This document shows positions 1-64,000 of a stretch of DNA of 64,000 bases, in pieces. The notes beneath the pieces were generated by a model. That model did no database searches. It was not told where the DNA came from and saw only the letters and a program-made list of their open reading frames with translations. The position numbers and the translations under genes are program-made. Position 1 is the stretch's first letter; every line of letters begins with the position of its first letter. This DNA comes from Chiloscyllium plagiosum (Eukaryota), in contig NC_057753.1 of the NCBI RefSeq assembly GCF_004010195.1, positions 13,802,485 to 13,866,484 on the forward strand, read 5' to 3'.

Positions 1-438
1 TAGGTCTGCCTGGTGTGTAAAGTATAAAAGTTGAATTTGATGTCACACAAACAGAATGCGCTATCCAGAACATATAGGGACGTTTTTGACACAGCTCAGG
101 ATATAGACCAGTCCAATGTCCAGCGATGTAATTTTCTCGATGCAGTATCTGCTCTTCAGGCATGAGCTGCAAATGGACACAAAATTTTCGACAGTGAAGG
201 CTACAGACAGACATACTGAGCTCTCTCGATTGCAGCGCACCAGGATTATGCTCTGCCTGCGTACAGAGGTAGTGGAGATTACTCTGTAAGCAAAGTAGAC
301 GTGGCTGATCCGATTGAGGATGCACCCAGTGATGATGACAAAAGAAAACAGACACGGTTACTGCCACGAGATAGTAGGTTACTTACCTGGAGAGACCGCA
401 TGGTCTGCGGGATAGTGTTATAATTGACATCAAGTTTG
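1..438 (-). pseudogene. GPR139-like class A GPCR pseudogene, exon 2 (runs off the left edge)
   Basis: Acceptor cacag|CA at 439/438, then ANLMSIITLSRRPCGLSR*VTYYLVAV, homologous to ANVLAIIILSQGCCGLSRCITYYLLAI of the 4541-5897 gene. In-frame TAA and later disruptions. Exon 1 not found. Confidence 0.85.
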
Positions 439-2599
439 CTGTGAGAAACAGTAGGTTTACTCGTAAAATGTAAGTTGCAATATCTATACTTCATATCACA
501 TGTAATTTTATCAGACGGATGTTGCTCAATTGAGTTCAATGATGAGCAGCTACTTCAGCCAATCTGACATGGAAACCCTCCTCGTCTGAACTTGTGTTAT
601 CTCCAGCCTCCAAATACATAAATTATTTGGTAATAGTTCAGTGTTTCATGTTGAATTACAAATTTGTCAATATCAGGTACCTTGCAGTCAGAGCCTTCCT
701 CTACCAACGCTGTTCTCAAGTCAATTTTTCAATTCCAGTAGTGGACCTATCCAAATTATTAGATAAATAAAATAGTGTGACACATTGCGTATTCATAGCC
801 AGACCTGTTCTCCTTGAAAAATCTATGCTCCCTGATTATATGAGCATTGGTCTGGTAATCACTCAGCTTTATTAACGTCATTGTTTAATTTGTGAAAGAC
901 CACATAGATTAATAACTCGTATGCTGTTCCCATCTGATATCTCAAAATAACTGCACTTTTTCAGTTTTTTCGGTCTTATATTAATCACTCTGCTGTGATT
1001 TTAACTGTCGAGATCACATATTCTGCAACTTCCTTACTCACTAGTCTTGTATTATGTCTTCCTCAGGACATTCTCCATGCTGCACAATTCAGTTATGCAA
1101 CAGATTCAACTTGCCTCTCATTTATTCTAACTGAGAGTTCCCAGGGAGAAGCTAAATTGCATCATGCAGCTCAAACGCAGTTCAATGAACAGATTAACAC
1201 ACATCTATGAAACTTCAGTTTGTAACATTGACAAATGAGTAATTCCATTATCTTAAAACAGACTGTTGGCAACGAATGGTTAGGCTGTTATTCCAAATCC
1301 ACTTGTGATAATTAACCTTTTACCCTCGTATCAACTGGCGTTTCTGATGGGAGATGCTGCCTGGACGTCTTACTACTAACCTGAAATTGCCTCTACTCGT
1401 CTTTTCGCTCACGTGCCTAGGTATTCTATAAATTAGGGAATCAGGTTCGTTCATTTAATTCATTTGTTGGTGACGTTATCATATACATATTAATTATCAG
1501 TATATGAATCGTGATTAACAGTGTGCAAAAAGCCAGCATAGAACACAACGAGCCCAATGCAACCACTCCTGCAAAAATGAACAAAATAGAAAACTTTGTG
1601 TCTCCAACCAAGCCACACAGGCAGAAATTGTATTAGAACTTTTGAGAGTGATGGTGGATGCCACAATAATTATCCGGTCTGCTTTGCTCTGACTGCAGTA
1701 TAGCTTCAATGTATGCTTTGTGAGCTATCTGGGAAGGTGGAGAATACTTCATCATACTCTTGTGACTTGCTGAAAATTCATCGTGATTCTCGAATCAGGA
1801 TATAAATTACTCGCTGCAGTATTTCTAGCCTTTGATCTGCTGTTTCAATGGAGAATACATTTTAGTTTTTTGTCAATGGTTGCACTCAGGCTGTTGATCG
1901 TGGGGTAACGTAGCTCAGGCAATGTCACTTCTAAAGGCCCATCGTTAAATTTGGTCGAAAATGATGCTTTCTCCTGCCACTAAGCCAAACAGTCTTGACA
2001 TCAAGATGAAAAAAATGCTCCAATCCATCACTTCCACGCCAGACATCAAACACTTAACTGTTGAATCCAATTTTCACCATTCTGACTAATTGTGTCACAT
2101 GCGGTGGCGTTTCAACACGCATGCAAACACATCTTAAACGTTTTGCAATTTCTTGTCTCTATTATGTTAGGCAATGGGTTTCGCATAACCAATGCCCTTT
2201 GAGAGATTTTGTTTCCTCAAATCCCTTCTTACCTTAGAACTGTGCCTCCTGTTGTCGACCAGTTTAATAAGGGGAACATTTTCTTCCAGCCTACCCGATC
2301 TCAGACCCGATAAAATTCATGCATCTTATTTAGAATTTAATTGCAACTAAAATGAGCATAGTTGGGATTCGGAATAATGAGGAAGTGAACCACATTTACA
2401 CACAGGCAAAAAGACACACAGCCATATTCAAAGTGACCATGGCGTTCATGTATCCTGTACACCACTGTTATGCTAGCTTGACCAATCTAGTGTTTATTGC
2501 ATTTATTACAAGGTATTTTTAAATGACAATGGTGAACTTCAAACCAGTCTCTACAGGCAAATAACAGATACGGACAAACTAATGAACTACAGAAGCAAT

Positions 2600-3446
2600 C
2601 ATCGCAACACTCAAAAATTAAACTGCATTTGAACATTATTGCAACAAGCGACAAGACACGGCAGCACAGAGGATCTACGAAGAGCAAAGGAAAATCACCA
2701 ATGCAGGAATTAAGAAAGGGTACCCAATGAACACAGCCCCCCAGTTTCTCAGAAACAAACCCAAACAAGCAGACAAAACACGTCCAGAAACCAGAGCCAC
2801 TCTCCCCTACATTAAAGACACCTCAGAAATGACTGCCATTACTAGTCAGACCTCTTGATATCATGATAGCCCACAAACCCACGAACATACTAAAACAGGA
2901 GCTAATGAACTTGAAAGAGCTTATACAGGCAAAACGCAGAACTAATGTAATTTACAAAATACCTTGCAAGAACTGTAACAAGCGCTACATTGGCCAAACA
3001 GTCAGAGAACTGGCCAGCAGGATACATGAACAACAACTAGCCACAAAAAGACATGATCCACTCTGACTAATATCCGTATATATAGATGAGGAAAGGCATC
3101 CCTTCGACTGGGGCAACATATCCATTCTAGAAAAAAGCCAAACAGAGACACATACGAATATTCCTAGAAGCATGGCATTCCAACTGCAATTCTATCATCA
3201 AACACATTAACTTGGATCCATTTGGCACCCATTGAGAAAGAGAACAGGAAATGACATCACCAACTCAAGGAAACCTAATCACTTAAATAGAAAGTGGGCC
3301 ACACCACCAGTGCTTCATCCGGACGCTCACTGATGATGTAACCTAGTATGGTGACAAAACGTCTGAAAACTGATCTTCCAGCTCAGCGAGAAAACCCACA
3401 TCCCGACACCTCAGCCTGAGCTACAAGTCTTCTCAAAACTCACTAA
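2600..3446 (+). mobile_element. Penelope-like retroelement 3' fragment (GIY-YIG endonuclease)
   Basis: ORF 2863-3066 contains NVIYKIPCKNCNKRYIGQTVRELASRIHEQ, a GIY-YIG signature. Downstream stops. Confidence 0.85.
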
Positions 3447-4540
3447 CAGTTGGAAATGTTCCAAAACGTTCCAAAACGTGACAGATGAGTTTCCAATCTT
3501 TGAATGTAATTTTTAAGGAGGCATTAGTAAACCGGCCTGTTTAAGCGACACATTGATAAACTTTTACAAACGGAAATATATTTCAGAAAGGAAAAATGCA
3601 TCAATTCCGTTAAACCTAAGAACGAATGGTCAGTTAGAATGACAAATACTCTCATCTCTTCAAGATCAATTTAAATGTTCGCTATCAAAAGAAACAGAAA
3701 CATCATTAAAAACAACTTTTCAAGAATGATTTATTCTTATACCTGTGTTTATCACTGTTGAACAGTTATGACTCCGTTAGCATATTAGCAGAACATACTC
3801 ATATGTATGATCGTTTATGTTTCGTGTCTGCTTTTTGAGCCTTTTTTTCCTATTCCGCCAAACCATGGCTGATTCCTCGTACCACATCACTTTGTCTGAT
3901 TTTACAATGAATCTTGATTCTGTTAATGTGCACGATCGTTGGGCCGACTGGAGCGTTCGAGTCGCCCTTATTTAAAAAAATACATCAAAGTAGGAAAGTA
4001 GCTAGTTATGATTTATATGCCTGTTTCGTTGACAATGAGACTGATACGGAGTAATGGAAAGGAATGGAGGGTAGAATGAAGGAAGGAAGGAAAGAGGGAA
4101 GGATAGAAGAGTGGCAGGACGAATTATATACTTTTGAAGAAACTGTGGACTTTACAATCATTGTATCCAAAATTAGCAACGAATGAGCACAGTAAGATTC
4201 AAATTAAAAAAAAAGACAGAGGTGAATAAGGAGAAACATGACCTCACTGTTATGACACGAGGGATAATTATTGACCAGGGTTGCAGAGAGAAATCTCTTT
4301 TCATGTTAAAGAAGTAAGGATGGAATATTTTACGTACTTGCTGAGCTAATAGGTACAATCCTTGAGTAAGCATCCATAATGGACAGCTGGATGTTCAAAT
4401 CCTTTTGAGCTGGCAACAGGGAACTATTGGAACAACGTACAGTTCTCCCACAGACCTGAAACCACTAATGGCTGATTCTGGGAGAGGGTTTTACATACCT
4501 AAAGGGAAGTACTGGCAAGATGTTCTGCACATGTTTCTTT

Positions 4541-5897
4541 CTACCACTTAGTGCTGGCAGTTAACATTTGGAAGGGACGCATCAGTATTTTCTTGAGTTC
4601 TTCCCGGAACATTTTCTGTGATACCATGTAGATAAAGATGTTGTTGCAGGAGCTGAGTAAGGTGAGCATGTTGGTTGTCTCTTGAAGGATGTACTTGGGG
4701 TCATTGAAGTTCCGTTTGCCAACGTACTCCTCACCGGTAACCATTCTGTGGAGAAAGCGTACGATATAAGTAACCCACAAGAGGAGGAAACTAAGAGAGA
4801 TGGCAAAGAGCAGGACAATGGACCTCTTGCGGTTCACCATCTCTGAGTCTCCATCGTTTCCAGCTCTGCGGAGTCTCTCGCGGGCTCTGTTGGCCATTAC
4901 AATGTGTCTTACAGTGAGGGCGTTGAACAACACAATGAGAAACAATGGAAGAAAGGGGACTAGTATGTTGTTTAAATATCGGTAGACCTGCCAAGTGGGA
5001 GAAGTGTGGAATATCGTCTTGATATCACAGAACCAGGGCACTGCATCGAGTATATACATGGGCTTGTAGATGAAGTAGAAAGGGACGTTCTTCATGCAGA
5101 GTAGGACATAGATGAGCCCTATGACTCGTGACGCAGTTTTCTTTGTGCAGTATCTGGTCTTCAAATTCTGGCAGCAGATGGCCACAAAACGATCGAAGGT
5201 GAAAGCCACTGTCAGCCAGACGGAGCAATCTCGCGTGGCGTAGATCAGCACAGCACTGAGGCTGCAGCCAGGGGTGGTGGACAACACGCTGTAGCTAAAA
5301 TAGATGCGGCCAATCCTGTTGAGGATACATCCACTGATGATAACTAAGAAATCAGCGACCGCTATCGCCAGCAGGTAGTAGGTGATGCATCGGGAGAGAC
5401 CACAGCATCCTTGAGATAAGATAATAATCGCTAACACATTTGCTATGGAAGATGAAGAAAGAGTGAGATAGATGATACCAAACAATCTCCAAACGCCAGA
5501 CAGCAGCCACATGCAGTCTGACACTGAAAGAGACTTAATCCATCGAATTTCCATGCTGAGACTCAGACTCAAATTCAGACCTTTCAAAATTGTTGTTCAT
5601 TGCTCAATATCCATTGCTGGATTAAAACACTTGTTAGTATAGGAATCACTGCAAACTTCTCTGCTCCAAGTTCTGCTCTCTGACAACTGAGACATATGGG
5701 GACCTGGTTGAAGTCCGTTATATAGAAAAAACATTGGATATTACTGATATTCAGCCAGATCATGAAGGCAAAGAGCAAATTTTTATGAAGAATAAAAAAC
5801 ATAGCTGAGTTAGAACAGCTTGCTTACCGGGTGCACCAATAAGAGCGAGAAATGGATAGAAAATTGCAAAGAACAGCCCATTCGCTGGCCCATGCAT
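4541..5897 (-). CDS. Intact GPR139/GPR142-like class A GPCR, 323 aa; exon 1 5897-5828, exon 2 5442-4541
   Basis: Exon 1 MHGPANGLFFAIFYPFLALIGAP+G|gtaagc (70 nt). Acceptor ttccatag|CA. 70+902=972 nt, open. Seven hydrophobic segments with TVAFTFDRFVAIC (DRY equivalent), PWFC in ECL2, RKRSIVLLFAIS and LLSSCNNIFIY. The first ~48 aa of the ORF-track protein are intronic. Confidence 0.92.
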
Positions 5898-8533
5898 CTT
5901 TGTTTTTCAGCGATTGAAGGGATTACCGAATTTCCAGACTGCAGCCCTGACATACATTCGATGTGTCCCTCATTTATTCTAACTTGGAATCTCCAGAGGG
6001 GCAATTAAGTTAGAACGTGCACGTCAGGTGCAGTTCTGCCAATAAAAAAAAACTCTTATCTTCCATTTGTAACGTTGCTAATGGAAATTTGCAAATCGAA
6101 AAAAATAAAAGGGCAATAAGTTGGCTGCAAAGTCTGCCTTCAACTCTCACCACACGTGGAGTTCTTGAATTAAAACTATGCTGAGACCCCCATTTCGGAC
6201 CTAAAACCATCACTCATTATTTACAGGCTGTTCTAAATATCTCAAGAATCTTTCATCTGTTCAGTTCATGCTTTTTTTTGCTTTTTGATTTTTACAAAGT
6301 GAGTTCACGTATCCATGGTTGAACTGCTCGAAGTCTGTTTTAAAATACTAAGGAAGGAATCTGAGGAGGACACCATCGCAGACAAATACTGAGCAATGTA
6401 GAAGCTGCAGAGCATTTATTTGTTCGGCAAAACCACAAAATTAGTAAGCGCCACCAAGTGTTGGAGGTTCTTATAGAATTTCTGATGCGTTGATAGATGT
6501 TAATGGCCTGGTGTAGTATAAACAGAGACAATATGAGGTAAAGTGATAACTGAAACATGACTTTGAGTAATGGCATCATGCTCATTTGCTGAACTGTTGG
6601 TGTCCTGAAGACAAGAGTCATTGTGCTGAAAGATATATTGAACCGTAACAGGAAAGGCGCTACTAAGGGAGACTTGTGCAATGGGACATGGAATTATATA
6701 TTATCGAATATAACAACACATGACACAGAGCTGAACATAATGAGATAAAAAACGACATATACGATATAGTAGATATTTGGTGCCATGTAATAATAAATAA
6801 GGCAGTCTCATGCAAGATAAACTGAGACAAAAAAGAATGAAGGAATAAATATGTAGTCTCAACTAAAAATGACTGACTTGGACAATCTCCTCTTGAATTT
6901 TGAGAACTGATTTTTCCCAGCATTTTCATATGAACCCTGGTTAATGTTTTAATTGGTAAGCATTCTGACACATTCACAGCGTAGCTAATGATGCAATATA
7001 TATCATGACTGAGCATGCATCTAGAAACAGTGTGTCTCACTCCTATTTGGTGTGGGTGCACTTTACTTGCAAACGTTCCCCTGTTGCTTCGTCCACTGAG
7101 AGAAGTGGCCTGATTACTGCTAGTTATGGAGTCATAAAGGTTTGCAGCACAGAAGGCAACTTTCCGCCCAGATAGTCTGCACAGGTGAAAAACAAGGGCC
7201 TAACTATGCTAATCCCATTCTCCAGCTGTTAGCCCATAGCCTTGTTTGAGTTGGTAATGCAACCATTCATTGAAATACATCCTAAAAGTTATGAGGAATT
7301 CTGTTTCTGCACACCTTACATGCCGCGAATTCCAGAACACCAAGAGATTTGGAATCCCATACATTTCAGAATTTTACATGAGTGAGCATTTAGGATCAAT
7401 GTTCAGAGGAATAACATAATACAGAGACAAGCTACCGAATGGTGTCCAAAAGGATATCCCGGTGAACTTCAGGAGAAAGCCAGACAGAAAAAGGACCAAG
7501 AGGGAATGTGACTTCAGAAACCAATGGTTCCCATGTTTGCTGGTGTACATGACGATCGAAGCTGCCGGGAAGAAAACAAGAAGACATTATCCCTGCATGA
7601 TGTTGAGGCAGTAACATTTGTGATCGCAGATAAACGCGCAGAACAATTGCACACTGAGAGTGACAGGTAAGTAAGAATGGAATAAACACGGATGTAGCAC
7701 TTAAAGCTTTATATTGCTATTATATGCAGCTCAATTTTTCTCTTTCAGTTCAACCTTCAAATCCATAATCAGGTTAGTTATGTATCTTCATAATAAGATC
7801 ACAAAACCTCGGAACAGAAGAAGATTGAGTCTGATCTGCTGATCCTCAACTCCACTTTCCTGCCTACCCCAGAACACTAGATTTCCTTGTTGAGTAAACA
7901 TCCGTCTATTTCAGCCTTCAAAATGTTTAAAGGAACCATCCCAATGCAGTAAAGACTTCCATCGTTTCACCACTTTCTGAGAGAAGAAATTTCTCGTCAG
8001 CTCTGTATTGTCCAAGCCTTATCCCCAGATTATCCCCACTGACCCAATATTGTGTCCAAAAGTGAGACAAAAACTTTCTGCCTCAACCATATGAAGTTCG
8101 CTAAGAACCTTGTATATTTCAGTAAGAAACTAATTTTCTGTAACACTGCGGCCCAGTGATCTAAGATACTGGATAACGATGACCTCTCCCATTCGCACCT
8201 GGCTCATGTGATGTGATACATTCTCACTGATTCTGACAGAGCCGATCTGGTTTCACTGATTTCACTGTCAAAGACTTCTGGCCAGTTGATGAGTTTGTGA
8301 TGCAGCAATAATCCTCATTTCCTGACTGAGAAATGAATTTGAGATGGGATGAATACATGCTGAATCTTAACTGCTGGACCAAAAGGTAAGACATTTAACA
8401 GTTAAAAGGGAAGCCTTTTAACTTTTAAAAATCATAACATTTTTAACTTTTGATCTTTTTCATTTTCCATCTCTTTCATGACTGAAATGTATTTATTGTT
8501 TTGCAAAATTATCATGCCACCGACCTTTACCAG

Positions 8534-8815
8534 CACAGAAAGAAATGTCTTCGTCCATCGTTTCAATTTCAATCATCTGTTCCGATGCTATTTTCCAGCA
8601 CTCGACCCACAGCCTTCGTTGTCGTGGGATTTCTAGTGTACATCTATGTAATATTCTCCATCTAACATTTTATTTAGAAACAAATGAGACTGATTTTCGA
8701 CATGGTAAAACTGTTTTAACACTCCCTGCTGTAAGTGAACTTCATTTTCATCCACAGAGGAAAACATACAGACACTTCCACGAGAGTTAAAGAGGCCGCA
8801 CGAAACTAACTCTAA
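8534..8815 (+). pseudogene. Truncated copy of putative LRR-protein pseudo-exon (paralogue of 59992-60800)
   Basis: Acceptor tttaccag|; colinear with 59992-60273. Reads ...LTLPAVSELHFHP...HES*RGRTKLT, LRR-like. Confidence 0.4.
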
Positions 8816-9440
8816 AAAAGGAACGTGGATATTTGAAAGCAATGATTCTACTCCCGACCCTCACTCATCTGTTGACCTACGCAGGTTACTCTCAACTCAT
8901 TGCCGAATACCCTGACTAGATCTGAGAGACTGAGAGTGGTGAACTGCCTGTCAGTGAAAGGAAATGCCCTGAACTGGAACATCGGCTCAGCTGATAGGTG
9001 GTTCAGTCTTCCAGAGGAAATGGCGACAAATAAAATGGGTTTATATTTCAAAAGATTCATTGACATAAAAATTCTTGTCTAGGCCTAATCGCCAAGGAGA
9101 AGGTGCTGGTCTGTTGGGTTCTTGACCTGTTGCTGCCATTGGTGTATGAGGATACCGGGAGTGTTGTTTGGAAGGGAGTTACGAGATTTTCACTCTATGA
9201 CACAGATGGAATTGCAGTATATTTCCAAGTCAGAATGATGAGTCATCTGGGGACAGGTTACAAGTGGTATTACAACTGATCACTCGGGAATTTCACTTGA
9301 ATTTGGCTTATTGCTGGCTCAATAGCTCCTCAAATAAGTCGAAAGGTCTGGACAATCTCCTCAGATAGATCCATAGATCCCTTCCATTATGACAATGAAA
9401 TCTGGAGTTACTGAATACCAATTATGGAATATTGACTCTC

Positions 9441-9897
9441 CCTTTTTGTATGGGATCTGCTTTCACTCTGCATCAGTGCCACTCATTGCACAGAGATGAA
9501 CCGCGTTGAAGATGACGGCCTTGTTGGTCGTGAACTTGGTAATCTTCGTAATTTTATTCAATTTGACAGAAAATATATCCGTGGAGTCATAATTTCTGTT
9601 TGACATCAATTCTGCAACAAATTAACATGCTGTGGATGCTGCTGTGTTTTCTCACTGTGTTAGTAAACTTTAGGGACAGAATCGTACGTCTTCAGGTTGT
9701 ATGTTACTGTTATTTCCCTCTTTAACTGCTATATCAGGAACAGGTTATTATGTTGTCCCCTGCTGAACTCATGTTAATGAAAGAAAATATGTTACAAACA
9801 TCTGGGCTGGGGTGGGGGGAGTTTGAATTTTGCTGGCAAACAAAATACCTTCTGACAAGACAAATAATCACGAGGAGCAAGACAAGGTCGTTTCTCG
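9441..9897 (-). pseudogene. TCR alpha/delta V pseudogene (family of the 12966 V)
   Basis: Leader-like RNDLVLLLVIICLV. 3' end FSVKLNKITKITKFT...AVHLCAMS. Decayed heptamer with nonamer ACAAAAAGG at 9449-9441. Confidence 0.75.
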
Positions 9898-10766
9898 TGG
9901 TGCTCTGTGGATTTGGAGTCAACGCCTGGGTAAAACTACATCCTTAATTCCCGGTCAAAGGTGACCCAATCAATGGCAAACAATGTGGCCTGCAGCAAAC
10001 CCTCAAGGAACACGTGGACGGGAAGGCATGTCACCGTGAGAACAGCAAACGAAAGCTGCGGGCGACAGTGTGAACAGAAGTGCACAGCGCCACTCAGCTG
10101 GTGAATGTTGAAAACTCTGTGACCACTCTGTTCCCTTAGTAACAGAGTCACTGAGGTGCAAATCGTGGGGATAAAAGATCAAGAATTTTGGAAACATGTA
10201 AAGCAAATCGATGCCATTCAGGCATTCTGTCTGTGACTTCTCTTTGAAAGAGCTGAATAGCTATTCAACGCATCGCTCTTCATAAATTCTGCAGCTATGC
10301 ATGTTTCAATCCATTGCAAGTGTCTTTACAGCACTTTTTCCGAAAATTAGCAGGAAGTCTGCTTTCCTACTTCTCTATCTTCGTGATTTATACTTAATGA
10401 CAAGATTCAATGCATAAAATAAGGCATATTTATTTTATCGTCTATCTGGAAGTGCAGACGGAATTTCTTCAGCAAGTGTTTTGGGCAAAAATTTCAGCCC
10501 CATTGAGAAATCGTTGAAAAGAATAGTAAAGATGCATTGAAACGTAAAGATGCATTGAAACGTAAAGTGAAATAAGCGTGGGGACTTGCTGTTAAATACG
10601 ACGAATTGGGAGGGTTCCTGATCATGGTAATTGCACACATAGAGACTTGGGCCGGATGGGCCAAAAGAAATTTTCTTTGGGTTCTAGTTCCTACCGACAT
10701 TTCCAGGACTGGGAACTTTCGCCATTTGTGGAACATTTAATCGTTTTCTTTCACCCTGTGCTCCAG

Positions 10767-11101
10767 GTCTCAGTGATAGGAATTCTGTCACTCGGCACAA
10801 TCTTTTTCTCACACAGAGGGAGATGTCACTTTAAACTGCACTGATACTGGCGCTACTTATCACTTTTTCTGGTACCATCACTATCCAGACAGACAACCCG
10901 AGTTCGAACTCCAGGTGTATATGACGGGCACCGATACATTTAAGGTGATTTTTGCTCAGCTCTGGTTTTCCGATGCCCGTCAGCAGACAGAAAATTTGGA
11001 CTGATTGACAATCTTGAAGCTGCTATTGTCTGACACCACAGTCTATTGCGGTGCAATGGGCCTTGCGGTGTTGCAAAATGTGAAAACACCGTACACTGAC
11101 T
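10767..11101 (+). pseudogene. TCR alpha/delta V pseudogene (paralogue of the 39655 V)
   Basis: Acceptor ctccag|; DVTLNCTDTGATYHFFWYHHYPDRQPEF...WFSDARQQTENLD*LTILKLLLSDTTVYCGAMG. Frameshift in FR1, a stop, second canonical Cys lost. Heptamer decayed to TGCGGTG; nonamer ACACTGACT. Confidence 0.88.
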
Positions 11102-12215
11102 GCCACTGAAATCTGGGTCACAGCTGCGTTATATTCAGGTCTGTTTGTAACAGCGAGTCAGACGCATTCAATTGTGCTCGGACTTTGAGTGTATCCAGCA
11201 AAGCAACATGAAATCTTTCATATTGAAAATACTTATCATTGCACTGACTATGGGAGGGAATTCGTGCTCTTTATTTCGGGATCACGGCAGGCTTCCATTT
11301 TCATTGAGAATACACTATTCTGCAGCTAACCACGTATGCATATCAGTAATTTGAAAAACAAAACAACAAATTAGTATTCTCCCTTAAACATGTGAAATAT
11401 CTGCATTTGGCAGCCTGATAGATGAGGAGTATCTACATAACTACAATAATCTCATAGAACACCGTTCAATATTAAAGCAATTCGCACACATTCAAAAAAA
11501 GCTAATGATCCGGAATGTGAAAATCCCCGAAGATAATGATTTCAAGGCAGGATAAGAGAATCCAGAACATAGATGAATGCAGCAATGCCGGGAAAAAAAA
11601 ACAATTGTGATGCATTCTGGGCACCAGATCATACGATCAATCGTCACATTTAAAATGTTTACTTCATAGGTGATCATCATTAAAATATGTGTTCCTTCAA
11701 TATGGGACTTTTATTTATCCCGTCATAAGGTGTGTGTGTCCCCGGGATAAACAGGACTCATTGCCCTTCAACAGGTGCCTTTCAAAAGCTTTTGGAAGCC
11801 AGTCAAGCGTCAACCGCATTGGTTATTCTGGAGTCATGTGTCAACCAGACCATTTAACGAAGACATCATTCTTTCCTGAAAGAATATCAGCATTTTTTTA
11901 ATCGTACACCAATCGATTACGATGTCACAAATATCCTTGCAGGTACTAATTAATTACAGATTACTTCATAACTGAATTTACATTCCATTAGTTGACCTTC
12001 CTGAAGAGCATTTGCCTGAGCTTCTGAATTACTTATGCAGTAATACCACTACGATGCCATTACACGCCATTGCAAAATAAACATAGCGTAAATGTTTTCC
12101 CATGCTTTTTTCATGGTTTACGTTTTGAACATTAAAATTACCAAAGAAAATCTACCATATTAAAATTCAAGTGACACGACTTACTTTTGTTTTTCTTTGA
12201 TTTAAATGTTCAATG

Positions 12216-12433
12216 CAGTAGTCCCCTCACCTATGGGGGATACATTCCAAGACCTATTACAGAAGCCTGAAATCGTGCATATTAGCGAACCCATTCATCT
12301 AAATGGAAATGTGTATTCCTGGCAGTCCCCGGTCCCTGGTTCTGGAAGGCTCCCTGCAATATATTTGTGCTGCAGTAAACCGCGGGTAACTGAAGCTACG
12401 GAAACCAGGCCCACAGAAACGAAGTTCGCCCTG
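12216..12433. mobile_element. Tc1/mariner (Tigger/MER2-like) MITE
   Basis: Starts CAGTAGTCCCC...GGGGGATACATTCCAAGACC and ends ...CCCTG followed by TA. About 220 bp, non-coding. Confidence 0.65.
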
Positions 12434-12784
12434 TAGTTGAAATCACCCATGTGTGAAGAAAGAATAGTGGATCGGCCGGAGATTATATTGCCAAGTGCAG
12501 TGTCCCAGCTACATCATTTCCCATTCCTCAAACCAGGACTGTAAGAACATCGCTGACGTTCAGAAATGTTATTTAAGCCGTTGATATTCTATGGGGATAA
12601 AATTAAAATACTCGTATCTATTATAAAAGATGTAGAGTATTGAAATATGGTAAGTAGCATTTTCCAAGTTTTGAAAACAGATCACAGATCGGTGATGGAA
12701 ATGTCATATTTTTTTAAACCCTTCTCAGCTCTGAAGGCCGCTGAGAGTCACTAGACAAATTGTCAAGTTTAGAATCGACCGTTT

Positions 12785-12851
12785 CCCCGCCCAAAGCTTC
12801 AGTTTCCTGCTCTGACCCCGCCCCCACACCTTCACATTCACTCTGACGCAA
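12785..12851 (+). promoter_or_regulatory. Putative V promoter: GC boxes, ETS core, CRE-like TGACGCAA
   Basis: CCCCGCCC at ~12785 and ~12816, TTCCTG at ~12804, TGACGCAA at 12844-12851; about 115-180 bp upstream of the leader ATG. Confidence 0.4.
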
Positions 12852-12965
12852 TTCTGCTTTTGAAGAGATTGCTTCTGCTGCACCATTTATGTTATTGACA
12901 GATCAGCAAAGCAGTTCGTCAAGGATCTGTAATTCTGCTCTGTTCGAGTTGCAGAGTCGGCAAAC

Positions 12966-13447
12966 ATGATGGGGAAATATCTCACACCAATCCTCATAAT
13001 CGTGTCTATGCTCAGTAAGTATCTCTTTCTCAGAAAAGGGCCAAATATTACAAAAAGAATGTTATTGTTTATCGACGAGATGGTGACGATTACGTTGAAC
13101 AATATGAGTACGATATTGATTGTCATTTTTACTTTGTTTCACGTGTTAGAATGGAGCCAGCAGGATACAGTGGAACAATCGGTTGCTGAAATGACGGTTG
13201 AAGAGGGAAAGGACATCGCCCTCACCTGCAATTTGAAGACAAGTGATTCTAACCCTAATGCATACTGGTACAGTCAGCGACACATGCAGCCTCCAGAGTT
13301 CATGTTTCGATTTATTGGGACGAATCTGCACAGGAACACTGGCATCAGTGACCGATTTTCTTCAAATAAAACTGGCAAGATCACTGAACTATTTATTCGC
13401 AATGTCCTCATCTCCGACAGCGCCGTGTATCTCTGTGCCATGCAGCT
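12966..13447 (+). CDS. TCR alpha/delta variable gene segment, apparently intact (leader 12966-13014, V exon 13150-13447)
   Basis: Leader MMGKYLTPILIIVSML+A|gtaagt; acceptor ttag|AA. DTVEQSVAEMTVEEGKDIALTCNLKTSDSNPNAYWYSQ...DSAVYLCAMQL with both canonical Cys and the Trp. RSS follows. Confidence 0.92.
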
Positions 13448-13487
13448 CACATTGATACAGAGATATAGTGGATCCTGTACAAAAACC
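13448..13487 (+). other. Recombination signal sequence (CACATTG - 24 nt - ACAAAAACC)
   Basis: Heptamer 13448-13454; perfect nonamer 13479-13487. Confidence 0.9.
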
Positions 13488-13508
13488 CACCTTGCGAGTT
13501 TCAGCTTG

Positions 13509-13527
13509 TGCACACCAGAGGGCGCCC
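13509..13527 (+). promoter_or_regulatory. CTCF-like motif just 3' of the V RSS
   Basis: TGCACACCAGAGGGCGCCC vs consensus TGGCCACCAGGGGGCGCTA. Confidence 0.55.
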
Positions 13528-13766
13528 CAACACCGAGCAGACAGTTAACACCTATTGTTCTCATTGATTGCTGTGTAGCTGTCATCAGCTATTATAGATC
13601 ACCCAATCTTACCTCAGGGGAAAAAAAACATTATTATTATGTGCAGCATGTTCCTCATCTGAATTACATTTTGAAGTCAGACACTGGCAGAACATTCTGT
13701 CAATTTCTGTTGAATGTAAACCAGACACAATGTACTCTCGAAGTTCAGTACCGAAACAAACAGCTT

Positions 13767-14689
13767 GCTGTCTGGTGAATCTGTTTTAAAATAATAAGGG
13801 AATCGCCCAGGGATTGCGTGTATTGTCGCAATTTGGAGAGACTTTCTTCTGTAAAACAAAAACAAATGACAAAGAGTCTGCCTTACAAATCCAACCAGAA
13901 TAATTGATTCTCGAGATAAATGGCATCTACAATGACCTTACTTGACGACTTAGTGCACTCCAACACTCTTCTGGTATATCCAGAAACTGCGGGAAAGTCC
14001 GTGATATTTACTGAATATTTATGGCCTGGTGGGTGAGTGAGTTGGGGAGGTGTGACGGGGAGGTGGGGAAGGCAGGGAGGTGAAGTGAGGTCTCCAGATT
14101 TACTGGGATAGCTCTCTGTTAAATTGCACACGTTAAACAAAATGACTGCTTTAAATATCGATGGCTTCCTTCTCCGCGGCAGCGCAGTTTGTCTCTCTGC
14201 CATGTATCTCACATTACTGCAGAGATGGCGAGGACGCACACTAAAACGCTGAAATTTCCATCTCATGTCGATCAGATGGTGCGCTCATACCGCTAAAAGC
14301 AACGATTATTTAGAAACATGAACAAGATGTGCTGAGAAAACTGGAGAGGTCTGGCTCCATTTATTGAAAGGGACGAAAATTCAATGTTTCGAGTTTTCTG
14401 GCACTTCCCCTCACCCAAGGAAGACTAAAAGCGAATTTGTCTCTTCCCCCAATTACCAGTGGTCCCAAGATTTCTACCCTTTTTTCCCTCAAAGTCCTTA
14501 TATGTGCTTTTTCTGGACTTACCAAAAGTCTGTCCAGGTCTTCGTCCCTACGAATACTCATCAATTCATATCAATTTCCTCCTCTCTTAAATTGTTTCTG
14601 GAATACAGAACAAAGTCTCCCAAAATTATGATAATGAATGCAATCCCTGGATGATTCCTTTATTATTGTAAACAGATTCACCAGACAGC
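13767..14689. repeat. Long imperfect inverted repeat
   Basis: 13767-13855 (TGCTGTCTGGTGAATCTGTTT...AGACTTT) is the reverse complement of 14603-14689. Weaker similarity extends inward. Confidence 0.8.
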
Positions 14690-14943
14690 AGGGAGATTGT
14701 TAAAATTTCATGGACAATTATGTTTAATCTAAACCGGACACAATATACAGGTGCATAGTATTGAGTGTACAACTCAGCCATTTCTCCTGTGGTCATGTGT
14801 ACTGCCCCTTTGGTTTATTCTCTGATCAGCCCTACGCCTCTTTAACCACTCTTTCATTGTTCATATTTCATTAAATACTTCTCAGATTTCCTGTTTAGAA
14901 GCAAATTCCTGCAGGTGATTGAATCTGTTTTCGAAGCAATCCA

Positions 14944-15125
14944 TGCTGAAAATCACGGCGGATCAGGCAGCATCCAACGAGAGCGAGCATTTTAACGTTT
15001 TGAGTCTCAATGGTTCTTCAACAGGCTCCAAAAAAGAGTAACCTAGAGGCGAAATATTGGCTTTCTGTTTCATTCCTTGGATGCTGCCTGACCCGTTGTG
15101 ATCGCCAGAAGTTTTTGTTTTCAGT
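14944..15125. mobile_element. Short fold-back repeat of the Penelope-terminus type
   Basis: TCAGGCAGCATCCAA ... TTGGATGCTGCCTGA inverted arms. Confidence 0.5.
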
Positions 15126-15969
15126 TGTAATTTATTTTGCTTCTCTTACTTTTGTGTCATGTCTGCGGAAACAACCATCTTCTCCTGTGCTCTCGTGTGC
15201 TCGTATCGATAAAAAATGAGAGATATTCTGGCTGATGTTGACAGAATTAAAGTGTTAAAGTCCCTCGCCCCATTGCTCGCTCTTGTAATTAAAATGACAT
15301 AACGATTCCATCTGGTGTTAAATGGACGCGACTGCATGAGTGTTAAACTTTGAACGGCATCAAAACATCTTTCTTTGAGGACTCCTCTTGGGTTAATTTT
15401 TAAGAGCAACGATTTGATTCTCAAAGCATTCTGCTTCATTCTCACTACCTCATTTATTTGGCGATGCCTTCAGCATGTAATGCTACCTTCTGTAATTAGA
15501 TTAATGTAAGATGTTCGTTAGCCAATCCTCTCATATATACCTCCACTACCACGGATTTGTTTTATTCAGCATGTGACAAACATCTTCGAGAAATACAGAT
15601 ATGTCGCACCGTCTCGTTTCTTTTCACCTATCCTGCTTCCTACCTCCTCTGAGGATTCCTCAATACTTGACAGACTCCTTTTCATGCCTACCCGTCTCCC
15701 AATGAAGGCTTACTGACTCTGCTTTATTGTTATTGACTTCTGAATAGTCTGATGTAGCGTCCATTATGATGGATTCTACTATTTTGCCACAATTACAGAA
15801 GCTGATCTACACAGCCTATGGTTACACGCATCGCATTTGCTCCTTATTTTATGGAGTAAATGTCGAGACATTGAGTGCAGAGAAACAGAAAGAGAAGGTG
15901 AGAGATAACGTCAATGTAAGTAACATTAATATTCAGAATTATGATCACTTATAGATTGATGACGAATGG

Positions 15970-16312
15970 GAGTGAATCGCATAGAACCGTATAAAATTTC
16001 AACAGAACTCGACAGGCTAAAAGCATGGAGGCTTATTCGGATGGTGGGTGTGGCCAGAACCAGGGTCACAGTCAGAAGATTTGGAGTGACCCATTTAGGA
16101 AGGATATGACGAAACAATTCTTCACCCAAAGAGTAATGAGCTTCTGGAATTCATTATCACAGCAAGTAGTTGATGCCAAAGCAATGAATGTAGGGATCAA
16201 AGGTTATGAGGAGGAAGCAGGATTAGGCTATTGAATTTGATGATCGTGATAAATGGTGAAGCAGGCTCAAAGCGTAATGCCCTCTTCCTGCTCCTATCTT
16301 CTATGTCTCTAT
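15970..16312 (+). mobile_element. CR1 LINE 3' fragment
   Basis: FFTQRVMSFWNSLSQ (CR1 ORF2 C-terminus) and the tail CTCTTCCTGCTCCTATCTTCTATGTCTCTATG. Confidence 0.8.
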
Positions 16313-17544
16313 GCTGCTGTAAATGAGCAATACAAGTCAAAATATAAAGTTTTCATTTTATGTGGGGACTACTGAATGCACAGAGTTTGCATGATTATCG
16401 TATATTTGCTTTGTCAGTCGATACATATTCCATTCATAAACTGGAGGTTTTTATGAAGGGTTTGAAATATCTTCAAATTGTAGTAAAGGCATTACACCAT
16501 TTTATTTGTTGTCCAGTGAAATCAAACTGCCTTCCCTTTATCTGACTCTGTAAGTTGATGCTGCTGTCAGGTTTGATGTTGATGTGTGCTGCTGCTCGGC
16601 TTCAATAAGATGGTATTGAAAGAATGAAACAATTGTGAAACCTGGAGTTTGCGGACTTTGATGATCTCTCCATTAAAAAGGTATCCTGTAGTTACATGAC
16701 AAGGCCAGCAGAGGGTGACGGTGTATCTTTAATTCATGCAATAATGTGCACTGACACTCACGCAAATATCACAAACACACAGTTAGTTCGTGTAATCAAA
16801 GGTTAGGCACCAAATTCATTAAAAGAAGAGCTTTATAACAAAAATCTTAAATTTGGGAATTCGATTTAATGCCTCGGGTCGAGTCGCCCTTCCTGAGAAT
16901 TAGTTGCGAGGAATGGCCAGTCGACTTGAAACGTTAACACGGATTTCGCTCCTCATTTCCTGCCAGTTATGTTGAACTTCCCTAGCAATTTTTACTGTTG
17001 TCCTTAATTTACAGCGATCGCAGTTCTTTCGCGATTTTATTAATATTGGAAACTGATTTTACGTTGAAATTTCTTCAAAATAATGTTGAAACTGATCCAC
17101 CTAATTTAGAGTGTATATTTACAGTTGCATTCCCCCTGCTATACAGCCTGCGACAGAGCCTGCTGCACTCATGAGGGAAACTTTGCTTCACCTGTACAAA
17201 GCCCTGGTTGGTTCACACCGCGAGGACGGGTACAGGGTGTTCTTTATTCTTTGGTGATATTGAACTCCTGTTAATGGGAACTGTATACACACCATCGTGG
17301 GATATTTTAATCTTCTTCCATTGCTCTGTTCCCAGGGAGCGTGAACAAAGGGACGGTAAATGATGGATAAGTATCGATAGCACACTGTCTGTTCTCAATC
17401 ACTGCAAATCCAAAATATGAAGAATCGGGATTATCAAATGTATTCTTGTAAGGCAAGAAGGGAAGAGCCAGAAGGTAGATTTCAAACGACGTTTTAGATC
17501 CAAATGTTATTCAGAAACTCGGTTATAATTACAGCTAGAGTTAG

Positions 17545-17960
17545 AGGTTATGAAGTGATGGGGCATGGGAACAAACCCTTTGGTGCAACTCGTCCGCACC
17601 AACCAAATATCCTAAAGTAGTTCCGTTTTCCTGCGTTTAGCTCTTACCCCGCTAAACCTTTATGATGTTTGCACCCACCACGTTGTTCCTTAACTGTTAC
17701 AATAATAATATTTCGACGATATCCTCTGCCATCATGTTCCACGCACGCACCACAGGTTGCCTGTCATGTCGTTTTAACATCCTAGCTCTTTCACTTTAAA
17801 TCTACCCAATTTAGTTTTGGACTTCAATACCTTTGGGAAACAAAAACCCTTGACTATTCACCCAATCGGTGCTTCACACGGATTTATCAAAACCTACGTC
17901 GCCTCTCCAGGTCTTTAGCGTTCCGGGGACAAAGAATTGGAGCCCATTCAGCCTTTTGCA
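17545..17960 (-). mobile_element. Degenerate CR1 3' fragment
   Basis: Similar to the 3' ends at 49757 and 51877. Confidence 0.55.
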
Positions 17961-19406
17961 ATCCTGTTCCTGGTGTGAGTTCTTGAAGCACGAGAATATC
18001 TCACAAAACACTTTTAATTAGTCATTTGAGCAATCTGTCCATAACATTGGACACCATCCTCTTTTGGAGTTGTTGAAAAAGGCAACCAAATAACCAATGT
18101 CGACAGACTTAAAAACCTGGATGACATTAATTGCAGCTGAACTCGTTCATGCGTCACTATGGTGCAGAACTTGGTGAACCCCTTCGGCTCGGTACAATGC
18201 CTGCGTCTCTCAAAGCATGGCTTGACTGCCCCACTAAGACAAACCGCTGAAATGGATGGTGAGCTGAGGTCTGAATTCTAATCGAAAACTAACATATGTG
18301 CCAATTTACCTGTCTTTTCCTGGTAGTTATGTCAGATTAATTCATGCATTTGTTTTACAGATTAGATGATTATGGTTAATTATTCCAATGTCACGCAAGT
18401 AAATTCGCAGATTTATAAATAAGACGATTAATTATTCAACTCCGAAATGCATTGGAGTACTATTGCAACTCGTCAGTCACTAAATTGTGATTCAATAATT
18501 TCGCATTTCTACTCTGGAAACTCAATACCGAAGACGTTGAACAGCATCCTGAGATTAGCATTAATTTTGAAAGGCACCATTCTTATGCATGGGCATGGAT
18601 TTCACAAGGCTGAAGTGCAATGATCCCTGCATGTCCTTGTAAGCAAGTAAGTATGTGGGTCCATCAGAAAGGAAGGGGTGTGGGGCGGGGGGGGGGGGTG
18701 GGGGGGGGGGGGTAATCTGAGAGAAGGTAATTAAATAAATACTTATACTTATTCTGAATTATAATATCTAAAGCTCAGTCCTTTATTACCATCTTTCTGA
18801 AAAGAAGGCTACCTATGAATCTGTATTTCACGAGATTCTAGAAATGTGACGAAACAAACAAACAGAATGTATCAAAGCGGTTTAAAATGTCGGCATTTGA
18901 CACTGAGAGATAAAGCAAGACATTTTCAGGAATGCTTACAAATCTATCTCGGGCGTCAGACAAAGATAGATGAATCCTATGCTGGTTCAGCATTCCCTCA
19001 GTTCTGAAAATAGGAAGCTGCTAGTGCTGGATTATGGGCATTACATTACCTCAATTGGTAAGCTTGAATAAACTTCGTTCTGGATTTTGGTGACAGAGAG
19101 TTCAATGTATTGAGATTCTGATAGAGCATTTAACGATCTTATTTGACGGCTCTGAGCAAATATTACACTCCATCTCAGAGGTGCAACATTAACTTGCGAA
19201 ATGACTTGCTTGGCAATATGGATAGCGGGTTGCTCTGCAGCATGCCCACGTTGTTGATTTCCAGATGGTGTTTGACAGAGCAAAGAAGAGGGAATTTTCT
19301 TGGTTTTGCACAAATATATCTGCTGCTTGATGCACATTTTTGATTAATGCATGCAACATTTCTCCGATAACCTACACACCAATCACGCAGTAGATATTCA
19401 TCTTGT

Positions 19407-19716
19407 GGGCGGCACGGTGGCACAGTGGTTAGCACTGCTGCCTCACAGCGCCAGAGACCCGGGTTCAATTCCCGCCTCAGGCGACTGACTGTGTGGAGTT
19501 TGCACGTTCTACCCCTGTCTGCGTGGGTTTCCTCCGGGTGCTCCGGTTTCCTCCCACAGTCCAAAGATGTGCAGGGTCAGGTGAATTGGCCATACTAAAT
19601 TGCCCGTAGTGTTAGGTAAGGGGTAAATTTAGGGGTATGGGTGGGTTGCGCTTCGGCGGGTCGGTGTGGACTTGTTGGGCCGAAGGGCCTGTTTCCACAC
19701 TGTAATCTAATCTAAA
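19407..19716 (+). mobile_element. HE1-type tRNA-derived SINE (young)
   Basis: GGGCGGCACGGTGGCACAGTGGTTAGCACTG (A box), GGTTCAATTCC (B box), CR1-derived tail GGGCCGAAGGGCCTGTTTCCACACTG(TAATC)n. Near-identical to 20915-21243. Confidence 0.92.
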
Positions 19717-20036
19717 TTCATGAAACCACTCATTGTTTAATAATGCCCACATTTCAAGAATAGGGATGTCACAAAGAAAACATTCTAATAACACCAGAAA
19801 ATATGACCATATCAAAGGTTGAATTAAAAATACAGGTTTAATTATTGCAATTGCCTATGTAATGACCTGGGCATACCCGATTAGAAAGTAAAATTATCTT
19901 CATATTAATGAAAAGGAGGAATCAAAAGTAAAGAAAGCAAGGAGCAAAGTAAATGGATGAATCGAAAAAAATGTAAAAGCAGAAATTAACGTAGAATGAG
20001 GAATAAAGTATGAAAGGAGGACACAAAGTAGGGCAT

Positions 20037-20125
20037 GAATGAATGAATGAATGAATGAATGAATGAAGGAAGGAAGAATTCAAGTAAGGCAGGAAAGAAT
20101 GAAGGAAGGAAGGAAGGAATGAATG
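20037..20125. repeat. (GAAT)n/(GGAA)n microsatellite
   Basis: Directly visible. Confidence 0.9.
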
Positions 20126-20914
20126 GACAACACGTCTTCACACAATGCTTTCGTGATTTCATGACGGCCCGCACTTCCTGTAACGAAAATAAAAGAGAGA
20201 ATGGGCAATAATTTACACAGAGTGGGCCATTCACTGGGTTATGCGAGCTTTTAGAACAGAATTGAAGACTGTAATTCAGGAACCGAAATTCTGTGACAGG
20301 CTCAAAATGTGACGAAGTTATCCTGCAGCAGAATGTCTAGAGGGAACCTAAGCTATGACTAACATTTTACGTACATTTCAATGAATAAACCAAAGCAAAA
20401 AAAAAAAACAGTTTCACACCTTCCACACTATTGAAGATAGAACAAGAACATCATGTTTGTAGGTGAGAGAATAGCTAAGAACCCTCTGGCCCCTCAAAAC
20501 AAACCATACCTGTACCAAACCACAACGAATGTACGTTCTAATGATAGATGCTGAGCTGAATTTCTCCCGCTAACCTAAGCCTGCCCCATCTCATTTGCGT
20601 TACATTCTTAATTATCTCGCGTTTTTAAGCGAAAGAATTCTTAATACATTCAGAGACATTAGTAACAATTAGACGTTCCACAACTAAATCACAAAAGATA
20701 GCTCAATGTTCTCATCTGGTTCATGAGAATGGGTGTGAAAATCACAAAGGAAACACCGTTGCTGGTCGTTCTCCCCTCCGTCAGCACTGTTCTCCACTCA
20801 ACTTTGCTGTTTCATTCAGGCTACTGTTGTTGTATCAAATGAGAAAGCAGAACTTCATGCAACATGAAATAATTCATCACCAGAGTCCACAGTCACATTC
20901 AGTTGTTAGGTTAG

Positions 20915-21243
20915 GGGCGGCACGGTGGCACAGTGGTTAGCACTGCTGCCTCACAGCGCCTGAGACCCGGGTTCAATTCCCGACTCAGGCGACTGACTGT
21001 GTGGAGTTTGCACGTTCTCCCCGTGTCTGCGTGGGTTTCCTCCGGGTGCTCCGGTTTCCTCCCACAGTCCAAAGATGTGCAGGGTCAGGTGAATTGGCCA
21101 TACTAAAATTGCCCGTAGTACTAGGTAGGGGTAAATGTAGGGGTATGGATGGGTTTCGCTTCGGCGGGTCGTTGTGGACTTGTTGGGCCGAAGGGCCTGT
21201 TTCCACACTGTAATGTAATCTAATGTAATCTAATCTAAAAAAA
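20915..21243 (+). mobile_element. HE1-type tRNA-derived SINE (young)
   Basis: Same structure as 19407-19716. Confidence 0.92.
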
Positions 21244-21994
21244 CGCTTGAACAAGGTGATACATAATGGCGCAGACAATGAAGAAGAGCGAACTGAGAAC
21301 AGAACGCCTTTTTATTTTCTGATTTAATTGTTGTAATGTCCTCAGTATGCTAAGTATATTTATCAATCAGAAATTTTAAAATGTGACTGATATTTCAGAA
21401 CAAGCAAGTTTTGCAAAAAGAAATCAGGCGGGCAACTTGAATAAAATAGATTGTTTTCGAGTTAGATAGATCTGGAAGACATCACTATGATCACTATTTG
21501 TTCATGAATTGTCATTTTTCCATCCTGATATATTTAAGCACAGGATTCTGGTAGATTGCCCAGTCTTCCTTTTAGGCTCAGTTGCCTACAGGACGAGATC
21601 ACCATTGAATCAAAGGTGATATGTTAAAGTTTCTCCAGCAGAACTTTAGCACCTATCACAGTAATCTGATGAACACAGAGCAATCGCTTGGGCGCCAAGA
21701 AAGAAAAACTTCAAACGTGCATGCAAATGCATTAGAATATAAAATGTAGCACCAAAGGTTGGCCATTCTATCCATCGGGGCTGCTACAGCATCCAGCTAG
21801 ATCATTGAACATTTCCGACTACGCTTTCATGATTCCTTTACTGATCAAATATCTGTCTTTTTCAGGATTTAAGCATAATGAAATATTTAATAGATTGGTC
21901 ATTCAGCAATCAGCCAGACCCAACTATTCACGGTCATATTATCCGCTCACAGAAGCGAATTCACTGCAATATTTCCAAATTTTCTTTCATTACA

Positions 21995-22215
21995 ACAAGA
22001 CTTGAGGAAAGGAGCAACAGCATCACTGCAATTTTAGAGGACATTGTTGATACCTCGCCAGTGAAGACTTCCATGGCTATTTCCAGAAACAGAGACTTAT
22101 TTCCAGATTGTTTAGCACTGCCTTCCATATCATTCAATTACGATGGTGGAATCCATGACCCCGAAGATTAATCTGCTGTTTTTGATTGCTCTGTCAGTGA
22201 CATTACCACGATGCT
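21995..22215 (+). pseudogene. Highly decayed V-segment remnant
   Basis: RKGATASLQF (FR1-like) and ED*SAVFDCSVSD (DSAVYYC-like), followed by CACGATG. No clear nonamer. Confidence 0.3.
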
Positions 22216-22404
22216 AAGTTACAGCAGTCTATGCTACCTGCATGATTCACTGCAGAAGTTCATAAATGATCCTTAGTAGCAATTTGCAAACAAAATAAAC
22301 TTCCATCTTGAAGCACTAGTGCATCAGGTAGCTTGGAATATATTTTATCGATGGGGAGGAGAAATCTGGTTGCGTTATTTTGTTTCACAGAATAAGAGTC
22401 AACA

Positions 22405-22740
22405 ATTTCCGCTGATGGGTGAGTGCCGAACCAGAGGATACAGCTTATAAATACGGGGTAGACCATTTAGGACAGAGATGAGGAGAAACTTCTTCATCCA
22501 GAGAGTGGTGGCTGTGTGGAATGCTCTGCCCCAGAGGGCAGTGGACGCCCAGTCTCTGGATTCATTTAAGAAAGAGTTGGATAGAGTTCTCAAGGATAGT
22601 GGAATCAAGGGTTATGGAGATAAGGCTGGAAGAGGATACTGATTAGAAACGATCAGCCATGATCATATTGAATGGCGGTGCAGGCTCGAAGGGCTGAATG
22701 GCCTGCTCCTGCACCTATTGTCTATTGTCTATTGTCTATT
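22405..22740 (+). mobile_element. Young 5'-truncated CR1 insertion ending in (CTATTGT)n
   Basis: RRNFFIQRVVAVWNALP plus 3' UTR. Interrupts one copy of a local duplication; the empty site is at ~23729. Confidence 0.88.
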
Positions 22741-23233
22741 GTTAATAATGCAATTTATCAGCAATTTTCTACTTGCCTCACAGTGAAATATTGATGGTGA
22801 AATGCGAATCCTTTGGGATTTTTCACACTTTCTATGAACGTCTGTCAATCACTTTTCTTTCATTTACTTACTTAATTTCTTTAATTTCCCAAGCAAGCTC
22901 ACCATTATGCTGAGTTTGTAATATATCGATGTTTCTATTTTAAATTATTGGAAATCCTTGCTCACATGCATCATGAATCTAGCATCAGAACAGGGACTGG
23001 AGCTCTTCAAGAAGGCAGCTCACCCTCACCTTGCGAACGCAATAAATGGTAGCTATCTAAAGATGTTTATCTCCCACATGGAGCTAAATGAAATAAGTAC
23101 TGCCATGTTCAGGTTTTTTCATCTCTTTCCGCGCCTCAATCACTGCATCTGCCACCTCACAACGTTAAGTTTTATTTGGGCAGTTTTCTCCGTGTTGTCT
23201 ACCGCTGTGTATCTGCAATCCCTACAATGTTCA

Positions 23234-23636
23234 GATGCTTTTCCATCTCTCCCCGCGCTCTGTAGCATTGTACTGAACGCCAACACAATGCAGAGTCGTA
23301 CAGATCTAAGTTTCTCATTTGTGTGCTGGAGACTTTTAACAAACAGAGAGCATTATAGTGAACACAGGGACGAGCGAGAACTGGAACCTGGTCAGAATTC
23401 GACAATAGCGGAACTTCGTCTTCCATCAGTACTATACTTATTCTACTCTTCTGAAGTGCGTCTGTGAAGCAGGTATTTCAGAGCGTGTCCTGGGGACTGA
23501 TGGCGCCATTAAATCGTGTATTGACGGAACGCTGAATATTGACAGAATGCTGAATATTCACAGCTTAAAGTAATGATGTCACCAGCAGAAGATGGTTTTA
23601 AAAGTGAACACGTGCTCACCAGAGAACTGGAATGTG
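23234..23636 (-). pseudogene. Leaderless 'supporting' TCR delta V pseudogene (NAR-TCR type)
   Basis: Acceptor gtccag|CA; HSSSLVSTCSLLKPSSAGDIITLSCEYSAFCQ[YSAFRQ]YTI*WRHQSPGHALKYLLHRRTSEE*NKYSTDGRRSSA...MRNLDLYDSAL. Extra Cys in CDR1; no leader seen upstream; decayed RSS (TACAATG). Confidence 0.7.
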
Positions 23637-25324
23637 CTGGACAATAAACACAAGATCATTTTCCAAAAAAATCGATGGGGGAGGAGAAATCTGGTTGTGT
23701 TATTTTGTTTCACAGAATAAGAGTCAACAGTTAATAATGCAATTTATCAGCAATTTTCTACTTGCCTCACAGTGAAATATCGATGGTGAAATGCGAATCA
23801 TTTGGGATTTTTCACACTTTATATGAACGTCTCTGAATCACTTTTATTTCATTTACTTACTTAATTTCTTGCTTGAATATCCTTATTACTCTGAAGCTCA
23901 CTTTAAAATGAAATCTTTTCAGTCGGTTTAATTTCATTTTTGCCTGTATGATAACTTATTGAAAGGATGGCCTCAACCTAAATATGCCTTTAATAGGATT
24001 TTTTTCTGTTCACTTTTTCATCATTTTAAAGGGGATGTTTTAAACCTTGTGCCTAGATGACTGCACCTGGGATAGTTGAGTAAGTTTATCTTTATAAAAG
24101 AAATGGGTGGGTTAAATCAGGCTCACAGAGACCCACGGTTTTATTTTGCTCTCAGCTGTTGAAATCTGTGTTTTGGAATTGACGTTTATCTCTCTCTCTC
24201 CCTCCCTCCCTCTCTCTCTCTCTCTGTCCGTCTCAATGATGCTATATTGCCTCCTTCCTTTTTCCCCCTTTCTTCCCAGTAGTAGGCATAACAGGTGAGC
24301 AAATCCGTTCTTCTGAATTTGTCTTTGCAAGATTGTGCTTATGACATTCTATTATATTGGAACAGTTGATGTTAAATACGATAGTATTTTGACAGTATTT
24401 TGCTAAATGTAAATTATGCATTTTCTTCGCATTCTGTTTTTTACTTTAACTCTAGTGAAATATTACACTGCATTTTGCCTAAAACCCAGCAGTTTGACCA
24501 ATTAAATCATATCCAGAACGCATCACATTATAGTTGACTTTAACAAAATAGCAAGTACGGGTTTCGGCTATCTGTTTGATCTGTTTTAAGGGGGTTTCAT
24601 CTGTTCCATAACAAATTGTGGGCTCGCAGACATGAAGCACTCTAATTCCAGATTGTGAATAGGATTATTGCACTCAAAGACAGTAAGTATGAGTGTCGGC
24701 ATTTTCTTTTCAGATGTTGCATTCCGTTCATTAAAAACAAGATTTTTTTTTTGCAGTTGTCAATTGAAATCATTCTAATCAGTTGTCGCAATTGTTTTCT
24801 TATTACTTACTGTTTCTTCCAACATTTGGATTATTTCAATATTCCCATTTTTAATTATAGATTCTCTCTAGAGATGTATCACCAGAGTTTTCAATCATTT
24901 TTAAGTTAAACATAAATTGCTTGGCAAGACGTTTGGTCGAGCATATCCTTGGCAGTGTTTGAGCTCCACACTCAACTCCATCCATGTAAATAGTGGTAAA
25001 TACGAGTAAACTGCTTCCATCTCGACCCTGGTGCTCATCTGCTGCTTACTCTCTTTTCGATTTGCCAAAGCTGACCAGGAATGCATCAATGAGAGCTGCT
25101 CCGCCTCTCAAAGTTTCAAGATGTTACTTACCCTGATGGAAATTCGGCAATTTTCCTATAATCACGATTTGTTTCAAACGTCTCAAGCCAAGTAAGCTCC
25201 CAAACATGTACACTTGTAAACCATTTCATAATGTAAATTACTTAAGCGAAGACTCTTCGTTCTTCCTTGTTTTCACAGGAATAGACTCCGAATTGTACAC
25301 CCATACCATTAAAAAACCATTGAA

Positions 25325-26200
25325 CACAGATATATGCAGAAGTTAGGAGCAGGAATATGCCATTTATCGCTCTTCGCTTGCTTGGACATTCTATATTATT
25401 ACAGAAGATTGTCTATTTGAATACTACTATCCTTCTTATCACAAATTCCATGGGGGTTTCAAAACATTTTTTAAGAAATGGCCTATGTTGAATCTGTTTC
25501 GTGACTTTGCCACCAAAACTTTCAGTGATAGTGGAAAAAGGGTCAAAACTGTTTCCTGTCTTTCGTAGTGGGGATCATAATAATTTGGTGGTATAGTTTT
25601 CCTCATCTCAGAGCGAAAAGCCTCATCACGTTTCCCGGGACTCTTTCCCCTTGTTATGGATTCCCTAACCAGGGAGAACATTCTTCCTGTATTCATTCTA
25701 TCCACTCCTGTTCATATATTTTGTTGCAATCAGATTGTTTCTCATCTCTCTCAACTCGAGTGAATACAGGTTTCATCAAAACTTGTTGCACAGTACAGTA
25801 ATCATTGGATCATTCTACTGAACATTGCTGCAAACCCTTTCTGCAAACCCTTTCTGTAAAGCATATCACTTAAGAGCATGGGCACTAAAACTGCACACAA
25901 CATAGCACGTACGGCCTCACGAAAGCACTGTATAACTGCAATATGAGATCTTTACATCTGAACTCAAGTCGTCTTGAAATCAAGGTTAAGATACAATTTA
26001 CCTTCCTAAATTGCTTGCTACACTTGCCTTTAGACTTTCATTGACTGGTGTATAAGGGAACAGCGATCCCTTTGCTCATCCAACTTTCTCACTAGAACAA
26101 AATGTTACTCACATTCTAATTGAGTTGAAATGTATAAGTTGACAAACTGGGACGTTGTACTGCACACGTCATCTTTTTTTCTATTCGCTCAATTTGTCGA
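25325..26200 (-). mobile_element. Old CR1 LINE 3' portion
   Basis: DRMNTGRMFSLVRESITRG...FRSEMRK resembles the CR1 ORF2 C-terminus. Confidence 0.65.
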
Positions 26201-27978
26201 AATCAACTTGAACCTTCAAACAACTCAGGACTGGCTTGAAAAAAAAAGATGATTCAATCCACCATGAAAGACAGCAAACAGTTTTGATTCTTTTTCATCA
26301 AAGGAGAGATATATTTACATTTGAAGCTATCCAGAGAAAGTTACTGAGGTTGATGTAAGGTTTGGGGTGACTCTCATATGAGGAGACGTCATATAGATCA
26401 AATCTCTGCTCATTGCTTTCAAAGAATGAGAAGGGACCTTACTGAAATGCAAAAGATGCATATGTAAGAAATATATATGAATAACATAACCTATACTTTG
26501 ACAGGATAGGATGTTTCCTCTTGTCGGATAGGCTTGGACAAGAGTGCTAATAAACACAGAACAAGTAGTCGGTAGTTTGTCACAGAAATGGTGTGGAATT
26601 TCTTTCCTTATCGGATAGATAATGCGACATGGGGACAACCTGTCTGCTAATTTAAATCTAAAACACAAAGAAGTTCACCTGGCGGCGTAATCTGTTAAAT
26701 TTTGATAGGCAAAGAACAATCCCAGATTTGACTATTAAATGTAAAAAATAACAGTTTTATTCTGTAAGTCCAACAGAGGCCATTAAAACCACTATTTACA
26801 AATCATTTCTCTTAAACCGATATTTATATCCCACTGTACAATACTAGACTAACAAATTTCCTCTTAACTTTACAGCAAAAACAATTTCAAATCCAGGTAT
26901 AGTCTTCGGATGTCGAACTTTCTCTGTAGATTCCTCGATGTTAACTTTGGTGTTCTGCTGCACATATTTCTTACCGACAGTTACCTTGCAGAGTGCTGTT
27001 TGGCTATCTGTCTAAATCTGCTGGTTTTCTTGGCACTTCTCCCCAAATTGTTCACAATGTTCGGTTTAATACCCCAAAATATCGACCATTTCATTTGTTT
27101 CATGTTATCAAAACACAACGTCGAAATTTGATTGGATTTTATTACCTGGGGAATAATTTAACCTGATTGGAAGAACTTGAGTTTGTTTTTGTTCCATGGT
27201 CGTGCAACTCCAGATATTTGTTTCAACCAAGAGTTATATTCTTAACTTCTTCCGTGCTTTCTATGCTTTCAGTCAGTCCTTGCTAGCTGCCACTCTATCT
27301 TAAAGGTACACTACACACCTACACCTTCATAATTGGTGTTAAAAACGTAATCTAATCTAATCTAATCTAATACTTATGTTCAGGGCTGAGATAGACAATT
27401 TCCAATCAGTAACAGAATTACACATTATGTGAAGAAGGCAGGATATGGGATTTTAGAATTATCAGATCGGCCATAATGGAATTGAATTGCAGAGGAGACG
27501 TGTTATGCTGAATGACCCTACTGTAGAGATGCTTCTGATCTCAATAATTAATAGGCTATGGTCGTTAACAGAAAGATCTACACCATGGTGAGATATGAAG
27601 ATACTCATCGGCTGTGACTGTCTCCACTATTGAATATCCAGACATATACTTATGAAACAACCATAGTGCTGCAGTTTTTAATTATTACTCAATGCAATGT
27701 GGAAGCAAGACCTCAAGCTTGATTCTTTACAGCTATTTCAACAGATTTAGATAAACAACCAATAGTCGTTGATTCACAGTTTCCAATCACCCAAACTGTT
27801 CTCTTTGACATTGGTTGATATTAATGAGGTCCTACATGAATGCTAGATAGAATTGGGCAGGTCATAAAAGCTGAGAAAAATGTTGCAGAACTACGACAGT
27901 GAATATCAAATTACCTCAAAATTAAATGGGCATAAAGGCATACTGCCATCAAAACTTAATCGTGCGATCTGCTGCATA

Positions 27979-28486
27979 TATTTTTCAATTGTGTGGAGGC
28001 AAATGCTCAGGCCTGTGAAACATTTATACGTGCAGCTCGCTCCATCGTAGTAGGTGGCGGTGTCTTCAACTTTTATATCTCAAATTACACTGCTACACTG
28101 GACTGGTCACTGTTTGGCTGAAGAAATATTCACTTTGAGAGTAATAAAATGTAGTGCCAGAGAGAATACAGGTGAGAGCGAGAGATTGACCTTCCTTCCT
28201 GTTAACTACTGCCTGGCCCTTTGTCACTGACGAGCCAAAGGAATCTGGAAATTCAACAGAGAGAGGAGGGAAGGGGAGAGAGATAGAGAGAGATAGAAGG
28301 GATATATATATATCCCAGTGACACAGAGCCAGGCAGCAGTTAACAGGAAGGAAGGTCAATCTCTTTCTCTCTCTCTCTGTTTGTCTCTTGACAGACATAG
28401 AGAGAGACAGAGAGAGAGAGAGAGAGCGCGTATTGGTTACCATGAAGACATGAACTGAACAGCATGGCTAAATTAAAAAAAAACAT
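27979..28486 (-). pseudogene. IgNAR-like (NAR-TCR) V pseudogene: leader 28486-28441, V exon from 28244
   Basis: Leader MFFFNLAMLFSSCLH+G|gtaacc; acceptor ttccag|AT. DSFGSSVTKGQAVVNRKEGQSLALTCILSGTTFYYSQSEYFFSQT...(internal deletion)...DIKVEDTATYYD, with YFF where WY is usual. Decayed 23-RSS: CACAGGC (28017-28011), 23 nt, TGAAAAATA. Confidence 0.7.
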
Positions 28487-28675
28487 GGGACTGATTAGAA
28501 TCGGGCTATTTCGCATTAAATTCAGACAGTTTCAGCACATTTGTCCAAACTCATACTATAAACTGACAGCAACGATAAAAAGAAGGAGGATTCCCAACTT
28601 GTTGTTTGGTTATGAGCGTTCATGGGATGGCGATTTGAAGATTTCCAGATCTGAACCTTTCAGCGAGCATCTTTA

Positions 28676-28800
28676 CTGATGAAGGGCTTTTGCCCCAAAC
28701 GTCGGTTCTCCTGCTCCTCAGAAGCTGCCTGTCGTGCTGTGCTTTTCCAGCACCACGGTTCGACTCTGATCTCCAGCATCTGCAGTCCTCCCTTTCACCT
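28676..28800 (+). mobile_element. Penelope-type terminal repeat fragment
   Basis: CTGATGAAGGGCTTTTGCCCCAAACGTCG...CTTTTCCAGCA, similar to the arms of 29374-29930. Confidence 0.65.
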
Positions 28801-29373
28801 GGTGTTAACTTCAGGGCCAGACTGAAATATTTCAGAGGTTCTCAAGTTCATTTGACCTCGGCAGTGTCCCACTGTTAATTTATGAGCTGCACACAGCCTT
28901 ACTTTAGTTGTATATTCCCTGAATAAAGGGGAGGAAAAAGAAGGAGCTGCCATTTGATAGGTTCAGTGAGATTGGAGTCAAAATCGCTCCAATTTTTAAA
29001 CATTTGACATCCAGGACAGGGGATTGGTTGGAGGCGTGCCCAGTTTGCAGTTGTAGCTGCTGTCATTATAAGTAAAACATTTAATTAGAAAGTCAGCCAA
29101 TGTGCTTCTATTGAGTATCATGTAACACGGGCCCACAACACCACTAGAATCACTCACCCACAACTGCCCACTCGGTGTCCCGCCCCTTGTTCTTCTTCAA
29201 ATAATGCTGGAAGTTTCTTAACATCTGCTTGAACGAGTTGACAGGACGCAAATTCAGCGTTTGTTCAGAAAGAAGTTGCCTCTGGGTGACAGCGTTTCTC
29301 AGTACAGCACATGACAATGTGATTTCAATTTAAGACAGCGGACTGTCGACTTCGAAGCGCATGCATACAATAA

Positions 29374-29930
29374 GAGAAAGTGAGGACTGCAGATGCTGGG
29401 GATCAGAGCTTAAAAATGTGTTGCTGGAAAAGCGCAGCAGGTCAAGCAGCATGAAAGAAGAAGGAGAATCGACGTTTCGGGCATATGCCCTTCTTCAGGA
29501 ATGAGGAGGCTGTGCCAAGCAGGCTAAGATAAAAGGTAGGGAGGAGGGACTTGGGGGAGGGGCGTTGGGAATGCGATAGGTGGAAGGAGGTTAAGGTGAG
29601 GGTGATAGGCCGGAGAGGGGGTGGGGGCGGAGAGGTCGGGAAGAAGATTGCAGGTCAAGAAGGCAGTGCTGAGTCTGAGGGTTGGGACTGAGAAAAGGTA
29701 GGGGGAGGGGAAATGAGGAAGTCTAGGAACCATCCAACCACAAGGGATAAATGCAGATTTCTCCAGCTTCCTCATTTCGCCTTTTCTCAGTCCCAACCCT
29801 CAGACCCTTATCTTAGCCTGCTTGGCACACCCTCCTCATTCCTGAAGAAGGGCTTATGCCCGAAACGTCGATTCTCCTTCTCCTTTGATGCTGCATGACC
29901 TGCTGCGCTTTTCCAGCAACACATTTTTAA
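29374..29930. mobile_element. Fold-back (palindromic) non-autonomous Penelope-derived element
   Basis: 29411-29530 is an inverted repeat of 29808-29930. Inner arms at ~29673-29720 and ~29768-29806. Confidence 0.75.
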
Positions 29931-30659
29931 ACATACATACAATACCCTCGAAGGCTTTATTCTCCCCTCTGATGGAAATGAACCATTCGACACTTTGCAT
30001 TTTAAACTACATTAACTTCAACTATGATAACATTTTGCATTGGAATATTGGACGTCCGTCGTGCATGTTAAGTTTAGCTGAAAAAATTAAGAGATCTACA
30101 GTATCCACACAACCAATAATTTTCAAGTAATGCTCCCCTCTCAGGTACCCTTCTATTTAAGCTCATAGTGAGGTCAGCTATTTCTGCGTGATATTTGTTT
30201 TGAAAAATACATGAAATGAAAGTAATTGGCATGAAAACGCTCAGTACCAAGCAAAATGCAAAAGTAAATATAATACTTAAATGCACTAAATAATTGAGGA
30301 GTAACAGGAATGAGGAGCAGGTCTCATTTTAGGTTACGTAAAGGAACTCAGTGTAGTATATGCCACCGGGTACATAACATGATGAGTACAGAAATGTCTT
30401 TGCCTGTTGGGTCGGGGTATCCACAGAGTGTGAGGCTAGAAAGCTAGTGCATAACAGAATCATTTGTAGCATCGATGTTTCGAATAGATGCCATGAAACC
30501 ATGAGTTAATCTGTTTGTTCAATGACCTGCATCAAAGGTTCGGATGATGCCTCAATTGTGCCTCTGGAGAATCTCACATGAAATAAATGAAGGAGGATTT
30601 GAGAGGTTCTCTGAGTTAATTCCTAAAGTATCAGTAATTCCCTTATTTTCATAAAGACA

Positions 30660-32467
30660 ATGCATGGCCCAGCGAATGGCCCAGTTTTTGCCGTTTGCTA
30701 TCCCATTCTCGCTTCTATTGGTGTTCCTGGTAAGTCATGACCAAAGTAAGTTCTATCGCTTTTCTTAACATCCAGATTATTTGGACATTCTTTTGCAGAA
30801 TGGGCTGAATATTGTGAATAATCAGAGCTATACGAGCATTATGAACTTTTACCGTGTTACCATTTCTTGAAACAGACAATAGCACATTACGCATTACTTG
30901 ATGTACGAAAGTGCAACCTTTGCACTTGCATCATGGAGTATTAATGCATGTTAGAAACTTATCATTCTGTATATTTCTTACTTTGCTGAAGTACATATTG
31001 TAATATAATACATTGCATAAATTTTAATTTGTAATATTACTGAACATTAAGCTTTACTCTAATTTCTTGAAATGTTCTTTTGTTTTTGTACTGTTTATCA
31101 TTACGACGTATCATAATGTGGTAAAATTGCATTTTCAATCACTGCTTTTGTCGTCATTTTGTAAAATGAATTTTTTGCATAATCATCATAATAGATGCAT
31201 TGTAGTATAAAAATACAGTAGTTATTACAGAAATCTCGAATGACACATTTAGATGGATGCAATTGTCGCAGGAGATCAAATTCCCACTGACCAGTCCTTG
31301 TTGTTAATGCAATCTTCAGAGATAATTGCGGCACATTTGAACAAATCGAACGAAGGTGCAATACTTTAAGTCAATTATGCTTGATGTTCTGTGATGGTAC
31401 GTCTTTTACAGCTGGACTTTACATTTGCTGATTGCAGTTCTTAATGTTGAGTGGTATGTGATTGTCGCTGACAACTCAATGTTCTTTTGTTCATTCCTCG
31501 TTAGAACTTGTAAAGGTTCAAGGCACATTTGATTCCTCAAATGGTTTATTATATATGGTCAGACTTATATATGGTTTGATGACAGATTTAACAAGACATT
31601 TTGATACCAACCGAAAGAAGGAGGTATAAGGGCAGGTGAGCAAAGGTTTGAACAAGGAGCTCGGTCAGAAAGAACGTGGTGAATACATATGGAGAAATGA
31701 AGCCATTATGGACAGAATACCTTCAGGTATTAAAGAGCAGCTAAAGGGAAACAGAAAAAAAATGTTGATAGAATGATTCATGTGAGGGCTATACGAAAGT
31801 CCATGATTGGATGTTCACTCTGATCCCAGACGTTTGTACAGTTGCTGAAACTATGGAGCTATTTGAATCATTGTAAGAATAAGAGTTATTTAAACTGAAA
31901 TATTTCTGTAACTGGAGACGAGGTGGGCAAACTGTTCGAGGATGAAGTAGATAAATAAAGAGAAATGCTTTGGTTGATAATAAGCTGGATAGATTGACTC
32001 AGTGACCAGAGTTGTGGACCAGGTCAAACTCCTTCAAATTATTTTAAGGAAAAAGGACTGGAACCTAACTTTTTATTTATTTAAAGGAAAGTGTAGGACG
32101 TCGTGTTTCAGATGTCTTTCGATTGCTCCAACACTAGGCTTGAGCAAAACACACTTTATTCTTAATACATACCAAAAGTGAAACAAGAAAGTGAGGATTG
32201 TCACAGCTTTAACTCTAAGGGCAAACTTAATGAAATAATTTATTATTTAATTTTTAATCGTCAACTGGTCAAGTCCAGCAGTATGCCATAAAGACAAACG
32301 AGGCAAAGGCAAATGCAGCAGAACAAACTTTCCTCACGTGCTATCTCCAGTACAGGAGAAAGGAGCACTGAAATAACTAATCCTGCAGAGAAAAGAGAGG
32401 GCTTGAAAGAGAGCAAAAGAGAGAAATAGAGCGATGAAGCCTTTCGCTACAGTTGACAGCGAGGTGC

Positions 32468-32498
<31 letters not shown>

Positions 32499-34256
32499 AC
32501 TGTATGCGTCAGCTTCAACAACCAACTCCAAACCCCAACTGAAAGCAAAACTGAAATTCTAGGTCTCCGTGAGTCTGACTTCAGCCACTCATGATTCTTT
32601 CACGTAATTTAACAAACGCAGTCAAGAAAATCGAAGTTATTTGCCCACTATTTCTCAACCAGCCACATTGCACTATTGTAACAACACCAGCCGCTAAAGA
32701 GAAGTAGATCTGAACAAGTCTCCCTTCAAGAAAGCATGGTGGCTCAATAGTTAGTACTGCTACCTGGCAGATCCAGGTACCCAGGTTCAAACGCACTCTT
32801 GGGTGAATGTCTGTGTGTAGTTTGTACATTCTCCCAATATCTACATGGTTTACTCCAGTGCTCTGGTTTTCCTCCCACCAGTCAAGGATGTGAAGGTTCA
32901 CGATAGATTGGCGATGCTAAATTGCTTGTAACGTACAGGGATGTGTAGCTGAGATGGATAAACCATTGGAAATGCAGGGTTAGAAAGATAGGTTTGGGTG
33001 GTGTGACATGTAGGTATATTCTGTGGAGGTTTGGTGTGGACTTGGTGCGCCAAATGATCTGTTGGACTGCTTTTACACAGTCGGGCTTGTACGATGGCAA
33101 GCTACCATCACACTGGAGAGTAGATTTGAGAAGAGGGATTGAATGAATAAGCTTTGGTATTGGCAAATGCAAAAACCACCATTAGATATCAAATGAATAA
33201 CCAAGGGATTTATGACAGCCAGTGTGTCGATGGCAAACGAACAAGATTAAGGGTCTTCCAAAACGAAATGAAGAAAACTGCAGTTGCGGTTTGGAATCAT
33301 TTATTTCCCATGCCTCCCTTCTTCCATTCACAGCGAATTTTGTGGCGATCATAATCCTCACCCGAGGTCGCTGCGGTCTCTCCCGGTGCATTACCTACTA
33401 CCTTGTGGCAATTGCGGCAACTGATTTGCTTATCATCATCACTGTTGTCATCCTAAACCGGATTGGAAGCATATATTTCCGGAACAGTGTACTCTCCACA
33501 ACTCCTTTTTGCAGGCCCAGCGCTGTGCTGGCCTATGCAACAAGAGATGGCTCAGTCTGGCTGACTGTTGCCTTTACCATTGACCGTTCTGTAGCCATCT
33601 GCTGCCCAAGACTCAAGACCAGATACTGCAATCAGAAAACTGCGTTGCTAGTTATTGGAATACTCTGCTTCCTGAGCTGGATCAAGAATGTCCCGTTCTA
33701 CTTCGTCTTCAAGCCTTTGTACATGGTGAACAAAGTGCCTTGGTTCTGTGTGATCAAGTCAAATTTCTACACTTCTCTCAGTTGGCAGGTGTATGACTGG
33801 CTGGATCACATTCTTGCCCCGCTTTTGCCTTTCTTCCTCATCCTTCTGCTCAATGTCCTGACCGTTAAACACATTTTGGCGGCCAGCAGAGCCCGCCGGA
33901 GGCTCTGGGGTGCTGAGAATCGTGAAGATCAGGAGGTGGCTAACCGCAAGAGATCCATTGTTCTTCTCTTCGCAATATAACTCAGCTTCCTCCTTTTGTG
34001 GGCCACCTATATTGTGTATTTCCTCTACGGTCAAGTGACAGGTCATGGCTATGTCACCAGCGTGGATTTCAATGATCCTCAGTATATTTTTCAAGAAACA
34101 ACAAACATGCTGCAGTTGTTGAGTTCCTGCAATAATGTCTTCATCTATGCAATAGCCCAGAAAAAGTTTAGAGAGGAGGTGAAGAAGGTTCTGATTTGGC
34201 CACTGACTACGATCACTCAATTCTTTCAACAGTACATCAAACTGCATAATCGTTAA
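30660..34256 (+). pseudogene. GPR139-like GPCR with one in-frame nonsense codon; exon 1 30660-30729, exon 2 33334-34256
   Basis: Exon 1 MHGPANGPVFAVCYPILASIGVP+G|gtaagt; acceptor cacag|CG. Colinear with the 4541-5897 protein. TAA at 33978-33980 where the paralogue has Ser (FAISLSF); the frame continues unchanged to 34256. Confidence 0.92.
32735..33085 (+). mobile_element. Old HE1-like SINE in the GPCR intron
   Basis: GGTGGCTCAATAGTTAGTACTGCT...GGTTCAAA...CTGGTTTTCCTCCCACCAGTCAAGGATGTG. Confidence 0.75.
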
Positions 34257-34443
34257 TTCAGATTGGTAGAATGCAGGATTTGCTCTCCAGAATCAGAAAT
34301 ATCGAGTTCATTGTTTGTGTCAACTCTTTAATGTGAATTGTGATATCCCAAAATAGTTGTTTCGGAAAACTACATGAAGATATATCTTGAACTTCTTGAC
34401 TGATATTTGCCTCTTTTAATACCATTCAAAATCTTTCTTGTTT

Positions 34444-34682
34444 NNNNNNNNNNNNNNNNNNNNNNNNNNNNNNNNNNNNNNNNNNNNNNNNNNNNNNNNN
34501 NNNNNNNNNNNNNNNNNNNNNNNNNNNNNNNNNNNNNNNNNNNNNNNNNNNNNNNNNNNNNNNNNNNNNNNNNNNNNNNNNNNNNNNNNNNNNNNNNNNN
34601 NNNNNNNNNNNNNNNNNNNNNNNNNNNNNNNNNNNNNNNNNNNNNNNNNNNNNNNNNNNNNNNNNNNNNNNNNNNNNNNNNN
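34444..34682. other. Assembly gap
   Basis: Run of N. Confidence 1.
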
Positions 34683-37600
34683 AAAGGCCTGCCACACACG
34701 CCGAGATTAACACTCCTCCTTCCCAATGGTATGGTTATGAATAGCATTATTGGCGATCACCTGCAGGCCCAACCTTCCAAAACTGTAGGTTAATTGCTTT
34801 ATTAATAATTGCTGCTAAATTACATGTACAGTGGAAAATCCAAATCCAATTCTGGCTTCTTAATAGCATATATCTGCTGTTCATTTCGCATAAAGATGTA
34901 TGTGATATAAGATTGAAATAAAGAATTGAAAAGATGTGGTCTTTTGTGATAGTAAGAGCTATATGGCATTACCTCCTGTGGTCAAAACAAGCAAACTATC
35001 AGGTGCTCTATGAGCAGAGCTCATATATATTAACAGTTCGTCACGAAACAAAATCTCATTTCATGCTAACTGGTGCAGTTTGATGAAGTGGACACTGTGT
35101 CATTTGAATTCATATTATAGTCAGGACCTGATTCTAATAAAGGTACGCATACCTTAAATTGTTGATGAATGAAACAGACGTTGCTAATATAGAAAACAAT
35201 TAATCTGGATGTTATGTTTGATTAAATATTAATGGCACATCGGGAAAACCCAGTTATAAATTGGGTTTTTACTGTGATATGCTCTCTCTCTCTCACTCTC
35301 TGCCCCATCTTGCATTGATAATCTTCGGCATCCAATACCTTGCCCATGAATTCAGATTGTCATGTAAGTCTTCCTGCTGCATCTCCATCTGAATTATGGT
35401 GCATTCAACAATACACTCGCCTGTTTACATGTCTGTTTTTGATTGCCATAATGAATGCAAAATAAATGAATGCAAAACCTTAAACATCTAGCTTACCTTC
35501 CGCAAATTTAAAGATCTGTGCTTCCAAATAATTATGAAAACATTAATACATTAAAAAAGTTTGATGCCGGATCCACCAGGAGTCACATGGCACTCTGCAG
35601 AAAGACAAGAGTTCACTTTTTCATTTCGCATCTGGTCAGAGCGTCCCTCGTCATTGTTCTGGCCTTATATCATTAAAATGCATTTATTTCAATAAATTTA
35701 TGCAGTGTTCTTTTTATATGGGATTGTTTCATTCAGGCGACTGGTTGGCTTATTTGCATTGCAAATTGATGACAGCAGTGTGAGTTCAGTTCATCGACCA
35801 GCAGATGTTATCAAGAATGGTTTTCCTTCTCAACCCCGAACCTCACTTGAGAGATGATGATCCTCATGTCAAACCTCCACCAGGCGTCTCTCTCTCTCTC
35901 TCACTCTCTCTCTCGCTCTCTCTCACTCATGAAAACTCCTTTTAGCCCAAGGAATATAAGCTGTTTAGAAAAACTAAGTTTTCTAATCCAATTTCCCAGC
36001 ACGTGTATTTTTTGGTGTCTCAAGGGGACTTCTAATTAATTCTTGGATGTCATGTGGGTGCCTGTCTTTACTTCAATTACAAGCAGTGAATTTTATACAC
36101 TCAACCATCCTATTGATGAAAATATTTCCTCACGTTCCTCTAAACCAGCTACGTTTCACCTTCGATTTATGACCAATGGCCATTGATCCTTCCATGAAAT
36201 TGAAAGTTTGTTTCAACACAGCCGATCTTTGTCTTTCATAAGTTTACCTTGACTCAGAAAGGTATGCATCCCGTCTGCATTCTTAGCCATTCTCTCTTCC
36301 AGTGCTGCTACCTGTAAGTCCCAGTGCACATGCACACTGAGTAACCTCTGATCCACGGTGCTTCTACGGATATTATCATTTGCTATTCATCCCCTGGCCT
36401 TGGTTTTCGTACCAAACAGCAGAACCTCACACTGATCCAAACTGACTGCCATTTGTTGTTGAACAGACCCTCTGACGACACGACTGCAAGGTGTTTTTCC
36501 TTCAATGATGCAAAACATTAATGAGACCACAGCTGAAGCATTTTGTACTTGGTCCTGGCCTGAAGAGTGATGCGTTTTCATTGTAGGTAATTCATTGCCA
36601 TTCCAAGACGGTTGTTCATCAGACGGTGGTGGTGAAGATGGCGTTCCTAAACCACTGCAATGCATGGACTGTAGGTAGAGCAACAATGCCATTAGCGAGG
36701 GAATTCCAAAGTTTTCACCAAGCAACAGTAAAGGAACAGCAATATATTTCCAATTCAAGATGCTGAGTGACTCAGAGGGAACCTGGTGGGTGTTGGTCAT
36801 ACGATGTGTCTGCTGCCCTTCCCCTTCTGAATGGAAGTGGTCGTGGGTTTGGGAGTTGCTGTCTAACAATATGGCTAAGGCAAATTTCTACAATGCACGT
36901 AGAAATAATGTACACAATGTACAAATAATGTACATAATTTCAAATCAGCGTCAGCTGTTAATGGAGTGGATACTTGCAGGTGTCGGAACAATCAAAGGGG
37001 ATCCTTTGTTGTCGATGGTGTCGACATTCTCGAGTGTTGTTGTGTTGTTGGAGCTGCAATCATCCAGGTAAATGGGAATATTCTGTTACATTTCAGAAGG
37101 CATTTTCTTCCGTAGACAATCGAGTAACGATTTCAAACTGTGCAATTCTGTGCTGGAAACGAGTGAAATACTCGTATAAGAAATGCCAGGGGTTTCTTGA
37201 TGACAGCGACTGCCCATTGATGTCTGATTATAACAGCGTGTCACATACTGACACTTCAATACGCATCTATGGCAGAATTGTTGTGCGGGCTGTTCCTGAT
37301 CAGTGAGCAGTGCTGTTAATTACGGATTGTAGCATTTGTACCACAACATTAAATTTTGTACAACAGTGACCCAGATTAAATCTGTTAAAACCCAAAATTC
37401 TGCTGAAAGCTCATGTCGAACTTATTTCTGCTTATTTGTGCTGAGTATATTGTAGATAGTTCAGTGAGTTGTAAAGGACAGAAGTGATTAGATTCGTTTA
37501 TCAGTGAGGCAAGTCTACCATGATTTCATTAACTGGATACGAAGGTTTGAAGGGTCAAAAGACCTTCTCCAGCTTCCATTCCCGATTCATATGGCCAGCA

Positions 37601-37763
37601 CGTTGATGTCTAGAATTGGAGAGCAATGGATCTGTAAGGCGATTGGGAGACTGACGGAAATGAACTAATTAGCATGGAGTCTGGATATGAAACATCCCGG
37701 ATCCTTAGCTGAAGCCATTCAGCTTTGATCCCTTTGTTCAATCCCATCATCCTCTCTGAAAAC

Positions 37764-38290
37764 ATGCTGACTTTTATTATTTGCTCATTCCTCACTGTTG
37801 CAACTCCTTTAAATGATAGGATTGTATATTGTAACATGTTCACGGCTAGGTAACATGGTTCTGGCAATTTTTAGTTTCACTGTGTTTCCTTGTCTTGCAT
37901 ATAAGCTTTAAGTATGTAGCATCGATTATCATCGTCATTTTAATGGCATTTCATTTCTATATTTCTGCAGACATTAGTTGTGCAGATACTATATCACAGG
38001 AGCTTGTTACCGTGACACAGTTTCAAAGAGATGTGGTGACTATTCATTTCAGTTATTTGACAAAAGACACCTTCGAATTGTGCTGCCAGGACCAGCCTAA
38101 ATGAAACAATATTCTTCATTGAAATTCTAAATATGGGAATGTTGTCACAGCAGATTGCAATCGTGCTCAATTCTCTGCATCTATGTATACTTCGAAATAT
38201 GAGGGGCACTTCACCATCAGTGGTCAGTTGCTGCCTGACAACTTGGTGCATTACTGCAAGTTAAGCGATATGATAACGGGAACCAGAGGG
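37764..38290 (+). pseudogene. TCR alpha/delta V pseudogene (leader 37764-37815, V exon from 37971)
   Basis: Leader MLTFIICSFLTVATPLN with donor decayed to AT; acceptor ctgcag|. DISCADTISQELVTVTQFQRDVVTIHFSY...AQFSASMYTSKYEGHFTISGQLLPDNLVHYCKLS, with stops and the first Cys lost. Confidence 0.78.
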
Positions 38291-39312
38291 AGCAGGCAAT
38301 AAAAGCACTCACGTAATGTGACAAAGTTAATCGGATCAAAATCTGGGTTGCAGAATGCAAAGAGATCAGTACGTTCTATACGTTTTCTGGAAATGAACTG
38401 AATTGAGAAATCGCTATATATTTGCTGCATTGGCGAATGGTTCCTCTGCACCACTTACATAGGTTACATTCTGAACTTGTAAATATGTGATTCGTGAATT
38501 TATATCATTTTATATCTCAAAAGATTTGTGTCAGATTAGTCTCCATAAATATCTGACTAGACTCTATTCCAGTCACCTTGAATATTTAAGTGAAACTGGA
38601 AAGAATCACCGGATAGATAAGAGAAAAAATAAAATAATTATTTTTATTTCAATACTTATCCAGCCTACCTGATGACAGCAAATGTCTAAATGTCATTTAA
38701 ATGTTCGACACAAGAAGTACCCGTTTTGTTTTTCTTGAATTATGCTTTCATATTCGCTCAGTTTCCTGACCAAATATTCCAAGGAAACCCCATGGCTGTC
38801 CTTCCATATTATTGCCATCAATATCATTGTGCTTCTCTCATTATATCCTGCAAATATCCCCTTTTACCTTGTTATGTTTTAGATCCTAAATTTTAATATA
38901 TGTATTTTAAGAAGTATTTAATCGGATGTTTTGCAATTATTAAGATTTGTTCTCACGTGGAGGGCTGCTTTCCCTTCCACATTCATCAATTTCACATTGA
39001 AACTAATTTGTTCCATTTTTTCAAAAAGGTCGGCACACAGAAATGGTTAGTGCCAGGCCGGCTGCACAGCTTGTATTCTCAATGAAATTGAGTGAGGTGT
39101 TCTCTGAGATCCCCAAACAAAGAGCAGGGTGTTCGGTGCTCACAGAGTCAATACAATAATCAGAAACAGTATTCACTGTGAAGAACTGTAAATGCTGATG
39201 GTGTGATCTGCACTACAAGACTTTCCCTTCACATGAATATGAAGCATAGGTCTGCGACCTGCTGTTACAAACAGTCCTCAATAACAGCAGCTGTGACCCA
39301 GAAACATGCCGC

Positions 39313-39351
39313 AGTCAGTATACGAGGATTTCACTCCATTCTGTCACTGTG
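39313..39351 (-). other. 23-RSS (CACAGTG - 23 nt - ATACTGACT)
   Basis: Perfect heptamer 39351-39345; non-consensus nonamer 39321-39313. Confidence 0.85.
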
Positions 39352-39793
39352 AGGTTTATTGCACAGTAATACACGACAGTGTCAGACAGCGGAAGCTGCG
39401 AGATTTTCAATCGGTACGACTTCTCTGTCTTCTGGAGGGCATCAGAAAACCGGGTCTGAGCGAAATCTGCCTTCACGTCAGCACCACCGCCCGTGTGCCT
39501 CCGAACTGCAAACTCGGGCTGTTTGCCTGAGTATTGACGGTACCAGAACAAGTAGTAAACATCGTCAGCATAGTTGCAATTTAAAGTGACATCTTCTCCC
39601 TCTGTCTGCATGAACGAAAAATACTGTTGACTAATAGGAACTGCATCGCTCAGATCTGGAACATAGCATTTAAGAAAATAGAAATCAACGACTAAACGTT
39701 CGAGAAAAGTGAACTGAATTTAGAAATACATGATCTTATCTATTATAAATAGAATTTAGAGTAGAAAAAGCATATTAGGACTGTTAGGCTCAT
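39352..39793 (-). pseudogene. TCR alpha/delta V with open V exon (39655-39352) but defective leader
   Basis: DLSDAVPISQQYFSFMQTEGEDVTLNCNYADDVYYLFWYRQYSGKQPEF...SDTVVYYCAIN is open. The leader from ATG 39793 is 54 nt (wrong phase), contains TAA, and the donor reads G|ATAAG. Confidence 0.85.
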
Positions 39794-41019
39794 AACTATG
39801 TGCACAACAAGCACATACAAACTTCCCATTTCTCCGCCTCATTTTGTGAGCATGTGTTTACAGCCCTTTCTCCCTCGTTTGTTTATCTGCGTTGCTCTTA
39901 AGTGCATTTTTGTTGTTCATTCTAACTACTCCATATGGTAAAAAAAAAAACTATTTTATCAATTCTCTGGCTAAACATTTGATTTTTCTTTTCTGAACTG
40001 CTCATTGAATTCTTTTGTGCCATTTAAGTTTATTTTTGAAATGTATGTATCTGGAATACTCCTCTACTGCAAGAAATCGCAACGTGGTCGGAACCAAAGG
40101 TCTTTTCACCATTGGAACAACATCAGTCTGAATACCTGCTAATCTTTTCATTAGTGGAGAAAGGAAGCTAACACAAACATTAACGTCTGTCAATCTTTCA
40201 AATCCAGCAACATCTCTCCAAACCATGTTTCTATTCTGCGTTGTATCCCTTCTTTTTCCTTGTCAGTCAGTGGCCAGAAATGAGTACAATTACCAGATGT
40301 GCTCTAACCCAGCTCTGATATTTGTCTTACGTGTGTACGCCATTTATCAAATATATTCGTTCACCCATTAAACTCCTTTTTAAACGATAAAGTCCTTACA
40401 AACAATTGAACTCCTCCAGGCCAGAGAAAGAACAGACAGCCACATTGCTGCTGCTCTTGAAATCGAGGGCTGTTTTTGCGTCTCAAAAATCTGCAGAGCA
40501 TCCATAAAGAAAAAGCTGTCAGTCTGGATTATGTTCAATTTGATTTCACTTCCTGTGATTCATGCGATAGGTCGATCTTGAACTGTCGAACGTCACAATT
40601 TTCTGTTTACGTCAGAAAAGAGAGAGACATTGGAGGTTGTCACTGTTGCTTAGAAAAAGATGACCAAATGTAAAGATCCTGTCTTTAATTCATCTACGAG
40701 AAGCTTGTTCGTCAACTGAATACAGAAAAAAACTCGCCTGACCCACAGCTCAAACATTAATTGATCGAAAGCTAGCTGGATGAAAAAAGGAAATTCTATT
40801 TTTGAAATTAGATTGAAAAGTTCGCTTTTCGTTCATTATCACTAATCAGAATGATACTGTAGACAGGTTGAGATCTGATATAGTTTATATATGGGACACC
40901 TGAGATTTCCGAACACATATTCCCTCTCGCTCATTGTTAGCAATCTGCAGGCTCGCTAGTCCACTCTTCCTTTACCCAAAATAGACCACACAGACTTACG
41001 GGCACAACTCTTATAGCTG

Positions 41020-41950
41020 GAAGAGATGTAACACTTGTCTGTTCAGTTCCACCCTCCTCAATATGCAAAGGTGCAAACACAACTCCCAGTAATGCTGTGC
41101 TTTACCTGCACTACTTACAATCCAGTCTATAGCATTTGCTGCTCACAATGTGGTCTCCTCGAAATTGAAGAACCGAAGCATATACTGGGTGGCTGCTTCA
41201 CAGAACACTTGCATTTTGGTTGCAAATGAAGACCCTGAACATTCAGTACTTTGTCACTACAAAACAATAACCTGTTCCCTGGTGAATATCTTGCCTCAGG
41301 CTTGTTGCAGTAATCCAGTGAAACTCAGCGCAACCTGGAAGAACAGCATCATATTTTCCATCTGGACTCCCTGTTGAATGCATTCGTAAATTATTAGTTT
41401 TTTACTACAACAACAACAACTACTACGACTACTACTATACTACTGCTGCTGCTGCTGCTACTACTACTACTATTATTACCTACTACTATTATTATTATTA
41501 GTAGTAGTAGTAATTATTATTATTATTACTAGTAATAGTAATAGTAGTAGTAGTGAATGCAATAACTTTCGGGCTTGAGATCTCCCATGTCCCCATCCCA
41601 ACGCTCACAGCCAGGCCTTGTTATCACACAGTCTGCTACTGCACAGCACTGACTGTAAGCCAGTAACTGTTCCACTAAAGCTATTTCACTCTTATAGACA
41701 GATCTTTATCCATTCTTTCGCATGTCCAATTGTTCTTCTCTCTCTTTGGGCTCTATCTTCACCTACCATTTACTCCTCACCCACTGTGCCCACCTTATGA
41801 TCTACATATAAACCAACACTTTTCTAATTACCATCAGTTCTGACGAAGTGTTACTGGAAATGAAATATTAACTCTGACATCTCTCTGTAGACACTGCCAG
41901 CCTTGCTGAGCTCTTACAGCTATTTTGATTTTTGCCTGATACCTTAAATA
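41020..41950 (+). mobile_element. Penelope-like 3' fragment interrupted by a trinucleotide microsatellite (~41405-41555)
   Basis: FTCTTYNPVYSICCSQCGLLEIEEPKHILGGCFTEHL is a decayed GIY-YIG. Confidence 0.75.
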
Positions 41951-43016
41951 TGCAGCATCAAAATAGAGATGGGTTAGGGGTGATATTGTTTGGGTGGCGA
42001 TCTTGGGGTGTATGTAAAGCATTGGTGAGCGAAGATGTCTACGAGCCAAATAAGCTGACTAATTTACCTGCATTAAAATATACTTCAAATAAACGGCATC
42101 GTGTTTCTTCTGCCAATTGCATACGGTGCAGTGAATGAAATTTAAAGTTTCACTCCTCTGTTTAGCATGTCTCGACATGCTAAATGAGATATCATGTCGA
42201 GACATTGTGCAGAGGTGACACCTTCTTACGTGCTGCTACTCAACATGTGTTATGAACAACCTTAATGTTGTACATCTTCTCACGTTGAGGCTGTGCTTTT
42301 CTCCAAGACTTGCTATGGTCTGTGTTGCAGTGTCTGAGCCTGCTCAGAACAATCATTCAGTTTGAACAGATGCAGAAAATGCTGAACGTATTCAGCACAG
42401 AACTGATTTTAGTTTTGAACAGAAACTAATCTGCGTCATATCCCATTTCACTGCCCGTTGTTTATACCAGTCCACCTCACAGACCTATTATTCTGAGAGA
42501 GCGGGCCACAGTTCAGAGTGAGGAGAAACTGCAGGACTGGAGTTGGAATTTCGATCGTGTTCCTCCACTCAATAAGGTGATCTAATGGGTGCACACCTTG
42601 CTGGATTATTCCCAAGTCTCGTATTTCGTGGCTATTTCATAACTCAATGGATATCGGTCTGAAGTGAACTCAGCATCAGAACAAAATCTCCTGGCTGATG
42701 TCTGAAATAATAACGAACTGGCAATTAACAACAGTTTGACTCCTTCATTGGGGCAATTTCTATTTTGGGAAATAACGAAAAATAATTACTGATGGTGCAG
42801 TATTCGTGCCAGAATCTGTCGTTTACAGATCTACTCACGGTGAGTTAAAATAGCACAAACACACACACGCACGTACCTGATATAAAGATGTGTTTACACA
42901 CAACTTTGCGAAATGGAAACGACAAAAAGAAAACGCTTGAGAAAAATAATCTTAAAAGGGTGTTTTTATTATGTTCCGCGGTCTTATCCAGAAGGAGGCC
43001 GTAATGTTGTCTTGCC

Positions 43017-43055
43017 AATTTTTGCACAGGCCGACTGCTTCTGCGTATCACTGTG
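43017..43055 (-). other. 23-RSS (CACAGTG - 23 nt - GCAAAAATT)
   Basis: Heptamer 43055-43049; nonamer 43025-43017. Confidence 0.92.
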
Positions 43056-43493
43056 GAGCTCAGTGCACAGTAGTAGACAGCAGAGTCGGAGACTTGAACC
43101 TCGGAGATATTTAAAGGAATTGTTTTCTTTTCCTTGTCCAAATGAGCAGAAAACCGGTCGGTGAAATCTTTAGATCTGTCCCCTTGTTGCTTATTGTATC
43201 TCCGCAGTAAATATCTCAGAGCTTCCCCAGGAGTCTGGATGTACCAAAAGAGAGTTTCTCCAGCTCATGCTGCTGCTGTGTAACGGCAATTCAGTGATGT
43301 AGTATGGCCTTCCTGAACGGTCCATTCAGTTGGATCCTGGGAAACTGAATACTGGCCGCTCGTTCCTGCAACAAAACATATGAAGTGTTAAAATTTTGAA
43401 TAAGAAAGTAAAATCAAATGTAAATGACGAATTTAACTCTGACTTACCGGGCACCATGGCCATTATTATCAGTAAAAAATACAGTGAACACAT
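43056..43493 (-). pseudogene. TCR alpha/delta V with a single TGA in CDR1 (leader 43493-43448, V exon 43365-43056)
   Basis: Leader MCSLYFLLIIMAMVP+G|gtaagt. GTSGQYSVSQDPTEWTVQEGHTTSLNCRYTAAA*AGETLFWYIQTPGEALRYLLRR...SDSAVYYCALS; stop at 43267-43265. Confidence 0.92.
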
Positions 43494-44325
43494 GATATCT
43501 ACTTCAAGAGCAAACAGCATGCTTGAAATGATCTGCCAACGCTAATATCAGCTACTGACATTAACTCGGGAACTGGCCTCACTTTTTGGGCAACAGAATT
43601 GAGTTTACCTACTCTGTGACTGGTTGTGTTCTCAGATGTTACGTCGACTGGGGAAGAAACAGAATCAGTTGATGACGAAAGATGAGCTTCGTTCCAATTG
43701 CATACTTTGTTGTTTTCATATCTTTGTCATCCCCTTTCTCAGTCTCATATTTTCAGACAATTGTCTCGTTTAAATTGGCTATATTTCCAACTCAACGGCT
43801 GTATCTTTAGACACGTTAATCCTTCGCTCTATTTAAGGTGAAAACTTAATCTTTTAACGTTAATTTCATACGCCGGCATTAATCGAAGCTCAATTTTTTT
43901 TTGTCTGAAGTATCTGGGTTTGATTGTCAAGTCCTCCGGTAACATGAAGATAGTGATCAAGGGAATTGAAAAACAACAGGAAGCATCTTTTACAAAGTGT
44001 ACTTTATTCCAATTTATAAATCTTTCTGTGAGGGGACAGTGGAAGCAGATTAAATGCCAACTTTCAGAATGATATTGCAAGAAGACTTGGACAGTGATTA
44101 AACATGAAAAGCTACAGAATGTTAAACGAACATTGGGAGTGGAATAAATTCTAAGGCTCCTTCAAAGAGCAGACACAACCACGATGACCGAATGCCTTGG
44201 TTTTGTGTGAGAGGTTGACATGATATTTGATGCATAATTCGTAATGTCAAGTTTTCCCATTTGTTGGTGGGAGAGTAGGGTGGTCACAGAAGTCTCAACA
44301 CCCACCAGTTCCTGATGCAACTGAG

Positions 44326-44444
44326 CAACGCTGTATAATTTCTAATTTCACACAGAGTAGTGAGTTAACTCAGAGCTGCAGACCTCACTTTCTCAACGCT
44401 GTATAATGTCTAATTTCACCCAGAGTAGTGAGTTATCTCAGAGC
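44326..44444. repeat. Direct repeat of ~51 bp with 68-bp period
   Basis: CAACGCTGTATAAT.TCTAATTTCAC.CAGAGTAGTGAGTTA.CTCAGAGC at 44326 and 44394. Confidence 0.9.
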
Positions 44445-44626
44445 CAATTCTGCTGCAGTGCTGCCCTCAGCTTCTGCGTGCTGTTCTGGCTCTGAACCAC
44501 CTTCCTCTCCTGTGTTACTTGAGTGATTATTGCTCTTGTCACTGTTTAAAATTGAGTGGAGCAGCTCCGAACTGGGGTCATCAGCAATGCGTTTTCCACA
44601 TTGCAGAATTACAATCAGGGAGTGCC

Positions 44627-45290
44627 ACGAGGAGACATCTCACACCAATTCTCATTGTTATCTCATTTCTCAGTCAGCACTGCTTTCCCAGAGAAAAAAA
44701 AAACTCCATTCTCCCCGACCATTATGTTTGTAACCCACATATTATTATTCGTAAATCACTGATGGCAACGATCATAATTATGGTTATTATTATTAATTTC
44801 TTGTTATAATTAAGTCAGCAAGCCAGAGTGGGACAGTTGTTTCCTTAAATTACATTTAAATTAAGGAAGTACTTTTCTACTAATCTGCAATTTGGACACA
44901 CATCATGCAGGTTAAGCACAAAGATACAACAAGCAACCAGGGATCCCTCCGAAATTCCTGGCTTGATTATACAGATTATACATTGGAATCCTAACTTCAG
45001 ATTAGTTCTGAGAAGAGTCACTCGACCTAAAATGGTGACAGTAATTGCTCTCTACAGACGCCATCAGACTTGCTGAGCTTTTCCACAAATTTCTACTTTT
45101 GTTTCGGATTTCAGCTTCCACTGTTCTTCCCGTTTTTACCTTAACTTTCATGAACTGTACTCTGCAACATTTAAGTAAACTATGACGATTAGCCAGCTAG
45201 CGATCATCAAGGCCTTCGTTTCTGACTCCAACATGTATTTCAGTGCCTTGTGTCTTCAGAGATGACATGATCCCGTGCTAATCTCACTCT
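44627..45290 (+). pseudogene. TCR V pseudogene (family of the 12966 V) interrupted by a short repeat (~45001-45150)
   Basis: Leader (ACG)RRHLTPILIVISFL|gtcag matches MGKYLTPILIIVSML. LICNLDT, KQPGIPPKF and VSDSNMYFSAL remnants. Confidence 0.72.
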
Positions 45291-45429
45291 CAAACTTACG
45301 GTGAAGTGCGTTAGAGGGCGCCTCAAACCAAGAAATAGAAACAACGCAACACCAGAGAGAGTCATGCAGGACATTCCTGAAGAGGCAAGAACAGATCTGA
45401 AGAGGAAATGTTGAACTTTCCGTTGAGGA

Positions 45430-45830
45430 TTATATATTTTTAAACAGATTTGTGGGTCGGGTTGTGGATGTGATTCTTGGTTTTCCCATTGAGCTAGTTG
45501 GTTTCTTATACAGATGCTTCGTCATCCTGCTCAGGAACATCATCAGTGCACCTTAGAAAGAAGCATCATTGTAGTACTCCACTCATTATTTATCGGTGTT
45601 GGTTTGTGAGGGTACATTTTGTCATTTCTGGTCTGCTCCACTGTGGCTGGTATAGAGGATCCATTTCTACATGTCTGTTGATTGCATCTGCCTGCGAGTT
45701 CAGTTTCCAAATGTATGAGCAATGAACCTCAGAAATCTCTCTGCACCACTCTGCTTCCCAAATTCTTGTCGAACTACTCTTTTCACTTCGCTGCACATCC
45801 CTGAGCCTAGTGGCCGCCACTAATAACCAT
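45430..45830 (-). mobile_element. Penelope-like 3' fragment
   Basis: AINRHVEMDPLY resembles the C-terminus of the 2.6-3.4 kb element (SIIKHINLDPF). Confidence 0.55.
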
Positions 45831-47229
45831 TCGTCATCTCAGATAATTGCACAGTGGAATGTGGCAAATTAGTAATGTAAATTGTTGTTGCTGGCTCCAA
45901 TAAGATGGAATTCAGACTAAATAACGAATACAACCAGAACGTCCACAGCCACATGAAAAGTTTAAAGAGCACACAACAAATGGAGACCGATTCACCACCT
46001 TCCCTCATGGACCCAGGTGGCGACTTCAATACTGTTTCTTAATCAGTTGTCTAAAACGTGGATTGAATGGAAGATTCATATTTGAAATTCATGTTCGGCT
46101 AGGTCTTTCATTCCACAATAATCATCAAGCAGATACAAATATCTGAAGAGAACTGTAATTTGTTCGGATTGGAATGAGCAGTGCAGAGATTTTCTTCAAG
46201 TTCCTTAGTTTTCAAATTGAATATTTTGTTAAATCCATTTACACATTTTGGAAACAAAACATTTGTTAAATTCACTCAAAGCTATCCACTATCGAATACT
46301 TGGCGTCTGTTATTAACCTATGGACAGGAAAAATGGATAGAAGATGTGGAAAATGCGAAATAAGTATCAAAGTGACAACGAGAGGTATGTCCAGGGATCT
46401 GAGTTCTGAAGCAACTCATGATAATGACGTTGGAAATCGATGACAATGAATGGAAGGCAATTCAAAACCATGTGTAAATTTCTCGGTCTCATGTCTCATT
46501 CTAATCTGAGCGATGGCAGTAAAATTTCTTATGAAAACGTTGCTGGCATGGAGCTCCTGTTTGCAGGAGTCCGCCTATACTTCATGCTCGGGTGCTTATT
46601 TATATTTTTCTCGTTCTGTTCCCGGGGATGGTAAACAAATTAATGGGAAACGTATAAAAGCGTTGGTTCTGCGTTCATTGTTGTATCTCACTGCAAATTC
46701 TGAGTATGAAGATTATGGATCATTAAAAATATTCGGCTCAGACTGAAAGAATGAACACTCTTAGCTGGTAGAACAGAAACTACATTTTGGCTGCAAATTC
46801 TAATTAGATTTGTGTTCTAAATGACAGGGAGAGTTGATTTGTTCTAAATGTTTTTAAGTAACTGCATACATGTTTTACATAGACGAGGGCTCTCTGATCC
46901 CGCACCAAAGCTTGCCTCGAAGTTGCACACCATCCCGACTTGAAACAACATCACCATTCTTTCAGTCAACGCTTCAAAATTCTTCAACTCCTGTCCCTAC
47001 AGCACTGTGGTTGCCCCTGAACACCAAGGGCAACAACTGTTCACGAAGGCAGATCACCAATAAATTATTTGGGGCAGTCAGAGTTTGACAATAACAGCTG
47101 GTGCACACGTCCCTGAAATAATTTAAATAAATACACTCGCGGGGTTAATTGTCTTCAAAACATAAGTATTCCTTAAGTGTCACTGAACGCAGAACAGCTC
47201 GAGAAATTTCTATTCACTGACAGGTACAT

Positions 47230-49705
47230 TACTCCTCCTGCTCACACAGCATCTGAGTTCCTTTGGAAAATTGGTCGGGCAATGCACGCTGAGGGGAATG
47301 TAAAACTGATAGCCAGGTTATTCGTATCGAGACTGGCTCTACTTTAAAGAGGACCATGCAAGGCTCCAAGCGATCAATTGTGATAGGGGACTCTCTAGTC
47401 AGAGGCACAGATCGATGTTTCTGATGCCAACAACAATGAATCAGAATCGTACGTTGCTTCCCTGGCGCCAGCATCTATGATGTTTCAGACAGAGTGCAGA
47501 ATATTCTTAAAGTGGAGAGGGAACAACAGGAGGTTGTTTTACAGATTAGGACTAACGATATAAGAAGACATACCGACGGGATTTTGAATTGAGAATGTAG
47601 CACGTTAGGCAGAAACTAAAAACGTAGATCCTCGAGGGAAGGAAAATCTGGATTCCTTCCAATCCCACCTGCTCGTGTGGGTAGGAGTAAGAGGATAGAG
47701 CCGATGATGGCTTACATCAATGGAATCGTTTTGAGGTAGAAGTGATTTGTTTAAGAAGGACGGATTGCACATAAATTGGAAGTGGATTAATATAATCCTG
47801 GGGTTAGTTTTTTTTAGAGCAGCCAGACAGATTTAAACAAGCAAGAGTGGTGGTGTAGGAACTAGGGAGACAGTGAGAAGAAGGATCAGTCTGAGACTGG
47901 TGCACTTGGGAAACGAAGCGAATCAAACAGTCAGGGTCAGTAGGATGCTAAGAGGGTTAAGCAGAAGTTAAAGGAAATCTGGAAATGCTTTCAGGTCAAA
48001 AGAGTATAAATAGAGAGAATAGGGTTCTTTAGAGATCAACCAGATAGCTATGTGTGGAATCGCTGGAGATAGTGGAGGTTTTAAATAAGCATTTTGCATC
48101 AGTGATTATTGTGAAGCAGGATATGGAATATAAAATTAAATAATTACGTCTTCAGAAATCTCCATATTAAAGATGAAGAGGTGCTGGACATGTTAAAGCG
48201 CATAAAGGTTAATACTGCACCTCTGTGGGAACCTAATGAGTTTTTACTGGGCGCTTTGCTGAGATATTCGTATCATCAATGGCCAGAGGTGTCGTGCTGG
48301 CAAACTGGAGTATTTAAGAAATTAGATAAGGAACAGCCAGTCAACTGTAGACTGGTCAGTCTGACATCAGTGGTGCACGAAATGTTGGAGGAAATCCTGA
48401 CGGACAGAATCTGGAAATATTTGGAAATGGAGGACTGATGAGTTAGTCAACATGTTTTTTTTTTTCCGTGTGAAAGCGTGTTTCACGAACATGACTAAAT
48501 TTTTAAAAGACGTAGCAAGGAGGGAAGTGTGGTGGACATGATCTATGTGAACTCTAATAAGGCATTCAACAGTATTCCTCAGTACACTGGTTTGCGAGGT
48601 TAGATCACATGCCATACAGAAATCAAGCCATTTAGATACAGAACAGTCTTGAAGATAGAAGACAGAGAGTATTTGTGGAGAGTTCATTTTAAGACTGGAA
48701 ATTTGTGACCAGTGGCGTGCCACAGGGATCAGTGCTAAGTCAATTGTGTTTCGTAATTCATACGAATAATTTGCATGTGAACGTTGGAGTTCTGCTTCCT
48801 AAGTTTGAAGATGACACCAACATTGGATGTGTAGTGAACAGCGAAGAATATTACCTCAGAATACAATAACACCTTGATCATATGGGCCAATGGGCCAAGG
48901 CTTGCCGAATGGAGTTCCATTTTGTTAAATTTGTTGTACTGCATTTGGAAAGCTAAATCAGGGCAGGACTTGTAAACTTAAAGGTAAGGGCCTGGGGAGT
49001 GCTGCTGAATAAACAGAACTTAATGTAGATTCACTGTTCTTTGAAAGTGGAGTCTTAGGTCAACAGTGTGGTGAAGAAGAAGTCTGGTATGCTTACCTTT
49101 ATGGGCCAGTGGACTGAATATAGGAATTAGGAGGCCAAGTTACTGCTGTACAGGACTTTGATATGACCACTTCTGGAAGACTGCATGCAATGCTGGTCTC
49201 CCTGCCATAGGAACGATGTTGTGAAACTTGGAAGTGTTCAGAAACGATTTGCAAGAATTATGCCAAGTTTGGGCTGTTTGAGCTGTAGAGGCAGCCTGAA
49301 TAGGCTGGGTCTATTTTTCCTAGAATTTCAAAGGCGGAGAGATTTATACGTTCATGAGGGGTAAGGATAGGGTGAATAGCCAATTTCCTTTCACTGTGGT
49401 AGACAAAAATAGAGACACAGGCTTAGGGTGAGAGGAGCAAAACTTCAAAGAATCCTAAGGGGCAACTTTTTCACACAGAGGGTGGTGCGTTCATCGATTG
49501 AGCTGCCAGAGCATGTGGTGAAGGCTCATGCAACTATAAAATTTGAAAGGCATCTGAATGGGGGCGTGGACAGAAAGGATTTAGAAGGGCATGGGTTAAA
49601 TGCAGGAAATGGGGCTAGATTTGTTTATGATATCTAGTCAGCATGGACGAGTTGGACAGAATGGTCTGTTTCCATGCTACGTTTCTCAATGGCTCTATGA
49701 CTCTA
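47230..49705 (+). mobile_element. Old CR1 LINE, internally deleted (ORF1 esterase + ORF2 RT remnants)
   Basis: IVIGDSLVRGTDR (SGNH-type ORF1), RLVSLTSVV, SGVPQGSVL, KFEDDT and NFFTQRVVR; 3' end CTCTATGACTCTA. Confidence 0.88.
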
Positions 49706-49756
49706 TATTATTCTAGATCAAATTTTGTCCATATGCCAAATATTTGTGCATTGAGC

Positions 49757-51230
49757 CATAGAGTCACACAGCACAGAAACCGACCATTTGGTCCAACTCG
49801 TTTGCTCATGCCAGATATCCTGAACTACTCTATTCCCATTTTACAGCTTTTGGCCCACGTCCCTCTGAACGCTTCCTATGTATGCACTTATCCAAACGTC
49901 TTTTAAATGTTGATATTGTACTCGCCTCCAGCACTGGCACCTTCCTCCGTACACACATTATGCTTTGTGTGAAAACTTTTGCAAAGGGTCCCTTTTAGAT
50001 TTGTGTCCTCACTCTAAGCTTATGAAATCTAGTTTGGACTCCTCCAACATAGGATCAAGATTTTGGCTAATAACTATATCCATGACCCTTATAGTTGTGC
50101 AAAGCTCTATATCTTCACACATTAGCCTCCAATGCTGCAGGTAAAATATCAGACTCTACTTAGTCTCCTTATATCACAAATTCTCCAATCACTGCAACAT
50201 CATTGTGGATCTTTTCTCTACACTTCCAACTTTCACAACATACTGCCTTTCAGAGGGCGACAAGAATTGTATGAAATACTTTCAACGTAACCGAATCAAC
50301 GACCAGTACATCCACAACCTGACGTCCCTCCTCCAGACAAATGAAGGCAAACATGCTAGATTCCTTCTTCACAACCGTGTATACCAACGATTCCTCTTTC
50401 ATGGAATTATGCGCCTGCATCCACCGTCTCTTTGTTGAGAAATACTCCCCAGAGCTGTACCATTAAATAATTCCTGCCCGGGTTTGTTTCACTAAAATGC
50501 AACAACTTACATTTATGTAAAATAAATGTCATATGTAAACCATCAGCTTTTGGCACATCTCATAAAAAGCCGAGACAACATTCTTCCTTGTCCGCTATAT
50601 CAGCTACTTTAGCGACTTTTGTAAATTTACTTACCACAACCCTTACATTTAAATGAAAATCGTTTACATAAACGACAAAACGCAGTTGACCCCGCACACC
50701 ACTGATCATTTTGGCACATCTCATAAAAAGCCGAGACAACATTCTTCCTTGTCCGCTATATCAGCTACTTTAGTGACTTTTGTAAATTTACTTACCACAA
50801 TTCCTACATTTAAATGAAAATCGTTTACATAAACGACAAAACGCAGTTGACCCCGCACACCACTGATCACGGGCCTCCAGTCCGAAATACAACGCTATAC
50901 CAGCATCCTCTGATTCCAACCTTCAAGCGAAGTTTGTATCCAGTTGGCTAGATCCCCCTTGGATCCCATGTGATTACAACTTACTAATCAATCTATCATG
51001 TGGAACCCTTGTCAAAATCTTTTCTTAAGTCCGTATCACCAAGGTCTAGCTCTCTGCCTTCATTAAACTTCTTTATCAAATTATTTAAAAAATTCGTGAG
51101 CTACGATTTCTCACGCACAAAGCTAAGTTGAGTATCCTTAATCACTCCTGACGTTCCAAATGCCTGGATATCCTGTTCCCCAGCATCCCTCCAAGAACTG
51201 ACCTAACAAGGACGATGGTCTCACCAGTTT
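49757..51230 (-). mobile_element. Old CR1 LINE fragment, tail-to-tail with the previous one
   Basis: 3' end CATAGAGTCACACAGCACAGAAAC; FVVYVND...VSKF RT remnants. Confidence 0.8.
50548..50869. repeat. 161-bp near-perfect tandem duplication
   Basis: 50548-50708 vs 50709-50869, with only a few differences. Confidence 0.95.
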
Positions 51231-51876
51231 ATTTCATTGAGTGCCCAAATCTGGGAGCAGCCTCAGTAGCACAAAAACTGTGGGTTCTGACCAGAAACCG
51301 AAGAACGTGATATGGTTACTGGAGATAAAAATGAAATCCAAAGTTTCCAGAAGTATGAGCTCGAAGATAGGTATTGCTGAACTCTCGCCATTTTACGCTA
51401 CGACTACTTATTCTGGAGGGGATACTGAATCCCAGTTATTCATCTCTGAGGACCAATAGCAAACACAGTGCATATCCATGGGAAAAAGAAAGAAGCGTAT
51501 CATTCAGGAACATGAACTGGGAATGTTGGGATGACTGGGGACTTTAGAAAGCAAATTCAAATATGAAGTACTGTGCATGAATCTGAGTGTGCGTGTGTGT
51601 GTGTATGTGTGTGTGCGTTTATATTTGTCTGTCTCCATCTGTGTTTGTGTATTCAGGTCACTATGCTGTACCTTCGTGCTGCAAAGGGTGGGTCGCGATG
51701 TGGTGTGGTACAGTATGGGCAGGTGAACACAGGTATGACTCGATTGGTCGATTTCAGGAGTGAATCCGGTTGGTAGCTGGAAAGAAGTACTGAGGAATAC
51801 AAGGAAGGGGAGCGCTTGATAAGGAATTTGGAAGGTGACGAGGGAGGATATTTCAAATTGCAGTATTCAGTGTTCA

Positions 51877-54846
51877 GTCATAGAGTCATAGAGATGTACA
51901 GCATGGAAATAGACCGTTTGGTCCAACCAGTCCATGCCGACCAGATATCCCAACCCAATTTAGTTCCACCTGCCAGCACCCGGCCCATATTCCTCCAAAC
52001 TCTTCCTATTCATATACCCATCCAAACGCCTCTTAAATGTTGCAATTGTACCAGCCTCCACCACATACTCCGGCAGCTCATTCCATACACGTACCACCCT
52101 CTGCGGGAGAAAGTTGCCCCTTATGTATCTTTTATACCTTTTCCCTCTCACCCTAAACCTATACCGTCGAGGTCTGGACTCCCCAACACCAGGGAAAAGA
52201 CTTTGTGTATTGATCCTATCCTTGCCCCTCATAATTTTGAAAACCTCTATAAGGTCACCCCTCCAGGGAAAACCGCCCCAGCCTGTTCAGCCTCTCCCTG
52301 TAGCTCAAATCCTCTAACCCTGGTAACATCCTTGTAAATATTTTCCGAACCCTTTCAAGTTTCATAGCATCTTTCCGAAAGGAAGGAGACCAGAATTGTA
52401 CGCAATATTCCAACAGTGGCCTAACCGATGTCCTGTACAGCTGCGACATGACCTCCCAACTCCTGTACTCAATACTCTGACTAATAAAGGAAAGCATACC
52501 AAACGCCTTCTTTACTATCCTATCTACTTTCCACTCCACTTTCAAAGAGCTACGAACCTACACTCCAAGGTCTCTTTGTTTAGCAACACTCCCGAGGACA
52601 TTACCATTAAGTGTATAAGTCCTGCTAAGATTTGCTTTCCTAAAATGCAGCACGTCACTTTTTTCTGAATTAAACTCCATCTGCCACTTCTCAGCCCATT
52701 GGCCCATCTGGTCAAGATCCTGTTTTAATCTGAGGTAACCCTCTTCGCTGTCCACTACATCTCCAATTTTGGTGTCATCTGCAAACTTACTAACTGTACC
52801 TCTTATGCTCGCATTCAAATCATTTATGTAAATAACAAAAAGTAGAGGATCCAGCATGGATCCTTGTGGCACTCCACTGGTCATAGGCCTCCAGTCTGAA
52901 AAACAGCCGTTCACCATCACCCTCTGTCTTCTACTTTTGAGCCAGTTCTGTATCCAAATGGCTAGTTCTCCCTCTATTCCATGAGATCTAACCATGCTAA
53001 TCAGTCTCCCATGGGGGACCGTGTCGAACGCCTTACTGAAGTCCACGTCGATCACACTACTACTCTGCCCTCATCAATCTTCTTTGTTACTTCTTCAAAA
53101 AACTCAATCAGGTTTGTGAGATATGTCTTCCCACGCACAAAGCCATGTTGACTATCCTTTATCAGTCCTTGCCTTTCCAAATACATGTACATCCTGTCCC
53201 TCAGGGTCCCTCCAACAACTTGCCCACCACTGACATCGGTCTATAGTTCCCTAGCTTGTCTTTACCGCCCTTCTTAAACAGTGGCACCACGTTTGCTATC
53301 CTCCAGTCTTCTGGCCCTCACCTGTGACTATCGATGTTACAAATATCTCAGCAAGAGGCCCATCAATCACTTCCCTCGCTTCCCACAGAGTTCTCGGGTA
53401 CACTTGTTCAGGTGCTGTGGATTTATCCAACTTTAACCGTTTCAAGACATCCAACACTTCCTCCTCTGTAATCTGGATATTTTGAAAAATGTCACCATCT
53501 ATTTCTCTACAGTCTATGTATCCCATATTCTTTCCCACAGTAAATACTGATGCAAAATATTCATTTCGTATCCCTCCAATTTTCTGTGGGTCCACACAAA
53601 GGCCGCCTTACTGATCTTTTTGAGGGCCATATTCTCTCCCAAGTATCCCTTTTGTCCTTAATATATTTGTAAAAACCCTTTGGATTCTCCTTAATTCTCT
53701 TTGCCAAAGCTAACTCATGTCCCCTTTTTGCCCTCCTGAGTTCCCTCTTAATTATACTCTTACTTCCTTTATACTATTCTAAGAATTCACTCAATCTATC
53801 CTGTCTATACCTTACATATGCTTTCTTCTTTTTTCTTAAAGAAACCCTCAATTTCTTTAGTCATCCAGTATTCCCTATACCTACCAGCCTTCCCTTTCAC
53901 CCTGACAGGAACATGCTTTCCCTGGATTCTTGTTATCTCATTACTGAACCCTTCTGATTTTCCAGCCGTCCCTTTACCTGCAAACATCTGCCTCCAATCA
54001 GCTTTCGGAAGTTCTTGCCTAATGCCGTCAAAATTGGCCTTTCTCCAATTTAGAACTTCAACTTTTAGATCTGGTCTATTCTTTTTCATAACTATTTTAA
54101 AACGAATGGTATTATGGTCGTTGGGCCCAAAGCGCTCCCCCACTGCACCTTAGTCACCTGCCCTGCCTTATTTCCCAAGAGTAGGGCAAGTTTTGCACCT
54201 TCTCTGGTAGGTAATTTCACATACTGAATCAGAAAATTGTCTTGTATGCACTTAAGAAATTCCTCTGCATCTAAACCTTTAACACTATGGCAGTCCCAGT
54301 CTATGTTTGGAAAGTTAAAATCCCCTACCATAACTACCTTAGCATTCTTACAGATAGCTGAGATCTCCTTAGAAGTTTGTTTCTCAATTTCCCTCTGACT
54401 ATTAGGGGGCCTATAATACAATCTCAATAAGGTGATCATCCCTTTCCTATTTCTCAGTCCCACCCAAATAGGTTCCCTGGATGTATTTCCGGGAATATCC
54501 TCCCACAGCACAGCTGTAACGCTATCCCTTATCAAAAACGCCACACATCCCTGCTCTCTTGCCCCCCTTTCTATCCTTCCTGTAGCATTTGTAACCTGGA
54601 AAATTCAGCTGCCAGTCCTGCCCATCCATGAGCCATGTTTCTGTAATTGCTATGATATCCCAGTCCCATGTTTCTAACCATGCCCTGAGTTCATCTGCAT
54701 TCCATGTTAGGCCCCTTGCATTGAAATAAATGCAGTTTAATTTATTAGTCCTACCTTTTCCCTGCCTGCCCTGACTGTTTTACTCACATCTGTTCTCAAC
54801 TTTACCAGTCTCAGATTGATCTCTTTCCTCACTATCTCCCTGGGTC
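51877..54846 (-). mobile_element. Younger CR1 LINE, ORF2 (APE endonuclease + RT) with frameshifts, truncated at the gap
   Basis: YRPPNS...MVGDFNFPNIDW (endonuclease); DFSKAFDTVPH, SGVPQGSMLDPLLFVIYIND, KFADDTK (RT); RPLLEYCVQFWSP. Confidence 0.96.
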
Positions 54847-54858
54847 NNNNNNNNNNNN
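54847..54858. other. Assembly gap
   Basis: Run of N. Confidence 1.
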
Positions 54859-55850
54859 AATCCTCCTCTGGGCTACAGGTTTCCCAGAAGGAAGATGAGG
54901 TCTTGTTCCGCCAATTTGCTGTGAACTTCGCTGTGGCAAAGAAGCAGGCGAAGGGCAGGAAGGGTAGAAACGGACTGTGCAGGTGTTTTAAAATAGGCAG
55001 TGACTGTGACGTAGGCCCCTGCGGGCCAGGCTGTGACACTTGGCGAAATGTGCTCTGACTTTACATTTTGTCTCATAGAACATAAAACATAGAAAAATAC
55101 AGCACAGAACAGGCCCTTTGGCCCACGATGTTGCGCTGAGGTTTAATCCGAATGTAAAATATAATAACTTAACCTACACACCCCTCAACTCACTGCCATC
55201 CATGTGATGTCAAAGATTCTCCACAAGTAAATAAAGGGTGATGCTCACTGAAGTAGACTACATCGTAAAGACTGGATACAATAAACCAGTTTGTACGAGA
55301 AGTAGATTTACCTCTCTCTTTCCTGGAAGGACTGTTTGCAGCGCTGGATGGATATGGGCGTGATGTGCTGACAGGTTTTGCAATTCTTTGGTGTCAGGGA
55401 AAGGTTGTTGGGGAGGTTGACGTGAACCAAGCATTGGCGAAAGGGACAGTTCTCGCAGACGTCAGACAGAAGTCGGGAGAGGAAGTTATTCTTGGTGATG
55501 GGTTTAGTGGGAGTTGGTAGAAATATTTAAGGTTGATTTGTTGGATGTGGGAATGGGAGGGGTGGAAGGTAAGAAAAAGGGGGACCTTGCCTTTATTATA
55601 TTTAGGATGCGATTTAGAGGAGTAGAGCAGGGAATGGAGGAGGTGTAGTGGAAGGCTATCTGCGTGCCAGATCCAGGAAAGACACGTTTTTAACTATAGG
55701 TCGGCATCTGGGATGTTTAGGAGTGCAATGTCTCCTCTTCCGAATAGATTTCAGTGGAGGCAGAGGAAATGGGATAATGTGATGAAGTTCTTGCAGGGTA
55801 CTGTTTGGGTGGCGGTGTAATCCAGGTGACTGTGGAGTCTGTAATGTCCG
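54859..55850 (-). mobile_element. Old Penelope-like fragment with a short CR1-type tail inserted (~55075-55205)
   Basis: LLLCHSEVHSKLAEQDLIFLLGNL resembles a GIY-YIG C-terminus. Confidence 0.55.
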
Positions 55851-56269
55851 GATGTTGATTGTTATTCAGTATATCACATCATTTTAATGAAATTAGTTCA
55901 TTAAAACAAAAGAATTATGTGGTGACGCGGTTTGTCTCGAGGACTGCGCTTTTTCAAAGGGAAGGCATGTCGTTTTGTATCCTTATCTGTGTGACACACA
56001 AACGTCTTTTGGGTTTCAAAGGAAAGACGCCAGTTTGCATGCTACTACCAAGCAGTGAGGAGCAGGATGATCTTCCGGAAACGAACGAGTGTAGACATTT
56101 TACACCTCAAACGAAATGGTATGCCTGATTCTCAGAGCAGTATCTTGGGACATGGTGAAGTGCGGTTATAAACAATTAGGAAGTGAGGAAGGAAGGTAGC
56201 TTTAACTGGCCATTTCCTGATTGAAGAGTGAGTTCTGCATGTTGAGACGCAGGTTTGAAGCTGAGCAGT

Positions 56270-57142
56270 GTGAGACAGTTTCATTAGAAGTTTGCTGTGA
56301 ATAAAAATCTTCTTGAGCTCGTCGCAACATCTATTCTGAGATATTGTGTAGATCAATACGTTGTTGCAGGAACTAAGTAGCTGGAACATGTTGTTCATAT
56401 CTCTCAGGATGCAGTCTATATTTTGGAAACCTAGGCCGTTGAAGTCTTTATCATCTTTAACCATACAAGGAAGAAATGTGATATTTCGTTCGACCACACA
56501 TCAGCAGAAAGCTGACTGAAATAGCAGAGAGCAGTATGATGGACCTCCTCAGATTTTCCACCTCTGGATCTCTGCCACACTCAACATTCCTCAGTTTCTT
56601 GTGTGCTTTTATGCCGGCTCGGGTAAGTTGTAGAGTGAGAACATGAAGCGACAGAATGAGGAGAAAAGGCTGAAAAGGTGAGAATTTGTTTTCCCTCCAA
56701 TCATCGGCAGGTCAGGCAGGTAAGGTGTAAAAGATGGATTTGATGTCACACAACATGGAAGTTTAAGGATGTTGTACAAAGGGGCATTTTTGACGCAACG
56801 CAGGATGCAGATCATTCCAAAGAACAGCGATGCAATTTTCTTAATGCAATATCGGACCTTGGGGCATTGACAGAAAATGGGCACAAAACGGTCGACAGCA
56901 AAGGTTGCAAAGAGCCAGACTGAGGTGTCCCGGCTACAACTGACCACGATACTACTCAGCCAGCCTACAGAGGTAGTGGAGAATACACTGTAAGTAAATT
57001 AGCTGCAGCTGATCCGAGCGAGGGTGCACGCAGAGATGGTGATAAGAAAATTGGACAGGGCAATTCTAACTAGATAGCAGGTTATACACCTGGAGAGCCC
57101 ACATGGTCCGCGGGATACTATTATAATTGACACCCAAGTTGG
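56270..57142 (-). pseudogene. Decayed GPR139-like GPCR exon 2
   Basis: Acceptor cacag|; RDTSVWLFATFAVDRFVPIFCQCPKVRYC, CVKNAPLY and NMFQLLSSCNNVLIYTISQ, with multiple frameshifts. Paralogue of 1-438. Confidence 0.9.
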
Positions 57143-59991
57143 CTGTGACAAACAATACGTTTACTTGTAAAATACGAATTACAATATCTATACTTCATAT
57201 CTCATGCAATTTTATCAGTTGGATGTTGCCCAATTGAGTTCAAACAACAGGAAATGCTCCAGCCAATTCAACACTGAGACCCTCATCGCCCGAACCTGTG
57301 CTAATCCCAGCCAGCAACTATACGGAAGCATTTGGTAATTGTTCAGCATTTCATGCTGAAGTAAACATTTGTCAATATCAGGTCCATTGCAATCAGATCT
57401 TGCTTCTACCAACGCTGTTCTCAAGTCACTGTTTCAATTTCAGTGGCGAACTATCCAAAGTAATGCATGTGTAAAATCATGTGACAAATTCCGTATTCAT
57501 ACCTAAATCTACTTTTCTTGGAAACCTACGGTCACTGACCTACAATAGCATAAGGGGTGCTAATCTCTCAGTTTTCATAACCTTGTTGTTTAGTCCACAA
57601 CTTAGGAACTCAAATGTTATTCCCATTTGGTATCTCAAAATAACTTCATTCCTTCTATTTTTTTCAGCCGGATATTAATCACTCCTGCTGTGCCTTCAGC
57701 TGTCGAGATCAAAATCTCTGAAAATTCATTAGTATCTTATCTCCAATCATTTTTGATCGTGATCTTCCTTTATTGCCCAAGTTTTCTTTGGGAGGTTATA
57801 CGTCAGTTTTCATTCTAAAATCTCTTGACAGTAATCGCCATAACCTTGTGAAGGACAAATAACATCAAAATAAATGGCAAATGCACACAAGTTAACTTTA
57901 ATGGATAATTTCTAAAAAAGACGGAAATCACTCACGTTTATGAACCGTAACTCTCATTAATTCTTAAGACATTAGAGACTGTCCAAAAGCAACACAAGAC
58001 TCTACAACGGTTGTGAGTTTTTCGAGTTCGCATTTCAAACTCCTCGGTTCACTGCAAACATTTTTTTATGATATGGTCTCTAACGCGATTATTGTGCTGC
58101 AGCCATTCAATCTCTATTGCATAGGCCACAAGAGCTGGAGTCATCCAATTGCCTGTTTCTTCCTTCTCCATGACACAACTTTTTCACGGCTTATCCTCTT
58201 TGCCTTCGTGAACATTTCCAGATCAGTGTTGGAAAAGGCACTTGTGTACATTGCTACAAGATGACTCGATGCTACGCTATTTTGGAATTAAATTAAATAA
58301 GCAATAATATAGCATATGCTTATTCAAGCAATGTCGTAAAAACTACTCATAATGACATTGCCTCGGAAACTTTGAATGTAATTTTGGATTTCTCATTCAA
58401 AGAAGTACAATCAATGCACCATATTTATCCTTATGTTCATAATAGCATTTAATACGCTGTCAGAGGTGTCTGATAATATCACTTCATGACTCAGTTTCTT
58501 AGAGGATAATATGCAATCCAGTTTTCAAAGGGAATGGGTAAGATTTGTGGAGATTTACAGCTAAATACAGACTTCAGCAATAACTCTTATCTTCCTTTGT
58601 AACATTGCGCATGGAACTTCAAAAATCGAAAAAAATATACAAGGTAAATTTGTTGCCTGCAAAGTCTGAATTTGACTCTCATCACACGTGGAGTTCTCGA
58701 ATTAATATTGTGCTTGTTTGAGTTGGTAGTGCAACCAGTCTTTGAAATACTTTGAAATGCTCCTGTTTCTGCAAATCTTACATGCAGTTAGTTCCAGAAC
58801 ATCAAGACATTGAAAGTCCCATACGTTTTAGAATTTTACATGAGTGAGCATTTAGGATCAATGTTCAGAGAAATGACATAACACAGATACTAACTACTGC
58901 GTCGATATCCAGAACAATGTCCCTGTGTATCTTAGGAGAAAATCAGACAGGAAAGGGTCAAGAGGGAAAGTGGTTTCAGAAACCAATCATTCCCACGTTT
59001 GCTGGAGTACATGTCAGTCGAAGCTGCCGGGTGAAGACGAAGAAGACATTATCCCTGCATGGTTTTGAGGCAGTAACGTTTGTGATCGCAGCTAAAATGC
59101 GCTGAACAATTGCGACAAAGAGATTGGAAGGCACGCTAGCATGGAATAAACACTAATGTAGCCGTTTAAGCTTCAGATTGCTGTTTTGCGCATCACAGTT
59201 GTCCTGTCTCAGTTCTAACTTCGCATCCATACTCAGGTTAGTTTTGCATCTTCAAAATAAGAACACAAAACCTTGGAGCAGAAGAAAATTGAGTATAACC
59301 TGCTGATCCTGAACTCGACTTTCTTTCCTTCCCTCGGAGTACATGATTTCCTTGTTCATTAAAAATCTGTCTATGTCAATCTTACCGAACCAGTCTGCCC
59401 AGACCAATGCGGTAATGAATGCTGTAGGTCCACTACTTTCTGAGAAAAGAATTTTCTCCTTAGGTCTCAATTAATTGTTCGTCTCTGATCCCCAGATTAT
59501 GCCCACTGATCCGGTATTGTGTATGAAAGGAAAATAAACAAAACTTTCTGCCTCAGTCATGGCAAGTTCCCTAACAACCTTGTAGATTTCAATAAAAAGC
59601 GGGTGGCCTGTCACATGACGGCCCAGCGTTCTAAGATGGTGGAAAGCGATGCTCCGTCCCATTTGCACCCGGCTCTATGTGCTGTGAAAGCCCCTCACTG
59701 ATTCTGACAGAGCAAATCTGGTTTGGCTGATTTCACTGTTACATACTTCATTCCAGTTTACGACTTTTGTGCAATAACAATAAAGCCTCATTTCTTAACT
59801 GGGAAATTAATCTGAGACACTGTGATTACATGCTGAAACTTAACCGCTGGACCACCAGGGAAGGCATTGTCTTACCTTTTATCTTTCCTTAATCATAATG
59901 GTTCTGACTTTTGCTTTCATTTTAGATCACTTTCATGTGTGATAAGTATTTGTTGTTTTCACAAAATTATCATGTCATAGGCTTTTTACAG

Positions 59992-60800
59992 CACAGAAAG
60001 AAATGTCTTTGCCCATCATGTCAATGCCAATAATGCATTCTGACGTAATTCTCCTGCACCTGATCTACAGCCTTCATTGTCACAGAGTTTCTAGTGCGCA
60101 ACTATGTAATAGTCTCACTCTAACGTTTGATTTATCAACGAATTAGGTTGATGTTCGAGATGGCAAAAGTCTGTTTACACTCCCTTGGGTAACTGAACCT
60201 CATGTTCATCCACACTGGGAAATATGCACACACATCCACGAGAGTGAAATAGACCTCACGTGACTAACTCAAAAAAGTGACGATTTGGCTCATTCATGTC
60301 CAATTTTGGACCTCAAAACCGTACCCTGGTTATTGTGATAAGGAAGGAACAATTCGGCCACTTCACTGCCATTGTTATGACCACACTTTTACCACCTCAC
60401 TTTGCAGCTTATACTGCCTCGCCTCCTTCAGCCTGTCACACGAGAGCATTGCTCACTTCAGATGCTTCTTATCTTCATGACGTTGCTGAAGAGACAAACG
60501 TGAATGCAGAATAACAAACTCCAGCAGATCAGATTCAGCGTGCAACTGATATAGAATTATCTTGATATTGTTTCACAAGAAACAAAACTGGAAGAGGGGT
60601 CAAAGTGTTGACATTCCGAAGGTATGGCGAATGCAATAGTGAATCTGATAGGTTACGGGTGAACAGAAACGGAGATCTGGTTAATTGTGTTTCAAATTCA
60701 CGTGATCCGGTTCATCTGAGGCATAAACGCATTGTTTTCTTGGTTCCGTCCGTTGTCAATCATTGTGATTCTGAGAGCTCAGTAACTCTGGAGATTCCGT
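59992..60800 (+). pseudogene. Putative LRRNT-LRR-LRRCT-Ig receptor pseudogene
   Basis: In order across frames: KCLCPSCQC (LRRNT-like), LTLTFDLSTN...LFTLPWVTE...DLT*LT (LRR-like), RPLHCHC...SLYCLASFSLSHESIAHFRC (LRRCT-like), DRLRVNRNGDLV...SVTLEI (I-set Ig-like). Confidence 0.5.
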
Positions 60801-61944
60801 AATCTTCAGTCGCAAGAAACTGGCAAATTTGTTTTGATCAAGGGTTCCGGGACTCGAAACATTAAATCTGCATTTTCTGCCCGCCCCTCTCGCAGTTTCT
60901 GTGCTTCCTTTGAATGCATTCCCTGCCTGGAAATCGGCAGAGAAACAAAATCGAGCAAATCTACTTTATACTCCGACTTCATAAACTGTGGAAATCTGGG
61001 TGTTGCCGGGACCAGATTAACTAATTGTCCTTCCAGGTGTTGTCATGGGAACAACTCTCCTTCTGACTGAAGACAGCGGCAGACTGACAGAATCTTTATC
61101 AACCATATCTGAAAGGGATGTTCAATCAGGAAAATATCTGATAGAAGGATATTTCAAATTCAGATTAAATCACTTTTGCAAAATTAAAGAAGAAAATAGA
61201 ATGTCTTTGATACACAATTACCCCATAGAATTACTTGCGACAGAACCTAGACTCTGAGCAACAGCATTGTCCTGTTCGCTCTGTAAAAGGAACGTGGATA
61301 TTTGAAAAACACTGGCTCTACTCCTGGCCGGCAATCATCTGCTCTTCTATCTCGGGATACTCTCAAGCCTAGTACCCCAATAGGTGTGTGAGACTGAGAT
61401 TGATGAACTGCCTGACGGAGAAAGGGAATGCCTCTATCTGGAACATGGACTCTGAGGACAGGTTGTTCAGTCTTCCGAACGAAATTGTGACATTAAAACA
61501 CGTGTTTATATATTCAAAGATTATTTTACAGGATTTGGGCATCACTGGTGGGCCAACACTTATTATTTATGCCTAACAGCCATGAAAATGATACTGGTGA
61601 GCTGGGTGCTTGAACTGCTGCTGTCGTTGGTGCATGAGGATACCGAGAGTGTTGTTTGAAAGGGAGTTACGAGATTTTGTCTGCGACACACATAGGACTA
61701 TAATATATTACAAAGTCAAAATGATGAGTGACTTGGAAGAGCCGGTTAGAATGGTATTGCAAATGATGACTCGGGACTTCCAATTGGATTTGGTTTATCA
61801 CTGGCTCAATAGATCCTCAAGTTGTCGAACAGCCTGGATAATCGGCACCAAGAGACCCATAGATCCCTTCTATTATAACAATGAAATCTGTTGCTGAAAA
61901 ACAATTATAGAAAATAAAATCTACCTGTAATTTTAAACAAGTTT

Positions 61945-62425
61945 TATTTGTCTTGTGGGATCTGCTATCACTCTGTATCAGCGCAGCACTAATGGAACAA
62001 TAATGCACAGCGCTGTTGAAGGCGACATCGTTATTGGTCGCCAATTCAGTGATCGTCATAGTTTTATTAAGTTTCACAGAGAATGGATCAGGGGAGTCTT
62101 CAAATACACATGGTGTGAATGGTGCTGTGGTTGCTGACTGTACGAGCAAACGTTCAGGATAGAATTATTTGTCTTCAAGTTACATGTTACTGTGACGTTA
62201 ATTCCCTCTTCAGCTACATATCAGGAACAGTCTATTCCGTTGTATTCCACTGACTCCATGCTAATTAAACAAGCAAAAAAAAAACAGTAATCATGATTAT
62301 TATCGACATTGTTTTATTAGTAGAGACATACAGGGGTACAAAAATTTAGGCCGTGGAATTGGAGTTTTGCTGGCAAAGCAATACCTTCTGAGAAGACAGG
62401 TAATGATGAGCAGCAATGCGAGACA
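61945..62425 (-). pseudogene. TCR V pseudogene (duplicate of 9441-9897)
   Basis: Acceptor ttaattag|; WSQWNTTE*...EEGINVTVTCNLKTNNS...YSQQP...FSVKLNKTMTITEL...NSAVHYCSIS. Leader-like RNCLALLLIITCLL. Confidence 0.8.
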
Positions 62426-64000
62426 GTTTCTCAAAGTATTCTGTAGATTTATAAACTGAGTCTTAGTAAACCTGCATTCGAAATACCCGTTTCAAGCTGC
62501 CCCAGTCATTGACAAACAATGCCGATTGCAACAATTGTTGAAGGCATATGTGGAAGGGAAGGCAGGTCAAAGTGGGAGCAGCAGACGGAAGCTGAGGGCA
62601 GCATTTCTGTAGACACGGCTGAGTGAACTGACTGCTCGGTGCGAGAACAGAAAGTGCAACATGCTACTCAGCCATATCCAGAACTGGTGGATGTTGAGAA
62701 CTCTGTGACCACGCTGTTTTCATCGTAACAAAGTCACTGAGGCGCAAATAGATTGCATGGGGTGAAAAGATCAAGAGTTGTGGAAACATGTAATGCAGGT
62801 TCAGGACATTCAGACATTGGGTCTGGTAATTGTCTTTGAAAGAGCCGAGTAATTATTTCCACCTCATCGCTCTTCCAAATTCTGCAATGATGCATATTGC
62901 ATTCCAAGTATCTTTCCAACACTTCTCTGAAAGTGAGCAGTGTGTCTGCTTTCCTTCTTCTCTAGCACAGTGATTCATCCTTGGTATTAAGTTTGAATGT
63001 GTAAAATAAAGTATATTGATTTTTCTCTAAATTGTTTTGATCATGTTCCTTGGATTACAGAAATTCATACCAGTGAGAATAGTTTAGTCAGTTGGGTATC
63101 AAACGGTCTCTGAGGGACAGGTAAGCTGTATCTTTGATAAATATAAGACCAACATCTCTCTCAAGTGAAATAGAGGCCAAATTGTCCCTCAGGTTCGTTG
63201 GAAATCTTAATGTTTCTCACGTTAATTCAAGAATAAGATGTTTCTCATTCCCGTGGATATCACTTTTTCTCTCAAGTTAGTTACAGATAATATGTCTGTG
63301 TTTATTCAGCTATAGTTCTGATGAGCAGAGTGTGTCGTTATAAAACGCAGAGTTGTGATATCAGAAGTGACATCAGAACAATCAGCTCCATGCTCTTAGC
63401 TCATCCTATCACAAGTTACAGAAGAGGTGACATCTATTGAACCTCAGCTAATTCTTCCAGATTTCTTCTTGTGGGTTTTGCAGTACACAATGGCCCCTCA
63501 AATCCTGGAGCAGATGCGATATGTCTCTTCACGAGCATTCTCGTCTATGTGATCATTATCATTGAGAAGTGTAATGTTTTAAGTAGGATTGACTTTGTTC
63601 AGAGATAAATTTGAAACACAAACAAGCTACACGGTTTAAACCTGCATCTGGCCTAGCTTAGAAATTACATGAATTATTGTGAGCAATTCAGAACTCTTCA
63701 TGACAGATGGAGTTAGGGCGACACAAAATATAAATGAAAAATGGTTCCAGCGACTATACTAATATGGAAGAATAACTTGCACCACGAATCAATATAAAGT
63801 TTGTGATTTTTTTCTCTACTCTCGAGAAGACAGGTGATTTGACTGATTTATATCTTTAGATTGATTAATGTGCGTATCAGACTTGGAGAGGATGCTTTCA
63901 CCACATCTTCGTTCCCAAAAATTTCCAACTGGGAATGCAGACGAAATTTCTTCAACCAGAGTTTTGGGCGAACTTGGCTCTCAACGCCATGAGAGTAGGT

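What the first reader, a model, noticed from the sequence alone, without database searches (positions are those of the whole stretch)
1..57142. A GPR139-like GPCR family is interleaved with TCR alpha/delta V segments
Seen: four paralogous GPCR loci lie among RSS-bearing V segments (1-438 pseudo, 4541-5897 intact, 30660-34256 one stop, 56270-57142 pseudo). All share a phase-1 acceptor at the same position, and the two better-preserved ones share a 70-nt exon 1. Known: passenger families sit in or beside antigen-receptor loci (trypsinogens in TRB, olfactory receptors beside mammalian TRA), and GPR139-like genes are expanded in sharks. Inference: these GPCRs undergo birth-and-death together with V segments. 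They would be deleted or inverted clone by clone during V(D)J recombination and may fall under TCR-locus regulation, giving T cells rearrangement-dependent GPCR dosage. I do not know of this arrangement being described.
Basis: partly seen in the sequence, partly recalled or inferred. Interest (0 to 1): 0.8.

Follow-up and report, generated by a model that had tools for sequence, protein, structure and literature searches.

The report
Orphan receptor genes among shark TCR V segments
In this shark DNA, genes of a much-expanded family of orphan cell-surface receptors sit scattered among T-cell-receptor variable segments and were at least once copied together with them, much as smell-receptor genes sit among the first TCR-alpha variable genes of mammals.

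Summary
tblastn finds four paralogous class-A GPCR loci. One is an intact two-exon, 323-codon gene. One is whole except for a single TAA. Two are decayed. Seven Ig V-set segments lie between them; three keep a readable 23/24-spacer RSS. The mixed order stands on gap-free sequence, and both assembly gaps lie outside every gene.

New here: a 6-10 kb block holding a GPCR plus a V was duplicated as one unit. The intact gene shows purifying selection. The closest GPCR relatives crowd onto one contig per species, and in three species that contig also carries the nearest relatives of V1.

Not shown: linkage to D/J/C (only an unchecked note), firm alpha/delta typing of every V, and any expression. No RNA reads were found, in thin runs of unknown tissue. 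Rearrangement-dependent GPCR dosage is therefore unsupported.

Best reading: a passenger family evolving by birth-and-death inside a TCR V array. This matches OR genes among mammalian TRAV genes and trypsinogens in TRB. My searches found no paper describing it.

The scan's first readers noted the same pattern elsewhere in this genome (seven notes; 15 notes).

The parts
3..441 (-). GPCR A: pseudogene, 5' part of exon 2 (runs off the window start); one stop and two frameshifts
   Evidence: tblastn in three frames; acceptor kept; 14 of 19 aligned family-invariant residues kept
4541..5442 (-). GPCR B exon 2 (intact, stop codon included)
   Evidence: ORF; 7tm_1 E 7e-21; 96% identical to a 323-aa Hemiscyllium ocellatum protein; 33 of 33 invariant residues kept
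5828..5897 (-). GPCR B exon 1, 70 nt, ATG to GT donor, phase 1
   Evidence: read from sequence
5970..5999 (-). 30-nt motif with AATAAATGA, about 75 nt upstream of B's ATG; shared with C; possible core promoter
   Evidence: pattern taken from these two copies, so the match itself is circular
9484..9719 (-). V5 pseudogene (V1 family), decayed RSS
10822..11058 (+). V6 pseudogene (V2 family), one stop, decayed heptamer
12966..13487 (+). V1: leader 12966-13011, intron, V exon 13150-13445, RSS 13448-13487 (CACATTG, 24-nt spacer, ACAAAAACC); looks functional
   Evidence: V-set E 4e-13
28099..28230 (-). V7: truncated V fragment behind a splice acceptor
   Evidence: no Pfam match
30561..30729 (+). GPCR C: shared upstream motif (30561-30590) and exon 1 (30660-30729, 70 nt)
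33334..34256 (+). GPCR C exon 2; single TAA at 33978-33980, otherwise whole
   Evidence: 33 of 33 invariant residues kept
39313..39635 (-). V2 (open frame 39635-39357) with RSS 39351-39313
43017..43360 (-). V3 (one stop in CDR1) with RSS 43055-43017
56297..57141 (-). GPCR D: pseudogene, five stops, middle third scrambled
   Evidence: 20 of 31 invariant residues kept
61991..62211 (-). V4 pseudogene (V1 family)
17..10436 (.). Copy 1 of the duplicated GPCR+V block (17-1036 and 7241-10436); carries about 6.2 kb extra that holds gene B
   Evidence: self-blastn
56720..63023 (.). Copy 2 of the duplicated GPCR+V block, colinear and in the same orientation, 69-76% identical
   Evidence: self-blastn

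Best explanation
The window is a stretch of a translocon-type TCR V-segment array, most likely alpha/delta, in a hemiscylliid shark. Members of a large, elasmobranch-wide expansion of two-exon GPR139-like class-A receptor genes have settled in this array as passengers.

Both families turn over by local segmental duplication and decay. At least one duplication copied a GPCR and a V together. One GPCR (B) is kept as a working gene under purifying selection, one (C) has only just been hit by a nonsense codon, and two (A, D) are wrecks. The GPCRs are ordinary germline genes with their own TATA-like upstream motif.

If the array is the one that rearranges, their removal or inversion on rearranged chromosomes of T cells is a by-product with no shown function. 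This step is inferred.

Shown: the genes, their state, the interleaving, the co-duplication, the constraint on B, and the same-contig clustering in other species. Inferred: alpha/delta identity, linkage to D/J/C, somatic loss in T cells, and the passenger (non-T-cell) role.
For: - Four GPCR loci and seven Vs are interleaved on gap-free sequence.
- There is no J-like or Ig-C-like motif anywhere in the 64 kb, so this is a V array and not an Ig minicluster.
- Block 17-1036 / 7241-10436 is colinear with 56720-57731 / 58713-63023 at 69-76% identity and carries GPCR A/D plus V5/V4.
- B against C gives dN 0.23, dS 1.77 (saturated) and ratio 0.13.
- B and C each keep 33 of 33 family-invariant residues, against 20 of 31 in D.
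- A second individual (X5) has B open, with 9 coding changes: 6 silent, 3 conservative, and no indel in the coding sequence.
- The full-length H. ocellatum orthologue folds as a confident 7TM receptor (pLDDT 88.8).
- GPR139 is the best solved relative by sequence.
- Among the 120 listed relatives of B, most sit on one contig per species: whale shark 10 of 11, basking shark 6 of 6, horn shark 9 of 12, brownbanded bamboo shark 8 of 12, zebra shark 5 of 7.
- The nearest V1 relatives of horn shark, cloudy catshark and a devil ray lie on contigs of the same lengths as those species' GPCR hits. The catshark protein is named 'T cell receptor alpha chain MC.7.G5-like'.
- The H. ocellatum relatives of B (P0001) and of A/D (P0076) share one 5.14-Mb scaffold.
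- The Atlas's nearest clusters for V1 are TCR alpha/delta V (0.97).
Against:
- In H. ocellatum the 17 listed relatives lie on 10 contigs, and in C. punctatum 4 of 12 lie on three other chromosomes. The family is not confined to one locus.
- V1's best solved relatives are Ig light chains and TCR beta chains.
- Of the 30 V1 relatives looked up, only 2 carry a TCR-alpha name, 3 clusters an Ig-lambda name and 1 a VpreB name.
- Five of the seven Vs are dead, so this may be a decaying part of the array.
- Linkage to D/J/C rests only on an unchecked note.
- There are no expression data of any kind.
Confidence: 0.7

Rival explanations
1. Functional coupling. The GPCRs are expressed in T cells under TCR-locus control, so V(D)J deletion or inversion gives clones different GPCR dosage, and that matters.
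For: Position only. Vs lie on both strands, so both deletional and inversional joins would affect the GPCRs. B is under constraint, so it has some function.
Against: No RNA read lay on B in two single-cell poly(A) runs of the same species label. This is weak evidence: only 2 and 6 in 100 of the runs were read, and the tissue is unknown. B and C carry their own conserved upstream motif. Three of the four copies here are dead or nonsense-hit. The known passengers (ORs in TRA, trypsinogens in TRB) have no T-cell role (recalled).
Confidence: 0.05
2. A chemosensory-type or immune-sensing repertoire. The family's placement in antigen-receptor (and, by unchecked notes, MHC class I-like) regions is an old, retained linkage, like the OR-TRA and OR-MHC linkage of mammals, and not a mere accident of duplication.
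For: - The family is large: 1758 proteins at E <= 1e-5, and the best 120 are nearly all elasmobranch.
- Expansions are order-specific in the tree.
- Intact genes and pseudogenes are mixed.
- The extracellular N-terminus is about 5 residues.
- There are weak Pfam side-hits to chemoreceptor families: Srx in C and several relatives, 7tm_4 in one skate protein.
- Sharks have few ORs (passage in PMC8455134).
- Unchecked notes place other arrays among MHC class I-like genes.
Against: There are no expression data. Two catshark and shark olfaction papers have 0 mentions of GPR or orphan receptors in their main text. The nearest folds are peptide receptors. Linkage could be chance in duplication-prone DNA.
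Confidence: 0.15
3. The Vs here are orphons or relics outside the working locus, so the arrangement has no bearing on recombination at all.
For: Five of seven Vs are pseudogenes. V2's nonamer is poor. No D, J or C lies in the window.
Against: V1 has a leader, an open frame and a near-consensus RSS. An unchecked note places a TCR-delta D/J cluster 686 kb beyond the window. Pseudogene-rich stretches are normal in V arrays (recalled).
Confidence: 0.08
4. Assembly artefact: unrelated repeats were stitched together.
For: There are two gaps in the window, and the region is rich in repeats.
Against: The interleaving stands within gap-free pieces. Contigs of the likely source run and of a second individual cover 2000-6500 in all 30 bins. 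Relatives of B and of A/D share one scaffold in another species.
Confidence: 0.02

Closest known systems
Olfactory receptor genes among the 5' TRAV genes of mammals (human OR10G2 and OR4E2; three mouse Olfr genes between TRAV1 and TRAV2)
   Same: Class-A GPCR genes of a multigene family lie between V segments of the TRA/TRD array (PMC4574546 passages).
   Different: In mammals these are two or three genes at the 5' edge only, and they are true ORs. Here the GPCR family is different (GPR139-like). There are four copies in 64 kb in the body of an array, one duplicated together with a V. By unchecked notes the pattern recurs over more than 1 Mb.
Trypsinogen genes inside the TRB locus (8 in human, 20 in mouse, 5 in cattle)
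   Same: A passenger family embedded in a TCR locus, duplicating there, with conserved synteny (PMC2685407 passages).
   Different: Proteases, not receptors. They form two blocks rather than a full mix with the Vs.
Human GPR139 (PDB 7VUG, 9M42) and the GPR139/GPR142 pair
   Same: GPR139 is the best solved relative by sequence (E 5e-11). The alignment starts at the same N-[IV]-L-x-[IV]-I-I-L-S-Q stretch, and both have N-x-F-x-Y where other class-A receptors have NPxxY.
   Different: Identity is only about 21% in the structural alignment. There are dozens of copies per species instead of one. The N-terminus is almost absent. One-to-one orthology was not tested.
Elasmobranch antigen-receptor complex (IgH clusters linked to TCR alpha/delta; Flajnik et al. 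2025, PMC12227049)
   Same: The same kind of region in related sharks, including the epaulette shark. TCR-alpha/delta-type V exons are scattered among other genes (section 6 read).
   Different: The paper's main text never mentions GPCRs. Its coordinate table is a supplement that I could not open.

Membership tests
GPR139/GPR142-type class-A GPCR | Seven-transmembrane rhodopsin-family domain | tested here: met
   Pfam 7tm_1 E 7e-21, profile positions 2-260 of 260. The orthologue P0001 models as 7 helices plus helix 8, pLDDT 88.8.
GPR139/GPR142-type class-A GPCR | GPR139 is the nearest characterised receptor by sequence | tested here: met
   phmmer against PDB: GPR139 E 5.4e-11, next GPR21 at 5.3e-9. 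NCBI names most relatives 'probable GPR139'. The margin is small (45.5 against 39 bits).
GPR139/GPR142-type class-A GPCR | GPR139 is the nearest fold | tested here: inconclusive
   Foldseek ranks NTSR1 first and GPR139 27th and 48th. All hits are class-A receptors with similar scores.
GPR139/GPR142-type class-A GPCR | One-to-one orthology or shared synteny with vertebrate GPR139 or GPR142 | not tested
   No outgroup tree with bony-vertebrate GPR139/142 was built. The many copies per species point to a lineage-specific expansion, not an orthologue.
GPR139/GPR142-type class-A GPCR | Same exon-intron structure as GPR139 | not testable with these tools
   The shark genes have a 70-nt exon 1 and a phase-1 intron. 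The human gene structure is only recalled, and human sequence was not looked up.
TCR alpha/delta V gene segment | V-set Ig domain with Cys, Trp and Tyr-x-Cys landmarks | tested here: met
   V1 V-set E 4e-13. Landmarks are present in V1, V2 and V3.
TCR alpha/delta V gene segment | Split leader and a 23-spacer RSS at the 3' end | tested here: met
   V1 has a 46-nt leader exon, a phase-1 intron and a 24-nt spacer. V2 and V3 have a perfect heptamer with a 23-nt spacer. This does not distinguish alpha/delta from beta, gamma or IgH V.
TCR alpha/delta V gene segment | Translocon array: no J or C within a few kb | tested here: met
   No J-like (FGxG) or C1-like motif in six frames of the 64 kb. This was a motif scan only.
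TCR alpha/delta V gene segment | Nearest named relatives are TCR alpha or delta V | tested here: inconclusive
   For: the Atlas's top clusters are TCR alpha/delta V for V1. The nearest protein (57%) is named TCR alpha chain-like. V2 and V3 hit TCR alpha/delta and VH chains. Against: V1's best PDB hits are Ig light and TCR beta chains. Distant relatives carry Ig-lambda names. V2's Atlas hits are mixed.
TCR alpha/delta V gene segment | Physical linkage to TRD/TRA D, J and C; use in rearranged transcripts | not testable with these tools
   Only an unchecked scan note places a TCR-delta D/J cluster 686 kb beyond the window.
Passenger gene family inside an antigen-receptor locus | Non-Ig genes lie between V segments and duplicate there | tested here: met
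   The order G G V V V V G stands on gap-free sequence. A GPCR+V block was duplicated as a unit.
Passenger gene family inside an antigen-receptor locus | Expressed and used outside lymphocytes | not tested
   No informative RNA data.

The most novel reading that the evidence does not exclude
The elasmobranch GPR139-like expansion is an unrecognised sensory (chemoreceptor-like) or immune-sensing receptor repertoire. On this reading its growth inside the TCR alpha/delta V array, and by unchecked notes among MHC class I-like genes, is the cartilaginous-fish counterpart of the OR-TRA and OR-MHC linkage of mammals. That would point to an ancient, retained neighbourhood of fast-evolving class-A receptor families and antigen-receptor or MHC genes, not a chance landing.
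Probability: 0.15. Interest if true: 0.75.

Novelty: new variant of a known kind. Interest (0 to 1): 0.45.

Why it matters
Sharks have very few classical odorant receptors, yet they carry dozens of these orphan receptors per genome. My searches found no paper that treats them. Knowing that a large share of them grow inside the TCR V array has three uses.

1. It flags a gene family that annotation of shark antigen-receptor loci has passed over.
2. It gives a second, independent case of class-A receptor genes mixed with TRAV-type segments. The mammalian OR-TRA neighbourhood can therefore be asked about as a rule and not as a curiosity.
3. It offers a natural marker. Sharks have nucleated red cells (recalled), so GPCR copy loss in T cells against red cells would read out V usage and deletional versus inversional joining.

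On present evidence the immunological meaning is small. The receptors look like passengers.

Tried and rejected
- A strict RSS pattern (perfect heptamer and perfect nonamer) found nothing. A looser scan was needed.
- The word-based homologue search with V1 gave only two chimaera Ig-like proteins. A second try scoring V1 inside a longer ORF gave nothing.
I fell back on contig lengths as a coarse proxy.
- I looked for gene models that fuse a V with a GPCR, as a sign of adjacency in other species. None of the 7 over-long GPCR models has a V-set domain, and none of the 3 V models has a 7TM domain.
- Two more batches of V1 relatives gave no further shark contigs.
- RNA: 0 reads on gene B in X21 and X22. 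The 11 reads of X21 all lie partly on a high-copy repeat at 2604-3509. This does not show absence of expression.
- Exon 1 and the upstream motif were sought for A and D and not found.
- No lesion shared by A and D, and no frame-breaking indel shared by V4 and V5, could be shown. So I cannot say whether the block was copied alive or dead.
- B-V6 and C-V2 are not a second co-duplicated cassette. One pair is head-to-head and the other tail-to-tail.
- An IgNAR-like V, claimed by another note for 23234-28486, did not turn up in my ORF list or motif scans. I found only the V7 fragment. This was not a proper test.
- My first tree read C one base out of frame. That was my slip. It was corrected, where C has no close partner among the 120 rows (best 71%). 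The placement of A and D with P0076 comes and is flagged there as a meeting of long branches.
- Supplements are closed. Table S1 of PMC12227049 (scaffold coordinates of the shark antigen-receptor complex) may bear on linkage and on whether other gene models were seen there.

Full report
WHAT IS THERE: THE GPCRs.
The window is vertebrate DNA of about 40% G+C. tblastn with the one long GPCR ORF finds four loci and no others above noise.

Gene B (minus strand) has a 70-nt exon 1 (5897-5828, ATG to GT), a 385-nt intron, and exon 2 (5442-4541). Together they make 323 codons.

Gene C (plus strand) has the same 70-nt exon 1 (30660-30729), a 2.6-kb intron, and exon 2 (33334-34256). Exon 2 aligns to B without a gap at 66% identity and has a single TAA at 33978-33980.

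A (3-441) has a stop and two frameshifts and runs off the window. D (57141-56297) has five stops and a scrambled middle. All four keep the acceptor at the same spot, in phase 1. Exon 1 and a 30-nt upstream motif with AATAAATGA survive only at B and C.

Every search used exon 2 alone.

WHAT IS THERE: THE V SEGMENTS.
Seven V-set segments lie between the GPCRs.
- V1 is complete. It has a 46-nt leader exon, a phase-1 intron, an open V exon and the RSS CACATTG-24-ACAAAAACC.
- V2 is open, with a perfect heptamer, a 23-nt spacer and a poor nonamer.
- V3 has one stop and a good 23-RSS.
- V4, V5, V6 and V7 are pseudogenes or fragments.

They fall into three families: V1/V4/V5, V2/V6 and V3. No J-like or constant-domain motif occurs in any frame. 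This is therefore a V array of the translocon kind, not an Ig minicluster.

GAPS.
The N runs at 34444-34682 and 54847-54858 lie 188 nt behind C's stop and next to LINE debris. No GPCR or V touches them. The piece 1-34443 alone holds A, B, V5, V6, V1, V7 and C, and the piece 54859-64000 holds D and V4. The interleaving does not depend on the gaps.

WHAT THE RECEPTORS ARE.
Pfam sees a full rhodopsin-family domain. The best solved relative by sequence is human GPR139 (E 5e-11), just ahead of GPR21, NTSR1 and NMUR2. The alignment begins at the shared N-x-L-x-x-I-I-L-S-Q stretch, and both proteins have N-x-F-x-Y in place of NPxxY.

The 5.8-billion-protein search gave 1758 hits at E <= 1e-5. The best 120 are nearly all from sharks and rays, and most are named 'probable GPR139' by NCBI. 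The best is a 323-aa Hemiscyllium ocellatum protein at 96% identity, so the window comes from a close relative of that shark. The run search codes the organism's name.

The orthologue models as a confident 7TM receptor with an extracellular N-terminus of about 5 residues and a beta-hairpin second loop. Foldseek ranks peptide receptors first and GPR139 27th, which does not discriminate. 'GPR139-like' is fair as a nearest-neighbour label. Orthology was not tested.

CONSTRAINT.
- B against C gives dN 0.23, dS 1.77 (saturated) and ratio 0.13. The two are old paralogues that were both kept by selection for most of their history.
- Against an alignment of 42 relatives, B and C each keep 33 of 33 invariant and 65 of 70 nearly invariant residues. 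D keeps 20 of 31 and 30 of 62. C's nonsense codon is therefore recent, or an allele, or an error.
- Contigs of a second individual (X5; other sample and study, same species label) cover the gene. They show nine coding changes, six silent and three conservative (M>L, M>V, V>I), with all indels outside the coding sequence. The table says two further differences were not shown.

CO-DUPLICATION.
Self-blastn shows that 17-1036, 7241-8818, 8810-9785 and 9818-10436 are colinear, in the same orientation, with 56720-57731, 58713-60276, 61279-62272 and 62355-63023. Identity is 69-76%. The block carries GPCR A/D and V5/V4, so a receptor and a V were copied as one unit.

Copy 1 has about 6.2 kb extra, which holds gene B and a high-copy repeat. 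B is more distant from A (67%) than A is from D (74%). So B was either already there and was lost from copy 2, or it moved in later.

I found no lesion shared by A and D, and no shared frame-breaking indel in V4 and V5. The state of the block when it was copied is open. B-C (inverted, 71%) and V6-V2 (inverted, 70%) are further old duplicates but do not form a second cassette.

OTHER SPECIES.
As a coarse proxy I used the contig length printed with each protein. Among the 120 listed relatives of B, these fractions sit on one contig per species:
- whale shark: 10 of 11
- basking shark: 6 of 6
- horn shark: 9 of 12
- C. punctatum: 8 of 12
- zebra shark: 5 of 7
- cloudy catshark: 3 of 4

Against this, the 17 H. 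ocellatum proteins lie on 10 contigs, several of them small scaffolds. Four C. punctatum proteins lie on three other chromosomes.

A full HMMER search with V1 gave 1032 hits at E <= 0.001, of which 150 were listed. I looked up 30 of them. The closest (47-57% identity) are elasmobranch proteins. A cloudy-catshark protein is named 'T cell receptor alpha chain MC.7.G5-like' and lies on the 330,819,199-base contig. Two horn-shark proteins lie on the 59,489,666-base contig, and one devil-ray protein on the 135,896,713-base contig.

In the tree, B groups with P0001 (H. ocellatum, 5.14-Mb scaffold) and two C. punctatum proteins with 100% SH-aLRT support. A and D group with P0076, which is on the same 5.14-Mb scaffold (96% support, flagged as a meeting of long branches). 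This shows co-location at chromosome or scaffold scale in several species. It does not show interleaving there.

ARE THE Vs ALPHA/DELTA?
The evidence is moderate.
- For: the Atlas's nearest clusters for V1 are TCR alpha/delta V and TVA families (0.97-0.96). The nearest named protein is TCR-alpha-like. V2 and the V3 piece hit TCR alpha, V-delta-1 and VH chains in the PDB. The array is of translocon type.
- Against: V1's best PDB hits are Ig light chains and six TCR beta chains. V2's Atlas hits are mixed. More distant V1 relatives carry Ig-lambda or VpreB names.
- Unchecked first-reader notes of this scan place a TCR-delta D/J cluster 686 kb beyond the window, with NAR-TCR elements and many more GPCR/V mixtures within about 1.3 Mb before it. 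I could not verify any of these.

EXPRESSION.
No listed run that holds the stretch is on record as RNA. Two single-cell poly(A) runs of the same species label were laid on 2000-6500. X21 (about 2 in 100 read) gave 11 reads, all partly on a repeat at 2604-3509. X22 (about 6 in 100 read) gave none. The tissue is unknown, so this says nothing either way.

LITERATURE.
- Searches for GPR139 with shark terms, with 'T cell receptor' and 'locus', and for the NCBI product name gave nothing relevant (listings only).
- Flajnik et al. 2025 (PMC12227049; outline and sections 6, 15 and 18 read, plus a term search) map the shark antigen-receptor complex, epaulette shark included. They note alpha/delta-type V exons between IgH clusters. 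The main text has 0 occurrences of GPR, GPCR or 'G protein'. Its coordinate table is a closed supplement.
- Two shark olfaction papers have 0 mentions of GPR or orphan receptors (term search only).
- The whale-shark genome paper notes a paucity of GPCRs and ORs in cartilaginous fishes (passage).
- Precedents: human OR10G2 and OR4E2 and three mouse Olfr genes lie between TRAV genes (PMC4574546 passages). Trypsinogen genes lie and duplicate within TRB (PMC2685407 passages).

VERDICT.
The best reading is a passenger receptor family evolving by birth-and-death inside a TCR V array, a shark variant of the mammalian OR-in-TRA and trypsinogen-in-TRB cases. Somatic loss in T cells is a fair deduction if the array rearranges. 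A functional dosage effect has no support. The bolder reading, an overlooked sensory or immune receptor repertoire tied by old linkage to antigen-receptor and MHC regions, is open and testable.

Noticed in passing
window 2453-3509: High-copy repeat. Summed contig depth rises from about 6-20 to 10^3-10^5 in both DNA runs, with many internal joints. The only RNA reads laid in the call fall here.
   Followed up: no
window 19407-19715, 20915-21223, 32734-32925: Two copies of a roughly 310-nt element are 95.8% alike and lie 1.5 kb apart. A third copy, at 74%, lies in the intron of GPCR C. It looks SINE-like.
   Followed up: no
window 48367-54544: LINE debris, with reverse transcriptase and endonuclease domains, present as two inverted, 64-70% alike copies. 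A 161-nt tandem pair lies at 50548-50869 (97.5%). The 12-N gap sits just beyond it.
   Followed up: partly
window 5970-5999 (-) and 30561-30590 (+): B and C share a 30-nt upstream motif (CCTCTGGAGA ... AATAAATGA) about 75 nt before the ATG, although their silent sites are saturated. It may be the family's core promoter.
   Followed up: partly
window 39270-39320 (-) and 11095-11150 (+): Behind the RSS of V2 and V6 (one family), the odd nonamer A[TC]ACTGACT is followed about 15-20 nt later by a shared GGGTCACAGCTGC block. This may be the fixed-distance motif that another note calls CTCF-like.
   Followed up: no
window 2000-6500: A second individual of the same species label differs from the window at about 1-2% of non-coding sites (for example 14 differences in a 712-nt contig piece). 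That is high for one species.
   Followed up: no
window 14139-14204 (+): Weak further match to the end of V1's framework 3 (tblastn E 1.3). It is possibly one more V relic just behind V1.
   Followed up: no
window 28250-28440: Long CT/GA-rich simple sequence directly upstream of the V7 fragment, which starts at a splice acceptor without a leader. Another note reads this region as a fossil NAR-TCR cassette. I found no IgNAR-like V there.
   Followed up: partly
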